This document shows, piece by piece, positions 1 through 51,557 of a stretch of 51,557 nucleotides of DNA. The notes under the pieces were generated by a model, which was given only the letters and a program-made list of their open reading frames with translations, did not search any database and was not told the DNA's origin. The stretch covers positions 1 through 51,557 of the IMG/VR virus record IMGVR_UViG_3300032225_001565. One strand, given 5' to 3'. Source of the stretch: a virus. Lineage: Duplodnaviria; Caudoviricetes. Positions within the stretch are counted from its first letter, which is position 1; each line of letters starts with the position of its first letter. The translations under genes and the position numbers were made by a program.

Positions 1-126
1 CGCCGCCCTGGCATCGACCTCGTCGAGGGGCAGGGCCGCCGCTGAGGTCGGCGCCGCCCTGGCATCGACCTCGTCGAGGGGCAGGGCCGCCGCTGAGGTC
101 GGCACCGCCCTGGCATCGACCTCGTC
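1..126. repeat. 51-bp tandem repeat, about 2.5 copies, truncated by the window edge
   Basis: CGCCGCCCTGGCATCGACCTCGTCGAGGGGCAGGGCCGCCGCTGAGGTCGG at 1-51 and 52-102, with a partial third copy at 103-126. Each unit has internal inverted repeats (GCCCTG..CAGGGC, TCGAC..GTCGA). Confidence 0.95.
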
Positions 127-243
127 CCCGTACATGGCAACCAGCCGCCCCCGACCGTGGCAACCTGAGCCGGCCCCCGATCATGGCAACCCCGACCGTG
201 GAAACCCGAGCCGGCCGAGCCGGCCGCCCCGACCGTGGAAACC
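126..243 (+). repeat. Cluster of five CCCCG-N4-TGG(C/A)AACC motifs
   Basis: Copies start at 126, 149, 175, 190 and 227, all in the same orientation. Confidence 0.9.
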
Positions 244-311
244 GGCAATACCAACTGTCCACCACAAGATATAGGCTCCACGACACGACAAGCCACAAGA
301 TGTGGGATCGC

Positions 312-341
312 TTGACCATTGACGCATTCCGAGCCGATACT
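312..341 (+). promoter_or_regulatory. Putative sigma70-like promoter for the plus-strand ORFan cluster
   Basis: TTGACC-N18-GATACT upstream of the first plus-strand gene, preceded by CCACAAGAT direct repeats (about 263 and 294). Confidence 0.45.
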
Positions 342-427
342 ACCCATGTTCGCGGGCAACGTCGCCGCCCCCGAGTGTGGAAACGATAGGCGACAGTGAG
401 CTACAACCCCTCCGAGGAAACCAGACG

Positions 428-697
428 ATGAACGACCCCTGCACGATCCCGGCTGGAGTGGCCCGCGAACTGGCCCGACGCTTCGCCCGTGGCGCCGATC
501 TTCAGGCGACCCGGCGCCACGTCGTGACGCATCACGGCAAGGCCGAGTGGGCCTGGCTGGCCTCGACCCCTCACGAACGGCATCGCGCCGAGCGGGCGCA
601 GGCCGCGACCTCGCTCCGCGAGGCGCGGGCGCTGTGCGTCGCGAACGGCTACCGGCCGGCGGCGGTGCGGTCGGCCCTGCGGCAGTTCGCGGGCTAG
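428..697 (+). CDS. Hypothetical protein (89 aa)
   Basis: ATG after GAGGA RBS; start trimmed from ORF 377..697. Confidence 0.65.
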   Translation: MNDPCTIPAGVARELARRFARGADLQATRRHVVTHHGKAEWAWLASTPHERHRAERAQAATSLREARALCVANGYRPAAVRSALRQFAG

Positions 698-710
698 ACG
701 GCAGGAAGAT

Positions 711-773
711 ACAACCGGCCGGGGGCACGTTGCCCCCGGCCGGCGGAACGATGACCCCGAGTGAGGAAACGAG
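711..773 (+). repeat. 63-bp intergenic hairpin/RBS element, copy 1
   Basis: Identical to 1201-1263 except two loop bases; contains CCGGCCGGGGGC..GCCCCCGGCCGG stem and CCCCGAGTGAGGAAAC. Confidence 0.95.
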
Positions 774-776
774 ATC

Positions 777-1184
777 ATGGGAAACTGGAACTACACCGCG
801 GCCGAGCGCCGCGAGATCGGCGCCGCCTGGGATGCGGTGGCCTACTTGATGGATGCCTCCGGCCACAGCGAGCCGCACCGGCTTCGCGAGGCGCTGCGGG
901 TCGAGCGGCGGGAGCGGTCGTGCGTCACGGTCGCGAGGGCGCTGATCGTCCGCGGCTTCGCGGATGGGATGGAGAGCGACCCGCCGGCCTCGACGCTCGC
1001 CGGCTACTCCGAGGGCATCGCGGCCGGCGTGATGCTGGGCGCCGTCTACCAGCGGCGGGCGCTGCGATTCCGCAGCGACTCCGTCGCCGGGTCGGTCGCG
1101 GAGAAGCTGCCGGCGCTCCTGGCCGCCGCGACGGCGGCGCACGACGCCTACATCGCCCGCGGGCTGGAGGCGGCACGGGCTTGA
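777..1184 (+). CDS. Hypothetical protein (135 aa)
   Basis: ATG with GAGGA RBS; flanked by the 63-bp direct repeats. Confidence 0.75.
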   Translation: MGNWNYTAAERREIGAAWDAVAYLMDASGHSEPHRLREALRVERRERSCVTVARALIVRGFADGMESDPPASTLAGYSEGIAAGVMLGAVYQRRALRFRSDSVAGSVAEKLPALLAAATAAHDAYIARGLEAARA

Positions 1185-1200
1185 TAGTCGCCAGCAGGCG

Positions 1201-1263
1201 ACAACCGGCCGGGGGCGAGTTGCCCCCGGCCGGCGGAACGATGACCCCGAGTGAGGAAACGAG
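1201..1263 (+). repeat. 63-bp intergenic hairpin/RBS element, copy 2
   Basis: Direct repeat of 711-773, offset by 490 bp. Confidence 0.95.
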
Positions 1264-1265
1264 CC

Positions 1266-1601
1266 ATGAGTGCAGTGTGCGACTTCTACATTGAATGCAG
1301 CGAGCGGGGCATCTTCCCGCTGGAGCGTGACGTGCCGCGGCCGGCGGGCGTGAAGCTGCGAGCATTCACGTCGGTGACCCGATTCGGTGATCGGATGCGG
1401 GTGACCGGCATCGGCCTCGCGGACGCGATCCGCTGGTGGAACGCTCATCACGACCGCCAAGTGCCGGCCCCGGCGGGCCTGCGGGAGTTTCTGGAGGACT
1501 TCGCCGGCTGCCTCCGGTGCGACGATTGCGGGCAGGTCGGCCTGGCCCACTATTTCATGCGGACGAGCCACGACGAGACGTTTTGCATGGATTGCGAGTA
1601 G
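1266..1601 (+). CDS. Hypothetical protein with C-terminal CxxC..CxxC Zn finger
   Basis: ATG at 1266 after the repeat RBS; CDDC...CMDC. Confidence 0.7.
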   Translation: MSAVCDFYIECSERGIFPLERDVPRPAGVKLRAFTSVTRFGDRMRVTGIGLADAIRWWNAHHDRQVPAPAGLREFLEDFAGCLRCDDCGQVGLAHYFMRTSHDETFCMDCE

Positions 1602-1685
1602 GCCGCCCCGGCTCGTTGCCGCGGCGGTTCGATGATGGGATGATTTCACACAACCCCCGGATGGGGGAACGAGAGGAGAGGGACG

Positions 1686-1922
1686 ATGCGACTTTTCGAC
1701 AATGATGCGACGGCCAGCCTGACCGACCGCGAGCGTGCGCTGCTGGAGATGCTGGGGCGGTGCGAGCATTATCTGGCTGCCCTGGCCGGCTCCCGGTTCA
1801 TCACCGGCGATGACCCGGCGTCGGCCGACATGCGCCAGCGGGCCGCCGGCCTTCAGCGAGCCGCCTTCAACCTGATCGACAGTGACGACGCCACGCGGCG
1901 CGCCATGTACGCCGAAGGCTGA
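1686..1922 (+). CDS. Hypothetical protein (78 aa)
   Basis: Strong GAGGAG RBS, ATG. Confidence 0.7.
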   Translation: MRLFDNDATASLTDRERALLEMLGRCEHYLAALAGSRFITGDDPASADMRQRAAGLQRAAFNLIDSDDATRRAMYAEG

Positions 1923-2034
1923 TAGCCGACCCGCCCGCAACCCCCGGCCGGCGAAACGCTGACGGGGGCGACGGGCGGGCCGACGTGGCCCCGAGCGTGG
2001 AAACCATAACCCTAGAGACGAGGAGAGAGCGACG

Positions 2035-2301
2035 ATGCGACGAATCAGTATTTCGATCTGCCCGACCGCGCTGGAGTTTGCCAGCGGCGATATGTACGAC
2101 GGCGACAAAGTGCTGGACGCGATTCGCGAGTTCGCGGCCGAGCACTTCCCCGATGGGGCTGCGTTCTCGACGCTCCAGATCGGCCACCGTCAGGGAGATG
2201 CCTGGGCGAAGGTCGATGGCTCACTCGAGGACGGGGGGGATTTCATGGAAGCCTTCTGGAGGGGCAGAGCTGCCGACGCGAGCCTGTTCGTCAACCCCTG
2301 A
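2035..2301 (+). CDS. Hypothetical protein (88 aa, acidic)
   Basis: GAGGAG RBS, ATG, protein-like composition. Confidence 0.7.
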   Translation: MRRISISICPTALEFASGDMYDGDKVLDAIREFAAEHFPDGAAFSTLQIGHRQGDAWAKVDGSLEDGGDFMEAFWRGRAADASLFVNP

Positions 2302-2357
2302 CCGTGGCAACCAGTGTTCGATAACCCTGCCGCCACGAGCGGCGAAACCGGAGAAAA

Positions 2358-2753
2358 GTGATGGACGATGCCGCCGCCGCCGCAGAGGAAATGATCCGTC
2401 GCCTATGGGCGGCGGCCAGCCTCGCGATCACGAACGAGAGACTGACCCGGCAGGATCGGTTCGGCTACGAGGCCGATATGCGATTGCTGCCGCTGCATCG
2501 GAAGCTCGTCGGCCTGGGCTGGATCGTGGAAACCTCGACGCACGGCAGCGTCTACTACGCGAGGGGCGGCGAGCGGCTGCGGTTGTCGAATCACGAGGTG
2601 CCGTTGACGGCCGAGCGGCAGGATGCCGCCGACAACGGCAGATGGTCGTGGCACTCGAATGGCTGGCAGATCATCACCGAGCGGCAGACGGTCGAGCAGT
2701 GCCTGGCAGAGATCGATGAGATGGAGGAAGCGATTGCCGATTCGGCGGCGTAG
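2358..2753 (+). CDS. Hypothetical protein (131 aa)
   Basis: GGAG RBS; S-x-Y-Y...LRLSNH motif resembles small phage proteins. Confidence 0.7.
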   Translation: MMDDAAAAAEEMIRRLWAAASLAITNERLTRQDRFGYEADMRLLPLHRKLVGLGWIVETSTHGSVYYARGGERLRLSNHEVPLTAERQDAADNGRWSWHSNGWQIITERQTVEQCLAEIDEMEEAIADSAA

Positions 2754-2810
2754 CCGGATCGTGGAAACGAGAACCCTGCCGCACCGTGCGGCGAAACGAG
2801 GAGAGATGCG

Positions 2811-3212
2811 ATGATCTACTGGATTCTCACCGATATCGGCGGCAAACACGCCCGCCGGCACGATGGCAACTGGGAGCCGCTCGACCGGCGGCGGCCGACA
2901 AGCGACGAGGTGGAGCGGTTCCACCGGGCCGCCGATGCCGCGGCGAAAGCAAAGAAGCTCAAGGCCAAGGACTGCCACTGCAAGCCGCTGCGGCAGGAGG
3001 GCATCGTCTACTACTGGCGGCTCCCGGCGGCGTTGGAGACGGTCGGCAACACGGCTGCCGGCAAGGCGGTCATGCGATGGGCGGCCGGGAGCGAAACCGA
3101 CCTGGCCGAGGTCATCGAGTTTCGGTCGGCACGGCAGGCGGCGTCCTGGAAGAAGCGGGCGCTGGCCGAGGGCTGCGAGGTGATCGAGTGCCGGGGGAGG
3201 GCGAGGAAATGA
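2811..3212 (+). CDS. Hypothetical protein (133 aa)
   Basis: GAGGAG RBS, ATG. Confidence 0.65.
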   Translation: MIYWILTDIGGKHARRHDGNWEPLDRRRPTSDEVERFHRAADAAAKAKKLKAKDCHCKPLRQEGIVYYWRLPAALETVGNTAAGKAVMRWAAGSETDLAEVIEFRSARQAASWKKRALAEGCEVIECRGRARK

Positions 3213-3409
3213 TCCACGAGATTGAATCCCTGGCCTCCGGCGAGTGCCGGTGGATCGGCCGGCAAGACGTTCACGTCTACTGCCGCGCCCCGCTCCACTG
3301 CGAGCCGAGCTACTGCGTGGTCTGCCCCGAGGCGGGCCTCAAGTACGGCGCCTGGGTCGATGCCTCCCGTGCGGCGAAACTGGTCGAGGAGATTCTCAAG
3401 GTTGGCTAG
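3209..3409 (+). CDS. Hypothetical Cys-rich protein (66 aa)
   Basis: ATGA overlap with the upstream stop; GAGGA RBS. Confidence 0.6.
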   Translation: MIHEIESLASGECRWIGRQDVHVYCRAPLHCEPSYCVVCPEAGLKYGAWVDASRAAKLVEEILKVG

Positions 3410-3482
3410 GCGACTAGCCGAGACAAGTGTAGGCTACCGAACCGCACAATCCCGTGCGTAGAAACCCAAGGAGGACGATGCG

Positions 3483-3791
3483 ATGCTTGATAGGAAGAGT
3501 CTGCGAGAGGGTGACGAGGTGTGGGTCGTGAACACCGGGTACTACTCCGGCGACGCCTATGCTCACGTCACTGGCGGGACGGTGATCGCGACCGGCGAGG
3601 ACGGCAGTTTCGTCTACCGCACCTTGAATGGGCGGGTGGAGAATGTGCAGGCATGGCTCCACGGCACCGTCGTGGCGACCGAGGCCGAGGCGTGGATGAC
3701 GGCGGCCCGCGACCTGGCGAGCCTCGCGGCCCGCGTGGCCGACAAGGCCGCGGAGTGCCGCGCGAAGGCGTCCGTCGAGGTGGTCGCATGA
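3483..3791 (+). CDS. Hypothetical protein (102 aa, possibly SH3/KOW-like beta fold)
   Basis: AAGGAGG RBS; LREGDEVWVV pattern. Confidence 0.7.
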   Translation: MLDRKSLREGDEVWVVNTGYYSGDAYAHVTGGTVIATGEDGSFVYRTLNGRVENVQAWLHGTVVATEAEAWMTAARDLASLAARVADKAAECRAKASVEVVA

Positions 3792-4036
3792 TCCGCGACG
3801 TTGTCCGCGCCGTGCTCGTGCTGGTCGTGCTGGCCGTGGGCTGCGAAATACTCGCAGTCCACGGTCGGCGGGAGGCGGCTCCCCCTGCGTGGCAACCCAT
3901 CCAGCAGCCCCCTGCGTGGCAACCCATGCAGGCTCCGGTGTGGGCGACTGCGCCCACGCCGGAGCCTGGCCCGATTCGCCGTGTGGCCCGCGAGCTTGTA
4001 GACTTGACGGAAGCCGCCATAGGGGTAATCCGATGA
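3788..4036 (+). CDS. Small membrane protein with PPAWQP repeat
   Basis: ATGA overlap; N-terminal hydrophobic helix; PPAWQP twice. Confidence 0.6.
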   Translation: MIRDVVRAVLVLVVLAVGCEILAVHGRREAAPPAWQPIQQPPAWQPMQAPVWATAPTPEPGPIRRVARELVDLTEAAIGVIR

Positions 4037-4329
4037 AAATCGACACCGACAAGATGCTGACGATCAAGCAGGCCGCCGAGGCGATCGGCGCGCCGAATAA
4101 GAGGCCCGTCTATAGGGCGCTGAAGCGAGCCGCCGAGGCCGGGAAGGTGCTCTCGGTCGCAATCTTCGGAAAGACCCTGGTGCCGCAGGCCAACATCAAG
4201 GCGTTGCAGGAGTACTACTACCCCCACTACTCCGAGCAGCATCAGCGGATGGTCAAGAAGTGGGGCGCCGCCGGGGGCGCCGCCAGCGGCGTCACGAAGA
4301 GGGCTAGGAAGTCTCGTGCGCCGTCTTAG
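4033..4329 (+). CDS. Helix-turn-helix DNA-binding protein (excisionase/HTH_17-like)
   Basis: MLTIKQAAEAIG...VYRAL motif; ATGA overlap. Confidence 0.7.
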   Translation: MKIDTDKMLTIKQAAEAIGAPNKRPVYRALKRAAEAGKVLSVAIFGKTLVPQANIKALQEYYYPHYSEQHQRMVKKWGAAGGAASGVTKRARKSRAPS

Positions 4330-4600
4330 CCGAGTGGCACGACCGGCAGAGCACCTGAAGGCCACTCAGCGGCGTGGCCTCCGCGGACTGATCGACAGGC
4401 TTCCTTTCTCGGTGATCGACGTGGCAGTCGCCTGGGCGGTGCAGAACCAGCCCGCAAGCCTGGCAGGTCGCCGCGTCGCGGGCGATCACGGCCTGCCTGA
4501 CCCTCTGCCATGCAGCCGACCCGTACCCCCGTGCGTGGGAACTAGGGCGCCGGTCAGGAGGCCGGGGGACGCGGCGGAATGTTGGCTGCCTCCACGGCAT
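4304..4600 (-). CDS. HNH endonuclease (terminase-associated gp74 type)
   Basis: W-x-x-VR..RD..CQAC..VDH..LQVLCRSCHSAKT. Confidence 0.9.
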   Translation of the reverse strand: MPWRQPTFRRVPRPPDRRPSSHARGYGSAAWQRVRQAVIARDAATCQACGLVLHRPGDCHVDHRERKPVDQSAEATPLSGLQVLCRSCHSAKTAHETS

Positions 4601-4928
4601 TGTTGTGCCACCCCTCCATGAGAACGCGATGCGACCGCTTGTCGAACCACCACTCGATCACCAACCGCGTGATCAGGTTGACGAGCACCCCGATCAGGAT
4701 CATCGCCATCACGCTGCCGTACTGCTTGCGGACGCGAACCCGCAGGCGGGCGCGGAGCACCTCCTCGATGCGGTCGGGTTGGCAGTCGGTCGGAAAGTCC
4801 TCGACGGCCCACTCCACGATGCGGTCGCGAAACGGGGCGTGGAGCGAGAGCCTTGAGCCGCCCCTACGGGCGACGAACTCTTTGAGCGGCCGGTAGGTCG
4901 CGTCGGTGAACCTTACTTCCCAACCCAT
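4554..4928 (-). CDS. Hypothetical membrane protein
   Basis: One hydrophobic segment (SVMAMILIGVLVNLI); operon position. Confidence 0.6.
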   Translation of the reverse strand: MGWEVRFTDATYRPLKEFVARRGGSRLSLHAPFRDRIVEWAVEDFPTDCQPDRIEEVLRARLRVRVRKQYGSVMAMILIGVLVNLITRLVIEWWFDKRSHRVLMEGWHNNAVEAANIPPRPPAS

Positions 4929-5203
4929 GAAGCGCTCTTGGGGTTGCATTGCGGGCAGGGAACCTTGATCGTGCCGTCGCCGACCCAACCGCCGCCTGGC
5001 GGAACTTTGGTGCCGCAGTTGGAGCAGGTGCCGGTGGGGGCCGGCGCCGGGCTGCTTCGCGATAGCATCGCGTAGCTGCCCGACACTGCAATCAGCGGCT
5101 GAAGCTCAGTCGGCGTGGCCGGCACCCGCACGCACCCGATCGGAAGCGCCATCGCGAGCATGACCGACACCGCACCGAGCGAATCAAGGATCGCGTATTT
5201 CAT
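4913..5203 (-). CDS. Exported, possibly lipoprotein, with CxxC..CxxC Zn-ribbon
   Basis: Signal-like N-terminus ending IGC; CSNC...GDG...CPQC. Confidence 0.6.
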   Translation of the reverse strand: MKYAILDSLGAVSVMLAMALPIGCVRVPATPTELQPLIAVSGSYAMLSRSSPAPAPTGTCSNCGTKVPPGGGWVGDGTIKVPCPQCNPKSASWVGK

Positions 5204-6202
5204 TTAGACATTCCCCGTGGCGCCGAACGTCGTGTGCTTGCGCCGCGGCCATCCCGCGACGCTCGAGAGAGCGATGCACTGACACTTGTCGATGGTCGAT
5301 GCCAGCGCCCAGTAGGAGCCGGGCGGGATGTCGATGGCCGTGCCGATGATGCGGCGGCTTCCTGAGTTCCACGATCCCCAAGAGTTCGTCCATAAGACGA
5401 GCGGTTGGCCGTATTTCTTGATCGTGATCTCGCGGTCGTCGAATCCGCTAAACATTTGAGCGTGATGCCAAATGCCGACCTGCCGACTGACGCCGTCCTC
5501 GTTGCGGGTTCGCTCGAACGCCAACGACGAGCAGTTGAAAAGGCAGTACCCGGCCGCGAGGAAGTCGCGCACCTGATCGCGGGTGTTCGCGAACGTGGCC
5601 GTGCGGGCGACGTACTTGCTGCTCTCCTCGAGCCACTTGTCCGACGGCGGCCGAGCACCGCCCAGGCGGATCGTCTCGTTCGTGTACTTCGTGAGGTCGA
5701 TGCCAAGTTCGGGGTAGGGCTTGCGAACCAGCACACCCTTCTCGGTCACAGCCTTGGCCGCCGCCGAGCAGAACCAGCCGTCCGACGCCTTTCCTCGCCA
5801 CGCAAAGATGCTCTCGCGCGCCACCACGCCCTGCCGCACGCCAAGCTCTGGAATGTCGGGCGGCCCCTCGACGACGCCCGTCACCTCGTCGGGCCGGGCA
5901 TCAACGATTTCCTGGGCCAGGCTGCCGAGGTAGGCATTCGCAGCCGCCGCTGAGACGCAGTCCCCCCAGAGTTGAGCCGGGCCTGGCAGGGCGCCGGGAA
6001 AGACCGTGTCGATGGCTGGGAAGATGAGCGAGAGTTTCCCGGCCCCGGCCCCGGCAAACTCCCACTGGTGCGCCACGCTGCCGCCGTCGGGGTCGCCGCC
6101 GTGGCGGATGATCGAATCGGCGAACTCCTCGTCGGCGCGAGGGTTGGCCGAGCAGCCGATGAACCCGCTCGAGTATGCCTGGAGCGGGTCGAAGTCAGCC
6201 AT
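5204..6202 (-). CDS. Papain-like (C1-type) cysteine peptidase, candidate endolysin
   Basis: Q-x-x-GDC (oxyanion Gln and catalytic Cys), HHAQ (His), NSWG-x-W (Asn) in canonical order. Confidence 0.8.
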   Translation of the reverse strand: MADFDPLQAYSSGFIGCSANPRADEEFADSIIRHGGDPDGGSVAHQWEFAGAGAGKLSLIFPAIDTVFPGALPGPAQLWGDCVSAAAANAYLGSLAQEIVDARPDEVTGVVEGPPDIPELGVRQGVVARESIFAWRGKASDGWFCSAAAKAVTEKGVLVRKPYPELGIDLTKYTNETIRLGGARPPSDKWLEESSKYVARTATFANTRDQVRDFLAAGYCLFNCSSLAFERTRNEDGVSRQVGIWHHAQMFSGFDDREITIKKYGQPLVLWTNSWGSWNSGSRRIIGTAIDIPPGSYWALASTIDKCQCIALSSVAGWPRRKHTTFGATGNV

Positions 6203-6683
6203 CGTTGCCCACCTTCAAGACGTAGGCGAGCACCGAGCAGGCTGCGGTGAGCTTCGTGCGGTCGTCGGCCGACAAGGCCCGCTGGTCGGCCCCGAGGGCG
6301 TTGACGAACGTCTGATCGATGGCCTCGCCCAGGCCGGGATACCTGCCCACGGCTTCCTTGTCGATCGCCGCCTGGAGGCTGCCGACGTGAAACGTCACGA
6401 AGTCGCCCGTGGTCTTCACGATCGGCGCCGTCCTCTTCGAGTCCCGAATCAGCACGAACGAGAGCGCGTCGTAGAAGTTCGACAGGTACTCGCGATCCTT
6501 GGCTAGCATCTTGGGCAGGGTCGCCCGCATCGGCTCGGCCCACGCGAGGATCACGCCGTCTGGCTTCGGGATCACGGTGGACGTGCCGCCGCCGGCTGGG
6601 GGCCACTCGATCTTCAAGGCCGACCCTTTCCATGCAAACACGAGCAGGACGACGGCCACGACAACTCTCCACTTCATGCTCAT
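6195..6683 (-). CDS. Signal-anchored hypothetical protein
   Basis: KWRVVVAVVLLVFAW N-terminal TM/signal segment. Confidence 0.75.
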   Translation of the reverse strand: MSMKWRVVVAVVLLVFAWKGSALKIEWPPAGGGTSTVIPKPDGVILAWAEPMRATLPKMLAKDREYLSNFYDALSFVLIRDSKRTAPIVKTTGDFVTFHVGSLQAAIDKEAVGRYPGLGEAIDQTFVNALGADQRALSADDRTKLTAACSVLAYVLKVGNDG

Positions 6684-6919
6684 AGGTCGCTCCCGTCCAC
6701 CAGGGCCAGGGTCAACACGTCGATGGCCTTCTTCTGGTCATCGCCCAGCGTCTTCGTGGCTGCCAATCGGCTGCGCACGTCGGCCAGCCGCAGGATGGCC
6801 TGCTCGTAAGTCGGAGTCCGCGACCGGCCGGGGGCGAACAGCGAGAGGATGCCGGGGAGGGCCGGCAGAAGCAGTAGAGCGACGCCGCACAGCGCGGCGA
6901 GAAACTGGAGCACTGTCAT
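6680..6919 (-). CDS. Small membrane protein (holin-like candidate)
   Basis: N-terminal TM; TGATG overlap with the upstream gene. Confidence 0.65.
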   Translation of the reverse strand: MTVLQFLAALCGVALLLLPALPGILSLFAPGRSRTPTYEQAILRLADVRSRLAATKTLGDDQKKAIDVLTLALVDGSDL

Positions 6920-7209
6920 CACGCCGCGCCCCCGATCTTGCCCACGACCCAGTCGAACATGGCCTGCCCTTCCTTGGTCTTGAGGACGGCCTCGACGTGG
7001 GCGAGAGCCTGATCGTCGATATCGGTCGTGCTCTTGCCGGCGGCCCACTGGAGGGCCGACACGACGGCCAGCGCCTGGTCGTGCGGTTCCTTCGCCAGGG
7101 CGATCATCTGGAGGCGGTTCAGCAGCGGCGCCCACTCGGCGAGCAGCTTCAACTTCGAGATCAAATCCAGCCCGGCCCCGAACTCCTGCTCGTCAAACGC
7201 GGCGGTCAT
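6919..7209 (-). CDS. Hypothetical protein (96 aa)
   Basis: AAGGAG RBS, helical protein. Confidence 0.75.
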   Translation of the reverse strand: MTAAFDEQEFGAGLDLISKLKLLAEWAPLLNRLQMIALAKEPHDQALAVVSALQWAAGKSTTDIDDQALAHVEAVLKTKEGQAMFDWVVGKIGGAA

Positions 7210-7396
7210 CCTTTGACTCCTTATTCCGGTTCAGAAACGCGACATACTGCGGCGAGAGCGTCCTGCTCTGGCCCGTGAGTTTGCCCCAGTGACTCGGCGG
7301 CGGCTCCTGCACCCGGCTCATCAACGGCGGCGAATCGTCGCCAGCGCGACGGTTGGAAAACTCCTGCTCGTCGATGTGTCCGTCACGAATCGCCAT
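7193..7396 (-). CDS. Hypothetical protein (67 aa)
   Basis: Fills the operon and overlaps its neighbours. Confidence 0.5.
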   Translation of the reverse strand: MAIRDGHIDEQEFSNRRAGDDSPPLMSRVQEPPPSHWGKLTGQSRTLSPQYVAFLNRNKESKDDRRV

Positions 7397-7619
7397 CGCC
7401 GTGTACCGCTTGCTGCATCAAGTCAAACGCATCGTGAAATGCGGCCTCGGCCAACTCCTTGGCCTCCGTCTTGCTGATCGGCCGCTCGAACCTCCACACC
7501 TCATCCTCGACGATTGTCTCGCCACGCTTAATGACGAGTTTCGCCTCCCTGGACGCGACGATCAGGCGCACTTCGGCTAGCATGATTCTCGCGTCCTGCC
7601 GACTAACCAAGTCTACCAC
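7383..7619 (-). CDS. Hypothetical protein
   Basis: Protein-like composition; start uncertain. Confidence 0.6.
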   Translation of the reverse strand: MVDLVSRQDARIMLAEVRLIVASREAKLVIKRGETIVEDEVWRFERPISKTEAKELAEAAFHDAFDLMQQAVHGDGDS

Positions 7620-7905
7620 GCCACGACATACGGCGGGCCTCTAACTCGGCAGTCGTCCAGCCGGCCCTGATCTCGGCCGCCGCCAGCCTGATCTGCTCCG
7701 GCGACGGCATATACACGTCGAACTCAGGCCGCTCGCCCAGGCCCAGCGACGTAGCGAACTCGAGCAGGGCCGCCTCGCCCATGCCCATCTCGTCGCATAT
7801 CTCGTCCAGCGTCAGTTCGCCCTTCCAAAGGTGGCGAAGCCGGCGCTTCTCGTTGGCACGCGCCCTATTGGCTTCGATCTCCTCTGGGCGCTTCCTAGCC
7901 GTCAT
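7603..7905 (-). CDS. HTH-like protein, related to 10191..10541
   Basis: LW....T..EIC..MG and PSPEQI...AA.IR..WT..E...RR pattern shared with 10191..10541. Confidence 0.65.
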   Translation of the reverse strand: MTARKRPEEIEANRARANEKRRLRHLWKGELTLDEICDEMGMGEAALLEFATSLGLGERPEFDVYMPSPEQIRLAAAEIRAGWTTAELEARRMSWRGRLG

Positions 7906-8755
7906 TCCAGACCGCGATGTAGCGGCAGCCGGGGTTCAGGTACATCTGATAGCCGGCCTCCCGCATTCGCCGGTGGTGCGGGACGTGCTCGCAGTCCTCG
8001 CCGGAGTAGCCGCCGGAGAGAAACGCCTTGGTCTGGTAGACGGCCAGGCCGCCGAAGGCCGAGTTCATCGCGACCGGCGGCGAGCCGACGGGTGGCAGGA
8101 ACTGCCAGAACCAGATCATCCCGATCTCGTCGCGTCGGTCGCGCCACCAGTTTGGCCGCGCCGCCCACGCATCGTAATGAGCCACGCCGTTTGGGTAACG
8201 GGCCAGCGAGTAGCTCGCCATGCCGCCTGGCTGGAGCGGGCAGCCGCCGGCCATCATGCTGCCCAGCCAGCCGATGCTGTTGAACACTCCGTCTGGCGAG
8301 AACCCGCCGGCCGGGTCGGTGTCGAAGACGATCGTCCACGTCGTGTCGGCGGCATTCGCACGCACCCACTCAAGGCACTTGTTTCGGCAGTAGGCCAGCC
8401 GCTCCGTCCGCTCCGGCTCAAACCCCCTCGAGTCGATGCCTCCCAGCGTCCCATGCTCGACGGTCACGCCCGGCTCGATCTCAGCGTACTTGTCAAGCAC
8501 CGCCGCCGTCGCGTCATCGCTGTCGTTCTCCCAGAAGTACATGCGCGAATCCCTGAACACACGCCTCACCATCGTGATCAGCGGCAGCGTGTTCGCCAGC
8601 GCCGGGAGAGCGTTCCGCGAGATCGCGACGATGGCCGCGCTCGTGTCCTTCGCCATCTCGATGCCGGCGAGCGTCTTTGCCTCGTAGTCAGCCTCGTACT
8701 CGGCATCGACGGGCCACACGGCCTCCGGCCGCAGCAACTCATTCTGCTCGCTCAC
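7895..8755 (-). CDS. Glycosyltransferase, GT69/CAP59 (cryptococcal mannosyltransferase)-like
   Basis: ENDS.D.T, R.ERLA.CRN, D-x-D (FDTD), YD.WA.R, V..NSAFGGLAVY, CEH...YLNP; GTG start with AGGAGG RBS. Confidence 0.8.
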   Translation of the reverse strand: MSEQNELLRPEAVWPVDAEYEADYEAKTLAGIEMAKDTSAAIVAISRNALPALANTLPLITMVRRVFRDSRMYFWENDSDDATAAVLDKYAEIEPGVTVEHGTLGGIDSRGFEPERTERLAYCRNKCLEWVRANAADTTWTIVFDTDPAGGFSPDGVFNSIGWLGSMMAGGCPLQPGGMASYSLARYPNGVAHYDAWAARPNWWRDRRDEIGMIWFWQFLPPVGSPPVAMNSAFGGLAVYQTKAFLSGGYSGEDCEHVPHHRRMREAGYQMYLNPGCRYIAVWNDG

Positions 8756-9374
8756 AGAGCCTCCTGACCTCGCCGACGCGGTCGTCGTACTGGGTGACGT
8801 GGTGGAAGTTTGGGTAGTCCGTCCGGTTCTCGTCCCGCGGGTGGTGGTTCCATTTGGCGTGCAGCGCGGTTGAGTGCTCGCGGAGCACCGTCGGCCCGAG
8901 GTCTTCCGACCGCGGGCCGCGATGCACCGCGTACCCCAGCCGTCGCAGCATCGCCCCCTGCTCCCACCACGGGTGGTCGCGGAACTCCTCGAGGTCGTCG
9001 CGCCACATTGCCAGGAGCGTGTCGCGGATCGGCTTTCGCACCAGCCACACGCCGCAGTTCGGCACCTGCCCGCACTCGGTCTGGTGGATGACCATGCCCT
9101 GCCACGCATCCGCCGGCAGTTCGTCGAAGATGCTCTCCTGCGACCGTGACACGACCACGTCGCAGTCCAGCCAGAGCACCTCGTCGTATTCTTGGAGGGC
9201 GACGGCAAGCGTCGGCACTTTCAGCCATGACGGCGGCGCGGCCGTGCTCGCCAGGTTGATGCAGTCCAAGTCGCAGCCGTGACGCTGGGCGTAGCGGAAC
9301 ATCGGGTCAAGCGTCAGCGCGGCCATCGCCCCGTGGGCCAGGCCGCACCAGCCGGTGACGATCAGTCGCCTCAT
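8739..9374 (-). CDS. Glycosyltransferase, GT34 (GMA12/MNN10)-like
   Basis: W.K, YD.VLWLDCD (DxD), NCGVWLVR, WEQ motifs. Confidence 0.85.
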   Translation of the reverse strand: MRRLIVTGWCGLAHGAMAALTLDPMFRYAQRHGCDLDCINLASTAAPPSWLKVPTLAVALQEYDEVLWLDCDVVVSRSQESIFDELPADAWQGMVIHQTECGQVPNCGVWLVRKPIRDTLLAMWRDDLEEFRDHPWWEQGAMLRRLGYAVHRGPRSEDLGPTVLREHSTALHAKWNHHPRDENRTDYPNFHHVTQYDDRVGEVRRLCERAE

Positions 9375-9877
9375 CGCTTCCCCACGAAGAGCAGGCGGCC
9401 ACGCTCATCCGGCGTGGTGGAGTGTTCGGTGAACCGGGCGATCACCAATTCGGCGCTGGCCGGCGACAACTGCTCGAAGTCGTGGATCGCCACGACCCGC
9501 CCGATCTCGGCGCATCGCAGGTACTCACCCACGACGAGGTCGCCGTGGACGGCGTCGTGGAACACGAGGTCGAACGCGGGGGCCGTCTGGAGGTACGCGC
9601 CGGCCGCGCCGGCCACCGGCGTGATGTTCCCGATGCCCAGCGACTCCCAGTAGGCCGTGCGGCTCCACTGCGGAACGGTGTCGCAGAGATCGACGCTGAC
9701 AATCGTCGCCTTCGGCGCCGCCAAGGCCATCGCCGCCGTCGAGATGCCGGCGTGGCTGCCCAACTCGAGGACGGTGTCGGCTTCGCCTGCGAGCTGCGCT
9801 AGCAGGCGAATGTGACACCGGCTCGTCGTCATCTGGTGGGAATCATCGACGCCGTCAACAAACTCTTGCCAACTCAT
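9371..9877 (-). CDS. Class I SAM methyltransferase (Methyltransf_24-like)
   Basis: VLELGSHAGIST, SVD, FDLVFHDAVH, AIHD; ATGA overlaps at both ends. Confidence 0.85.
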   Translation of the reverse strand: MSWQEFVDGVDDSHQMTTSRCHIRLLAQLAGEADTVLELGSHAGISTAAMALAAPKATIVSVDLCDTVPQWSRTAYWESLGIGNITPVAGAAGAYLQTAPAFDLVFHDAVHGDLVVGEYLRCAEIGRVVAIHDFEQLSPASAELVIARFTEHSTTPDERGRLLFVGKR

Positions 9878-10158
9878 TGGTCTATGGCCTCCAGAAACTC
9901 TCGTGCATCGCCCACACTGCGAACGACAGTGGCCGGGCATCCGACTTGGATCAACTCCCGAATCCGGTGCTGCTGAATCCGCGTCGGGTCTTCGCCCGGC
10001 CGCTTCACTTCCATCCACGCCGCCCGGCCCTTCTTGATGACCAGCACGTCGGGCAGCCCCTTCACGCTGTAGGCGTTGCCATGATTCTTCATGGCCCACC
10101 AGCCGAGGCGGCGGGCCTCGTCCAGCACCTTCGCGACGATGGTTCGCTCGAGTGGCAC
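9874..10158 (-). CDS. VRR-NUC domain nuclease
   Basis: E..I, GLPD, MEVKRPG..P...Q, VVRS. Confidence 0.9.
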   Translation of the reverse strand: MPLERTIVAKVLDEARRLGWWAMKNHGNAYSVKGLPDVLVIKKGRAAWMEVKRPGEDPTRIQQHRIRELIQVGCPATVVRSVGDAREFLEAIDQ

Positions 10159-10190
10159 GCCTCAGATTGTCCCAACCTGCCGACTAGAGT

Positions 10191-10541
10191 CTAGGTGGAC
10201 TCTGAGTAGGCGAACGAGCGGCGGTCGAAGTTGTAGTTCCGCAGCCGGAACGCCGTCGGCCTGCCGACCCGCCGACGCTCCTCTTCCTCCGGCGACCACG
10301 TTGAGCGGATGGCCGCGGCTCGCTCCGCGATCTCCTCGGGCGTCGGCGGCTCGACCTCGGCGAACTCGTCTTCCGGCTTCGCCTTGGGCCGCGGCGGCAG
10401 TTTCAGTCGGGCCTTGACCACATAGAACGAGCCGCATCGTATGCCCAGCGTCTGGCAAATCTCACGCTCAGGCATCCCAGAAGCCCAGAGCCGGAACAGC
10501 GCCGGCACGTCGATCTCACCCAGTCGTTTACCACGCATCAC
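10191..10541 (-). CDS. HTH (GcrA-like) DNA-binding protein
   Basis: LFRLWASGM...EIC..LG...RLKLPPR. Confidence 0.65.
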   Translation of the reverse strand: MMRGKRLGEIDVPALFRLWASGMPEREICQTLGIRCGSFYVVKARLKLPPRPKAKPEDEFAEVEPPTPEEIAERAAAIRSTWSPEEEERRRVGRPTAFRLRNYNFDRRSFAYSEST

Positions 10542-10816
10542 TCGGCCTCCCTGCCCCAGAGTTCGATGATCGTCAGACTCAATCGCTCGACCTTCTTTTG
10601 CAGGCTGCGAGCTTCAGTCTCGGCTTTCCATCGCAGTGCCCGCTCGTTGGCAAGCGCGAGGCAGTTTTCGTTGGCACGAACCGTTTCTCGCCGCAGGCGA
10701 GCCAGCGCCCGCTCCAGTCCGCGCTGGGCGCCGCGGCAGCCCTCGCGGGCGCGGTGCCAGAGCAACTCGTACTCGTCGGCCGCCGCCCAGGCTTCGTCCA
10801 GTTCACTCTGACTCAC
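10538..10816 (-). CDS. Coiled-coil hypothetical protein
   Basis: Heptad-rich; GTG start chosen. Confidence 0.6.
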   Translation of the reverse strand: MSQSELDEAWAAADEYELLWHRAREGCRGAQRGLERALARLRRETVRANENCLALANERALRWKAETEARSLQKKVERLSLTIIELWGREAE

Positions 10817-11021
10817 CGATGTATTCCTCAACCCATTTGGATAGTTCGGAGGAGTAGACTAGCACACTCTCGCGCAGCATATGAATAGCAAAGGCCAGCC
10901 CGTCGGCGCCGGTCTGCTTGGCAAGTGTTGCCTGCAACTCCGCGCCGTCGGCGACCTTTCGCAGGGCCGCCTGCATCTCCAGCATCCTGCCGAGTGCATC
11001 ATACTTTTCATCGTTGGTCAC
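10803..11021 (-). CDS. Hypothetical protein (72 aa)
   Basis: GTGA overlap with the upstream gene. Confidence 0.65.
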   Translation of the reverse strand: MTNDEKYDALGRMLEMQAALRKVADGAELQATLAKQTGADGLAFAIHMLRESVLVYSSELSKWVEEYIGESE

Positions 11022-11767
11022 GCATCAATCCTTGATGAGAGCACGCTGGACAACTCAGCGGCGCGCGCTACCGCGTTGCCGTTAAAACAGCGACGGCACG
11101 ACTCGCAGACGCCTGAAATATCAGCGGCAGAGTTCAACGGGCAGTCGTCTGCGTTCAACTCATCGCCCCTCGGGTCGTAGCAGTCGCGGAACACAACGGG
11201 GGCTACCGGGTGCTCAGGAACCTCGTCAGGCGCGCACTGGTACGACCAAAACCACTGGAGTTTCTTCAGCGGGCGCATCGCGGCGGCCCGCGTCCACGAT
11301 GACTTGTCAAGACTGAAGTGAACGTAGACGTTCGGCCGCGGCGAAATGTTGATCGCGTACTGCGGCAGTCGCGTCACAACCCACTGCGGAATGTCAGGCA
11401 TCATTGCTGCCGCCGCATTCAGGCACTCTACGGCTTCTGGAAACAAGTCGCCGCCGCCGTTCCACCGGACAAACGAGAGTTTCAACCTGCCGGCCCACTC
11501 GGCGATTCTGGCAGCCGTCTGCGAATGGTCAGCGATCGTTGAGTTTCTGAGGCGGTGCTGCTTTTTCAGGGCCGCCGACCACGTCGAAGGGCCGCGACCG
11601 AAGTAGCACGTCTCGATGCAGACCTTCGTCGGCGCACACGTCGGTGCGATCGGGTAGTTGAGGCTGTGACCAGTAACCTTGTTAGTCGAGAACGGGTTTT
11701 CGCCATCCGCCAAAAGGTCGCCGGCGTCGAGGGCATAAGTCTTCGCCTTGAGCTTCGCGTAGTTCAT
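11018..11767 (-). CDS. GP88-like (radical-SAM-related Fe-S) protein
   Basis: N-K, TC-x5-C-x3-CY, FVRW..GGD motifs typical of the Gene product 88 family. Confidence 0.7.
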   Translation of the reverse strand: MNYAKLKAKTYALDAGDLLADGENPFSTNKVTGHSLNYPIAPTCAPTKVCIETCYFGRGPSTWSAALKKQHRLRNSTIADHSQTAARIAEWAGRLKLSFVRWNGGGDLFPEAVECLNAAAAMMPDIPQWVVTRLPQYAINISPRPNVYVHFSLDKSSWTRAAAMRPLKKLQWFWSYQCAPDEVPEHPVAPVVFRDCYDPRGDELNADDCPLNSAADISGVCESCRRCFNGNAVARAAELSSVLSSRIDA

Positions 11768-12168
11768 GCACGCCTCCAGCCGCCAGCCACGTCCCGCTCG
11801 AAGAGCACCGGCCAAAAGCCGGCTCGCCGGGCCACGAGCAGCATGTGCGGGTGGAAGACGGCGACGGTGCCGCCCTCGTCGCGCAGGACGGCCGAGAACA
11901 GACCAGCCGCGGCGAACACCGCGATCCCCTGGAGGCGTCGCTCCGGTCGAACGAACGCCTCCAGGGTGTCATACGACTGCCATCGCTCCGTCCTGGCCCA
12001 GCCCACAACCTGATCGTCGTGGAAGACGACGGCGATGTGGCCGTCGGTCTTCGTGTCGATCGCCTTGTGGAAGTCGCTGCCAGGCTTCGTCAGTTCGTCG
12101 CGGATTGTGCGTCGAATCGGCGCGTCTTCGACAACTTCGTCCAGCGGCATGACGGAGCAGACGATCAT
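11764..12168 (-). CDS. GNAT-family acetyltransferase-like protein
   Basis: VVGWA...FVRPERRLQGIA (acetyl-CoA motif A) and RRAGF. Confidence 0.75.
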   Translation of the reverse strand: MIVCSVMPLDEVVEDAPIRRTIRDELTKPGSDFHKAIDTKTDGHIAVVFHDDQVVGWARTERWQSYDTLEAFVRPERRLQGIAVFAAAGLFSAVLRDEGGTVAVFHPHMLLVARRAGFWPVLFERDVAGGWRRA

Positions 12169-12578
12169 TTGGCGTCCCCAGGAGAAACCCGCCCGGCCGT
12201 GGCGTCGATTGGCGCGACGGCGTACTTCTGTACGCAGTTCGCGAACCGCGAACGGGCCGGCGCCGGCGCGTCCCGCGGCTCGTTTTTCAGCCGCTCGAGC
12301 ATCTCGGGCGACTCCGGCAGAGACAGGAATCCGACGTGCAGGATTGCCGTAACGACGGAGTCGTCGTGGCACTGCCGCCCAGGCTTGAAATACCCAGCGT
12401 CGAGAAGGCGATTCTTGACCCAGCAGACGGGGCCGGTGGCCGTCTCCCACCTCCGACTGTGCTCGCTTGCGTCAATCGCAAAGCTAGCCGCCAGCGCCGG
12501 GGGGACGAACACTCCAAACCACTCGGCGGCGAACTCTGCGAAGCCAAGAGGCGTGGATATTTGGTCGTGGGGGTTCAT
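12165..12578 (-). CDS. Hypothetical protein (137 aa)
   Basis: ATGA overlaps on both sides. Confidence 0.6.
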   Translation of the reverse strand: MNPHDQISTPLGFAEFAAEWFGVFVPPALAASFAIDASEHSRRWETATGPVCWVKNRLLDAGYFKPGRQCHDDSVVTAILHVGFLSLPESPEMLERLKNEPRDAPAPARSRFANCVQKYAVAPIDATAGRVSPGDAK

Positions 12579-12829
12579 CGGTCGAACCTCACATACAGCG
12601 GGCCGTTCTCGCCCACATACGCTCCGAGCGTGTTGGACGACAGAAACTCATCTGCCTCCTCCGGCGTCATGCCGTCACGCTCAACCAGAACCTCAATGCA
12701 CTTGTCGATGTCGTAGACCGCGACCTGCGGGTGGTGGTGGTTCACCGTGTAGCCCACCAGCGCGGCCTCGAGGCCGTCGGCCAGCAGGGCGTCTGGGTTG
12801 GCTTCGGCCAGGTCGTCGAGGGTGCTCAC
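12575..12829 (-). CDS. Conserved phage hypothetical protein
   Basis: ADG...A.VG...VAVYD..K....L...GM..EEA.EF...N..GAYVGE..P pattern common in aquatic phages. Confidence 0.75.
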   Translation of the reverse strand: MSTLDDLAEANPDALLADGLEAALVGYTVNHHHPQVAVYDIDKCIEVLVERDGMTPEEADEFLSSNTLGAYVGENGPLYVRFDR

Positions 12830-13554
12830 GATGCGGCCCCCACTCGTTCCTCCGCAATCGCGGCGTACTCTGGATTCAGTTCGCACCCGATGCCGCTTCG
12901 GCCCAGGCGGGCGGCGACCGCCAGCGTCGTGCCGGAGCCGGCGAATGGGTCGAGGATCGTGTCGCCTGCATTGCTCGAGACGCGGATGATCCGCTCGACC
13001 AGTTCCTCCGGCAGTTGAGTCGGCACACCCTTCACCCGCTCACGGAATGTGCCGCAGACCCGGTTGATCTGCCACACGTCGCCCATGATCTTGCCGGCCG
13101 GGTTGGCCCGCTTATCGGCGTACTTCTCCTGCCGGGCCGACGGCACGGTCACGACCTCGGCGTTGAACGTGAAGTGCTTCGGGTCTTTGACGGCGTAGTA
13201 GATCGGCCGCGAGCACCGCCCGAACTTCCGCTGGCAGTAGACGCCGAACGTCTCGTGCCAGGTGATGCGGTTGCGGATCGTCAGGCCAGCCATCTGCATC
13301 TTCACGTCGATCCACGAGCCGTATTCCTGCCCGCTGATGATCCACATGGAGCCGTGCGGCTTGAGCGCCCTGTAGCACCAGCCGATCCAGCGTGCGCACC
13401 ACTCGACGTAGTCGTCGATCAGGTCGGCCTTTGGCCCCCGGCCGTAGTCGATGCCGATGTTGTATGGCGGGTCAGTAACGACCAGATCGACGCTTTCTCG
13501 CTCGAGCGTCTTCAGCGATTCGATGCAGTCGCCGGTGATGATGCGGGTGCTCAC
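12826..13554 (-). CDS. DNA N6-adenine/N4-cytosine methyltransferase (beta class)
   Basis: GDC, TDPPY, DVW, LDPFAGSGTT, GCELN. Confidence 0.95.
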   Translation of the reverse strand: MSTRIITGDCIESLKTLERESVDLVVTDPPYNIGIDYGRGPKADLIDDYVEWCARWIGWCYRALKPHGSMWIISGQEYGSWIDVKMQMAGLTIRNRITWHETFGVYCQRKFGRCSRPIYYAVKDPKHFTFNAEVVTVPSARQEKYADKRANPAGKIMGDVWQINRVCGTFRERVKGVPTQLPEELVERIIRVSSNAGDTILDPFAGSGTTLAVAARLGRSGIGCELNPEYAAIAEERVGAAS

Positions 13555-13793
13555 GTCCTCGCCTCCCACCGATACACAGCCCGGTCGGGCGTCACCTGCG
13601 CGAGCAGGATGTCGGCCACGCTCGCGCTCGAGAGCCGGAAGCCCTGGAGCGAGTAGGAGCCGGCGGGCAGGCGGATCGTCCCCAGCGCGTCGGTCGCCGG
13701 CTCGATGGCCCCAATGCCGCCGTCGAACGGCCCGCCGATGTACTCGGGCGTGACGAACGGCTTCTCGGGGTAGGGGTGCAGAATGCCAGTCAT
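13551..13793 (-). CDS. Hypothetical protein (GGPFDG motif)
   Basis: ATGA/GTGA overlaps. Confidence 0.65.
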   Translation of the reverse strand: MTGILHPYPEKPFVTPEYIGGPFDGGIGAIEPATDALGTIRLPAGSYSLQGFRLSSASVADILLAQVTPDRAVYRWEART

Positions 13794-13894
13794 TCGTCCC
13801 CCCAGAACGTCGTCGAGCCGAGGCACGACGCGAACGTCGCGGCGCCGACGATGGCGAGAAAAACGGCGATGTTGAGCCAAGTGTGCAGCAGCAT
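13790..13894 (-). CDS. Small membrane peptide (34 aa)
   Basis: One TM segment; TGATG and ATGA overlaps. Confidence 0.5.
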   Translation of the reverse strand: MLLHTWLNIAVFLAIVGAATFASCLGSTTFWGDE

Positions 13895-14160
13895 CAGTCG
13901 AACTCCACCACGATTGCGACCTCGCTGCCGTCGCGGTTGATCTCCACCGACGTGGCAGACATATCCGCCAGGAGCGCCCACAGGTCTTCGTCGCTCATCG
14001 GGGCCATGCCCTCGACGAACCGGACGGCGACCTCGTGCGGCGATTCGCCGACAAGGATCGAAATGTCCGCGTCCGATGACCGGCATCGCGACCGGAGGAA
14101 CTCTTTGAGTTCGTAGATGCCGCCCTCGGCGGCGTGGACGGCGTCCAGCAGGAAGCTCAC
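13894..14160 (-). CDS. Hypothetical protein (88 aa)
   Basis: GTGA overlap with the csrA stop; GGAGG RBS. Confidence 0.65.
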   Translation of the reverse strand: MSFLLDAVHAAEGGIYELKEFLRSRCRSSDADISILVGESPHEVAVRFVEGMAPMSDEDLWALLADMSATSVEINRDGSEVAIVVEFD

Positions 14161-14327
14161 TTGGTCGCCTCCCGCGGCTTCTGGAGCAGTTCCTCGCGGG
14201 CGATCAGCACCTCGGGCGGCGCCTTGATGGCGAGCCGCACCTGGCCGTCGAACACCTTCGTGACCATGACCTCGATGTCGCGGCCGATCTGAACCTTCTG
14301 CCCGCGGCGGCGGGTGATGACCAGCAT
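14157..14327 (-). CDS. csrA: Carbon storage regulator CsrA/RsmA RNA-binding protein (56 aa; absent from the supplied ORF track)
   Basis: Manual translation MLVITRRRGQKVQIGRDIEVMVTKVFDGQVRLAIKAPPEVLIAREELLQKPREATK fits the CsrA consensus (MLxLTR..G..I.IG.DI.V.V....G.QV.L.I.AP..V.I.REE) with Arg44 retained. Confidence 0.95.
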   Translation of the reverse strand: MLVITRRRGQKVQIGRDIEVMVTKVFDGQVRLAIKAPPEVLIAREELLQKPREATK

Positions 14328-14328
14328 G

Positions 14329-14344
14329 GCTGACTCCTTTCAGC
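14329..14344 (-). promoter_or_regulatory. CsrA-type hairpin over the csrA RBS
   Basis: GCTGA-AAGGAG-TCAGC: 5-bp stem with ANGGAN hexaloop, 1 nt before the ATG. Confidence 0.7.
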
Positions 14345-14362
14345 GTTGTGTTTGGTGGTAGC

Positions 14363-14836
14363 CTATCCAGCCGCCTGGATTGAAGCAAGGTAGGTTTCGC
14401 AGGCTTTCTTGACCGCCGGCCGGGGGTGTTCCTTGGCCGCCCAGGTCAGGTAGGCCATGCCCCGGCTCGAGCGGGACACGACGCCCAGCGTCTGCCCGTC
14501 GAAGCGACCGCCGCGCAGCATGAAGTCGGCCCCCTCGGCCGGCGGCGCCAGGTGGCCCTTCACGACCGGCACCCACTGGCCTGTGCCGCAGAAGCAGCAC
14601 TCTAGCCGCCACTGCCCCCGATCCTCGTCGAGGATGTCGTGGCACTCGGCCCGACAGTTCTGGTCAAGGCAGGCCACAGTGCCATCCAGGCGACCGAGGG
14701 GCGGGTTGGCCTCCGCTGGCAACGCCAGCGGAGGAGTGTCATGGGCCTCTGACTGGGCTCCGGCCGACTCAGTCTTAGCCTTCCGGCCCCGTTTCTTGGT
14801 CGGTTCTTGTGGGGACGTGTCGAATAAAAGGCTCAC
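14363..14836 (-). CDS. Hypothetical protein with Zn finger and C-terminal G-x-F-x-G...YLxW motif
   Basis: C..C...CCFC; GGRFDGQTL..YLTWA. Confidence 0.7.
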   Translation of the reverse strand: MSLLFDTSPQEPTKKRGRKAKTESAGAQSEAHDTPPLALPAEANPPLGRLDGTVACLDQNCRAECHDILDEDRGQWRLECCFCGTGQWVPVVKGHLAPPAEGADFMLRGGRFDGQTLGVVSRSSRGMAYLTWAAKEHPRPAVKKACETYLASIQAAG

Positions 14837-16476
14837 AGTGGCAACTCCATCGAATAGGGTTCATCGGACTCGCAGACAATCAGCCGCTCCTTGGCCCTCG
14901 TGACGCCGACGTATTCGATCCGGCACTCCTCGTCATGGACACGGGGGTCAAGCTCCCGCTCGCGCTCCACCCTGGCGGCCGTCTCGGTGGAGAGGATCAC
15001 GTCCTGGGCCTCCATTCCCTTGGCCCCGTGGATGGTCGATAGCCGCACGTTTGGCTTCGTCGCGATCTCAGGGCCGTGCCGTTTCGCGGCGGCGTACCAC
15101 TTGCCGCCCCCGTCCAGCAACCCTGACCATCGACCCTCTTTGATCATCTCCATCAGTTCCGGCGTGACGCCGCCCAGCGTCGTCATCTCGTCGGCCGACA
15201 GGAAGTCGATATCCTCCCGCCGGCCCTTCGTCCAAGCAGCCTTCTCGCCGTGGCGAAGCAGGACGGCCGCGTCGATGGTCTTTGTGGGCGTCAAATCGAT
15301 GGCCGCCGTCCAGGCAGCCCCAGAGATGCCCTGGCCGTGCTGGAGCCTCCAGTAGGCGTTGTAGGCCATCATGGCCTTGGTGTCCGATTTCTCGTTGATG
15401 TAGGCGTGCGGCACCTTCCGCGACTCAAGCATCGTGGCGAACTTTGCCAGTGAGTATTTGCACCTCGCCAGCACCAGCGTCGTTCGGCTGCCGTCCACTT
15501 GGCTGATCGCCCGCTCGATCGACGGCTCGTTGATCACCCTGCCTTCGTGGGCGGCCGGTGCGATCCCGCGCTCAAAGTAACCCTTTCTCATCCGCCGCAG
15601 GCATCGCTCGCCAAGCTCCATGACGGCGGCGGGACACCGCCAAGACTGCGGCATCGTCCGCTCCTTGTCGGCCTCCCACGACATAAAGTTGCGGTAGTCG
15701 GCACCGCCAAAGCCGAAGACCGACTGGAAAGGGTCTGCGGCCAGGTACGCCCACTTCACGCCGGGGGCGTAGGCCAGCCGGCGGCAGACGGCGTCCAGCA
15801 GCTTCGACGCATCCTGCGCCTCGTCGAAAATCCACGCCTGCACGCCCTCGGGCGTCGGCCCCTCCGGCTCGGTCATTTCTGGCCCGTCCAGCGTGAAGCG
15901 TATCCCAGCGTACCGGCCGAGGATGTCCACGAAGTCGGACTTGCCGTCCAGCCGCTTGGAGTCCTCGTATTTCCTCACGAAATACTTCACGGTGCCGTAG
16001 GCCGGCACCTCAATGCCCGCCATCGACTTCTCGCGGTGGACGGCCTCCAGCGGCTCGACGCGGTTCCTGGCGATGTCCCAGAGCGTCAGCGCCGCAGCGG
16101 CCTCGTCGTCCCCCACGCAGACCTTGTAGCCACTGTCCTCGACCTTCCGCCACGAGACGTTCACCCGGAGACGGTCGGCGATCCACTTAGACGCCTTGTC
16201 ATCGGACGCCAAAAGCTCGTCCCCTTTGATCTGGAGCATCTTGTGGCAAGTCGAATGGGCCGTCCTGAACCACCCAGTGCCTTCCAGAAGGCTCGGATGG
16301 CAGTCGAACGCCTCAGATGCCCTGTTGACCATCTCCTCCCTGGCGGCCTTCGTGAGGCTCGCAAAACCGATGGCCTGCGGGTCACGGCCGACCTCTGGCA
16401 GGACCGACTTCATGATGTTGAGCAGTTCGGTGGTTTTCCCCGTGCCTGCCCCTCCGATGAGCCTGGCTACCTTCAT
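14833..16476 (-). CDS. UvrD/Rep-like SF1 helicase
   Basis: GGAGTGKTT, DEAQD, DPFQSVFGF, QSWRCP, STIHGAKGMEA, YVGVTRAK. Confidence 0.93.
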   Translation of the reverse strand: MKVARLIGGAGTGKTTELLNIMKSVLPEVGRDPQAIGFASLTKAAREEMVNRASEAFDCHPSLLEGTGWFRTAHSTCHKMLQIKGDELLASDDKASKWIADRLRVNVSWRKVEDSGYKVCVGDDEAAAALTLWDIARNRVEPLEAVHREKSMAGIEVPAYGTVKYFVRKYEDSKRLDGKSDFVDILGRYAGIRFTLDGPEMTEPEGPTPEGVQAWIFDEAQDASKLLDAVCRRLAYAPGVKWAYLAADPFQSVFGFGGADYRNFMSWEADKERTMPQSWRCPAAVMELGERCLRRMRKGYFERGIAPAAHEGRVINEPSIERAISQVDGSRTTLVLARCKYSLAKFATMLESRKVPHAYINEKSDTKAMMAYNAYWRLQHGQGISGAAWTAAIDLTPTKTIDAAVLLRHGEKAAWTKGRREDIDFLSADEMTTLGGVTPELMEMIKEGRWSGLLDGGGKWYAAAKRHGPEIATKPNVRLSTIHGAKGMEAQDVILSTETAARVERERELDPRVHDEECRIEYVGVTRAKERLIVCESDEPYSMELPL

Positions 16477-16640
16477 TGGACCGCGTTTCCTTTCTTGGGG
16501 GTTTGTGGCCCGGTTTTCGGTCCACCCTAAGTCCTTGTTTTTCAACCACTTGCATCGCGTTGGACCGCAAACCCGCGTTCCCGCGCTCGTAATTGATTTC
16601 CGAATTTCAATTCCCCCCCTATGTAATAAGGGCGGGTTGG
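16477..16640. other. Putative replication origin
   Basis: AT-richer intergenic region after the primase gene; GGACCGC direct/inverted repeats flank TAAGTCCTTGTTTTTCAACCACTTG, which holds two inverted IHF-like sites. Confidence 0.45.
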
Positions 16641-18292
16641 CTTTCGGGATGGGCGATGGTTTCAAGATGGGTAATATGCGCCTGCGTCCAGACGACATAG
16701 CGGCGTCGGACGCCGACTTCCGTCCTGACCCGCTCGATGCGGAACTCTTTCTCGCCGGAGGCGGCCAGCATCCGCCGCTTGAGGGCCACCATCTCGCCCT
16801 CCAAGAGCCGCACCTTCCGGGTCTTCTGGATGTCCTCGAAGACCCGGTTCCATGAGAAGTAGAGTTCGTACTGCCCCTCGGCGTTTCGCACCCACGATGC
16901 CCTGCCTGACGGGTGCGGTGCCGAATCGTCCGACCCGGCCTCCGGCGTGGCCGTGCTGGAGAGGGCGTCTAGAAGCCAGCCCGCGACCTGAGCAAACCGC
17001 TGTTGCTCGGCCGGGGGCCATTCCTCCGTCTTCTCGTCCATGAGCTTGACCTTCAGCCCTCGCACCCGAGTGAACTGCTTTTCCCCCTCCTTCTTGAACG
17101 AGTAGCCGTTCCAGATTTTGGCCCACTCCTTGGGATTGGGGTCGGTCACGTCGGTCGTGCCGGTGGCCTCCAGAATCTTCCTGGCGACGGAGATAGGACT
17201 TGACCAGTCAGCGCTCGACAGGCTGACTTGGACGCAGTCGCTCTTGCCGTCGCTGTTGGCGACCACGGGGACGTGTAGCCGAAACTCCTTGGGGTCTGAG
17301 TGAACGACGGTCAGTTTCCACATCCCCGGAAACCACTCGGACCCGCGAAGCTCCAAACCGCTGGCGGCGTGGGCGTTCTGCTTCTTCGCCTTCTCGACCT
17401 TCTCGTCAGCGTCGGCATCGGTGCTCGCGATCTTTGTGGCCCCGGCGGCGCGGGCCTTCATGCCCCACCGAAGCTGGCCCATCCAGATGCTCTTCAGTTC
17501 GTTTTCCTCAAGCGGCGGGCTGCACTGCATCTTGTTCAAGGCCCGCATGACCATCAAGACGTTCTGCTGCTCGGCGGGGTCGTGTGGGTCGCGCATTCGC
17601 ATGACCTCCGACGAAATCCACGACACCATCGACGTGTGGCGTTCGCCCGTGCCGACGATCCGCTCGTAGATGGTGTTCTTCGTGATCGCCCCTTCCTCAC
17701 CCACATCGCCCTGGCAGGCCGCGATCACGGCCAAGACGAGTGCCTCGGGCATTGGCAGGGCTTCGACCTCGTCGGGGGAGCGGCCTTTGTCCCAGGTGTA
17801 GATGACGCCGCTGTGATGCCGGCTGGGCGGGATGATCGACTGGGTCTGCTTGCCACCGCCGCCGAATCGCACCTCCAGGCCGCCGATCTTTTTGACGCCC
17901 TTGGGGATGGCGATCAGCCGCTCGTCCAACAGCCAGAGCCGGTGGCCGCCGCGGTTCGACGAATAGCCCAGAGTCCTGGCATCGACGAGGCCGAACTTCT
18001 TGGCGGTCGCCAAGGATTTCTCGTCATCCCACTCCGTATCGACGATGCCGCTCGCCGCCCCCAGCGGAAGGCCGATGTTCCACGCCTCGCCGTTCTCAAA
18101 CCACGCCGCGATCGTCTCCTCGTCCTTAGTGGCGTGCGGCAGCCAGTCATGCTCGACGGGGTGCTTCCCCGGCGTGGCACAGCCGTGGCCGAGGTGGCAC
18201 ATGCACCGACCATCGACCATGCCGTAGTTCCGAACCATCGGCCAATCCAGTTCCGCCGCGTAGCGGGCGGCGGCCTTGAAGATGTCGCTCAT
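16619..18292 (-). CDS. Bifunctional primase-polymerase (Prim-Pol) with PriCT-like domain
   Basis: C.C...C..PGKHP, ATKD..TI..WF, NIG, D.E.D, RGGH, IPPS.H.SG..Y.W, GER...PPL...EL. Confidence 0.88.
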   Translation of the reverse strand: MSDIFKAAARYAAELDWPMVRNYGMVDGRCMCHLGHGCATPGKHPVEHDWLPHATKDEETIAAWFENGEAWNIGLPLGAASGIVDTEWDDEKSLATAKKFGLVDARTLGYSSNRGGHRLWLLDERLIAIPKGVKKIGGLEVRFGGGGKQTQSIIPPSRHHSGVIYTWDKGRSPDEVEALPMPEALVLAVIAACQGDVGEEGAITKNTIYERIVGTGERHTSMVSWISSEVMRMRDPHDPAEQQNVLMVMRALNKMQCSPPLEENELKSIWMGQLRWGMKARAAGATKIASTDADADEKVEKAKKQNAHAASGLELRGSEWFPGMWKLTVVHSDPKEFRLHVPVVANSDGKSDCVQVSLSSADWSSPISVARKILEATGTTDVTDPNPKEWAKIWNGYSFKKEGEKQFTRVRGLKVKLMDEKTEEWPPAEQQRFAQVAGWLLDALSSTATPEAGSDDSAPHPSGRASWVRNAEGQYELYFSWNRVFEDIQKTRKVRLLEGEMVALKRRMLAASGEKEFRIERVRTEVGVRRRYVVWTQAHITHLETIAHPESQPALIT

Positions 18293-18816
18293 GTTGTCCT
18301 CCGTGCTTGCCACTGAACCTTGTTTCCAGCTTCCTTCCACAAGCCCATCGACCGCGAGTTCGCAAGCGATCCGCAGTTGCCGTCGTGCGGCACGAAAAAC
18401 CGCAGGTCATAGTCGCCGCCGCCATCACCGTGGCCGATCATAAAGCGAGCAACGCTAGGATCGACGCCAAACCTGCCAGCACCGCAGACCCCAAGAGAAA
18501 CCTCCTCGTCCTTCTCGTGGTCATAAACGGAGCCGTACCCAACCTTGTATGCGAAGTGCCCCTCAAACTCTTCATCGCGAGAGTACGGCTTCACCTCGAC
18601 GTAGAGGTCGTGGTATCCGTTGCATTCAGAGTGGCTGCACGGGAACTTCAGGTAGAAGTCAGGCGTCCAGCCGTCGAAGTCGATCGGCTCGTATCGCCAC
18701 TCCCACCCAAGCAGGTCGAAGAACGCTGCCCACCTGGCCTAAAGCCGAGATCGGAACATCACGCCCGCATACTTCGTCGGGTGCGCCTTAATGGTGTACT
18801 GCACCGAAACCTCCAT
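18289..18816 (-). pseudogene. PD-(D/E)XK nuclease-like gene interrupted by in-frame TAG at 18739-18741
   Basis: KAHPT.Y.G..FRSRL*ARWAAFFD...W.YEP....W.PDF...VEVKP in one frame; the stop replaces the normally conserved Glu of FRSRLEARW. Confidence 0.75.
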
Positions 18817-18828
18817 GCTTCGTTGTGT

Positions 18829-18871
18829 AAGAAACCCTCCCCGGCCCCGCTGCTCGCGGGGGCCGGGGAGG
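18829..18871 (-). terminator. Putative intrinsic terminator
   Basis: About 15-bp GC stem (CCTCCCCGGCCCC..GGGGCCGGGGAGG) followed by GTTTCTT on the minus strand. Confidence 0.5.
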
Positions 18872-19004
18872 TCTAGTTCCGCCAGCCGGCATGGTGGGAA
18901 AGAGGCACCAGAGGCTCGGCCGACTTGCCGCGTTACTCGCCACCACGGCCTGGGCGACCGGCCCGCGAAGGTGCGGGTTTCGCGCCGCCGGCCCGGCGGC
19001 TGGA

Positions 19005-19790
19005 TCACTCGTCGTCCTGGCCGTCCTCGTCGAGCCGCTCGGCCGCCGCGGCACCCGCCGGGATCGCCGAGAACATCGCCGTCAGCGGCTCGGTGTAGAG
19101 CCGGCGGGCGATCTCACCCTGCTCCTCGGTGAGCATCCCCACGAGCCGCGGGACGATCATCGAGTACGGCTGGCCGGAACCACCCTTGGCCTTCTCGAGC
19201 TTCAGCCCGATCACGGCCTCGTGGAACAGGCACGGCAGCCGCATCCGAAACGGCCCCCACGACGCCAGCGAGCCGGGGCCGACCGTCACGAGCACCGGCC
19301 ACACATCGCCCTCGCGGAGGATCGCCAGGATGCGGCTCTCCTTGACCCGCTTCCCAGCCCCGCGGCCGGCACCGTAGCCGAACTCGGGCGACGCTGAGAG
19401 CGCCGTCCAGTCATAGCGACGGTCGCCGATCCGATACTTCTCGAGCGCCTTCGGGTCGATGCTGCCAAGGTCATCGCTGACCCGGTAGCCGACCAGCAGG
19501 TCGTTGCTGATCACCACCGGCCGCTGCTCGGTGGGGTCTTCGCTCGGCCACAAAGTGCCGCGCTTGGCCTCCCCGACCAGCAGGCCAACGATCTCATCGG
19601 CCGTCTCCTGATTCCCGTTCACGTCGAGCGTCCACTTCGTGGCGCCGCCCAGCGGGGTCTTCACCCGCACGAGGTCAGTCTCCCGCATCGCCCCGTCGCC
19701 CACGTTCTGGGCGATGATCTTCGCCAGACGCGAGTTGGGCGCGAACGCGGGGTAGTCGATCGTCCTCACAGTCGCAATCGCAGTTGTCAT
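19005..19790 (-). CDS. Putative ssDNA-binding/annealing protein
   Basis: Acidic C-terminal tail, RVK.P.GG..W motif, position in the replication module. Confidence 0.55.
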   Translation of the reverse strand: MTTAIATVRTIDYPAFAPNSRLAKIIAQNVGDGAMRETDLVRVKTPLGGATKWTLDVNGNQETADEIVGLLVGEAKRGTLWPSEDPTEQRPVVISNDLLVGYRVSDDLGSIDPKALEKYRIGDRRYDWTALSASPEFGYGAGRGAGKRVKESRILAILREGDVWPVLVTVGPGSLASWGPFRMRLPCLFHEAVIGLKLEKAKGGSGQPYSMIVPRLVGMLTEEQGEIARRLYTEPLTAMFSAIPAGAAAAERLDEDGQDDE

Positions 19791-19833
19791 GGGTGTTGTC
19801 CTTTCATGACGACTATCCGAACCAGGCACCACC

Positions 19834-20268
19834 TCAACGTGAGGTGACGTGCCGCAGAACCGGGCGAACGAACTCGCCCACCAAACCCTCGAACTCCGTC
19901 CCAGCCGAGTAGGGCTGGCGGGCATCCTTGCCCGCCGATTTCGCCCTCTCGGTCAACTCAGCTTTGAGCCGAGCCGTGTTCACCTGCGTGACCGCATCCA
20001 GCAGCCCCGCACGTCGGGCGGCCTCCATTACCGCCTCCTTTCGCGCCTCCGGCGCAGAGAACGAGTGACTCCACTCGATTCTCCAACTCCTCCCTGCGGC
20101 CTTGACTCCATCCAATCGGCCGTTCGTCATCTCCTTGATCGCGATGCCCTCGAGGTGAGCACGCTTTTCCTTGAGCGTGTCGATCTTGTCGTTCAACTCC
20201 TTGACCTGCGCGTCGATCTCGCTGATCTCAGCGAGTGCGCGTTGCAGCGTATCCGTCGATGATTGCAC
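19834..20268 (-). CDS. Coiled-coil hypothetical replication-module protein
   Basis: GTG start after AAGGAGG; N-terminal coiled coil, VN.A.LKA motif. Confidence 0.7.
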   Translation of the reverse strand: MQSSTDTLQRALAEISEIDAQVKELNDKIDTLKEKRAHLEGIAIKEMTNGRLDGVKAAGRSWRIEWSHSFSAPEARKEAVMEAARRAGLLDAVTQVNTARLKAELTERAKSAGKDARQPYSAGTEFEGLVGEFVRPVLRHVTSR

Positions 20269-21610
20269 TGACGACCTCCTTGCGTTCCCTAAGTGCCTCA
20301 TACACGCGGCCGTCCACCGTGGAGCGGCCGTTGGCTGTTGCGGTCAGGTGGTAGATGACAGTGCGTCGCTCTTGACCAGGGCGATGCAGTCGGGCCACGG
20401 CCTGCTCGTATTCTGCGAGACTGTAGCCTAGCGAGTAGAAGACGGCGTATGCCGCGCGGGTCAGATCGATGCCGATGCCGCCCGACTGAATCTGGGCGAT
20501 GAGCACCGAGGTCTTGCCGGCCTGCCAGTCCGCGAGTTCGTTGCGTGCTCCAGAGAGTTCGCTGACGGTTCGCTCCGCGGCATTCGCCGCAGAGCGAACG
20601 GCCAGGATGTCACTGGTGAACCTGCAAAAAACCACGAACGGCTCGTCTATGGGGGAATCCTCCAGCATATCGGCGAAGCGCGCGGCCTTGGCGGGGTTGC
20701 CGTCAGAAATCTGTTGCGCTGTCGCATTGCCGTCGAAACGGACGTATCCGCCGCAGATTTGCTGGAGCCGCAGCAGTTGCACCAGGGCATTGGCTGGCGT
20801 GACCGTGCCTGCCTCGCAGACGGCACAGAACTCACGCTCCACGTCGCGGTACAGCCTTGCCTCGGCCGGAGACAATTCGACCGGCTCGTCAATGAACTGG
20901 ATCGGCGGCAGGTCGAGCACGTCCTCGCTCCTGATGCGGTGCGTCGTCGCGGCGATCTTGGCGTGGGCCTCGGGCAGGTTCTTGTAGGCCACGACCATGC
21001 CCGGCTGGTGCGGGTTCATCACGGCGTACTTGGCCCGGTGCATCGTGAAAGTGTGGCCGAACGTCGTCAGGTCTGGGGACTCGAGGCTGCGGTAGATCGC
21101 CCATACGTCGAGGATGCTGTGCGGAACGAGCGTCCCCGACAGGCCGTAGCGGCGAGCCTTGGTATTCTTCTTGCTCATCCGACCGGCCCACCGGCTGGCC
21201 GCGCCGCTGGGAGCCTTGAGGCGGTGAACCTCATCCCACACGAGCACGTCCCACTTGGCCTTCTCAAGCTCGTCGAGCCGCCAGGCCGACTCGTAGTTGA
21301 TCACTACGATCACGGGCGACAGGTCGGCCATCGCGTGGGCGAACTGCTTCTGCTTCTTCGCCTTCGTCGTGCCGTCAAGCAGGACGATGCGAACGTGCGG
21401 ACACCAGAGGCTGACCTGCTTCTTCCAGGCCGGCATCACGGCCTTCGGGCAGCACACGAGAATGCGAGTCGCCGAGAGTTCAGCGATGCAGCGGAGGATC
21501 AGAGCCAGCGTAGTCGCCGTCTTCCCCGACCCCATGCCGTGGTGGAGGATCGCCCAGGCTCGGCCCCAGGCCCAGTCCACCGCGTCCTGCTGGTGCTTCC
21601 ACAAGTCCAT
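20228..21610 (-). CDS. SNF2-family SF2 helicase
   Basis: MGSGKT, INYES, DEVH, LSGT, GGIGIDLT, QAVARLHRPGQ. Confidence 0.93.
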   Translation of the reverse strand: MDLWKHQQDAVDWAWGRAWAILHHGMGSGKTATTLALILRCIAELSATRILVCCPKAVMPAWKKQVSLWCPHVRIVLLDGTTKAKKQKQFAHAMADLSPVIVVINYESAWRLDELEKAKWDVLVWDEVHRLKAPSGAASRWAGRMSKKNTKARRYGLSGTLVPHSILDVWAIYRSLESPDLTTFGHTFTMHRAKYAVMNPHQPGMVVAYKNLPEAHAKIAATTHRIRSEDVLDLPPIQFIDEPVELSPAEARLYRDVEREFCAVCEAGTVTPANALVQLLRLQQICGGYVRFDGNATAQQISDGNPAKAARFADMLEDSPIDEPFVVFCRFTSDILAVRSAANAAERTVSELSGARNELADWQAGKTSVLIAQIQSGGIGIDLTRAAYAVFYSLGYSLAEYEQAVARLHRPGQERRTVIYHLTATANGRSTVDGRVYEALRERKEVVSAIIDGYAATRTR

Positions 21611-21661
21611 CGCTGCCCTCTCCTTGGCGGCGGATGAACTTATCGGCAGCGTGTCTTCACG

Positions 21662-22234
21662 TCAAGACAATTTTCTTGGCCGCCCAACTTTGCCGCCGGC
21701 CGTCTGGAGCGCCCGCACTTTGGCGACGTTGTTAAGGCAGCTTCGCCGCGACAGGATGAACTGCCGGCCGACGGTGGAGGTGCGGCGCTGGCCCCAGGCC
21801 ATCCGCCCCACGATATCTCCCTTGGCGACCATGCGACCAATGAAGGAGGGGTGGACACTCAAGATTTTGGCCGCCTCGGCCACGCCGATCGCGTCGCCGA
21901 ATGGGATCGGGGTCTGGACGGCTCGCAGAGCCTTGAGGACGGCGGGCCGGAGGTCAAGGCACGACCGTGGCCGCCGGCCGACGGGGTCGGTGGGGTCGGC
22001 CTTCCTATCCTCGTAGTCAAGGTAGTCCCGCTCGCACTCCTGCCCGTCGAAAATCGCCTGCCGGCGGGTGCCGGAAGCCGAGTAGACCTGATCCATGACC
22101 TGGGCGGTCAAAAATCCCTTGGAGACCATTTTGGCCGGGGTTGAGAAATGCACCCCCATGATCGCAGCCGCCTCATATGTCCCGACGGCCTGCTTTGTCT
22201 CCGGGGCGGGTTTTTGCCGCATTTTGCCGCCCAC
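21662..22234 (-). CDS. Tandem-HTH DNA-binding protein (regulator/Xis-like)
   Basis: Two similar HTH units (VGTYEAAAIMGVH / IGVAEAAKILSVH) and a C-terminal GRPRK AT-hook-like motif; divergent from the integrase unit. Confidence 0.7.
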   Translation of the reverse strand: MGGKMRQKPAPETKQAVGTYEAAAIMGVHFSTPAKMVSKGFLTAQVMDQVYSASGTRRQAIFDGQECERDYLDYEDRKADPTDPVGRRPRSCLDLRPAVLKALRAVQTPIPFGDAIGVAEAAKILSVHPSFIGRMVAKGDIVGRMAWGQRRTSTVGRQFILSRRSCLNNVAKVRALQTAGGKVGRPRKLS

Positions 22235-22312
22235 TTGATTCTCGATTTGCAGTGGAGGATAGGGGATTCGTATCCTTCACCGCCATGACCCGCAAGAAAG
22301 GAGTCTTCACTC

Positions 22313-22540
22313 ATGGCTGGTACGGATTGTCGCCTCGGAAAAACCATTGTTCAAGTCAAACTCACCAAAGAGCAGGTCAAAGCCCTGTTTTCGGCGGTCA
22401 ACACCGCCGGCAGGCTTTCCGCCGGCCGGATATGCCGCCACGACCGCGAGCAGGAGTGCGCCCTTCTCGCCGCCATCGACGCGCTTGAGCAGGCCAGCGG
22501 CTTGTGTCAGGCCGACGCGGACGAGTGGCTGCTCGACTAG
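22313..22540 (+). CDS. Hypothetical protein (75 aa)
   Basis: AAGGAG RBS in hairpin AAGA-AAGGAG-TCTT. Confidence 0.6.
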   Translation: MAGTDCRLGKTIVQVKLTKEQVKALFSAVNTAGRLSAGRICRHDREQECALLAAIDALEQASGLCQADADEWLLD

Positions 22541-22651
22541 CACGACCAGCTCGACCGTTTTAATTGGCTGTCAACTTTGTGGACTCCAACTTGGTGAGCA
22601 CTTGCCCCAATTGAGGTATAGCGCATCATCCCTCTACGCAGCGGTGATGCC

Positions 22652-23500
22652 ATGACACTTGAGGAACTGCTTGACGGGTACTACGTCCCCCTCTGCGGGG
22701 TGTCTGCGCGAACGGAGAAACTCTACCGCTACACGATCCGCGCCTTCGGCGAGCACTTGGGCAGGACGGCGACGGTGGCCGATCTTGAGGAGTTGACGGT
22801 CGCGCGGTTCTTGTCGGCCAGGCTGCGTGATAAGGCCGTCGCCACGGCCGCGAAGGATGCCACGCAGTGCCGCGCTCTCTGGGGGTTCGCAGCCCGCCGT
22901 GGCCTCACCGCCCAGTGGCCGCAGATTCGCCGCATCCGCGTGCCGGAGCGGGTGCCGCAGGCGTGGCTGACCGACGAGTTGCAGCGTCTGCTCGACGCCG
23001 CCAGCCAGCGGGAGGGGACGATTGCCGGCGTGCCGGCCCGCCTCTGGTGGCGGTCGATGATCCTCGCGTGCTACGAGGTCGGCGAGCGGTGCGCGGCCAT
23101 GCTGGCCGTCGAGTGGCGGGACTTGTCGCCAGACGGCATCCACCTGCGCGCCGAGACGAGGAAGGGGGCGACCCGCGACCTCTGGCGGCCGATCTCGCCG
23201 GAGTGCTACGCCGCCATCCAGGCGACGAGGACGAGCCGGATTCTGGTGTGGGAGTGGGATCGCTGCTACACCAGCTTGTGGGGTCACCTGGGGAAGATTT
23301 GCAAGGCCGCCGGCCTGCCGAACGACCGCTGGAGCAAGTTCCACCGCATTCGGAAGACGCACGCCTCCTACGCCGCCGCCGCGGGCCTCGATGCCCAGCG
23401 GCTGCTTGATCACGCCTCGCCGAAGACGACCAGGGCGTACCTCGACCCCCGGATCGTGAAGCCGCCGTCGGCGCCAGATGTTCTGCCGAAGGTGGGATGA
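22652..23500 (+). CDS. int: Tyrosine recombinase/integrase
   Basis: Catalytic R (GER), K (TRKG), H-x-x-R (FHRIRK), H (LDHAS), Y (TRAYL); SAM-like core-binding N-terminus. Confidence 0.9.
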   Translation: MTLEELLDGYYVPLCGVSARTEKLYRYTIRAFGEHLGRTATVADLEELTVARFLSARLRDKAVATAAKDATQCRALWGFAARRGLTAQWPQIRRIRVPERVPQAWLTDELQRLLDAASQREGTIAGVPARLWWRSMILACYEVGERCAAMLAVEWRDLSPDGIHLRAETRKGATRDLWRPISPECYAAIQATRTSRILVWEWDRCYTSLWGHLGKICKAAGLPNDRWSKFHRIRKTHASYAAAAGLDAQRLLDHASPKTTRAYLDPRIVKPPSAPDVLPKVG

Positions 23501-23503
23501 AGG

Positions 23504-23740
23504 TCAGCGCGTTGGCGGGGCCGGGAGCGGCATCCACGCCACCGGCTCGGCCACAACATCTTCACCATCAGTGAATCGCGGCCCGTTCTCGTCCTGCCTC
23601 CAAAACGTGGCTGGCGTCACGCCCAGCCTCTTGAGCCGTGTCCACTTGTGCCGGGCGTTTGACCAATCGTAGCGCCGGTGGGCGACGATGACTTGCTCGC
23701 CCCACTTCGGCAACTGCTTTTCCACGCTGATCCATTTCAT
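23504..23740 (-). CDS. DUF551-like protein
   Basis: MKWISVEKQLP...VAWMPLPAPP. Confidence 0.8.
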   Translation of the reverse strand: MKWISVEKQLPKWGEQVIVAHRRYDWSNARHKWTRLKRLGVTPATFWRQDENGPRFTDGEDVVAEPVAWMPLPAPPTR

Positions 23741-24003
23741 CGGCTCGTTCTCTCCAGCAGCCCCCACAGCGTCTTCGCCGTGTCCACGCATGATGTGTCC
23801 GCACAGTGGATCGCCACTCGTTCTATAGCCTCCCTCTCCTCGTCAGTGAGCGTGAACGGCGTCAGCGTGCAGTGCTGCGTCACGGTGCCTGTGACGTATG
23901 GGCAGGGCTGCGACCGCAGCCGCTCGATCTCGGCGTGCATCCGCCGCTCCTCTGGCGTGCAGTCGCAGTTCATTTGCTTCTGGTCGCAGATCGGGCAAGC
24001 CAT
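23737..24003 (-). CDS. Hypothetical Cys-rich protein
   Basis: EIERLR...LTDEEREAI motif; ATGA overlap. Confidence 0.65.
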   Translation of the reverse strand: MACPICDQKQMNCDCTPEERRMHAEIERLRSQPCPYVTGTVTQHCTLTPFTLTDEEREAIERVAIHCADTSCVDTAKTLWGLLERTSR

Positions 24004-24021
24004 CTCGTTTCGCCTCTTCGC

Positions 24022-24249
24022 TCACTTATGCTGCGGCACCCGCGCCGGCGGCGTCGGGTGGTCAATCCCGTACATAGCATTCCCCATCACCCGCACCTCG
24101 CTCGAGTCGATGTGGACGACGGCGCCGGTGTCGAACTGATGGACGATCCAGACGGTATTGATGCTCGGCCCGTAGTCGATCAGAAACAGCGCGTGGCCCT
24201 CGCCCAGCGGGGTCGTGACCCAGATCGGCGGGCTGCACTGATGGATCAC
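24022..24249 (-). CDS. Conserved phage hypothetical protein
   Basis: PPIWVTTPLGEGHALFLIDYG...N.VW motif. Confidence 0.75.
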   Translation of the reverse strand: MIHQCSPPIWVTTPLGEGHALFLIDYGPSINTVWIVHQFDTGAVVHIDSSEVRVMGNAMYGIDHPTPPARVPQHK

Positions 24250-24422
24250 GGCTTCACCTTCCGCGGCTTGCCGGGGTAGAGCGGCGTGATCGTGGAGGGC
24301 TGGCCGAGCCAGCGGCAGTATTGAGCTTCCTGCTCGGCCTCTCGCTTGAAGCGAAAAAATTCGCGGTGCTCTGCGTAGCCATTCTGCTGGAAGAGGTACG
24401 CGATCGGGCGGCGCTTCTTCAT
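24246..24422 (-). CDS. Hypothetical protein (58 aa; not in ORF track)
   Basis: MKKRRPIAYLFQ...KVKP, GTGA overlap with the downstream gene. Confidence 0.5.
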   Translation of the reverse strand: MKKRRPIAYLFQQNGYAEHREFFRFKREAEQEAQYCRWLGQPSTITPLYPGKPRKVKP

Positions 24423-24452
24423 GCCGGCTGCCTCGTTGTGTGGCAGAGTAGC

Positions 24453-24656
24453 CTACGAGATTGCCGCCTGACCGTCAACAAGCCGCAGTTTTGCCAGTTC
24501 TGCCGTCAACCGCTCGATCTCGTCGGCCGCCTGGACGAGTGCCTCGCGTTGCTGCCTCTGCGTCCGCTCGGCGTGGGCGAGCCGGTCGGCCAGGTCTGTC
24601 CCCATGTGATAGGAGGCCAGGAGCCGCAGGTGGTTGGTGAGTTCAAGGCCGGTCAT
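24453..24656 (-). CDS. Hypothetical protein (AADEIERL motif)
   Basis: Common small phage protein motif. Confidence 0.6.
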   Translation of the reverse strand: MTGLELTNHLRLLASYHMGTDLADRLAHAERTQRQQREALVQAADEIERLTAELAKLRLVDGQAAIS

Positions 24657-24683
24657 GCCTGCCAGCCTACACGCGGCGTGAAT

Positions 24684-24971
24684 CTAGTCTACGGCAGGCA
24701 GCGTAGACACTGGCAAGTACGCCGCCGCGTCGATCTCCTCCACCGCACCGCTGGAAAGCAGTTGCGGCAGGAGCGTGGCCGCAGGCTCCCAAGTCACGAA
24801 CTCGTCCTTCACGGCGAGCAGCAGCCGCCCAGCAGCGTCGCGCGGGGCGACGGCGGCGGGATCGAAGCAGGTGATGATGCTGCCGTCGGCCTTTGGATGG
24901 CCCCACGCAGCATCCAGTTGCAGGCGAATGGATTCGTACAGCGCAACGTCTGATGTGCGATAGAACTTCAT
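24684..24971 (-). CDS. Hypothetical protein, possible fibre accessory
   Basis: ATGA overlap with the LamG gene stop. Confidence 0.7.
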   Translation of the reverse strand: MKFYRTSDVALYESIRLQLDAAWGHPKADGSIITCFDPAAVAPRDAAGRLLLAVKDEFVTWEPAATLLPQLLSSGAVEEIDAAAYLPVSTLPAVD

Positions 24972-25711
24972 GCGACTGCGATGCCCCACTTTTTGCCAAG
25001 GTACTTCTCAATCTTGCTGCGGTCGGAAGCCGAAATCGCCCGGTCATAGCACAGCACTTCGCCAATCCATCCGCTCAGGTTGAACGTGCCAGAACCATAC
25101 CCGCCGACGGCCTTGATGGTCGTGGCCTTCGGTGCTGTGGCATAGGTCGCCCCGTTGACGTAGCTGCTCCGCTGTGTCCCGTCTACATACACAAAGAGTC
25201 CAGCCGAAGTCCGCACAGCAGACAAGACCAGCGGGCCAGTGGGCGTGGTCGATGCTGAAGAGTATTGAATCCGCAACCGCTCGACACCCTCCGTGAATCC
25301 GCCAAATGACACGTCGATCAGCTTGGCGGACGATGGCACAGTGTTGAAACCGTGACCATTACCCTGGTCAGACAGGAACGAGCGGTCGCCTGTCTGGTTC
25401 GAAGTCTGCGCCGCCGCAATGATGTATGTCTCGTCTGTGCGGCTGACGCCAGTGAACGTCATCAAGTCGTTAACGCCGTCAAACAGAACAGCGGTCTTGC
25501 CATTCACAGTGGTCGTAGTTGGCTGATTGTTCGCCGTTGTTTGCGTGGCGTTCATCCCCTGCGGGCTTTTGTCAGCCCAGGTCGTGACCGAACTGCCTGA
25601 CAGTGTGAGCGTTGAGGTATCTGAAGCATCAAGCCATTGCACAAGGCCCGCAATGCTCTTGGGGTTGAACCCGCTAGCAATCGGTCGCAGCGTCCGGTTG
25701 TTCATCGCCAT
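24968..25711 (-). CDS. Concanavalin A/LamG-like lectin domain protein (virion accessory)
   Basis: GL..WLDASD, W.DKS, Q.T..NQP, FDG.ND, YVDG, G.IGEVL.YDRAIS...YL..KWGI. Confidence 0.82.
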   Translation of the reverse strand: MAMNNRTLRPIASGFNPKSIAGLVQWLDASDTSTLTLSGSSVTTWADKSPQGMNATQTTANNQPTTTTVNGKTAVLFDGVNDLMTFTGVSRTDETYIIAAAQTSNQTGDRSFLSDQGNGHGFNTVPSSAKLIDVSFGGFTEGVERLRIQYSSASTTPTGPLVLSAVRTSAGLFVYVDGTQRSSYVNGATYATAPKATTIKAVGGYGSGTFNLSGWIGEVLCYDRAISASDRSKIEKYLGKKWGIAVA

Positions 25712-25761
25712 GTGAATGCCCTCAGTTCTGCCCGTCTTCAAGCTCTTTATGGGCGCTACCG

Positions 25762-25920
25762 TCACGCAAACGCCAATGTGAACGATACCTGGCAGCCAGC
25801 CGCACCGCAGTCCAGCACCTCTACAACGAAGGTGTTCGTAGCGGGGAACACCAGCGTGTGCGTGCTAGAGTTCTTCAGGTTGACCTTGCCGCCGGATACG
25901 CTTGATTTTTGGTATGGCAT
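25762..25920 (-). CDS. Hypothetical protein (52 aa; not in ORF track)
   Basis: MPYQKSSV...TLAFA fills the gap between two minus-strand genes. Confidence 0.4.
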   Translation of the reverse strand: MPYQKSSVSGGKVNLKNSSTHTLVFPATNTFVVEVLDCGAAGCQVSFTLAFA

Positions 25921-25930
25921 CTGTTTCTTA

Positions 25931-26677
25931 CTAGAGTTCAGTCAACTCGAGCGTCCCGTCCGTCCCGCCGGCCCGAATGACCGCGATGTTCGCGCTCTCC
26001 GGCACGGAAAACACCAGGCGCTCGCCGGCAGCGATGAAGTGGCTCGTGGCGCTGGCCGTCCGTGACGAGCCGCCGACCGCGTAGCGGATATCCGCCCCGA
26101 CCGCGCGGACACTCACCCTGCGGACTGACGACGTGAGCGCTGTGTTTTGACTGGTTGCCCCAGCGGACAACTGGCGGGCCGTTCCTGGCGTCCCGAATGG
26201 ATCGACCGGCACGCGGCCTGCCGCCATTGCTGGTACTTTGACGTTGATGCCGGAAAGCGTTGCCTCGGTGGCAAAGCCGCTGATCTTGCCGTCGATGCTG
26301 GCGAGCGTTGTCTCGGTAGCGAATCTGCCGATCTTGCCGTCGATGCTGGCGAGCGTTGTCTCGGTAGCGAAGCTGCCGATCTTGCCATTGATGCTTGAAA
26401 GCGTTGTCTCAGTGGCGAGTGCGCCGATCTTGCTACCGATGCTGGCGAGCTTTCCGTCGATGGTTGTCGCCTGCAATAACACACTCTGAAGCGTGTCTTC
26501 TTTGGCGAGTTCATCAATGTCATCGACGGCAACTGGCAGCGGCGAGTCCCTGGACACGTCTTCCTTTGACCCATCTTCACCAAAGACAAGTTTAGACCTC
26601 GGGTAGTGAACGCCACCGATGTAATCGGTAGCCATCGTCGTGCCGTAGCCTTGCGTTACCTGAATGTTGTCGGCCAT
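25931..26677 (-). CDS. Fibre-like structural protein with 16-aa repeats
   Basis: ATETTL.SI.GKIG.F four times, then a beta-rich C-terminal domain. Confidence 0.75.
   Translation of the reverse strand: MADNIQVTQGYGTTMATDYIGGVHYPRSKLVFGEDGSKEDVSRDSPLPVAVDDIDELAKEDTLQSVLLQATTIDGKLASIGSKIGALATETTLSSINGKIGSFATETTLASIDGKIGRFATETTLASIDGKISGFATEATLSGINVKVPAMAAGRVPVDPFGTPGTARQLSAGATSQNTALTSSVRRVSVRAVGADIRYAVGGSSRTASATSHFIAAGERLVFSVPESANIAVIRAGGTDGTLELTEL
26250..26440 (-). repeat. 48-bp coding tandem repeat, about 4 copies
   Basis: GATCTTGCCGTCGATGCTGGCGAGCGTTGTCTCGGTAGCGAA repeated at 48-bp spacing. Confidence 0.9.
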
Positions 26678-26934
26678 TAGTTTGCTTCCGCTTCCTTGAA
26701 CTGCTCTTTAAGCTCTGGCTTCAGTGCGTAGAGGAGCCGCGTCTGCTCTCGGACGGCCTCGCTGATCTCTTTCTGACTCTCGCCGATCGTCTTGAGGAAC
26801 GCAGAATGCTGCTCGACCAACGGCTGCAAAACGTCAGCGCGAATCACATACATACAGGCCAGGGCAACCAGGGTCGGAAAACCCCAGCGCTCGATCACCG
26901 TCTTGACCGTCTCGCTCATCTCGGCCCCACTCAT
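26677..26934 (-). CDS. Holin-like single-TM protein
   Basis: I...GFP..VAL TM followed by coiled coil, BhlA/YvrJ-like layout. Confidence 0.55.
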   Translation of the reverse strand: MSGAEMSETVKTVIERWGFPTLVALACMYVIRADVLQPLVEQHSAFLKTIGESQKEISEAVREQTRLLYALKPELKEQFKEAEAN

Positions 26935-26941
26935 CGGAGCC

Positions 26942-27301
26942 TCACGACTTGAGCATGACGACGGCGGTCGCCGCGGTGGAGTTCGTGCTCCCAGCGACGA
27001 TCCTGATGGCCCCCACGCCGTAGGCGGCATCCGGCAAGCTGTACACTTGCGGCGTGACAGTGGACGGAGCGAGGGTGATGTCAGCCGCCGAGCCGTCTGC
27101 GGCGTAAACGCGGCCCCAGTTGCCGTCGGTGGTTGCCGACGCCCAGATTTGAAGCGTCTGTGACGATGCGGTGCTGCCAGTGCCGATGTAGACGGCCCCT
27201 CCGGCAACGTCGTCCCAGCGGATCGTGGTGGCCGACGCCGTCGCCGTGGTCAGCGTGATCGGCAGGCTCTTGAATTTCCGGCGAATCTTGTCTTCGGCCA
27301 T
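26942..27301 (-). CDS. Hypothetical beta-rich structural protein
   Basis: T/A/S-rich; GGGAGG RBS inside hairpin GCAC-AGGGAG-GTGC. Confidence 0.75.
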   Translation of the reverse strand: MAEDKIRRKFKSLPITLTTATASATTIRWDDVAGGAVYIGTGSTASSQTLQIWASATTDGNWGRVYAADGSAADITLAPSTVTPQVYSLPDAAYGVGAIRIVAGSTNSTAATAVVMLKS

Positions 27302-27348
27302 TTGCACCTCCCTGTGCGTTGCGGGCCTCTAGGGCCACTCGTGGCGGG

Positions 27349-27918
27349 CTACGGGGTCGATACCTCCATTGTACCTTCCAGTAGGCTACGGCAGGCGGCA
27401 TCCACGGCGGCCTCGAGGTCGGCCAGGGTGCCGACGTTCCTGACAACTTGATGAATCAAGTGGTCAGGAATCCCTGCCTCACTCTGGTGCCAGCCGGCGT
27501 CTCCGCCGAGGCCCGCCCCCGGCCTCTCGACCCGCCAGACCTGGCCGCCGGCGGCTATGATGGCCTCGGCCTCGTTTGCGAACCGCACGTCGGTGATCGC
27601 GACATTCCAACCCGCGCGCTGGTGCTCCTCGACTCGCCGAAGAGCAAGCTGCACCCAGATATCGTCCCGCACCATCTGCCGCCCCCACTCGGTTCCGAGG
27701 GTTTGGAGCAACTCCCGCGGCGATTTCCCCAGCCACGGGATCGGCTGCTCCTTGGCCTGGCGATCTTTCAGTTGGGCCGGCGTCATGCCGGTGATCTCGC
27801 TGATCGCCTTATAGATCGGCCCGGCGAACGAGATCGCCGCGAACCTCCACCGACGGGAGAGAATCGCCGACACCTCGTCCTTGCCGCTGCCGGCCAACCC
27901 GCAGAGTCCGATGATCAT
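27349..27918 (-). CDS. Deoxynucleoside monophosphate kinase
   Basis: IIGLCGLAGSGKD, SFA.P, PRELLQTLGTEWGR, ITDVRF.NE, H.SE. Confidence 0.93.
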   Translation of the reverse strand: MIIGLCGLAGSGKDEVSAILSRRWRFAAISFAGPIYKAISEITGMTPAQLKDRQAKEQPIPWLGKSPRELLQTLGTEWGRQMVRDDIWVQLALRRVEEHQRAGWNVAITDVRFANEAEAIIAAGGQVWRVERPGAGLGGDAGWHQSEAGIPDHLIHQVVRNVGTLADLEAAVDAACRSLLEGTMEVSTP

Positions 27919-29084
27919 TTTGGCTCCGAAACGTGAAGTGCCACCAGGCCGCCATCCGGCCGGTAGAGAAATGTTTCCATCGCCTGGCGGCTTCCAATGA
28001 AGCCGTGCTCGCTATGCCAGTCATCCGGCTCGGAGAGGCTGGGGCAGGTTCTGAGGATCACCCCCGATAGCGTCTCGATTGATCGCTGCCATTCGGCGGC
28101 CTGCGAGTGGAAGTGGCCCGTATGCCATTCTCGGCAGAGGCTACCGCTCCACTCGCTAGGCCGCTCTAGCGCCATGATCTGCGGCAGATTCTTCTTCGCC
28201 TTATTGCCGTGGCAGAACCCCAGGAGGTTCTTGCCGTGGCTCGCGTACTGCCGGCCGGTGTAGTCCATGCGGACTTCGACGCGGCGGTCTTTGCGGAACC
28301 GCTCGGCGACGATCCGCTGAAACGCCCAGGTCAACGTCTCGTCATGGTTGCCGTTCACGACGATCACGTCGGTCTGGCAGGTGGACGCCGACCGCTCGAT
28401 CACGGCGATCAGCGACTCGCAGCCTACCTCGATCATCTTCTGGAGCCGGCCATCGCGCTCGAGCGGCGTGCCGGAGGTTGTCGTCCCCCCCGGCGTGTCG
28501 TAGTGGAAGATGTCGCCCAGGAACGCGATCGTGCGGCGGGCGGGCTTGTAGGAGTCGCCGATGTCGAGTAGTTCGCCGGCCGCGGCACCGACGCGCCGCT
28601 CCGCGATGTCGAGGTCATAGTCGCCGCCGCCGGTCGTGCGCCTCCATGCGTACTTGCCATAATGGGGGTCGCCGATTGGCAGCACCTGCCAGATGCCTTC
28701 CCGCCTGGGCGGCTTCTTGACCGCCGGCACTCGCAGCTTCTTGGCCGCCGCCGCGATCATCGCCTTGACGCACTCCTGCACACTGGGGCCGGCTTTTGGC
28801 CGGAGCCGCACGAACACGCGGTGGAGTTCGGTGACGGTCGTGCCGCCCTCGCCGTCGGAGGTGCCGACCTCCCACTTCGTGGCCTCGGACGCCGCGACCT
28901 CGTAGCGGGTCATATCGGCCTCGATGTGCCGCAGGAGGTCTTCGACGGTTTTGATGCGGCGGCTCGTGCTCTTCGCCTCGAGCACGTCGCCGTCCTGCCG
29001 CTGCGTGACCTGCTCCGACGAGGCCGTCGGCGACGGCTCCGGCAGGGCAGACGCCACGGCAGCCTTCAGACCTTGCCGAGCCAT
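27915..29084 (-). CDS. Calcineurin-like metallophosphoesterase
   Basis: GDPH.G, GD..H.D, GNHD, HG, GHFH. Confidence 0.88.
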   Translation of the reverse strand: MARQGLKAAVASALPEPSPTASSEQVTQRQDGDVLEAKSTSRRIKTVEDLLRHIEADMTRYEVAASEATKWEVGTSDGEGGTTVTELHRVFVRLRPKAGPSVQECVKAMIAAAAKKLRVPAVKKPPRREGIWQVLPIGDPHYGKYAWRRTTGGGDYDLDIAERRVGAAAGELLDIGDSYKPARRTIAFLGDIFHYDTPGGTTTSGTPLERDGRLQKMIEVGCESLIAVIERSASTCQTDVIVVNGNHDETLTWAFQRIVAERFRKDRRVEVRMDYTGRQYASHGKNLLGFCHGNKAKKNLPQIMALERPSEWSGSLCREWHTGHFHSQAAEWQRSIETLSGVILRTCPSLSEPDDWHSEHGFIGSRQAMETFLYRPDGGLVALHVSEPK

Positions 29085-29287
29085 GCACGCACTCCTGCGA
29101 CACCGCAGATCGGGATGCCACTCGCGCGGCAGTTGTCCACCAGGCTGATCGCGAGCGAGAGGCAGGAGGCTTGCAGTTCGCCTGCCAGCCACGCCCTCTT
29201 GATATCTTCGATCTCGTCTCGCTGCGTGGCAGTGAGGCGGTCTAACCAGTTCGGCGGCTTTCGTTTCAGCGAGACGCTGGCCGCCAC
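29066..29287 (-). CDS. Hypothetical protein
   Basis: Protein-like C-terminal part of ORF 29066..29422; start uncertain. Confidence 0.55.
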   Translation of the reverse strand: MAASVSLKRKPPNWLDRLTATQRDEIEDIKRAWLAGELQASCLSLAISLVDNCRASGIPICGVAGVRAWLGKV

Positions 29288-29291
29288 GGCG

Positions 29292-29588
29292 TCACGAAGG
29301 CTCGACGAGCCTGTAGCCGAGGGCGTGGAGGACGCGGGCGAGGTCGCGGCCAACCTCGGTGATGGTTTCTTCTGACATTTGGGGGAAGGCACAGTGAAGT
29401 CCCTCGTGCAGTTCGGTTTCAAGGCGGGAACGGCCTTTCAGCCTTGAGTCGATTAGGACGCGAGGCTTCATGCCGGGGTTCTTTGAGTCGGGCAGATACG
29501 CCCACCCCGCCGCCTGTCCGCGCAGGCGGGTATACCGCCAATGCCAGACTGTTCCGGCGATCGTGAAGTGGTGGTCATCAACTGCCAT
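29292..29588 (-). CDS. Small HExxH zincin-like protein
   Basis: LID..L......T.LHEGLH....SEE. Confidence 0.75.
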   Translation of the reverse strand: MAVDDHHFTIAGTVWHWRYTRLRGQAAGWAYLPDSKNPGMKPRVLIDSRLKGRSRLETELHEGLHCAFPQMSEETITEVGRDLARVLHALGYRLVEPS

Positions 29589-29621
29589 AGCAATACTCTA
29601 TACAAGTAGCCTAGCAGATCG

Positions 29622-29978
29622 CTAGGCCGCTTTTTTTCTTGCTCGGGCGATGGCCTTGCGGATCAGCACCCTGGCGACCACCTCGACGAACGGAAGGCCG
29701 CGGCTGGCGGCCTCAGACTTGAGCCACCCGACAATCTCGTCCATCCGGCTTTCGCAGACCTCGCACCCCCACTCATCCATCAAGTCGGCGTGCCGCTTGC
29801 ACTGGCAGCCTGGTTCAACGTGCAGGTACAGAGGCCAGCCAGACAGGATTGCGGACAACTCTGTCCCAGGCCCGCCACGACGGCACTCAGCGTGGATCAG
29901 CCGGCTCTTGGTTCGCACCGACCGGTCGCAGAAGACGCACGTCGCCACGTCGCCGGAAAAGCGAAACTGGCATCTCAT
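29622..29978 (-). CDS. Cys-rich hypothetical protein following the tail fibre
   Basis: CVFC, GPGTEL, C.C, MD.WG...C; ATGA overlap. Confidence 0.75.
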   Translation of the reverse strand: MRCQFRFSGDVATCVFCDRSVRTKSRLIHAECRRGGPGTELSAILSGWPLYLHVEPGCQCKRHADLMDEWGCEVCESRMDEIVGWLKSEAASRGLPFVEVVARVLIRKAIARARKKAA

Positions 29979-32900
29979 TGGAACTCAAACGTAAGTTCTG
30001 GGAAGCTGCAAACGCGAGTGCGTGTGAAGTCGTCGCTGTATGTGCCGCTGCCAGACTTCCAGCACCCCTGCCCAAGCTGGATGCGTTCGGTGTACGTCGT
30101 GCCGGTGTTGATAGGCTCGCGATCGGCGTCTGGGTATTCGTCTTGGTTTGCGGCGTATAGCCGCCTCGACCAACTGCTTTCGACAGACCCCTTACAGAAC
30201 GCCTCCGGCAGCGGTTCTTCCGTTTCTGTGATCGTGATGGCATAGTACCTGCCGCCGTTCAGCACAGAAATGCTTTGAATGGAAGTCGGCTGCTTGTAGT
30301 AGGAGCCAGGCGACGACACCGTCGCCGAAGTGATCGCGCCGGTGACGGCATCGGAGTCGATGTACGCATAGGCGGCAGACTGCTCAACATCGTTCTCGCC
30401 GAGCGAGAATGTGACGCCTGAAAACGGCGTGTAACCAGTGCCTGCGCTCGCGACAGACACCGAGCTAACCTGCCACGCCTGCCCTGCCTTCGTGTACGAG
30501 ACGGACAGTTGGCCGCCGATGCCGCCGCTCACGCTCGCCACCAGCGTGGGCGTCTCCCTGCTTGGAATTATGATTTTGGCGACGGCACCTTCTGCAACCG
30601 TGTCAGTTGTCAAGAATGTCACCTCTTGGTCGGCCTTGTATCCGGTGCCATTTTTGGATAACGACACACCAGAGACTTGCCAGACGGCTTTGTTATTTTG
30701 GTCTACTGACTCGGCGATGGTCACGTTAAGGATTGCATCTCCCCCGACAGTTGCCGTCAACGTAGGCTCAGTGCGCTCCTCTGTCCTCGTGTATGTGCTC
30801 TTCCCGGTCGCGATGCGTGGAACAAGATCAACCTCATCGCTGTCAAGCGTTACCGATAGCAGCGTGGCCGGGCCACGCACCAAACCGCCAGAGGCCACGC
30901 TCACGTCAGTCACTCGTCCATCGGAGATTGTATACGTCACGCTCGGAAGCGTGTATCCGAATGCTCCGGCAAGCGGCCAGCCGGCATGGCCGCCCCTGAG
31001 AATGATGCCGAGTGTGTATGTTCCGTTCGGCGCCGTTGTCTCGCCCTGGTCTATGACGGAGGCGCTGTCCATGACGTAGTCGCCTTCCCGCCATGACGGA
31101 GAGAAACCAAATGCAAACTCCGGCGACTTTGAGAAAGCGACTGTTTCTGTGCCGAAAACGTCTGGCGGCGAGTAGGCTGCGGTGAAGAGCACTCGGACGC
31201 GGTCGTTCCAGTAGTACGCATTACCGCTTCGTCTCCTCAGATAAGCGACTGTCTGATCTGGAGCGATGAACAGATTTGCGCCTGGGTGTTGCATGACAAG
31301 GCCGGAAACTTGCCAGAAGTTGTCTCCCTTGATGTCCTCTCGCCTTGCGAATGCAGGCTGCACCGCAGGAAGTGACACGCCCCCCAGCGTTAGCCCAAGC
31401 GTAGGCATCGAGAATCCGATCGCCCTTGGCCCACTTGGCTCAAGCCTGTTGCCGTCCGTTTCGTAGAGTTCAGCAAGTGCGTTTTCTGGCGGCACTCTTG
31501 TGAATAGGCGCTTCAGCCAAATCGCTTCTTCTGTTTGCGTGTCTTGGAAAAGTATCTGCCTTTCATCATCCCAATACCCACCGTTTCCTGACCACTGATG
31601 GCGGTAGTAGACATATGCCGCCTCCTTATCAAACAACAAATCTAAGTCGCCAGGATCACCAGACGCAGTTCTCGCAGACGGGGAGCCGCCGACGGCGGCC
31701 GTGGAAGCCAGGACTCCGTAAGACAAGCTCTCGCCGAACCGCACGGTCGTGGGAGGCTCGGCGCCGACGAACACGGGGACGGAACCGCATCCGACGCATG
31801 GAACCGGAGGGTACGACCCGCCAGCGACAGATGTTGAGGTGCAGATTGAGCCAGCCGCCGCACCTTGGCAGTTCTTCATATCGATGACACTGGTCTGCGA
31901 CGGCATCCACGTCAGGTCGGCTTCGCCGGCCGCGCCAGTTCCGCCGCCTCCAGATAGAACAACCGCTGGCTTCGCCGTATACCCAGCGCCGCCGCCGCCC
32001 GCGAGGCTCACGCCACCGGAAAACGAGAGCGACGCCTGCGCGCTACCGGATGCAAACTTCAAGGTCGGCCAGCCAATCCGCCACGACCCGTCGCTGCTTT
32101 TGGTGACGTTTTTGTACGAGCCGGCATCGGACAACTGGACGGACACGACCGAGCCGCTGATCGTGGCCGTGGCCGTGGCGGCCGTCACTTCGCCGCCACC
32201 GCTGAAAGAAACCTCCGGATTTTCTTGGTAGCCCTGCCCGCCAGCCGTCAGGGCCAGCGACACGACTGAAAACAATGCGCTGGCCGTGGCTTTCGCCCCA
32301 GTGCCGCCGCCACCCTGAAACTGCACCTGCGGCACGGTGCTGTACCCGCTGCCACCGCTTATCATGTAGACCGCGTACACCGACCCCTTGAACAGATAGG
32401 CAACAGCCGTGGCGTTGCCATCGATCACGACCGACGGAGGCGACGTGTACCCGCTGCCTCCGTCAGTGAGCGTGATAGACGATACAAATCCGTTGCCGAT
32501 CGTGGCCTGCACCTGCGCACCAGTGCCTCCCGTGATCGACACCGACGGTGTGCTTGCGTACTGTCCTGGGTTGGAGATAGTTATGGACGCGACCGTTCCC
32601 TCGATCACGGCCGTCGCCTTGGCGGCACGAATGACGCCTTCGGCCGGGCCAGGGAATGACACCAGCGGTGCGGTGCTGTATCCACCGCCGCCGCTAGTGA
32701 CAGTTATTTCGCGGATCGGCGACGTGACTGTCGCAGTCGCGACGGCTGCTATGGTGACCTCGTCGCCGCCGCCAGACAGTGTGATCGACGGGGCGGCGGT
32801 GTACCCTCCACCAGCACTCGTGGATCGCACGCGGGCGACCGACACACTAGCGGCCGGCGGCCTGCATTTGGTGCTCACGTCGCCTTGCTGGCCGGCGTTG

Positions 32901-33019
32901 TTCGGCCCAGCCCCCAGCGTAACGCCCGACTCAAGGCCGTATGAAGCGGTGATGAGCAACTGACGCGGCTTGTCTGTGCAGTCCGAGCAGCAGCAGGGGT
33001 TGCATGGCGAAAGCGACAT
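29975..33019 (-). CDS. Large tail fibre/tip protein with Gly-rich beta repeats
   Basis: 1014 aa after the tail genes; repeated I.vT.gG.GY...P.V.f.GGgG.gA.A.A; N-terminal PCNPCCCSDC. Confidence 0.75.
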   Translation of the reverse strand: MSLSPCNPCCCSDCTDKPRQLLITASYGLESGVTLGAGPNNAGQQGDVSTKCRPPAASVSVARVRSTSAGGGYTAAPSITLSGGGDEVTIAAVATATVTSPIREITVTSGGGGYSTAPLVSFPGPAEGVIRAAKATAVIEGTVASITISNPGQYASTPSVSITGGTGAQVQATIGNGFVSSITLTDGGSGYTSPPSVVIDGNATAVAYLFKGSVYAVYMISGGSGYSTVPQVQFQGGGGTGAKATASALFSVVSLALTAGGQGYQENPEVSFSGGGEVTAATATATISGSVVSVQLSDAGSYKNVTKSSDGSWRIGWPTLKFASGSAQASLSFSGGVSLAGGGGAGYTAKPAVVLSGGGGTGAAGEADLTWMPSQTSVIDMKNCQGAAAGSICTSTSVAGGSYPPVPCVGCGSVPVFVGAEPPTTVRFGESLSYGVLASTAAVGGSPSARTASGDPGDLDLLFDKEAAYVYYRHQWSGNGGYWDDERQILFQDTQTEEAIWLKRLFTRVPPENALAELYETDGNRLEPSGPRAIGFSMPTLGLTLGGVSLPAVQPAFARREDIKGDNFWQVSGLVMQHPGANLFIAPDQTVAYLRRRSGNAYYWNDRVRVLFTAAYSPPDVFGTETVAFSKSPEFAFGFSPSWREGDYVMDSASVIDQGETTAPNGTYTLGIILRGGHAGWPLAGAFGYTLPSVTYTISDGRVTDVSVASGGLVRGPATLLSVTLDSDEVDLVPRIATGKSTYTRTEERTEPTLTATVGGDAILNVTIAESVDQNNKAVWQVSGVSLSKNGTGYKADQEVTFLTTDTVAEGAVAKIIIPSRETPTLVASVSGGIGGQLSVSYTKAGQAWQVSSVSVASAGTGYTPFSGVTFSLGENDVEQSAAYAYIDSDAVTGAITSATVSSPGSYYKQPTSIQSISVLNGGRYYAITITETEEPLPEAFCKGSVESSWSRRLYAANQDEYPDADREPINTGTTYTERIQLGQGCWKSGSGTYSDDFTRTRVCSFPELTFEFQ

Positions 33020-33020
33020 T

Positions 33021-33389
33021 TCACCCGCACTCGGCTGAAACCAGATACCAGCGGCCAGAAATCTTGCCGATGATCACGAAGCTGCCGGCTGGGACGGAAA
33101 CCATCTTGTTCACGCAACCCTCTATTACCCTGGCCGGCGACGACGGCTCCTCGGTGAGTGCATCGCCATCGCCGTAGACCGACACGTCGGCAAGCGTATC
33201 TTTCAGCCAAGCGCCGCCGGCCACTACGCCGAGGAGCAGGCCGCCTGACCCATGACGCTGCATATCCTGCAACCGCGTCTCGACCCGACTGACCTCTGAG
33301 CCGTAAGGCTGCGCCTCGACGCGCCCGACGACTCGGCGAATATCGCCGAGCAACTGCGGGCCGATGAAGTATTTCTGTGTGCGGGCCAT
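33021..33389 (-). CDS. Tail-region hypothetical protein
   Basis: Operon position; ends WYLVSAEC. Confidence 0.75.
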   Translation of the reverse strand: MARTQKYFIGPQLLGDIRRVVGRVEAQPYGSEVSRVETRLQDMQRHGSGGLLLGVVAGGAWLKDTLADVSVYGDGDALTEEPSSPARVIEGCVNKMVSVPAGSFVIIGKISGRWYLVSAECG

Positions 33390-33393
33390 TTAG

Positions 33394-34533
33394 TTAGCCG
33401 ATGCCGCGGATTCCCAGATTCTTAAAGTCATACTCGTCGTAGATGCTGTATCGTTTAATGATGACCGGAGGGTCAACTGCTTGGGGGCCAAAACTTCTCC
33501 TGGGTGTACCATTCATGTTTAGCGGGATGGGCTGGGCGGATGGTGATTGGCTTGCGCCGCCATTTTCGTACTCAAAAACCTTGACCATCGCTCTCACCCT
33601 GTCTCCGGCATTTACTCCGTCAGGAAGCTGCGGCGGCTCAACGATCTTTCCGTCTCGGTGCTTGAGCGGCTGGCCGAATATATCTTTTGTGACGGCCGCG
33701 TTTGCCGGATTGAACGCGATCACATTAAATCCAGTCTGAGGAACCGCCACGTCCCAGCCAATGTCTGCGTCTACGACGATGCCTTTCTCGCCAGCACCTA
33801 CATTCTGGTCTTCAGTAATGCAGAGTCCCTTAACATGATTTCTTCGATACGCGAACTCATATGTCGCTATCCAACCTCGGTAAAGGCGGTCATTCCAAAA
33901 TTCAGCGACAGGCTCGCTTGAAATTCCTCGAAGCATTAGTGTGTGGCGCCGACAGGACAACGTCCCTATTTCAAAATCCACTTCATTTATCACACCAACA
34001 CGTTCTGCATTTGTTGTTGGGTCGCTTGACTCAAAGTGCTTGACAGAGATTGTTACCATCGGCTCGTACTTTGCTATTGGATCAAACCTATCACCGGCGG
34101 CGTTTCGAGGAACGACTGGGTTTCCATCAGGGTCTCCGCCCGGAAACATTGGCTGCCATGTGTAGACAGGAACCTCGATCAGCGAAGAACTGATCGACCA
34201 GTCTGCTGGACGCACGTCGGGCGGCTGCGATTTTGGGTCTTCGCCGGCGGAGCTTGGCGTGGACTGGTACTGGAACGTAACCAGATACACCATCCGGCTG
34301 TCGCCGTCGTATCGAAGATCGAACGACGTGCAGTAGGTGCCTAGGCTGACGGGGTGCTCGTCGCCGATACTGACACCGCACTCCTTCTGCGCGTTGACCG
34401 GCTGGCCCACGCCCTCCATCAATATCCGAAACACGCGGGTGGCCGTGTCGGCCAACTGCCCCTCGTTGCTGGAACGAGAGAACTGCGCGCCGGATGAAAT
34501 CTCAGATACTGCCTTGGCGGCCATCGCTATCAA
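33394..34533 (-). CDS. Tail tip/hub-like protein
   Basis: 379 aa downstream of the tape measure; IG..HP motif. Confidence 0.65.
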   Translation of the reverse strand: MIAMAAKAVSEISSGAQFSRSSNEGQLADTATRVFRILMEGVGQPVNAQKECGVSIGDEHPVSLGTYCTSFDLRYDGDSRMVYLVTFQYQSTPSSAGEDPKSQPPDVRPADWSISSSLIEVPVYTWQPMFPGGDPDGNPVVPRNAAGDRFDPIAKYEPMVTISVKHFESSDPTTNAERVGVINEVDFEIGTLSCRRHTLMLRGISSEPVAEFWNDRLYRGWIATYEFAYRRNHVKGLCITEDQNVGAGEKGIVVDADIGWDVAVPQTGFNVIAFNPANAAVTKDIFGQPLKHRDGKIVEPPQLPDGVNAGDRVRAMVKVFEYENGGASQSPSAQPIPLNMNGTPRRSFGPQAVDPPVIIKRYSIYDEYDFKNLGIRGIG

Positions 34534-34898
34534 CCCTCAGTGATGTCAACGCGGAGCCTGGCGCCGGTGGCGCCGATGGCCTGGTAGGTCGTCCCGCTCG
34601 AGAGTCGCATGATCGCCGGCTCGCCGGCACGAAGAGTTGCGAAGCCAACGAACGATCCGCCGGCCGCGATGCCGATCGCGGCGGTCTGGATCGTGCTGGT
34701 CGAAAGGTTCTGGAGGAACGCCAGGCCGACGCTCGACAGGTTCCCGGTCGAGATGCTGACGGCGTTGGTCGAGAGCGTCAGCGTCTGGGAGAGCATCCCA
34801 GTGTTCGTCATGTTCGCCGTGACGCCGTTGGCGTTGACGGTGTTTGAGAGGAAGCCCTTCGAGACGCGGTAGGTGATGCTGTAGTTGATGTCGGACAT
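34530..34898 (-). CDS. Small beta-rich virion protein
   Basis: AAGGA RBS; motif similarity to 42055..42507 and 42511..42999. Confidence 0.75.
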   Translation of the reverse strand: MSDINYSITYRVSKGFLSNTVNANGVTANMTNTGMLSQTLTLSTNAVSISTGNLSSVGLAFLQNLSTSTIQTAAIGIAAGGSFVGFATLRAGEPAIMRLSSGTTYQAIGATGARLRVDITEG

Positions 34899-34907
34899 GG
34901 GGGTTCC

Positions 34908-37900
34908 TTAGTTGGCAAGCTGTGCTTCGTTGTTCTCAATGCCTCTGGCGATGCGCTCCGCAATCTTGTTCGCCTCGCGTTGCAACTCAACGAGTGGCTG
35001 CTCGCGGGCGCTGTCGTCGCCCCGCAGGAGCCGGTTGAGTTCCCTGGAGCCTTCGACCGTCGAAACGTCGGCGGCTTGGAGGGCTGCGCGGGACGGGCCT
35101 TGGAGGACGGCGTTTGCGACTTGGTCGGCGAGGCCAAACACAGTTGGTGCAAGTTGCCTTAGTCCATCATTGCGAACTCTGGCGATTGTCTTTGACCGCT
35201 GCTCGTCAGTTATCTCATTAGCCTTCAGCGCCGCGTTTAGCTGCTGAACTTGGGCAATGAAGTCATCTGCGACTCGCTGTCCGTCGGTGAGGACTAGATT
35301 TCTCCCCTTCTCGACTGCGTCTGCGAACGCGATTGCCCCTTGTGCGGCCTCGTCCAGGCTGTCTGCAAGATCAGCAAGCGTCCGTACTATTGGAGAATTC
35401 TCAAAAGCAAGCTGAATCTGCTGATTCGTAGTCTGTAGTTCAGCCTCGGCTTTTGATCGCTGTTCAGGAGACGATGTTTTGCTGTTAAGAACAGCCTGCG
35501 ACTTTTCCCGCTCTCGAACAAGAAAACTTACGTTAGGGCCAAGGTCACCTGCGGACGCTGCTTTCTCAAATTGTCCGCGAAGCCTCACAACCTCCTCCCT
35601 TGCTTTGGCGGCACGGGTTTCAATGTCTTTAGCCACTTTGTCTGCGGCCAGTTGCTGTCGCTCCGCGAACTCTACGTCTCTTCCAAGACCAAGCCTGACC
35701 GATGCGCGGCCGGCAGCGTTATTTGCTCCGCGCCTAGCCTGGTCGGCGAACCCGGCAGCGTCGGATGCGACAGACTCAAGCAATTTTCCGGCCGTGCGGT
35801 CAACAGCCTGGGCAAATGAGTCAACGCTCCGTCGCACAGAATCAATCGCCGAAATCTCTCCTTGGCGAGCCTTGATCGCGGCCTCAATCTGAATGATCTC
35901 GCCCTTGATCGCGTCCACGGCACGGGATCGATCGGCAGCGTCCTTGATGTCAAGCGCATCGACGAGGCGATCCCTTGCGTCACGCAGCGACGCGCCAAGA
36001 TTTTCCTGAGCATCAAGAGCCTGAGTAGCACCAGTCACGTTGCTTTCAATTGCCTTCTCAAGCAATTGCACATTGTCGCCAATTGATTTGCCGGCTCGTT
36101 GAATAACGACGAGCGACGAGTTCGCCGCAGCGTCAACCGCTGCGGAAAGCTCTCGCTCAACGAGTGCGATATTTTGCTGCACCTCAGCGGTCGCTGAGTT
36201 TACGTTCACCTTCCGCGACACGCCGATCGGCCCGCGAGGAGCCTCGAGGATTGCACCCAGTTGCCCTTGGGCCTCGCGTAGTGCAGCAAGCCTGCCTCGC
36301 AGGGCGTCAATACCGGTGCCGGCCGGAACCCTATCCGCGGCTGCTGCGATCTCTCGCCCTCGCGCCTGGAGCGATCTGTCCTCAAATGGCCCTCGCGTCT
36401 GGGGTGCTCTTGCGAACTGGACTACGCCACCACCAATTCGACGAAGCAGTTCTGCAACTTGGTCAGATGACGGCGCCGGAGCATTTGCCACCTGCGCCCT
36501 TACGCGATCGGCCGAATCTTCCAACTCGCGGCGACGGCGAGCGCGAATCTGAGCGCGAACGGGATCGGTTTCTGATTGCAGCGCTCTGTCTATTACCGAG
36601 ATGTTTGACCCAATCGCAGCCGTGCGAGGGTCTCGCTGTGCGGCCACGTCGCCCCTTGCCTTGGCCTGCTGACGCTCTAGTTTGCGAATCTCCTCCGAAA
36701 ACGTGCGCAGGTCGCTGTTTGCGGCAGAGAACACTCCCTCCGCGAGCGTGCCAGCGAGCGACTCAAACGCTTGCCGAAGTTCGTCAACAATGGTGCGCTG
36801 CTTCTCGAGTGAATCATTGATAGCCTTGGCCTGATCTTCTGCTCCGCGACCGTTATTCGCAAAGCGGACAAGCGCCGCAATCAACTGGGCGCCGATAGCG
36901 ACCGAGACACCGGCAATCAGCCCAGTAGTGCCGCCGAGGATAAAACCAAGCTGCGAGATGTTGTTGCCGGCTGCACGAATTCGCTGGTCAAGGCCGCCGG
37001 TGACACTAAAGAAATCCTCGACGGCGAACGCCGCCTGCTGGACTCCAAGTCCGATCTTTCCAAACGAGCCTCTACCAATATCTCCGACTCGGCGAAGCCT
37101 GTTTGCTAGGCCACGCTCTCCAATCCCGGCGGCTGCGGCTGTTGCTCGCACGGCCTCTTGCGTCAACTGCCTGACTACACGCCTGGTTTGCTCAGTCTCA
37201 AGCGTTCCGCGCTCCATCGCATCGGCAATAGCGTTTCGCAGGTTGTTGAAGGCGACAACCGCTGGGCCTCTCGCTGTCTGTGACGTTCCTGCGAGCGTCT
37301 GCTGGAGCAGTTGTAACTGAGCCGTATAGCCTTGAAGTGCCTGCTGGTTTAGGCCCTCTTCGATGCCTCGCAGGCCAGCGCCACCAAACGACTGGCGGAA
37401 GTTGAACGCCTGCGACGCCCTCCTCGCCGCCGCCTCGAGCCTCTGGACTCGCTGGGTGGCGTTCTCGATGGCCTGGACGGTCGCGGCAGGCGAGTTCTGC
37501 AACGTGACCAACTGAGCCTGCGCTCGCTGCAACTCAGGGATGAACCTCGTGCGTATGGAGTTCGGGAGAGTCTCGAGTTGCTGACGGACGGCGCCGACGC
37601 GAGTCGCCAAGGCGTCGATGTCTCGCTGGGCTTGCTCAGAGAAGCCGCCGGCCGGGGGCGGCGTCGAGTCAAGGTTTAGGCTGCCAGTACGGCCGCGGAC
37701 GCGGTCGCGTCCGACTCCCTCAGAGAATCCGGCAGGAAGTGCGGTGGCTCTCCCAGATATCGAAGTCAGTTGAGACTCACGCTGATCCACCTGCAAGAGG
37801 CTGTTGGCTACGGCAAGCCTTGCCTCTTGATCTGCTCTCAGGGAAGCCTCGGCCTGGGCCTGTTCATTGAGGGAGTTGATGGCCGCAACTCGCTGCTGGA

Positions 37901-38867
37901 TCGTCCTTCCTGATGCGTCGCGTGTGCTTGCAAGGCCAGCAAGCGAAGTCAACTGCGACTCGCGCTGGTCAACCTGCAAGAACGTATTGGCCGCCGCAAT
38001 TCGACGCTCTTGTTCCGCCCTTGCGCCAACGGAGGGGTCTACTGATAGCCTGTTCAAGCGTTCCACAGCCTGTCGCTGCTGAACGATCAGGTCTTGGTAC
38101 TCTCCCTGCGCTCGCTCAAGCTGCGTCGTATCGACCTGCGGGGCGAGGCGAATCCCATTGACCCTGGCCGCTGCCTGGGCGACGAGATCGTCGAATCTCG
38201 TCACCTCGCGGACGGCGTCCCCGAGGCCGCTGCCAACTCTTGATGCCACGCCGGGGGCCGCGGCACCGCGACGGGCCTCGGCGCTTGCCTGGAGGGCCGC
38301 GAATAGCTGCGGGTCATTGAACTGAAGTTCTTGTCCCCGCGGCGCGCTGGCGATGATCTGCTCGGCCTGGCGGAACCGCTCGAATGCCGCCGCGGCGCGG
38401 TTGATCGCCTGCTCGGCAACCTTGTAACTTGACGCGGTGACGCCGCCGGTCGTGCCGATCTCATCATTGACGCGCTGGGCGGCATCCTGCGCTCGCAGGA
38501 GGGCTGGCAGGAGTCTGGCGGCCACATCGGCCGACAAGCCTTGAAACGCCCGGCTGGCTGCCCCCAGCGGCTTGTTGATCTGCTCCGTAATGCTGACGGC
38601 CTGCTGAAGCCGGCGAACCTGCGCCTCGTCGATCAGGTTGAGCGACAGTCCAGCACTAAAGGCGCGCTGCGCACGCTGAAGCGGCGTGAAGATGCCTTCT
38701 AGGCTCTTCTTTGCGCTTGCAGATGCCCCCGCGATCTGCGAGTTGACGCTACGGGCAAACCGATCAACGTCCCGCGTGCTGCCTTGCAGCTTCCGCGAGA
38801 GGTCGGCCGTGCTGGCCGTGACCAGTGCCGAGATTTTGCCGATGTAGCCGTTCGCCATCCCTGGCAC
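34908..38867 (-). CDS. Tape measure protein
   Basis: 1319 aa Ala/Gln/Arg-rich helical protein after the tail chaperones; IG.I...V.A.T N-terminus; hydrophobic mid segment. Confidence 0.9.
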   Translation of the reverse strand: MPGMANGYIGKISALVTASTADLSRKLQGSTRDVDRFARSVNSQIAGASASAKKSLEGIFTPLQRAQRAFSAGLSLNLIDEAQVRRLQQAVSITEQINKPLGAASRAFQGLSADVAARLLPALLRAQDAAQRVNDEIGTTGGVTASSYKVAEQAINRAAAAFERFRQAEQIIASAPRGQELQFNDPQLFAALQASAEARRGAAAPGVASRVGSGLGDAVREVTRFDDLVAQAAARVNGIRLAPQVDTTQLERAQGEYQDLIVQQRQAVERLNRLSVDPSVGARAEQERRIAAANTFLQVDQRESQLTSLAGLASTRDASGRTIQQRVAAINSLNEQAQAEASLRADQEARLAVANSLLQVDQRESQLTSISGRATALPAGFSEGVGRDRVRGRTGSLNLDSTPPPAGGFSEQAQRDIDALATRVGAVRQQLETLPNSIRTRFIPELQRAQAQLVTLQNSPAATVQAIENATQRVQRLEAAARRASQAFNFRQSFGGAGLRGIEEGLNQQALQGYTAQLQLLQQTLAGTSQTARGPAVVAFNNLRNAIADAMERGTLETEQTRRVVRQLTQEAVRATAAAAGIGERGLANRLRRVGDIGRGSFGKIGLGVQQAAFAVEDFFSVTGGLDQRIRAAGNNISQLGFILGGTTGLIAGVSVAIGAQLIAALVRFANNGRGAEDQAKAINDSLEKQRTIVDELRQAFESLAGTLAEGVFSAANSDLRTFSEEIRKLERQQAKARGDVAAQRDPRTAAIGSNISVIDRALQSETDPVRAQIRARRRRELEDSADRVRAQVANAPAPSSDQVAELLRRIGGGVVQFARAPQTRGPFEDRSLQARGREIAAAADRVPAGTGIDALRGRLAALREAQGQLGAILEAPRGPIGVSRKVNVNSATAEVQQNIALVERELSAAVDAAANSSLVVIQRAGKSIGDNVQLLEKAIESNVTGATQALDAQENLGASLRDARDRLVDALDIKDAADRSRAVDAIKGEIIQIEAAIKARQGEISAIDSVRRSVDSFAQAVDRTAGKLLESVASDAAGFADQARRGANNAAGRASVRLGLGRDVEFAERQQLAADKVAKDIETRAAKAREEVVRLRGQFEKAASAGDLGPNVSFLVREREKSQAVLNSKTSSPEQRSKAEAELQTTNQQIQLAFENSPIVRTLADLADSLDEAAQGAIAFADAVEKGRNLVLTDGQRVADDFIAQVQQLNAALKANEITDEQRSKTIARVRNDGLRQLAPTVFGLADQVANAVLQGPSRAALQAADVSTVEGSRELNRLLRGDDSAREQPLVELQREANKIAERIARGIENNEAQLAN

Positions 38868-39179
38868 CTACTGCTTCAGTTTCGCCAACTCAGCCCACAT
38901 CTGATCCGCCGTCTGGTTCGGCTTCACGGTCGCCGGAATGAACACCGACTCCTCCGGTATGTCATTCCGTTTGTAGTTCCCGCTGGCAGCCATCACGATC
39001 CGGCAGAGCCGTGCGGTCTGCTGCCACGGGTCTGGCAGCGGCCACCGCTGATCGAACGCATACCACTCGCTCAGTTCCTCGCTGTCTGTATTTGCCAACA
39101 ACTGGCGAACCGTCATCCCGAGGGCCAGGGCTAGGCGGAAGTAGAACCGCCGCTCTGGCCGTCGGGCGAACCTTCCCCC
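38868..39179 (-). CDS. Tail assembly chaperone gpT part (-1 frame of the gpGT fusion)
   Basis: The -1 frame from the slippery site reads RFARRPERRFYFRLALALGMTVRQLL..DS.ELSEW.A, typical of gpT. Confidence 0.8.
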   Translation of the reverse strand, partial: GGRFARRPERRFYFRLALALGMTVRQLLANTDSEELSEWYAFDQRWPLPDPWQQTARLCRIVMAASGNYKRNDIPEESVFIPATVKPNQTADQMWAELAKLKQ

Positions 39180-39505
39180 AGGCTCTCGACCGCCTCGTTC
39201 GTAAAGGCATTGTGCTTCCAGGCCGCCTCGAACGCCTTATTGATCGAGGTGCTGGACTTCTTGCCGAGGATCGCGATCTCGCCGTCCTCGAACAACCGCT
39301 CCCCCTTGTCATCGCAGAGCGACAGGACGAGAAACCTCGCGCGGAAGTTCTTCATCTTCTGCTCCGAGTACGCTTCCTCGAACTGATCTCGCTCGCTGCC
39401 AGTCAGGGTGCGGATGTAAACCGTTCCGCCCCACTCGCTGGTCATGTCAAGTTCAGCGAGCTTGAGGTCGTTGGCGGAAATAATCTGAGACTTACTAAGA
39501 GGCAC
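39131..39505 (-). CDS. Tail assembly chaperone gpG
   Basis: EWGG.V.IR.LTG.ERD.FE...SLCD..G.RLF; GTG start after GGAG. Confidence 0.88.
   Translation of the reverse strand: MPLSKSQIISANDLKLAELDMTSEWGGTVYIRTLTGSERDQFEEAYSEQKMKNFRARFLVLSLCDDKGERLFEDGEIAILGKKSSTSINKAFEAAWKHNAFTNEAVESLGEGSPDGQSGGSTSA
39173..39179 (-). other. Programmed -1 frameshift site GGGGGAA
   Basis: CTG GGG GAA near the gpG end; the -1 frame stays open to 38868. Confidence 0.75.
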
Positions 39506-39510
39506 GGGAT

Positions 39511-39762
39511 TTAACTCCAGCGGTGAAATGGAAACGAGAAAGATACTGGCAGGCACTTGAAAGGATTCTCTGGCTGTTTTTCTTTCGCTGGCGGGCGAGG
39601 AGACTCAGCCATCTTCTTGCGGCGAGCCTTATCAGCCTCTGACAAGCACACTCGGCAGTAAATGCTCTTTCCGTCGGTCATGGCACGGTTGGTGCTGAAG
39701 GCGTCGAGATTCTTCTCGGCCTTGCACTTGCTGCACGTCTTTGTGTCAGCCACCAATCGCAT
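39511..39762 (-). CDS. Zn-finger protein / homing endonuclease N-terminal remnant
   Basis: KTCSKCK.EK.LD.F..N....DG...YCRVC with no nuclease domain; AAGGAG RBS. Confidence 0.6.
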   Translation of the reverse strand: MRLVADTKTCSKCKAEKNLDAFSTNRAMTDGKSIYCRVCLSEADKARRKKMAESPRPPAKEKQPENPFKCLPVSFSFPFHRWS

Positions 39763-39773
39763 CTCCGCTCCTT

Positions 39774-40139
39774 TTAGGTGCTGTTATCAATCACGAAGTT
39801 CAGGGTGCCGCGGAGATACTGTCCAACGGCCATCTCGCTGGTGGCCGACCGCAACACGGCCTTCTTGCTCACCGACATATTGGCGTGCGTGATGACCAAC
39901 TGGCCCGACAGGCCGCTGATCGCCAGCGGCGCCGGCGTGCCAGCCAAGCGGATGTAATCCACCTGCACGGTCGCCGGCGACGTGATGTCGCCCGTGCCTA
40001 CCATTCGCCGCGTCCCGATCGGGTCGCTGGCCCCCGTCATATCCACGACCTCTGCCTCGGCCTCTTGCACAGAGATCGAGGTGTAATGTGCCGAGAAGCC
40101 GGGGAACGTAAAGGTCGCCCCCTGCGACGAGATCGCCAT
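39774..40139 (-). CDS. Tail tube-like protein, paralog 2
   Basis: MA.SSQG.TFTF...D.T...VQVDYI...VG...RG...F, aligns with 40160..40492. Confidence 0.7.
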   Translation of the reverse strand: MAISSQGATFTFPGFSAHYTSISVQEAEAEVVDMTGASDPIGTRRMVGTGDITSPATVQVDYIRLAGTPAPLAISGLSGQLVITHANMSVSKKAVLRSATSEMAVGQYLRGTLNFVIDNST

Positions 40140-40159
40140 CTATGCCTCCAGACGAGGCT

Positions 40160-40492
40160 TCAGGCGAGCCGGAACGTCGCCGAGCCTCGGACGAAGTCGC
40201 CAACGCTGCCGCCGATCGAGGCGTTCGAGACGGTCGCGTTGCCACTGAAGGAAAACGGGCCGCTGATCGCCAGTGCGCCGGACGCGCCGGCCGTGAGGAT
40301 CGTGGTCGAGATGTAGTCGATCTGCACTTCGCGGTTGGTGGCAAAACCGCCGACGAACTCCCGCTTGCCGTTGGCCGGGATGCCGAGGTGGGTCGCGTCG
40401 AGGAGGTCTTGCGAGTCATTGACTTGAACGCTCGTGACAGTGACGCCCGAGCCGCCGAACGTGAACGTAAGTCCCTGTGCCGACGTTGCCAT
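40160..40492 (-). CDS. Tail tube (major tail)-like protein, paralog 1
   Basis: Follows the tail terminator; D.THL motif; strong RBS. Confidence 0.72.
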   Translation of the reverse strand: MATSAQGLTFTFGGSGVTVTSVQVNDSQDLLDATHLGIPANGKREFVGGFATNREVQIDYISTTILTAGASGALAISGPFSFSGNATVSNASIGGSVGDFVRGSATFRLA

Positions 40493-40531
40493 CTGGTTGC
40501 GCCTCCTTGCGCCGTTGTCCCAACTAGTCGG

Positions 40532-40957
40532 CTATGTGGCCGACTCAGTCCATCTGATCTGATACAGTTGCCGGGTTTCGTAGGCCGGCGGCAGTTGTGC
40601 TCCAACCGCCGACGGGTCGAGGTAGTCGTCCGTTTCGGACACCAGCCTCATATCATGTATTGTACAGCCGGCCAGAGTCCCGATGTAACCATTCAGGGAC
40701 AGTCTGATCTCGTCTGCCAAGCTGCGGGCGTCGTCGTGGTACATCGCCCAGGCCGCGATCTGGAGGTTGACCTCCGGCATCAGGATCGGCCCGCCGAGGG
40801 AGTGCTGGCGGCTGATGTTGGCTCGCCGGTAGACGATGAACGGGAACTCGGCCCCTTTGGGGACGGCCACGGGGTAAATCTGGAACCCGACCAGCCGGGC
40901 CACGCCGGGGGACGAGGCCAGCCGGTGATAGACGGCGTTCTCCGGTGTGATCAGCAT
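40532..40957 (-). CDS. Tail terminator/completion protein (DUF3168/gp17-like)
   Basis: IYP...P....PFIVY.R....Q...WA....A..LA..IR..L.G. Confidence 0.85.
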   Translation of the reverse strand: MLITPENAVYHRLASSPGVARLVGFQIYPVAVPKGAEFPFIVYRRANISRQHSLGGPILMPEVNLQIAAWAMYHDDARSLADEIRLSLNGYIGTLAGCTIHDMRLVSETDDYLDPSAVGAQLPPAYETRQLYQIRWTESAT

Positions 40958-40959
40958 GG

Positions 40960-41733
40960 TCAGGCTGCCTGGATTCTGTTGATTTCGCTGCGGATCGCAT
41001 CGGTCAGGATGCTGAGTGAGACACTCTTCGACGACAGGATGGCCCGTTCCATCGCGTGCGACGGTGGCATGGCCCCGTAGGTTTCGCCTGGGGCGATGGC
41101 TACTGGGCCAAAGTCGTGCGGGTAGCCGCTGCCTCGGCGGGCATCGCGCGTAGGCTCCTTGTAGCTGCTCATTATAAAGTAGAACCCACGGCCCATCCGC
41201 TCGAACTGCGTGTTGTCAAACGGGCGGCCCTGATTCGGCACGCGGTTGAATCTTCCGTTGATCTCCTGATGCACATTCAAGTAGGTGCGCCGGCCCTGCG
41301 TGCTGGGGCGGCGCGGGCCGGTGCCGAACTCATAGAGCCAGGCATGGTTGCCCGCCCCTTTGACCTCAACGTCCCACTCGTCGCCAGACTTTCCGCCGCC
41401 ACTGACGATGTGCCTGGGGCCGCCGATCGCCACGCCGACGCCGCGGGCGCGCTGCCCATTAATCCCGCGAATCTGAATGCTTTTGCGAAGGTTGCCCGTC
41501 ACGTCAGGCACGATCCGCTTGTAGTTCTGCATCACCTCTTTCATCGCCACCTTGCAGGCGGCGTTGAGCCGAGGCGTCGCGTCCTCGCCCACCTGCGTGG
41601 CGGCGCGGAGCAGAGCGTTGATCAGGTCTTCGACGCCATCCAGGCGGATGCGGATGAAGCCTTCCGTCGCCTCGCGGCCGGTCTGGCCGCTCGAGAGCGT
41701 GCGCGGCGTCGTGCCTTGAATGGGGACGGCCAT
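40960..41733 (-). CDS. HK97 gp10-like neck/tail protein
   Basis: L.G.E.L...L, P..TGNLRKSI, HA.L.EFGT, MP. Confidence 0.82.
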   Translation of the reverse strand: MAVPIQGTTPRTLSSGQTGREATEGFIRIRLDGVEDLINALLRAATQVGEDATPRLNAACKVAMKEVMQNYKRIVPDVTGNLRKSIQIRGINGQRARGVGVAIGGPRHIVSGGGKSGDEWDVEVKGAGNHAWLYEFGTGPRRPSTQGRRTYLNVHQEINGRFNRVPNQGRPFDNTQFERMGRGFYFIMSSYKEPTRDARRGSGYPHDFGPVAIAPGETYGAMPPSHAMERAILSSKSVSLSILTDAIRSEINRIQAA

Positions 41734-41734
41734 G

Positions 41735-42058
41735 CTAGGTCAACTCCCTCGCCAGTAGCTCGAGCGTCTGCCGGCCGGAGCGGTCTGTGACGCTGGCGAT
41801 CTCCATCGTCCGATTCCTCCAGATTATCCGGTGGGTGTGCGTCACGTCATTCCGATGGCGGATGCGAATCCGATGGGTCGCGACCACGTTGGCCTGCTGG
41901 GCCTGGAGAATATCCCGGCTTGATAAGCCCTCGACGCTGGCCCAGACGGTGGCGAGCGTCGTGTCCCAGTTGAGCGTCGTCTCGCCGGAGCGGCTGCGCA
42001 CCTCCGTCGGAGACTTGATCGTCACCCGCTCGCGCATGCTGCCGATGTCGATGGTCAC
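41735..42058 (-). CDS. Head closure (head-tail joining) protein
   Basis: G.MRERVTI, W......VWASV, THRIRIR; GTGA overlap. Confidence 0.88.
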   Translation of the reverse strand: MTIDIGSMRERVTIKSPTEVRSRSGETTLNWDTTLATVWASVEGLSSRDILQAQQANVVATHRIRIRHRNDVTHTHRIIWRNRTMEIASVTDRSGRQTLELLARELT

Positions 42059-42507
42059 GCGACCGTCCCCTCGCCGATGAGGATGATGTCGTAGGTCTGC
42101 CCGGCGCCGCCGGCGACAACGAGGTTGCCAGCGGCCATGCCAGTCGCGTCGGATGCCACGGCCAGGGCGGCACCGCCGGCTCGGACGTGGAACGTGCCGC
42201 CAAAGGCGGCGGCAGACGCCGGCGTGAACGTGAGTGTGGCCGTTGATGAGTTCTTGACGTACACGGCCTTCAGCGCGGTCATGGCGACCGTCCCGCGGTC
42301 GTCCGTCAGGCTCGAGGCATTGAGCGTCTCGCTCGCACCAGCCAGCGTCCTGGCGTCGCTCCACACCACCTGTGCCTGGTTGGCACCGGTGCCGTTCGAT
42401 AGCCCCAGCGAGTACGTCGCCGGCGTGGCCCGCAGAGTCTGCGAGATGTCGCCGCTCGAGGTTTCGTGGGCCAGAATGGAGAGCAGAATCTGGGCGTCAA
42501 GTGCCAT
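42055..42507 (-). CDS. Beta-rich virion protein, paralog A
   Basis: VWSD.RT, K..YV.N.S, GQ.Y.I shared with 42511..42999. Confidence 0.78.
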   Translation of the reverse strand: MALDAQILLSILAHETSSGDISQTLRATPATYSLGLSNGTGANQAQVVWSDARTLAGASETLNASSLTDDRGTVAMTALKAVYVKNSSTATLTFTPASAAAFGGTFHVRAGGAALAVASDATGMAAGNLVVAGGAGQTYDIILIGEGTVA

Positions 42508-42510
42508 CGG

Positions 42511-42999
42511 TCAGGTTCCCATAACGTAGATTTCGTAAGACTGCCCCGCGGTGCCGCCGATCCGCAGGATGCTGCCGCCGGCCGTCGTCCCGAAGCCGCT
42601 GCTATTCGGGCAGGACAGGAGCAGCGTGCCGGCCTCGCGGATCGGGTAGCCACGCAGCGTCAGCGCCCCCAGGTTGATCATCGGGGAGAAGTTCCACGAG
42701 GTCGTGTCCTGGCGGAAGACGCTGAACTGGCTGCCCGTCCAGCCGGCCGACAGGGCGATCTGGTGCTGGCTCGACAGGTTGCGGACGTAGAGCAGCTTCA
42801 CGGCGTCAACGCCGATGGTCGAGAAATCGACCTCGTCGAATCCAGAGGCTCCAAACGTCCGCTCGTCGCTCCAGACCTCGGTGCAGTCGCCCACGTCAAC
42901 GGTGAACTGCACCGTGTGGTCTTCGATCGCGCTCGTCAGGCCGCTCTTGGTGAGCAGCCGGGCAGAGACGCCGGCCTGCACCTGGGCCTGGACGGTCAT
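42511..42999 (-). CDS. Beta-rich virion protein, paralog B
   Basis: ATGA overlap; shares motifs with paralog A. Confidence 0.78.
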   Translation of the reverse strand: MTVQAQVQAGVSARLLTKSGLTSAIEDHTVQFTVDVGDCTEVWSDERTFGASGFDEVDFSTIGVDAVKLLYVRNLSSQHQIALSAGWTGSQFSVFRQDTTSWNFSPMINLGALTLRGYPIREAGTLLLSCPNSSGFGTTAGGSILRIGGTAGQSYEIYVMGT

Positions 43000-43646
43000 C
43001 GGTAGCCCCCCCAGCCGCTCGCCGCCATCAGCGTCTCGAACGTGTGTGGCACCGGGATCACCTGCGAGTAGGAGGCAAAAACCGGCTGGCGCATTTCGTA
43101 CCAGTGGGCCACCAAAAGCAGGGCGGCCTGCTTCAGGATCATCGGCACGGCCGCGCCGCTGGCCCCGTAGCCGGCCTGCCACTGCACCGTGACGCTGTTC
43201 TCGTCGCCTCGAACCGCCGGCCAGACGCCGTCATAGAGCGGGTAGACGCGGCCGGGGGTGATGTTCGAGTCCACTTGGAAGTGGCCGCTGGCCGAGAGTA
43301 GTGTTTGGTTGTTCCCGCCCTCGTCGCGGTAGGTGATCGTCACGGCCGCTGGCGCCATCGGCGGGCGGGGCAGAATCAGTTCCCAGAGCGGAAACACGTC
43401 GTAGCGGGCCTGCCAGGTCTGCGTGATCATGGAGATGTCGAGCACCTCCTCCATGTACTGTCGCGCGCATGTGATCAGGCCGGTGATGTAGGCGTCGTCG
43501 TCAGAGATGTCAACGCGGCACTGCGTCTTTGCGTCTGCGAGCGTCACCGGCTCGGCGGCCGGCTGCACCGAGCGGACGAGGCTGCGATACGGCGTGATCG
43601 ACGAGTCGGGGTGCTGCGGCGAGCCGTAGACGATCGTGACGCTCAT
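42996..43646 (-). CDS. Head-tail connector/adaptor (gp6-like)
   Basis: EPVTL.DAK..CRVD..DDD.YI..LI..AR, AGYG, VP..LKQA.LLLVAHWYE.R. Confidence 0.92.
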   Translation of the reverse strand: MSVTIVYGSPQHPDSSITPYRSLVRSVQPAAEPVTLADAKTQCRVDISDDDAYITGLITCARQYMEEVLDISMITQTWQARYDVFPLWELILPRPPMAPAAVTITYRDEGGNNQTLLSASGHFQVDSNITPGRVYPLYDGVWPAVRGDENSVTVQWQAGYGASGAAVPMILKQAALLLVAHWYEMRQPVFASYSQVIPVPHTFETLMAASGWGGYR

Positions 43647-43846
43647 TGGCCTTTCCTCTTCTTGACGGGCTGATTCACAACGGCTCGCTCAACGTCGGCG
43701 TCTGGGGCCACCGCCCGCTCGATGGCCTTCTCCTCGGCCGGCTCGACCATGCCGCGGGCGATCATCACGCGGGCCATGCCGTCGCCCCAGTCGAAGACCT
43801 GGCCGATGCGGTAGCCGTTGAACGCCTTGGTGACGCGAATCTTCAC
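43643..43846 (-). CDS. Small head-associated protein (67 aa)
   Basis: GTGA/ATGA overlaps; G.V.D....A..MI.RG..E and basic tail. Confidence 0.7.
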   Translation of the reverse strand: MKIRVTKAFNGYRIGQVFDWGDGMARVMIARGMVEPAEEKAIERAVAPDADVERAVVNQPVKKRKGQ

Positions 43847-44571
43847 TTGATGAACCCCCAGGCGCCCTCGGGCGGCGTGCGGTCGCTGTTCCAGAATTCG
43901 GTGCAGTGCTGCTGAACCTTCCCGCCGGAAGCCTCGCGGCTGGGCCAGGTGATCATCAGTTCGGCGTGGCCGACGCTGATCTGGGTGGCGATGCCCAGCT
44001 TGTTGCCGGCGGCGTGAAACGCCTTCCACATATGGATGTCCTCGTCAATGTGGCCGCCGCGGTAGTCGCCGCGCTCGCTGGCCTCGGCGATGAACCACGG
44101 CTTCGGCGTCTTCCGCAGGGCTTCAGTGCGGATGAATGTGCAGCCGAAGTGGGCCGTCTCGACCAGTTGGACGGGCTTCTGGAACCAGTCATTCTCCACG
44201 GTCGTCTTGTCCTCCGGCTTGACGCCGGGGAGGGCGAACATGACCGTGTTTGCCTCCCGCTTGGTCTGGAGCGGGGCGATGGCATCGACGCCGCTGAACA
44301 TCATCAGCGTCAGGAGGGCTTCGACAGTCTTGGCAGTGAAGACCGTGTCGTAGTCGAACGTGAGGATCACGTCGTGCTTATCAAGCACGTCTTCCATGCA
44401 GTTCTGGAGGCACTGACCCCAGAATGCGCCGGTGTACTTGATCGGCGAGATGCGATGCGGCGCAAGAGCCTGGGCGACGCAGAAGAAGTTATCAGTGAAG
44501 CCGAGGCGGGGGCAGCTCATCAGAGCCGCCACCTTGACCTCGGCCTCACAGTCGCCGACGCGGACGAGCAT
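43843..44571 (-). CDS. GT-A fold (GT2-like) glycosyltransferase inside the head operon
   Basis: D.ILTFDYD (DxD), HFGCTFIR..AL, PWF, EDI..W, G.K......VGH. Confidence 0.78.
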   Translation of the reverse strand: MLVRVGDCEAEVKVAALMSCPRLGFTDNFFCVAQALAPHRISPIKYTGAFWGQCLQNCMEDVLDKHDVILTFDYDTVFTAKTVEALLTLMMFSGVDAIAPLQTKREANTVMFALPGVKPEDKTTVENDWFQKPVQLVETAHFGCTFIRTEALRKTPKPWFIAEASERGDYRGGHIDEDIHMWKAFHAAGNKLGIATQISVGHAELMITWPSREASGGKVQQHCTEFWNSDRTPPEGAWGFIK

Positions 44572-44653
44572 TTGTGTCGCTCCTATTGGTTAGGAGCGGG
44601 CGCGCTTCCTTGCGCCTTTGCCGGCCGTCTTGGCCGTCCCGCTTGTTTCGGGA
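44572..44653 (-). promoter_or_regulatory. Four-hairpin leader with a CsrA-type loop and an RBS-sequestering stem
   Basis: TCCCG..CGGGA, CGGCC..GGCCG, GCGC-AAGGAA-GCGC, CGCTCCTA-ACCAA-TAGGAGCG. Confidence 0.65.
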
Positions 44654-45097
44654 CTAGCCACGCACCAAGGTCAAGACGTTCGCGTCGCTTGCCGAGGCGG
44701 GCGAGATTTCGGCACGAGCGAGCCGGCCGGTGATCGCCACGGTGGCCGAGGCACCAGGGGTGTACGACACCTTGAGGTATCGCTTACGAACCCGCGTGTC
44801 CACGTCAAACTTCACGACCGCGACGGTGCTCGTTCCGGCCACGCTGATGGCGGGGACTGTGAAACCGCCGGTGCCACCAGCAACCAGCGAAGTGACGTTG
44901 GCGTAGGACGAGTTGTCGTCCGACTCCTCAATCTTGAGCACGTTTGAGAACGTGGTCGAGGCGTTGCTGGAACGCAGCACCATCAGCGAGCAGTAGTCGT
45001 ATCCGATCGTATCGATGGTCAGCGTGGCCGTAGCCGTCGATCCGACGGCGGCGGTCGGAAGCTCGGCGACAACGCGATGGTTCTGTGTGTGAATCAT
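44654..45097 (-). CDS. Capsid decoration/cement-like protein
   Basis: Directly after the capsid gene; ID..GYD, EESDD, KRYLKV. Confidence 0.7.
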   Translation of the reverse strand: MIHTQNHRVVAELPTAAVGSTATATLTIDTIGYDYCSLMVLRSSNASTTFSNVLKIEESDDNSSYANVTSLVAGGTGGFTVPAISVAGTSTVAVVKFDVDTRVRKRYLKVSYTPGASATVAITGRLARAEISPASASDANVLTLVRG

Positions 45098-45125
45098 GTT
45101 GATTCGTGCTCCTGTTTAGTGATGA

Positions 45126-46460
45126 TTAGGCCGTCTTGAGAGCGACAACGGGGCCGACCTCGGAGGTGCTGCCGAGCGAGTGGTGGTTCACATCGAACCG
45201 CATCGTGCCCTGGAGCAGAAGCTGGTCAGTCGTGGCGTACACCTGATCGAACAGCCGCACCGAGAAGTCACGGCGACGGGCGTAGATGCTGGAGAGGGCC
45301 ATGTTGCCGAACAGCACCTTGATCTTGCCGCTGTCGGTGCCGAGGGTGCTGTTCATCACATGCACCATTCGCACCGGGTAGCCGAGGAAGGACTCGCCCG
45401 CAGCGCCGCCGACGTTCTCGACGGTGTTCCCGCCTGCCGCGTACTTGAGGCGGGCGATGCTCGAGGCATAGCCGGCAGGAGAGACGTACCAGGCCGCACC
45501 TTGGCGGGCATAGATCGGCAACTTGCCCATCACGTTCAGGAAGTCTTCGATGTCCAGCGTCTCGAAGCCGACGTTGCCAGCCAGAGCCGTCACGACCGAG
45601 GCCGTGTAGGCCGAGCCGCCGATCTTGTTGACGATGCCGTTGATCCCGCCGTAATCGGAAGTCCCGTCTCCGAGCCACCCACACTGGTCAATCTTGAGGG
45701 CCAGCGAGGTGCTGAACTCTTGAGCACAGGCGTCTGCCAGAGACACCACGCCAACGGTGTCATCGACCACCTCGCTGCTCATCCGGCAGCCCACGGCGAG
45801 CTTCTTCGCCACCAGGCTGACGTTGCCGTAGGTCGGCTCGCTCTCGGTCACGCTCGACCCCTCGCCGACGAAGTATGCCGTCGTTCCGGTGAGACGCTTG
45901 GGGATCACCATCGTGTCGCGGCTCATCGACACGTTCTCGGCCGCGCCGGGGAAGGTGCCGTAGGTTTCGACCAGCCGGATCACGCGGTTGGCGAACTCCT
46001 CCGGCACCAGAGCGCCGCCGGCGGTGTTCGTCCCTTCGTTCAGGGCGCGGGCCTCGACACCGTGCTCGCGGCACCAGCGAAGGTCGTTCTCGTTCCTGAA
46101 CACGGTGGCCTTGATCCACCGGCCGCAGCGGTAGGCGCTCTCGACGGCGTCGGGGCCGTCGTTGAACGCGCGGAGGGTCGTGTGGTGCGGGTTGATGGCC
46201 CGAATCTCGACCTTCTTCGTCTCCTCGACGGCCGGGGCCGGGGCCGGGGCGGCCTTCTCGACCACCGCACGGAGTTCCTGCTCCTTGGCGGCGAGACGGC
46301 CCTCGAACTCGAGGTCGGCCTTGACCGTGTCGGCCTCGTCGGAGAGCTTGCGGAGTTCCGCGGTCTGCTCCTCCGAACGCTCGGCCACGTCGGCCAGTTC
46401 GGTCATCCGAGCGGCGACGGCCGCGGCACGATCCTGAAGTCGCTTGAGGTTCGATGGCAT
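45126..46460 (-). CDS. Major capsid protein (HK97 fold, with delta domain)
   Basis: N-terminal coiled coil, GG.LVPEE, VGEG, KL....S.E, G.G, LGYPV, FGN. Confidence 0.95.
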   Translation of the reverse strand: MPSNLKRLQDRAAAVAARMTELADVAERSEEQTAELRKLSDEADTVKADLEFEGRLAAKEQELRAVVEKAAPAPAPAVEETKKVEIRAINPHHTTLRAFNDGPDAVESAYRCGRWIKATVFRNENDLRWCREHGVEARALNEGTNTAGGALVPEEFANRVIRLVETYGTFPGAAENVSMSRDTMVIPKRLTGTTAYFVGEGSSVTESEPTYGNVSLVAKKLAVGCRMSSEVVDDTVGVVSLADACAQEFSTSLALKIDQCGWLGDGTSDYGGINGIVNKIGGSAYTASVVTALAGNVGFETLDIEDFLNVMGKLPIYARQGAAWYVSPAGYASSIARLKYAAGGNTVENVGGAAGESFLGYPVRMVHVMNSTLGTDSGKIKVLFGNMALSSIYARRRDFSVRLFDQVYATTDQLLLQGTMRFDVNHHSLGSTSEVGPVVALKTA

Positions 46461-46633
46461 CTTGGCCTTGCTCCTGTTTGAGCCGGCCAAAACGCAAAAG
46501 CGCCGGCCGGCGGGTGTTTCCCGCTAGCGCGCCGCTGACGTGAATCCTCACGTCGCTCGTGCTGTCCCTCGCGATGTCCGTCGCGAGGCTTGTATCTACT
46601 TGTAGTGTAGGGGGGCGACTACTTGCCGTGCAA
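46461..46633 (-). promoter_or_regulatory. Capsid promoter and structured GGA-loop leader
   Basis: TTGCAC(46628-33)-N18-TACACT(46604-09); hairpins CCTCGCGA-CGGACA-TCGCGAGG and GACGTGA-GGAT-TCACGTC; SD CAGGAG. Confidence 0.6.
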
Positions 46634-47938
46634 GGGAGTCGAGAGCAGCGCGGCCTTTAGCCTCGCCATCTTTCCAACGAAGTCGGTCGTGTCAGCGCTC
46701 ACCTTGACGATGATGGCTGGCGCCTCTTCGATGTCGCGTTCCTCGTCAATCACCGGTAGGTCGCGAGCGCCGTCCATCTCCTTGACCTTGCGGGCCGACC
46801 AGTTCTTGGCCGCGGTTCCGCCCCAAAGAAGGTGCGCTACGAACCCCGGAGTCTCAGCGCCGGGCTTGTCCCAGCCCGGCCTCTGATCAGCGGCGTGCCT
46901 GGCAAACCAGGCATTCATCTCGCGAATCCAGTCCTCGTTCATCTCCTCGCGGCGCGCCAGGCGGTTGGCGCGAGCGACCGTCTCCGGCTTGAGGCCGTCG
47001 CCGCTCTTGCCGTCCTCGTGGAGTTTCAGGCCGCGGCGGGCCGCCGAGGCCATGCCGGCCGTCGGCTTCATGGAAACGGCCCGCTCGTCGCTGTCGATGA
47101 AAGCAGTCACCTCGCCGACGATGCCGCTGGCCGCCACCAACTCGCTCATGTTCTTGCCGACGAACTCGTCCGTTTCATGCCAATAGCCATCTTCATGCTT
47201 GTACTTCTTCACAAGCACTGCCGGGTCGTCGGGCGACGCCATGATCGGCTCCTGGCTGTACTCGCCCAACTGGCCCTCGGCCATGACGTGCTCGATGCGC
47301 CCAACGCCGTCATCCCACGCCACAAAGTCGCCTGGCGCGTACATCACGGCCGCCTCGCGAACCTCCGAAGCAACTTCAGCCACAACGATATCCGCTCGCT
47401 GCTCATCGTTCTGGGCCATCTCCAGGGCGCGTTTGCTGACGTAAGTCTCGGTGGCAAGGTAGGCCGGGGTATCGACGGGGCCGGCGTCGCCGAGGAACGA
47501 GAACTTCTTGATCCGGCGGATCATCCGGCCGTTGGCGTCGCGCTGCCATGCTTCGTCCGCGGGGCGGCTGCGGAACGCGAAGCTGCTGCCGCGAACATCG
47601 CCTCTTTCGATGAGTTCGACGACCGCGGCGGCCGATCGGGGAGGGTCGATCTCGTACCGCAGGCCGCGCTCGTCCACCATCAGCCGCATCGTGCCGCTGG
47701 AGGTTCGGCCGATCACCTGGGTGTGGTTGTACTTTCCGAACACGTCGGGGTTTGAGGCCATGACCTCGTCGAAGGCGCCGCGCTCCACGATCTCGTAGAA
47801 CCCGCCGAGGTCTTGGCTCTCCGACTCAAAGACGGCCGCATAGCCGCGGATGACGGTGCGGCCGTTCTCGTCGGCCTTGACCTCAAGGCCGGGCTGCTCG
47901 GCGATCAGCCGTCGTTCAAGTTCGCACGTTCCGTCCAT
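46619..47938 (-). CDS. HK97-family prohead protease with C-terminal extension domains
   Basis: I.GYAAVF.S.S.DLGGF.E....GAF, NH, GRT, GL.Y, RGD..GSSFAF, V..PAY..T; GAGGAGG RBS. Confidence 0.92.
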   Translation of the reverse strand: MDGTCELERRLIAEQPGLEVKADENGRTVIRGYAAVFESESQDLGGFYEIVERGAFDEVMASNPDVFGKYNHTQVIGRTSSGTMRLMVDERGLRYEIDPPRSAAAVVELIERGDVRGSSFAFRSRPADEAWQRDANGRMIRRIKKFSFLGDAGPVDTPAYLATETYVSKRALEMAQNDEQRADIVVAEVASEVREAAVMYAPGDFVAWDDGVGRIEHVMAEGQLGEYSQEPIMASPDDPAVLVKKYKHEDGYWHETDEFVGKNMSELVAASGIVGEVTAFIDSDERAVSMKPTAGMASAARRGLKLHEDGKSGDGLKPETVARANRLARREEMNEDWIREMNAWFARHAADQRPGWDKPGAETPGFVAHLLWGGTAAKNWSARKVKEMDGARDLPVIDEERDIEEAPAIIVKVSADTTDFVGKMARLKAALLSTPLHGK

Positions 47939-49515
47939 GCTTTCGTCGCCTCCTCGTAGGGCTTGCCAGACCGATGGCAGTCCAGCAGTCGATCCCGCGT
48001 GCTCTCCATCCACTCAGTCACGAATGTGTCGATGTCGCGGCCAGTCGCCTTGGCGGCGTCGCAGAGTTCCGTCTTCATCCGCTGCTCGTGGGCCTCGAGC
48101 CACGCCTGCAACTTGGCCGGCTTGTTGCGGCGCTCCAGAATGCCGTCGGCCTCGATCGCAGCGAGCCGCCGCAGGGTGGTGCGGAAGAGCGTCTCGGATG
48201 CGCCGCTGACGGCGGCGTCAGCGGGTGCCGGCCCGTGGTTGCCGTCAGTGGCTGCGGCGACAGGAGGCGTGTCGCCGGTCGGCGGCGGCGCTTGCTGGCC
48301 GTTCGGAGCACCAACGGTGAACGCATCCAGCAACTGCATATTCACCTGTAGGAATCTCTTATTGCCAAGACCGTCGGGCAGTGGGTTGTAGCCGATCTGC
48401 GCGCGAATCTCGTCAACCGAAAGCGCGCCCATGTTGAATGCCTCCCGCATGAACTGCGCGCGGGCCGCAAAGTCGCCGGCCATGAGCGCAGTCGTGTCGA
48501 ACTCAACGAAATAGTCGCGGTCGTCTGTGATCAAGTCGCGACGAACGGCGAACTGCCAGCGGCGATTGTGCGGGTACAGTCCAAAAGTGACGAAGTCGAT
48601 TGCGGCCTGCTCAACCGTGCTGTGCCGCACGTTCGTCAGTTCGCCAAGCATGTGCAGCGGAACGCGGTAGGCGCGGGCGATCTCCTCAACGCTGTAGCGC
48701 CTGGTGTCGATCAGCGCGCTGTGCTGATTGTTGACGGGATCGCTCTTTTTGTGGAAGCCGTGCGGCATGACCACCGTTTTGAATGCTCGGTCTGGGCCGC
48801 GGTGGGCGGAATCCCACTGCTCCTTGAACCGCTGGATCGCCTCGGGCTTGAAAGGCTGATCCGTCTCGATGTAGGTGCCGCTCTGCGCGCCGTTGCCGAA
48901 GAACGACGAAGAATAAAGTTCTGTCGCCCGCGCCAGCGCAATCGCATCATGCGCCAGGGTTGTTGGAACGTATCCTGTGACTGCGTCTGAACTGAGCCAA
49001 CGCAGGTGAAAAATCTGATCCTGGCGGTAGATCGTAGGCGTCGGGGCGCCGTCTTCTCGGTATTGGTACTGGAGCCGTCCATTCTCAAGCCGCTTGACTT
49101 GCATGCGCGAGGCGTGCAGTGGGATGAGTTGATCGACGCTGCCGCGGCGGCCCGGCTTGATCAGCGAGAAGCCGTTGCCCCAGAGCAGCATTTGGCTCTG
49201 CATCCACTCACGCCACTCGAACGATGTCATCCAGTCGTTCGGCTGGTATGCCAGCACCTCTTGGAGCGGGTGATCCTCGGCGATTTCCTTGCCGCCGCCG
49301 GGGATGCGGCGGTAGAGGTTGAACGGCATCGCGGCGATGCTCTCGGACAACACCCTGACGCACGCGAGAACGGCCGAGCAGCGGAGGCTCGACTCCGGCG
49401 AGATGTAGACGCCGGCGGCCCCCTTGCGGCTCTCGACGATCTCCTCAAAGACTCGCGAGAGGCTGGTTCGCATCTCGTACAGGTCGCCGGCGTCCGCGTA
49501 TTGCGTTTCAGACAC
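47905..49515 (-). CDS. Portal protein, HK97 family
   Basis: AV.ACV..LSE.IA.MP, PN.WMT..E, GN, IFHLR, EIAR.YRVP.HM. Confidence 0.95.
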   Translation of the reverse strand: MSETQYADAGDLYEMRTSLSRVFEEIVESRKGAAGVYISPESSLRCSAVLACVRVLSESIAAMPFNLYRRIPGGGKEIAEDHPLQEVLAYQPNDWMTSFEWREWMQSQMLLWGNGFSLIKPGRRGSVDQLIPLHASRMQVKRLENGRLQYQYREDGAPTPTIYRQDQIFHLRWLSSDAVTGYVPTTLAHDAIALARATELYSSSFFGNGAQSGTYIETDQPFKPEAIQRFKEQWDSAHRGPDRAFKTVVMPHGFHKKSDPVNNQHSALIDTRRYSVEEIARAYRVPLHMLGELTNVRHSTVEQAAIDFVTFGLYPHNRRWQFAVRRDLITDDRDYFVEFDTTALMAGDFAARAQFMREAFNMGALSVDEIRAQIGYNPLPDGLGNKRFLQVNMQLLDAFTVGAPNGQQAPPPTGDTPPVAAATDGNHGPAPADAAVSGASETLFRTTLRRLAAIEADGILERRNKPAKLQAWLEAHEQRMKTELCDAAKATGRDIDTFVTEWMESTRDRLLDCHRSGKPYEEATKAWTERANLNDG

Positions 49516-51035
49516 TAAAACACCACCAGTTGCGGGTCTTCGTCGATTCCTTTGACCTCGGCACTCGCGAGGCCCAATGCCATGATCAAGGCTACTGCCG
49601 AGTCGATCCTGCTTGTCGAGTTCGAGTTGCTCTTCGTGGGCTTGATGTTCCCCGCGTCGTCCTGCCGCACCTGAAGGTTGCTCATGTGCAGCAGGAGCGG
49701 AGGGTTGCCGCCGTGCCGCAACTTCTGGCTGATTGCGAGGGTCTGCAAAAACTTGGTGGCCGGAGACATTGAGGCGTACCCCTGTCCATACGGCTTCACA
49801 TCGACGCCCTCGTTCACCAACTGGGTCGTAATGTGCGTCGCATTCCAGCGGTCAATTGCGACGCCGCGGACGACGTTCTCCTCGCAAAAAGAGAGAACGT
49901 AGTCGCGAACAACGTCGTAATCCGTAATGTCTCCTTCAGTTATTGTACAAAACCCATCCTTGGCCCATTGGCGATAGGGGGCTTCGGTGCGGTCGATGTT
50001 CTTCTCTGGGATGAAGAGGTGCGTCGTCGCGTCGTAAGTGCCGTCGGGGCTGCCGTGCTCGTCCAGGCCAGGCCAGACCGCGGCGAACGCCGTCGTGTCC
50101 TGCGTGCTCGAGAGGTCGATGCCGCAGTAGCAGGGGCGATCCGCTGGTGGCCGCAGCGGCTGGCCGCACGCCTCGAACTGCCCCGTCCTGAAGAACTTGT
50201 TGGCCCCGTTGGAGCACCACTGGTTCAGGTAGAGGGTGCGGAACTTCAGTTCCTGGGCGACGGACTCGCGGGCCAGGGCGGCCTCACGCTCCATGAACTC
50301 CTTGCGGACGGTGATCAGGTAGTTCGGATTCGCCTTGGCCCAGGTGGTTTCCGCGAAGATGTCATCCTCTGAATCGGCCGCGAAGATGCAGGGCAGGAAG
50401 GTGGGGTCGTCGATCAGGCCGTCGCGCACCTTGATGGCCCGCTGCCACTCCTCGTAGCAAGGCCCGACGCGATCCATGCCGGCCGTGGTTACATAGATGA
50501 CGAGCGGCTCGGCTCGCATGCCCATGCCGCTCTCGAGCACGTCGATCAAATCCCGGTTGGGCTGGACGTGAAATTCGTCCACGATGACCACGCTGGGGTT
50601 GAAGCCGTGTTTGCCCTTGTGCTCGCTAGAAAGGAACTGGATCGTGCTCTTCTTGTGCGGTATTACTATCGAGTTCTTGTATATCTTGCACCGCTTGAGC
50701 AGGCCGGGGCAGGACTCGATGAAACGCGAGCACGCCGTGAACAGGAGGCTGGCCTGCTTGCGGTCGCCGGCGGCGATGAGAATCTGGCCGCCCTCGTCGC
50801 CAAAGAACCCCTCGTAGGCGCCGACCAGGGCGCAGGTGGCCGTTTTCCCGGCCTTCCGCGGCACGGCGAGCAGGCTCCGCTGATACTGCCGGCGGCCGTC
50901 TGGCCGGAGGGTGTTGAAGAGGCGGTCGAGGTACTCGTCCTGCCAGGGCTGTAGCTCGAACGGCTTACCAGCAAACTCGCCCTCGCTGTGTTTTAGTAGC
51001 GCGGCGAACTGGCGGATATCAACCTGACGTGCCAT
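49515..51035 (-). CDS. terL: Terminase large subunit
   Basis: L.PWQ, PRKAGKT (Walker A), VIVDEFH (Walker B), TTAG, GIDLS..D, D.WN, RID..VA. Confidence 0.97.
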   Translation of the reverse strand: MARQVDIRQFAALLKHSEGEFAGKPFELQPWQDEYLDRLFNTLRPDGRRQYQRSLLAVPRKAGKTATCALVGAYEGFFGDEGGQILIAAGDRKQASLLFTACSRFIESCPGLLKRCKIYKNSIVIPHKKSTIQFLSSEHKGKHGFNPSVVIVDEFHVQPNRDLIDVLESGMGMRAEPLVIYVTTAGMDRVGPCYEEWQRAIKVRDGLIDDPTFLPCIFAADSEDDIFAETTWAKANPNYLITVRKEFMEREAALARESVAQELKFRTLYLNQWCSNGANKFFRTGQFEACGQPLRPPADRPCYCGIDLSSTQDTTAFAAVWPGLDEHGSPDGTYDATTHLFIPEKNIDRTEAPYRQWAKDGFCTITEGDITDYDVVRDYVLSFCEENVVRGVAIDRWNATHITTQLVNEGVDVKPYGQGYASMSPATKFLQTLAISQKLRHGGNPPLLLHMSNLQVRQDDAGNIKPTKSNSNSTSRIDSAVALIMALGLASAEVKGIDEDPQLVVF

Positions 51036-51510
51036 CGAAGAGGGCATCCACGGGGTCGGCGACCACCTTGACCGCGCCGTACCCAAGTCGGGTGCGATCG
51101 GCGGGGGTCAGGCCCAGCACCGTCTCGAGGTGCCGGAGTTGCTCGCCCGTGTCCTTGGCCTGGGCGGCCATCGCGGTCGGCCGCGAGAATCGCAGCGTCC
51201 CATCTGGCCCCAGAATCTCCTTGTAGAGACAATTGACCTGCTGAAGCTGCTGGACGGAATACTCCCAGGCAACGTAGGTCGTGCAGTAGCGCGTGATGAC
51301 GTGCTCGTCGGTTTCGGCGAGCGTACCCATCCGCTCGAGCCAGCCAACGACCCGCACAAACACCTCTTTCGCCCGTGTTTTCAGCCACTCCGGCGGCTGC
51401 ATGGCCTCGGCAGGCTTCGTCCCCAGTTCCTCGCGGTTGTTGGCGTGCTTGGAGCCAACGAGTTGGAGGACGTGCTTCGGCTTTGGAGGTCGGCCCTTCA
51501 TGCCCGCCAT
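51019..51510 (-). CDS. terS: Terminase small subunit (P27 family)
   Basis: GRPPKP, PPEWL...AK, D......YC, LGLTP..R. Confidence 0.92.
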   Translation of the reverse strand: MAGMKGRPPKPKHVLQLVGSKHANNREELGTKPAEAMQPPEWLKTRAKEVFVRVVGWLERMGTLAETDEHVITRYCTTYVAWEYSVQQLQQVNCLYKEILGPDGTLRFSRPTAMAAQAKDTGEQLRHLETVLGLTPADRTRLGYGAVKVVADPVDALFDGTSG

Positions 51511-51557
51511 CCTACTGCGCGCCAGAACCAGGCCGCAAAGGAGTCGCGGGGGCGAAA

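Follow-up and report, generated by a model that had tools for sequence, protein, structure and literature searches.

Phage-borne csrA is already known, and the copy considered here raises the question of whether its product acts on the messengers of the virus itself. The window, i.e., the whole stretch of DNA that was analyzed, is the entire 51.6-kb genome of a temperate phage, whose host is presumed to be a planctomycete, a lead that comes from a single MAG. CsrA paralogues also occur in the presumed host family and may bind the same phage sites. As comparison material, 146 relatives were identified by their capsid in IMG/VR, of which 80 (76 to 89% identity) were fetched and kept, together with ten long family records, four of them near-complete (at least 99%). 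The features are collected in Table 1.

Table 1. Genes, leaders, hairpins, and promoter-like sites of the window
Feature	Position	Strand	Sequence or remark
csrA, 56 aa, canonical CsrA/RsmA-family protein	14157-14327	-	Pfam PF02599, E=1.1e-18
csrA leader hairpin, candidate autoregulatory site	14329-14344	-	GCTGA-AAGGAG-TCAGC; SD inside hexaloop, 1 nt before ATG
Promoter-like site ahead of csrA	14360-14388	-	TTGCTT-N17-TAGGCT; inferred from sequence conservation
Hairpin at GTG start of nuclease-like gene	18805-18822	-	CGAAGC-ATGGAG-GTTTCG; one G-U pair; weak member
Hairpin 19917	19917-19936	-	GGCGGGC-AAGGAT-GCCCGCC; 7 bp; not an SD; overlooked by the sequence-only reading
Hairpin at SD of 75-aa gene (22313-22540) upstream of integrase	22294-22307	+	AAGA-AAGGAG-TCTT; weak stem
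Hairpin at SD of g26942 (119 aa, unknown viral protein)	27304-27317	-	GCAC-AGGGAG-GTGC
Hairpin at SD of g40160 (110 aa, probable tail tube protein)	40499-40512	-	GCGC-AAGGAG-GCGC
Predicted GT-A-fold glycosyltransferase (GT) gene, 242 aa, head module	43843-44571	-	AlphaFold2 model and Foldseek
GT leader, 82 nt, four hairpins (H1 to H4)	44572-44653	-	MFE z=-3.1
GT-leader H4	44578-44598	-	CGCTCCTA-ACCAA-TAGGAGCG; SD sequestered
GT-leader H3	44602-44616	-	GGCGC-AAGGAA-GCGC; GGA loop, not the SD
GT-leader H2	44622-44636	-	
GT-leader H1	44637-44653	-	
Major capsid protein gene	45126-46460	-	tblastn matches to annotated major capsid proteins, 23-27% identity
Capsid gene leader	46461-46633	-	Promoter-like box, hairpins A and B, two more conserved helices, SD
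Capsid leader SD	~46470	-	CAGGAGCA
Capsid hairpin B	46537-46554	-	GACGTGA-GGAT-TCACGTC
Capsid hairpin A	46567-46588	-	CCTCGCGA-CGGACA-TCGCGAGG
Promoter-like site of capsid leader (inferred)	46604-46633	-	TTGCAC-N18-TACACT

The phage csrA gene and its leader

The csrA gene that had been recognized from the letters of the genome proved to be real: its product matched PF02599 with 67.4 bits against a cut-off of 27, and also phrog_9500 (“CsrA-like regulator”). Residues 1 to 51 aligned gapless to E. coli CsrA (1Y00), RsmA (1VPZ/7YR6), and RsmE (2JPP), with E values of 5e-9 to 3e-8. L2, R6, the VRL-IKAP block, and the Arg that corresponds to R44 of CsrA were invariant across 14 distinct orthologues; judged by these alignments, the RNA-binding residues are retained. 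The gene was found in 8 of the 10 long family records, including all four with at least 99% completeness, and by this distribution csrA is a core gene of the phage family. CsrA proteins with 44 to 54% identity to that of the window were present in 53 phage records.

The hairpin in front of csrA (hexaloop, stem of at least 4 bp) was found in 19 of 21 contigs, the window counted, on three stems that are unrelated to each other (GCTGA/TCAGC or CTGA/TCAG; (A)ACGG/CCGT(T); TCCGA/TCGGA) and with the loop versions AAGGAG, AAGGAC, and AAGGAT among relatives. The csrA leader of G008 had no hairpin of at least 4 bp. Upstream, TTG-N17-TAGGCT(AC) was kept among relatives, and the minus strand of the window has four such promoter-like sites, that of csrA being one of them. 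The promoters in front of this and the other leaders are putative.

Hairpins in front of tail, glycosyltransferase, and capsid genes

The leader hairpin of g40160 was kept in 27/27 orthologous leaders despite diverged flanks. Its GCGC stem is nearly invariant (25/27), and two leaders have compensatory stems (CACGC/GCGTG; TTAGGC/GCTTAA), the second of which (L079) includes a G-U pair that is workable on the sense strand only. The label of tail tube given to this gene by the sequence-only reading agrees with its position directly after the tail terminator gene, and the fold matches to tube-family proteins are weak (E=0.03 to 0.3). At g26942, the hairpin was found in nine of nine relatives, with the loop AAGGAG in eight and an invariant stem, lengthened to CGCAC/GTGCG in two, and a conserved TACAAT box lies ~50 nt upstream. 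Hairpin 19917 is located within the 3' end of ORF 19834-20268, ~130 nt upstream of gene 19005-19790 (131 to 160 nt from the orthologous ATG in G002-4, G006, G008, and G009). Eight of the ten family genomes have it, always with an ANGGAN loop, on four stem versions (GGCGGGC; GGCTGGC/GCCAGCC; AGCCGGC/GCCGGCT; GCCGGC). Single lineages had new hairpins with the SD in the hexaloop, on different stems, before the orthologues of g6919, g10191, and g16619, as would be expected from an evolving regulon.

The product of gene 43843-44571 had no match in Pfam or PHROG. Its AlphaFold2 model (pLDDT 68, pTM 0.72) matched STIV A197, the LH3 GT domain, ColGalT1, mimivirus R699, and ppGalNAc-T2 in Foldseek (E=7e-8 to 1e-5), so that the fold backs the earlier label of glycosyltransferase. 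Across relatives, the H3 loop of its leader was ANGGAN in 72 of 74, with both N positions variable and A, G, or T before GGA; the two exceptions have ACGAT in H3, yet AAGGAC or AGGGAC in the neighboring H2. The stems are invariant (0/20 pairs compensatory), and the evidence for the GT-leader fold is thus confined to conservation and energy. Neither the GT leader nor the capsid leader had a match in Rfam.

For the capsid leader, RNAalifold on an alignment (A1) of 41 distinct sequences gave 36 pairs, 12 of them with compensatory change; 97% of the cells were paired, and 79 were double-change cells versus 23.8 when shuffled (0/500) and 5 to 18 in slid controls. Hairpin A (helix 1) covaried at 7/7 pairs and held GGA in its loop in 75 of 76 relatives, on 19 different stems and after any of A, C, T, or G. 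The GGA at hairpin B was likewise kept in 75/76. The MFE z of the leader is -6.8. Hairpins A and B are separated from the downstream SD by ~75 to 100 nt and are located near the inferred 5' end; a sigma-70 consensus scan of 44500-46700 found no promoter. Stem covariation in relatives, which the sequence-only reading had put forward as a test of its claim, is thus found at hairpin A and among the three stems of the csrA leader. Judged by conservation, the hairpins of the csrA leader, g26942, the tail gene, and the GT leader and both of those in the capsid leader have been kept by selection as RNA structures throughout a large phage family, and these core hairpins are, by their motif and fold, RNA elements of CsrA-target type.

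Enrichment of the hairpins and other explanations

The sequence-only reading had proposed a genome-wide set of 11 such stem-loops, all of which have exactly the sequence listed. One could object that GGA hairpins were picked post hoc from a genome that is G+C-rich and has short stems in abundance, being the product of chance and SD composition. In the whole window, on both strands, only 6 of 246 ANGGAN sites formed an exact hexaloop with a Watson-Crick stem of at least 4 bp, versus ~1.6 expected (0.65% of 103,062 positions as background; p=0.006; second among 256 same-shape patterns), and this genome-wide statistic is not specific, since the csrA-free phages D3112 (5/197, 3.6x) and B3 (4/206, 3.1x) reached similar values. 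A lax count (GGA in any 4- to 8-nt loop, stem of at least 5 bp) gave no enrichment in the window (rank 19 of 64 trinucleotides). Moreover, “genome-wide set” was an overstatement, because five of the 11 sites either do not exceed chance or show no conservation past the nearest relative. Sites 7205-17 and 11023-37 are pentaloops not retained in orthologues, and 1654-67 is a tetraloop in a region (1-4300) with no tblastn match in nine long relatives; these three are at chance level. Hairpin 18805 was kept in the nearest relative, G001 (loop AGGGAG), and absent from the G003/G004 orthologues, and gene 22313-22540 had a counterpart in no relative but the near-identical G001, where the leader is unchanged. 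Against chance, 4 of the 19 ANGGAN sites in the RBS zone (0 to 14 nt upstream of the 83 called starts) were hexaloop hairpins of at least 4 bp (csrA, g22313, g26942, and g40160), versus 0.58% in a cross-pairing null that preserves position-specific composition (binomial p=4e-6). Over the ten family genomes the figure was 39/201, versus 1/80 in five csrA-free control phages of similar G+C and 0/46 in three csrA-bearing Pseudomonas phages, in which the genome-wide values (1.1 to 1.9x) also showed no enrichment. Together with the compensatory cells of the capsid leader and the retention of the core hairpins in relatives with diverged flanks (27/27, 9/9, 72/74, 75/76, and 19/21), these comparative data already contradict chance for the core sites, where it has almost no probability left; it would hold only for 7205, 11023, and 1654.

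Sites on DNA, such as operators or short inverted repeats (GCGC-N6-GCGC) bound by a phage protein, would account for the nearly invariant GCGC-N6-GCGC and GCAC-N6-GTGC (9/9) stems, for a GT leader conserved in sequence with no covariation, and for the proximity of several motifs to inferred promoters. However, stems vary with pairing kept at csrA (three), hairpin A (19), and 19917 (four), which speaks against a protein reading the repeat arms, since it would not tolerate such change. The conserved portion is the asymmetric loop, each site is found on the coding strand just before a start codon, and the G-U pairs (L079 and 18805), functional on the sense strand only, argue for RNA. We consider the DNA-level explanation very improbable. 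A more serious competitor, though still one that we hold as the less probable account, is that the hairpins are functional RNA elements independent of CsrA, presenting the RBS, or a standby site resembling an SD, to the 30S subunit, with the long leaders setting stability or processing and the phage csrA acting on host messengers only. AAGGAG, an ideal SD, is the loop at csrA, g40160, and most g26942 orthologues (and in three of the four RBS-zone hairpins of the window), and plain RBS display would explain these; the upstream GGA loop beside the sequestered SD of the GT leader could be a standby site. The Pseudomonas phages indicate that a cis-regulon is dispensable for a phage csrA, and the available portions of the published hypotheses on phage CsrA concern host targets (PMC8450108, PMC7546807). 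Yet the non-SD sites fix only A plus GGA, or GGA, and the base before it varies, which weakens pairing with the 16S anti-SD and leaves the CsrA motif unaffected. At the distance of capsid hairpins A and B from the SD a standby reading is not obvious, and the same type of hairpin is found on the messenger of csrA itself. The hairpins are rare at control RBSs and not enriched in 104 kb sampled from the MAG of the presumed host (2/358 ANGGAN sites genome-wide, 0.9x background), so the feature is not a general translation habit.

A putative CsrA circuit and its closest known systems

A CsrA/RsmE site consists of A-N-GGA-N, or GGA, in a loop, and the conservation pattern found here (this motif fixed, stems covarying) matches it. 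Retention of motif and pairing at the non-SD sites (H3, hairpin A, and 19917) supports a CsrA circuit, and we give a probability of about 0.55 to the reading that the phage family runs a small circuit of this type, post-transcriptionally, on its own messengers, with binding, direction of effect, and promoters all inferred. Binding of CsrA to the phage hairpins is, in our estimate, slightly favored. csrA and the hairpins are associated in a single evolutionary lineage, the Pseudomonas csrA phages having none at their RBSs. In the circuit that we propose, CsrA would be made from its own promoter within the replication module, from an mRNA whose short leader holds little beyond the hairpin displaying the AAGGAG RBS as a hexaloop; by occupying it, CsrA would keep the ribosome out and limit its own production. 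The RBSs of g40160 and g26942, in the same geometry, would be repressed likewise. A CsrA dimer can bridge sites 10 to 63 nt apart, and the GGA spacings read from the sequence, ~26 nt in the GT leader and ~32 nt in the capsid leader, would lie inside this range. One dimer could thus hold both the GGA hexaloop and the downstream stem-locked RBS of the GT leader. The capsid leader, with two GGA loops near its 5' end and far from the RBS, resembles those in which CsrA acts on messenger stability and not on initiation. If true, this would be a virus-owned translational control circuit over csrA, capsid, glycosyltransferase, and tail genes; no report of a phage-internal CsrA regulon was found in the literature searched.

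Among known systems, the RsmE/CsrA targets of Gammaproteobacteria have the consensus (A/U)CANGGANG(U/A). Like the RsmE-hcnA complex (solved as 2JPP) and CsrA leaders, the phage has an SD-type ANGGAN hexaloop with a C-G closing pair (g26942, g40160, H3, 18805, and 19917), a second GGA 26 to 32 nt away in two leaders, and a protein that aligns without gaps; in contrast, the predicted targets are structural and regulatory messengers of the virus and not host genes, and the presumed host is a planctomycete. E. coli CsrA autoregulates csrA through several sites on a longer leader. Here, too, a CsrA-type site overlaps the csrA SD and is conserved with covariation, but there is a single hairpin on a leader of ~25 nt, counted from an inferred transcription start.

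Canonical CsrA proteins are carried by other mobile elements, such as plasmids (RsmQ) and ICEs (CsrT). Bci, the CsrA/RsmA homologue of a P. aeruginosa prophage, has proposed roles in quorum sensing, motility, and biofilm (PMC7546807), and a GenBank and IMG/VR survey of RsmA/CsrA in phages proposed repression of CRISPR-Cas (PMC8450108). As far as the available portions of these papers go, the proposals concern host targets, whereas the conserved cis sites described here are on phage messengers, a feature that also sets this family apart from the three csrA-bearing Pseudomonas phages.

In the activation of flhDC, CsrA binds the 5' end of a long leader at two sites and protects this leader from RNase E. 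The capsid leader is similar in the number and placement of its GGA loops, with the difference that its 5' end is inferred from sequence and any direction of regulation is conjectural. Phage translational operators are classically represented by the MS2 coat protein with the replicase hairpin, T4 RegA, and Mu Com. None of these proteins is a relative of CsrA, and every one recognizes a specific operator of its own, but the role proposed here is alike, that of a small phage protein on an RBS hairpin, setting the dose of phage proteins.

The phage family and its csrA gene

The window takes in the entire genome record, a single viral contig of 51,557 bases with a G+C content of 64%, and the majority of its genes are encoded on the minus strand. 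Matches to PHROG and Pfam gave a temperate siphovirus-like gene layout with an integrase, two helicases, a primase, a DNA methyltransferase, a dNMP kinase and an exonuclease, and a virion block of prohead protease (S78), major capsid protein, head-tail adaptor, head closure, Neck1, tail terminator and tail assembly chaperone, after which comes a 1316-aa ORF that we take for the tape measure. Genes and their starts were called with a crude codon-bias caller, applied identically to the control genomes, and one ORF was added by hand; a tRNA scan of the window returned no genes. No near-identical DNA was found among GenBank phages, where the capsid has relatives only at ≤27% identity. IMG/VR held 146 contigs with a capsid relative, and the 80 that we kept are 76 to 89% identical. 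The same capsid (79%) also turns up on a contig of 9.9 kb in a MAG labeled “uncultured Planctomycetaceae”; this is a lead to a planctomycete host, not proof of one. This MAG has four CsrA matches, and all 41 genomes of the presumed host family (G011 and 40 more) have between one and seven above the Pfam cut-off, usually three to five, an unusually large set of CsrA paralogues.

The csrA gene proposed by the sequence-only reading was borne out. Its product matched Pfam PF02599 with 67.4 bits vs a cut-off of 27 (E = 1.1e-18, residues 1 to 50 of a 53-position model) as well as phrog_9500, and its residues 1 to 51 align without gaps to E. coli CsrA (1Y00), P. aeruginosa RsmA (1VPZ, 7YR6) and RsmE (2JPP). 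At the RNA-contact positions, which we take to be L2, L4, R6, R7, V40, V42, R44 and I47 in E. coli numbering, the phage protein has L2, I4, R6, R7, V40, I42, R44 and L47 (alignment to 1Y00 and 2JPP). None of 14 distinct family orthologues departs from L2, R6, the VRL-IKAP block or R44, and at position 7 they have R or K. The gene lies in the replication module, between the helicase/primase genes and the DNA methyltransferase, and was found in 8 of 10 long relatives, among them every one of the four that CheckV rates at least 99% complete; the two that lack it are 73% and 54% complete. Phage-borne csrA is already known: a copy (44 to 54% identity) is found in 53 phage records of GenBank, most of them from Pseudomonas phages, under the annotation “Bci” or carbon storage regulator, and genes of this type are discussed in PMC7546807 and PMC8450108.

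The block of small plus-strand genes at the left end had no match in nine long relatives. It contains a 51-nt tandem repeat, at least 10 copies of CCCGA(C/G)CGTGG(A/C)AACC, and a duplicated intergenic module of 79 nt.

Coordinates of genes, leaders and other elements in the window
Feature	Position	Strand	Remark
Block of small genes	1-4400	+	
51-nt tandem repeat	1-153		
GGA-containing repeats	100-430		
79-nt module	695-773, 1185-1263		carries long G+C hairpin
GGAT tetraloop	1654-67		within region 1-4300
g6919	6919-7209		
Pentaloops	7205-17, 11023-37		
csrA	14157-14327	-	56 aa
Candidate promoter boxes	14360-14388, 24449-24478, 24685-24714, 46604-46633	-	ahead of csrA, capsid leader and two small genes
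Nuclease-like gene	18289-18804	-	in-frame TAG at 18739-18741
Nuclease-gene hairpin	18805-22		
G+C stem-loop	~18836-18871	-	just upstream of nuclease-gene hairpin
Hairpin 19917	19917-19936		
Hairpin before g22313	22294-307	+	
Integrase	22652-23500	+	PHROG/Pfam
Hand-added ORF	33394-34533		
Putative GT-A glycosyltransferase gene	43843-44571	-	242 aa
Glycosyltransferase (GT) leader	44572-44653	-	hairpins H1 to H4
Capsid leader	46461-46633	-	
Capsid hairpin B	46537-46554		
Capsid hairpin A	46567-46588		

Hexaloop hairpins at ribosome-binding sites

All eleven GGA stem-loops that the sequence-only reading had assigned to a phage regulon match the sequence as written. Window-wide, 6 of 246 ANGGAN sites lie in an exact hexaloop on a Watson-Crick stem of at least 4 bp (background 0.65%, p = 0.006), an enrichment that ranks second among 256 patterns of the same shape. 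The excess of such hairpins was sharper in the ribosome-binding-site (RBS) zone, 0 to 14 nt upstream of the 83 called starts, in which 4 of 19 ANGGAN sites form them vs a null of 0.58% (p = 4e-6); for this null, each left flank was paired with the right flanks of all other sites, preserving the position-specific composition. With any loop sequence, the zone holds 11 hexaloop hairpins, these four included. A laxer count, of GGA in any loop, was dropped as a measure since it was not enriched in the window (rank 19 of 64).

The same pipeline was applied to family genomes and control phages. RBS-zone hairpins were formed by 39 of 201 ANGGAN sites in ten family genomes (two to six per genome), an association with csrA that is that of a single lineage, its relatives not being independent samples, vs 1 of 80 in five phages of 62 to 64% G+C checked to be free of csrA (phiC31, L5, D3112, B3 and BcepMu) and 0 of 46 in three csrA-bearing Pseudomonas phages (phi297, YMC11/07/P54 and PA8). 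In 104 kb sampled from the planctomycete MAG, the genome-wide figure was 2 of 358, 0.9 times background. The RBS hairpins therefore belong to this phage family and are no trait of high-G+C phages, of csrA-bearing phages in general or of the presumed host. Genome-wide, the ANGGAN hexaloop count was 3.8 to 6.5 times background within the family, and 3.1 to 3.6 times in the csrA-free D3112 (5/197) and B3 (4/206); because this count is unspecific, we relied on the RBS zone and on conservation.

Several of the proposed sites gained little or nothing from the relatives. The nuclease-gene hairpin is conserved in one long family genome (G001) alone; for the one before g22313, a 75-aa gene upstream of the integrase, that same genome was the only relative found to have the gene. 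Two others, both pentaloops, are not conserved in orthologues, and the GGAT tetraloop lies in a region itself without match in nine long relatives. Hairpin 19917, missed by the first reading, has an ANGGAN loop; four versions of its stem are seen among the 8 of 10 family genomes that carry it.

The nuclease-like gene (97.6% identical in G001, 72% in the long genomes G003 and G004) has an in-frame TAG vs a Glu codon in three relatives, in the conserved FRSRLEARWAAFFD stretch, and is either a broken gene or an assembly variant. The stem-loop upstream of its hairpin, long, rich in G+C, followed by GTTTCTT and conserved in these same three genomes, looks like an intrinsic terminator.

Conserved leaders of csrA and virion genes

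Of 21 contigs, 19 form a hexaloop hairpin of at least 4 bp in the csrA leader (about 14328-14352 in the window, minus strand). Three unrelated stems occur, and the loop is AAGGAG, AAGGAC or AAGGAT; one exception (L153) has a stem of 3 bp and the other (G008) has no hairpin. The leader of g26942 (about 27302-27360, minus strand), a viral gene of 119 aa, carries GCAC-A[AG]GGAG-GTGC in 9 of 9 relatives, with a conserved TACAAT box ahead of it. That of g40160 (110 aa; leader about 40493-40530, minus strand), a probable tail tube gene, carries GCGC-AAGGAG-GCGC in 27 of 27 despite divergent flanks. This gene directly follows the tail terminator, and its model (pLDDT 72) matches tube-family folds alone, weakly (E = 0.03 to 0.3). 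Each of these three leaders has one conserved GGA. A protein atlas search with g26942 returned unnamed viral clusters only; XepA on 23% of one cluster is only a lead.

Orthologues of g6919 in three long relatives (G004, G005 and G009) have the g26942 or g40160 hairpin, GCAC-AAGGAG-GTGC or GCGC-AAGGAG-GCGC, at the Shine-Dalgarno (SD) sequence, and the window gene has AAGGAG there without a surrounding hairpin. Lineage-specific SD hexaloop hairpins with other stems appear in orthologues of g6919 (4/6), g10191 (3/7) and g16619 (3/8).

The GT leader consists of four hairpins, near-invariant across 74 relatives; it is more stable than shuffles (z = -3.1), and covariation was found in 0 of 20 pairs. 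H4 pairs CGCTCCT with AGGAGCG, so that the real SD is locked. The H3 loop reads AAGGAT in 48 relatives, AAGGAC in 9, AAGGAG in 6, AAGGAA in 3, ATGGAG in 3, AGGGAA in 2 and ATGGAA in 1; these 72 of the 74 all fit A-N-GGA-N, with both N positions free. In the remaining two (L045 and L051) H3 is ACGAT, while H2 holds AAGGAC or AGGGAC, and none of the other 72 has an ANGGAN hexaloop in H2. These two are close relatives, so the shift from H3 to H2 counts as one event, a natural experiment that points to selection on the loop motif rather than on its exact place. An alternative fold in which the H3 loop releases the SD by pairing with H4's anti-SD arm was rated below a protein-binding site, because in these two contigs the motif moved to H2, where the pairing partner is not adjacent.

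The GT gene product matches GT-A glycosyltransferase folds (E = 7e-8 to 1e-5, TM ~0.5, from a model of pLDDT 68), the nearest solved structures including STIV A197, collagen-type protein glycosyltransferases, mimivirus R699 and ppGalNAc-T; it had no Pfam or PHROG match, and D73, D75 and the run D176-E177-D178, candidates for a DxD-type acidic motif, are invariant in alignment A3. Since its gene lies two genes after the capsid gene, the putative enzyme may glycosylate the virion.

The capsid leader, of ~150 nt, is preceded by a conserved TTGCAC-N17/18-TAnnnT box and folds with z = -6.8. Thirty-six consensus pairs were predicted, 12 of them with compensatory change, and 97% of cells are paired; double-change cells number 79 vs 23.8 in shuffles (0 of 500 reached this) and 5 to 18 with partners slid. 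Stem covariation, which the earlier regulon proposal had named as a check, is found at 7 of 7 pairs of hairpin A; GGA is kept in 75 of 76 relatives across 19 stems of hairpin A, and at hairpin B 75 of 76 have GAGGA[TC]TC or a different GGA.

Boxes of the form TTG-N17/18-TA(G/C)(A/G)(C/G)T(A/G), often TAGGCTAC, are conserved in relatives and constitute a candidate promoter class; the one upstream of the csrA leader is a conserved TTG-N17-TAGGCT. A scan of 44500-46700 with the E. coli sigma-70 consensus gave no promoters, and we infer those named for csrA and the capsid leader solely from conservation. No Rfam family reached its gathering score anywhere in the window, nor did any match E ≤ 1 within 44500-46700. 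A CsrB/RsmZ-type sponge RNA was rejected, with no Rfam match in the window and just two to three GGA motifs in the leaders; the GGA-containing repeats, another candidate, folded no better than shuffles (z = +0.96).

A putative phage Csr circuit

The core hairpins are selected RNA structures. Their constant part is the loop, and the stems drift: the RBS hairpins and H3 keep A-N-GGA-N, the capsid hairpins GGA. A-N-GGA-N is the CsrA/RsmE site consensus, and constant loops on drifting stems are the signature of a loop-reading protein with this motif. CsrA dimers bridge sites 10 to 63 nt apart, and the two GGA motifs of the GT leader (~26 nt apart) and of the capsid leader (~32 nt apart), as read from the sequence, fall within this range. 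Since the family carries csrA and the same site lies on csrA's own leader, a phage Csr circuit acting on phage messengers would be the most economical model, to which we give a probability of roughly 0.55. In such a circuit, csrA would repress itself at its own leader, the SD of g26942 and of the probable tail tube gene would be occluded, the GT leader would be repressed through its dual sites, and the 5'-proximal dual site of the capsid leader might affect messenger stability. A contribution of host CsrA is possible as well. The odds seem evenly balanced for the fuller version, a virus-owned, autoregulated circuit with a cis-regulon of capsid, capsid-module glycosyltransferase, tail tube, g26942 and csrA, whose hairpins would be gained, lost and relocated with divergence.

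The main rival, serious but in our judgment unlikely, takes the hairpins as SD display or standby sites that need no CsrA, the phage csrA being directed at the host instead. The four RBS-zone ANGGAN sites (csrA, g22313, g26942 and g40160) do overlap the SD, and the phage CsrA proposals in the sections of PMC7546807 and PMC8450108 covered here concern host targets; capsid hairpins A and B and hairpin 19917 are all distant from the SD, with no overlap. That the hairpins are DNA-level sites, as their conservation alone might allow, is very improbable; two of the g40160 hairpins have compensatory stem changes, one of them with a G-U pair on the sense strand. Least credible is a chance pattern, for which the modest window-wide count would leave some room, and against which the RBS-zone enrichment stands.

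A literature search for a phage-internal regulon, with viral CsrA acting on viral genes, found none; the supplements of PMC7546807 and PMC8450108, outside the search, may list family csrA genes. The GT and capsid leaders, without Rfam match, provide two cis-regulatory RNA motifs new to that database, each with dozens of natural variants, and five short leaders with one 56-aa protein make a compact system for testing.

CsrA is among the main post-transcriptional regulators of bacteria. To our knowledge, almost nothing is known of phage gene regulation in uncultured hosts of the kind this family probably infects, namely planctomycetes, and the csrA copies on phages, plasmids and ICEs have so far been interpreted as tools for host reprogramming. 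In this family, a core csrA together with conserved GGA loops on csrA and virion-gene leaders points to a second use, in phage late protein synthesis and its stoichiometry.

Follow-up and report, generated by a model that had tools for sequence, protein, structure and literature searches.

The locus studied here raises the question of what a long folded leader ahead of a phage capsid gene does, and whether a protein acts on it. The window, i.e., the whole 51,557-nt stretch of DNA that was analysed, is a 91%-complete temperate phage with 64% G+C, whose uncultured hosts probably belong to the Planctomycetota. The capsid leader, approximately 135–143 nt in length, is located on the minus strand ahead of the HK97-type capsid ATG (46460), in positions 46461-46633. 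The genes and signals at this place are the following:

45126-46460, minus strand: Phage_capsid protein gene (major capsid protein, HK97 type, 444 aa; PF05065, E 3e-29)
46619-48013, minus strand: S78 prohead protease gene, upstream of the capsid leader (stop at 46621-46619)
46604-46633, minus strand: promoter-like element (−35 TTGCAC 46633-46628, 18-nt spacer, −10 TACACT 46609-46604)
46475-46471, minus strand: leader SD AGGAG, the SD of the capsid gene

The promoter words, hairpins, SD, and ATG listed in an earlier, sequence-only reading of this DNA are all in place on the minus strand, and the distance between the promoter-like words and the capsid ATG, put there at about 140 nt, measures approximately 143 nt. 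The −35 word TTGCAC overlaps the last protease codons and is invariant in 51/51 aligned leaders, also where the protease ORF stops before it. In addition, the −10 word has an invariant TA and stands at a conserved distance from the −35 word; it is on this comparative ground that the element can be regarded as a putative promoter. As for its earlier description as sigma70-like, the words and their spacing are indeed conserved, but a scan of positions 45000-48200 with the E. coli consensus found 0 sites, and TTGCAC equals TTGACA of that consensus at 3/6 positions. A related −10-like word, TAGGCTAC, has 6 copies in the window versus 0.21 expected, and a similar TTGnnn-N17-TAGGCT precedes csrA in relatives. 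The conserved position of the element agrees with the earlier suggestion that transcription begins upstream of the hairpins, the start itself being predicted; a dedicated capsid transcript would start from this promoter, which overlaps the last part of the protease gene. The TTGCA:UGCGG pairing proposed by RNAalifold was rejected because it shows no covariation and lies within the promoter.

The 186-nt stretch that was folded has a minimum free energy (MFE) of −85.4 kcal/mol, compared with −62.1 ± 4.1 kcal/mol in 200 dinucleotide shuffles (z −5.65), none of which was as good; the folding into consecutive hairpins described earlier is thus confirmed. The comparison drew on relatives of the capsid gene in IMG/VR (146 exist, 80 were kept). 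It gave an alignment of 50 unique leaders and the window, of which 38 are distinct after trimming; the sources are uncultured phages. In the 38 distinct leaders, 92.5–94% of the base-pair cells are paired versus 34.5–47.6% in slid controls, and the covariation score was reached by 0/500 shuffles. The leader is therefore structured, conserved, and covarying. Its helices are:

46567-46588, minus strand: hairpin 1 (HP1), 8-bp stem 46588-46581/46574-46567, loop CGGACA, GGA at 46579-46577
46526-46563, minus strand: P2 and hairpin 2 (HP2), with the P2 basal helix at 46563-46558/46531-46526
46554-46548/46543-46537, minus strand: HP2 stem, 7 bp, loop GGAU, GGA at 46547-46545
46524-46510, minus strand: HP3, GCGGG-AAACA-CCCGC, within the P3ext region 46502-46533
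46482-46511, minus strand: P4, GCCGGCC 46511-46505 paired with GGCCGGC 46488-46482
46457-46495, minus strand: start-site (TIR) hairpin, 46495-46485 paired with 46467-46457, AUG included

HP1 is located approximately 9 nt past the point where transcription is predicted to start. Its stems (8–10 bp, −11 to −17 kcal/mol) show changes on both sides in 7/8 pairs, with 94.1% of cells paired, while the apical GGA is kept in 37/38 distinct leaders over 21 stem/loop variants. P2 and HP2 together have 90.1% of cells paired and double changes in 5/15 pairs. The HP2 loop contains GGA in 32/38 leaders and UGAU in one, and its apical part is deleted in five; HP2 is evidently dispensable, being lost or devoid of GGA in 6/38. 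The earlier reading had made itself depend on the conservation of the GGA loops, and these counts uphold it. The bases around GGA in HP1 and HP2 vary (A, C, G, or U before; U, C, or A after), and HP1 does not retain the A that the ANGGAN form has two bases before GGA; since the flanking bases vary, only GGA is under selection. A third GGA, within the capsid SD, is present in 38/38 distinct leaders, 73 nt from that of HP2.

Drifting stems combined with fixed GGA loops would be the signature of CsrA-family operator sites. Sites bridged by a CsrA dimer are spaced by 10–63 nt; the GGA triplets of HP1 and HP2 are 32 nt apart and are therefore suited to one dimer. According to the available part of PMC7652899, GGA is the invariant core of CsrA sites, a rule that its retention among varying bases here fits; in addition, one dimer can bridge two sites, and most SELEX ligands have no more than 4 pairs, stable stems possibly disfavouring binding. 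In the MFE fold of the leader, GGA is displayed in the loops of both HP1 and HP2, and a CsrA-family protein is encoded in the same system (66 bits). The 8–10-bp stem of HP1 exceeds the short stems of the SELEX ligands, whereas the hairpins with stems of 5 bp (at the csrA SD) and 4 bp (the GCGC hairpins) described below fit them. We consider the chances evenly balanced that this leader serves the capsid mRNA as an operator of the CsrA type. Against this reading stand the stable HP1 stem, the variable base two positions before its GGA, the dispensability of HP2, the distance of the SD GGA from HP2 and its position in the closed fold, the negative consensus promoter scan, and, as given below, the lack of a genome-wide excess of GGA-loop hairpins and the ordinary stability of the small SD hairpins. 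The multi-site CsrA target suggested earlier is a well-supported hypothesis, because the GGA loops are conserved and CsrA occurs in the phage, its relatives, and the putative host bin. Given a conserved GGA-displaying leader and a phage-encoded CsrA gene, RNA-level control of capsid production by the phage is probable.

The phage csrA gene is located 32 kb from the capsid gene and has a leader of its own:

14157-14327, minus strand: csrA, 56 aa, in the replication/early module (PF02599 at 66–67 bits, cut-off 27)
14329-14388, minus strand: csrA promoter-like element and SD hairpin (TTGCTT-N17-TAGGCT at 14388-14360)
14344-14329, minus strand: csrA SD hairpin GCUGA-AAGGAG-UCAGC, 1 nt before the csrA ATG

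The protein belongs to phrog_9500 (‘CsrA-like regulator’) and can be aligned over its entire length with solved CsrA/RsmE chains, the Arg44-Glu-Glu segment being kept. In the csrA SD hairpin, double changes affect 4/5 pairs, and the paired cells amount to 92% versus 8–44% in slid controls; the loop reads AAGGA(G/C/U) in 10/10 distinct sequences, and AAGGAG fits the ANGGAN form. It is an apparent autoregulatory hairpin. The csrA gene was found in 8/15 related records, namely in 8/8 that are at least 75% complete and in 0/7 that are at most 73% complete; this co-occurrence is inseparable from shared ancestry, with no csrA-free complete relative for contrast. Five of the fifteen gave 0/5, which is uninformative because they are 30–53% complete fragments. 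The putative Planctomycetaceae host bin contains four CsrA-family matches.

The part of the leader next to the capsid gene can adopt two folds. P3ext is an extended HP3 that also uses the P2 3′ strand and the P4 5′ arm; it belongs to the MFE fold, and across the 38 sequences 98.2% of the cells of its 12 pairs are paired. P2 and P3ext exclude each other, and each is conserved. P4, the helix chosen by RNAalifold, is paired in 38/38 leaders (100%), with one pair changed from G-C to A-U in eight sequences, and is mutually exclusive with the TIR hairpin. The latter is also part of the MFE fold, and its inner GCUC/GAGC stem holds half of the SD AGGAG, the SD GGA being paired or at a loop–stem junction in the predicted closed fold. 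The TIR core is 91.7% paired, with 3/8 pairs doubly changed in a sequence-only alignment. Among 30 types of TIR arms, cognate pairs have a mean energy of −18.25 kcal/mol versus −15.14 kcal/mol for non-cognate ones, and the gain is large in divergent lineages (e.g., −24.4 versus −15.6). The leader can be described as a cis-regulatory RNA motif that is absent from the catalogues and whose two alternative folds are both conserved. The enclosure of the SD and AUG in a conserved hairpin with a competing helix was absent from the earlier reading.

As the best-supported features are structural, the leader may be a protein-independent element, in which HP1 stabilises the 5′ end and capsid translation is tuned by a start switch (P4 versus TIR) of kinetic or bistable nature; the GGA loops would then have a non-CsrA role, e.g., as SD-like standby sites for the 30S subunit or as sites of another RNA-binding protein. 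We regard this explanation as possible, though on the unlikely side. It is consistent with the covariation of the TIR hairpin, with the retention of both alternative folds at 96–100%, and with an advantage in stability of 5.6 ± 5.4 kcal/mol for the closed fold, the helices of the open one being the first to be transcribed; the SDs of this phage also have GGA as their core, and the HP1 stems are longer than in typical CsrA ligands. However, a stabiliser needs no fixed loop, and GGA is the only invariant triplet of HP1, in which almost all other positions vary. Several lineages offer only these 3 nt to the anti-SD, too few for 30S docking, and a conserved UCC that could pair with them is absent from the leader. 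The presence of csrA with a canonical SD hairpin in the lineage also speaks against a purely structural role.

Under the CsrA-operator reading, the 5′ end of the transcript would form a first module, HP1 and HP2, whose stems drift and whose apical loops show GGA with the exceptions given above (1/38 and 6/38). The likeliest ligand would be the 56-aa CsrA from the early/replication module, and host CsrA may bind too. The second module would be bistable: its more stable fold (P3ext and the TIR hairpin) is predicted to have the SD and AUG paired, whereas in the alternative fold (P2 and P4) an upstream decoy arm would hold the anti-start strand and leave the start site open. We infer the transcription start, the binding of CsrA, and the direction of control; CsrA at HP1/HP2 would set the fate of the capsid mRNA. 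We lean towards repression, in which CsrA would keep translation down until late transcripts outnumber it, either because it bridges to the GGA of the SD or because it favours the closed fold. A positive effect similar to that in flhDC or ymdA, through protection of the 5′ end or opening of the start hairpin, seems nearly as likely.

Similar hairpins are found at other late genes of the phage:

44572-44653, minus strand: second late leader, preceding gene 43843-44571 (z −4.63)
44615-44602, minus strand: hairpin GCGC-AAGGAA-GCGC in the second late leader
40499-40512, minus strand: SD hairpin of gene 40160-40492, GCGC-AAGGAG-GCGC, 6 nt ahead of the ATG

The motif of the GCGC hairpin in the second late leader occurs in 57/66 related loci; downstream of this hairpin, the SD is enclosed in a CGCUCCU/AGGAGCG hairpin. 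The 40499-40512 hairpin is identical in the window and in 5/5 related genomes, with different flanks; its stem is invariant and hence gives no test of covariation. The window contains five AAGGAN hexaloop hairpins versus 1.3 ± 1.1 in shuffles (2/200 shuffles reach five), including these two conserved ones. Genome-wide, GGA-loop hairpins with stems of at least 6 bp are not enriched (49 versus 41 ± 7 in shuffles), and GGA hexaloops give a weak signal (23 versus 15.6 ± 4.6). The conservation of GGA-loop hairpins is beyond chance, whereas their mere presence is not. The small SD hairpins are thermodynamically ordinary (z −0.5, −0.1, and +0.07), and a search for GCGCAAGGANGCGC with up to two mismatches gave 6 matches versus 6.5 expected, so that only the two exact copies count. 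PHROGs and Pfam assigned no function to the genes behind these hairpins. A candidate sponge with three GGA hairpins at 19926-20227 was dropped because this stretch is coding.

The earlier reading had offered a CsrB/RsmZ-like sponge as the alternative to a CsrA target, and the data do not support it. The number of GGA triplets per leader is 4.26 on average (range 3–6) versus 3.13 expected from composition, the RNA enters the capsid ORF, and the terminator of its own that a sponge sRNA would have was not found, none being called on the minus strand. A terminator-like call at HP1 was rejected because it concerns the plus strand, which has no gene end there. The Rfam scan suggested earlier left the leader without a match to any family: in positions 46000-47100 at E ≤ 10, no match overlaps 46461-46633, the five listed matches (46785-47077) all being far below gathering scores, and the whole window has 0 families at gathering score.

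The leader might still function mainly as a sink, the late capsid transcript or a terminated 5′ fragment titrating CsrA off other mRNAs, which we consider improbable. HP1 and HP2 are at least 73 nt from the capsid SD, and therefore action in cis is not required; GGA hairpins at or near the SD, which titration could relieve, are present in three other places (csrA, gene 40160-40492, and the 43843-44571 leader); and in the window subtype a U-rich run, UUUUGCGUUUU, follows P3ext and could end a short RNA. However, this run is not conserved, as the ACAUUCGCG and ACCUUCGCGAUU subtypes indicate, and the terminator scan gives nothing on the minus strand. The GGA density is near background, while CsrB has approximately 18 sites (PMC7652899, available part), and Rfam gives no CsrB/Rsm match. 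The elaborate start-site module also argues for control in cis.

The same U-run would be the terminator, together with P3ext, and P2 the anti-terminator if the leader were an attenuator or antitermination cassette of the lambda PR′-tR′ or put-like type. The order of elements in the window subtype (a promoter, two hairpins, a GC-rich compound stem, and then the run) and the mutual exclusion of the conserved P2 and P3ext fit this scheme. Nevertheless, it appears very improbable: a GC-rich stem with a conserved U-tract is not found, most subtypes having no U-tract; the promoter is within the structural operon rather than at its head; and the GGA loops and the AUG-pairing helix would be left without a role.

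The CsrA-operator reading can be extended to a self-contained Csr circuit, which we put forward tentatively and think rather unlikely in its entirety. An early, autoregulated phage CsrA would restrain the translation of virion mRNAs through GGA-hairpin operators in three places: the capsid leader, the SD of gene 40160-40492, and the leader preceding gene 43843-44571. With two strong 5′ sites and its own promoter, the first of these would be both target and sink and would titrate CsrA during the surge of late transcription; its bistable start-site module would turn this titration into a sharp on-switch of the capsid. If true, such a circuit would be a molecular-titration timer for virion assembly made from a borrowed bacterial regulator.

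Beyond the phage lineage, a scan of 596 Gb of genomes with a leader-core pattern, whose gap setting excluded the one true genome locus, gave 47 matches in unrelated high-G+C taxa; these were judged to be chance because none has neighbouring leader features or a capsid start. In Bcep22-like phages, an independent lineage, csrA is located directly upstream of the capsid gene, and the 95-nt spacer between them is structured (z −5.13), with a GGA hairpin able to pair alternatively with the start region. The csrA neighbourhood of PTXU04 was of no help, csrA not being near the capsid gene.

Phage csrA genes have been catalogued for years, and the literature found on them, in the available parts of PMC9144972, PMC11879866, and PMC7366521, names no RNA target. 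The window supplies a defined candidate target that is conserved and covarying and belongs to the capsid mRNA of the phage itself, together with an apparent csrA autoregulatory hairpin and two further late-gene hairpins. The reason why phages carry CsrA thereby becomes testable at the bench with a 56-aa protein and a 140-nt RNA.

When the leader is compared with known systems, the sponges CsrB, CsrC, and RsmX-Y-Z share with it loop-displayed GGA behind an own promoter; the leader differs in having two conserved loop sites, a near-background GGA content, no Rfam match, and an RNA that enters an ORF. A closer likeness is seen in CsrA/RsmE leaders (E. coli glgC, RsmE ANGGAN hexaloops; PMC7652899, available part), where GGA in upstream hairpin loops is combined with a GGA at the SD, the spacing of two upstream sites suits one dimer, and a CsrA-family protein is present. 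Here, in contrast, the gene encodes a virion protein, the protein is phage-encoded, the sites are candidates, HP1 has 8–10 bp, and the SD site is in a strong hairpin, 73 nt from the nearest upstream site.

According to the same part of PMC7652899, RsmA stabilises an SD:anti-SD hairpin in P. aeruginosa psl, and CsrA opens an SD-sequestering hairpin in E. coli ymdA. Both combine such a hairpin with GGA sites, as the capsid leader does, and by analogy a protein bound to the GGA sites could tip the leader fold either way. Unlike in psl and ymdA, the sequestering hairpin here competes with the conserved decoy P4, and the GGA hairpins form a separate 5′ module. In the leader of E. coli flhDC, two 5′-proximal CsrA sites give protection against RNase E (PMC7652899, available part); the capsid leader is long and likewise has two GGA sites within approximately 55 nt of the predicted 5′ end.

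As for phage-borne csrA, the accessible parts of the respective papers report it in 30/2517 phage genomes (PMC7366521), as gp47 of the Bcep22-like Burkholderia phage JC1, where it adjoins the capsid gene and is termed a moron (PMC9144972), and as gp28 of E. coli phage PTXU04, whose knock-down leads to small plaques (PMC11879866). Common to these phages and the one studied here is a small CsrA homologue in a tailed phage, tied to the capsid gene in Bcep22. In contrast to the Bcep22, PTXU04, and survey cases, csrA is located here in the replication module, 32 kb away, and a candidate target on the capsid mRNA is defined.

All the elements that the sequence-only reading had named in the leader of the capsid gene, which is the RNA stretch between a promoter-like element and the capsid ATG, were found in place on the minus strand:

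46633-46628, minus strand, -35 element TTGCAC, followed by an 18-nt spacer
46609-46604, minus strand, -10 element TACACT
46588-46567, minus strand, hairpin HP1, 8 bp with a CGGACA loop
46554-46537, minus strand, hairpin HP2, 7 bp with a GGAU loop
46524-46510, minus strand, hairpin GCGGG-AAACA-CCCGC
46511-46505 and 46488-46482, minus strand, GCCGGCC pairing with GGCCGGC (helix P4)
46475-46471, minus strand, Shine-Dalgarno sequence (SD) AGGAG
46460, minus strand, capsid ATG

The leader region folds with -85.4 kcal/mol, compared with -62.1 ± 4.1 in shuffled sequences (z -5.65). No Rfam family overlaps the leader in a search of 46000-47100 with E up to 10, where the five weak matches all lie outside it, at 46785-47077; a scan of the whole window returned no family at the gathering score.

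The window is one IMG/VR virus record of 51,557 bases with a completeness estimate of 91% and a G+C content of 64%. The head and tail genes listed were assigned by Pfam:

49515-51086, minus strand, large terminase
47905-49515, minus strand, portal
46619-48013, minus strand, S78 prohead protease, 464 aa
45126-46460, minus strand, HK97-type major capsid protein
minus strand, connector, head-completion, tail-completion and tape-measure-chaperone genes
22652-23500, plus strand, integrase

Further genes encode an SNF2 helicase, a primase-polymerase and a DNA methylase and, together with the integrase, indicate a temperate phage. The prohead protease is unusually long; its S78 domain covers residues 43-200, and the extra C-terminal region matches a PHROG of unknown function. 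In the capsid protein, the Pfam domain starts at residue 148, behind an N-terminal extension of about 100-150 residues; an in-frame TTG at 46490, upstream of the capsid ATG, is not conserved as a start. HNH endonucleases are the usual partners of HK97-type terminases, and the location of such a gene (4304-4600, minus strand) close to the left end suggests that the record was cut near the packaging site. The closest genome match of the capsid protein (79% identity) is located on a 9.9-kb contig in a Planctomycetaceae metagenome bin (locus L003), which is the only clue to the possible host.

Of the 146 relatives of the capsid protein in IMG/VR, the best 80, with 69-92% identity, were kept. Loci with an upstream stretch shorter than about 200 nt, ten in all, were left out (L020, L031, L055, L071, L072, L074, L076, L077, L079 and L080). 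The remaining loci and L003 gave 50 unique 215-nt leaders, which were aligned with the window (alignment A1); trimming to the transcribed part yielded 38 distinct sequences, aligned as A2. Three structures were supplied by hand and counted on A2, which is a sequence-only alignment. They include P2, the basal helix under HP2, a third hairpin (HP3) in its short or extended form (P3ext), and a start-site hairpin that pairs the SD/AUG region of the capsid gene.

Table. Pairing of the three leader structures in alignment A2 (structure; cells paired; cells paired in slid controls)
HP1 + P2/HP2 + HP3 + start-site hairpin; 92.5%; 34.5-44.5%
HP1 + P2/HP2 + short HP3 + P4; 94.0%; 35.3-46.7%
HP1 + HP2 + extended P3 + start-site hairpin; 93.0%; 35.5-47.6%

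For all three structures, none of the 500 shuffles attains the covariation score seen in the alignment, or its count of doubly changed cells, with the caveat that kinship alone can let unstructured sequences outscore shuffles. Stronger evidence comes from the slid controls and from the large number of different HP1 stems. Changes on both sides were found in A2 in 7 of 8 pairs of HP1, 5 of 15 pairs of P2/HP2 and 3 of 8 pairs of the start-site core. P4 is 100% paired in 38 of 38 sequences; one of its G-C pairs is replaced by A-U in eight of them, possibly through a single evolutionary event. The extended P3 is 98.2% paired and shows little variation.

When the HP1 and HP2 segments of the 38 leaders were folded one by one, HP1 occurred in 21 distinct stem/loop versions, all of them hairpins of 8-10 bp. 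The GGA loops are conserved, contrary to the outcome that was to refute the sequence-only proposal: GGA is present in the apical loop of HP1 in 37 of the 38 leaders (the exception, L061, has GGUUU), and the HP2 loop is GGA(U/C) in 32 and UGAU in one (L068), the apical part of HP2 being lost in five (L019, L062, L064, L069 and L082). GGA can be preceded by any of the four bases and is followed by U, C or A. With its stem and the flanking bases varying, the hairpin drifts freely, and GGA alone among its triplets is fixed. GGA recurs in the HP1 loop, at the paired 3' base of HP1 (33/38), in the HP2 loop, at the HP3 junction (19/38) and in the SD (38/38). The mean number of GGA per leader is 4.26 (range 3-6) versus 3.13 from composition, which does not bear out the CsrB/RsmZ-like sponge that had been suggested as well.

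In the MFE fold of the window, 46495-46485 pairs with 46467-46457, the AUG included, and GCUC pairs with the GAGC of the SD. Over 30 distinct arm combinations, cognate duplexes have a mean of -18.25 kcal/mol and non-cognate ones -15.14. The gains are large in divergent lineages with both arms rewritten:

L062, cognate -24.4, non-cognate -15.6
L068, cognate -23.1, non-cognate -15.8
L073, cognate -16.9, non-cognate -11.7
L075, cognate -17.2, non-cognate -10.9

In some rows, the cognate pair is not favoured (L024 ranks 24 of 30, and L066 22 of 30). The start-site hairpin and P4 cannot both form fully, because the 5' strand of the former overlaps the 3' arm of the latter; in the same way, the extended P3 takes up one strand of P2 (the 3' one) and one arm of P4 (the 5' one). 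Forced P4 is costlier than forced start-site pairing by 5.6 ± 5.4 kcal/mol on average (n = 38), and the start region is paired in the MFE of 10 of 11 individually viewed folds, while L075 favours P4. Both alternative helix sets are retained at 96-100%, which would explain the near invariance of the shared strands. We read these competing conserved helices as a two-state module at the start region. The closed fold would consist of P3ext and the start hairpin, and the open fold of P2 and P4, the parts transcribed first; a partial pseudoknot is possible.

A scan of 45000-48200 with the E. coli consensus called zero promoters. The same scan gave two terminator-like calls, as many as expected from shuffles (2.0 ± 1.3); the plus strand carries both, including the one at HP1. 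All 51 of 51 leaders of A1 have TTGCAC, even in lineages whose protease ORF ends upstream of it, so that coding does not account for its conservation. The spacer length of 18 nt is retained (17 in L068), the TA of the -10 element is invariant, and in many relatives this element is TAGGCT, followed by AC. The sequence TAGGCTAC occurs six times in the window (3430, 14358, 20423, 24448, 27382 and 29606) versus 0.21 expected, and none of 100 shuffles reaches six. Several copies are followed by a start codon after 25-50 nt, and TTGACG precedes one of these copies by 17 nt; TAGGCTAC is probably the -10 region of promoters used by the phage. At 24399-24455 (minus strand), a well-formed TTGACG-N17-TAGGCT precedes a short leader with its ATG near 24399, suggesting that the crude ORF picking overlooked a gene on this strand beside the integrase region. 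TTGCnn-N16-19-TAnnCTAC has exactly two copies in the window, ahead of the capsid leader and of the phage csrA gene, versus 0.09 expected, although this count is post hoc, the csrA copy having been spotted before counting. The copy ahead of csrA is kept in relatives as TTGnnn-N17-TAGGCTAC, with a variable spacer sequence. The predicted promoter of the capsid leader is likely, with a transcript start near 46597; the hairpins would in any case be present in read-through RNA from the protease gene.

The csrA gene carries a hairpin at its own SD:

14157-14327, minus strand, csrA ORF, 56 aa
14344-14329, minus strand, SD hairpin GCUGA-AAGGAG-UCAGC, 1 nt ahead of the ATG

The PF02599 match (14178-14327) scores 66 bits against a cut-off of 27. 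Residues 1-51 align with solved CsrA/RsmE chains, and the RNA-contact residues, MLxxTRR at the N-terminus and Arg-Glu-Glu around position 44, are retained. The gene, 32 kb away from that of the capsid protein, has the primase-polymerase gene on one side and the methylase gene on the other; its stop codon overlaps a GTG of the next ORF. It was detected in 8 of the 15 related viral records examined, namely all eight with a completeness of at least 75% (100, 100, 99, 91, 84, 84, 80 and 75%), and was not found in the seven with 73% or less; fragmentation would produce such absences, yet this is no proof of presence. In the Planctomycetaceae bin with L003, four CsrA-family matches make host CsrA a candidate ligand too.

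In ten distinct sequences of the csrA SD hairpin, from the window phage and its relatives, the loop is always AAGGA(G/C/U). Four of the five stem pairs show changes on both sides, and 92% of cells are paired versus 8-44% in slid controls. As the stability of this hairpin alone is unremarkable (z -0.5), the evidence for it is covariation. It shares the ANGGAN hexaloop on a short stem with RsmE complexes and most SELEX ligands (PMC7652899) and looks like a candidate autoregulatory operator.

Hairpins with an AAGGAN hexaloop and a stem of at least 4 bp number five in the window versus 1.3 ± 1.1 in shuffles, 2 of 200 of which reach five. Besides that of csrA, three precede genes:

44615-44602, minus strand, GCGC-AAGGAA-GCGC, in the leader (44572-44653) of late gene 43843-44571
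40512-40499, minus strand, SD hairpin GCGC-AAGGAG-GCGC, 6 nt ahead of late gene 40160-40492
22294-22307, plus strand, AAGGAG hexaloop SD hairpin before the small gene 22313-22540 beside the integrase

Downstream of the first, a CGCUCCU/AGGAGCG hairpin sequesters the SD of gene 43843-44571 (242 aa, without family); this leader folds with z -4.63, and the motif passes the filter in 57 of 66 related loci. The sequence of the second does not differ between the window and the related genomes (5 of 5), although its flanks do; its gene has tandem paralogues in relatives. The stems of both are invariant, so that their support is sequence conservation, not covariation. The third is not the MFE fold. 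The fifth hairpin (19936-19917) was rejected, as it lies within coding sequence. Pfam and PHROGs gave no function for the genes behind these hairpins.

Conserved GGA in covarying loops, the GGA of the SD, lineage-wide csrA and its canonical SD hairpin together resemble a CsrA-operator system. Several features speak against it: HP1 has a long stem, the A preceding GGA is not conserved, the SD site is buried and far away, and HP2 is dispensable. On balance, we put at about an even chance that CsrA, of the phage and perhaps of the host, binds HP1 and HP2 and controls the capsid mRNA in cis. We lean slightly towards repression, which would be overcome once late transcripts outnumber CsrA.

A full-text literature search found no paper naming an RNA target of a phage CsrA. 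Sobrero and Valverde reported csrA in 30 of 2517 phage genomes (PMC7366521). According to Adler et al., its role in the phage life cycle was previously untested, and its knock-down in PTXU04 leads to small plaques (PMC11879866). In Bcep22-like phages, csrA (gp47 of JC1) is directly upstream of the capsid gene (gp48) and was termed a moron (PMC9144972). In Burkholderia phage Bcep22, the CsrA-like gp54 is followed by a 95-nt spacer (L092, 5366-5460) and the major head gene. This spacer folds with z -5.13 and contains a CGCA-GGAUG-UGCG hairpin, whose GGAUGUGC can alternatively pair with GCACAUCC just ahead of the AUG; it is one anecdotal parallel to the capsid leader, not a test. In the mechanisms described for CsrA on other mRNAs, the protein may bridge from an anchoring hairpin to the SD (glgC), stabilise a hairpin of SD and anti-SD (psl), protect the 5' end (flhDC) or open a sequestering hairpin (ymdA) (PMC7652899), and the anatomy of the capsid leader could serve any of these modes.
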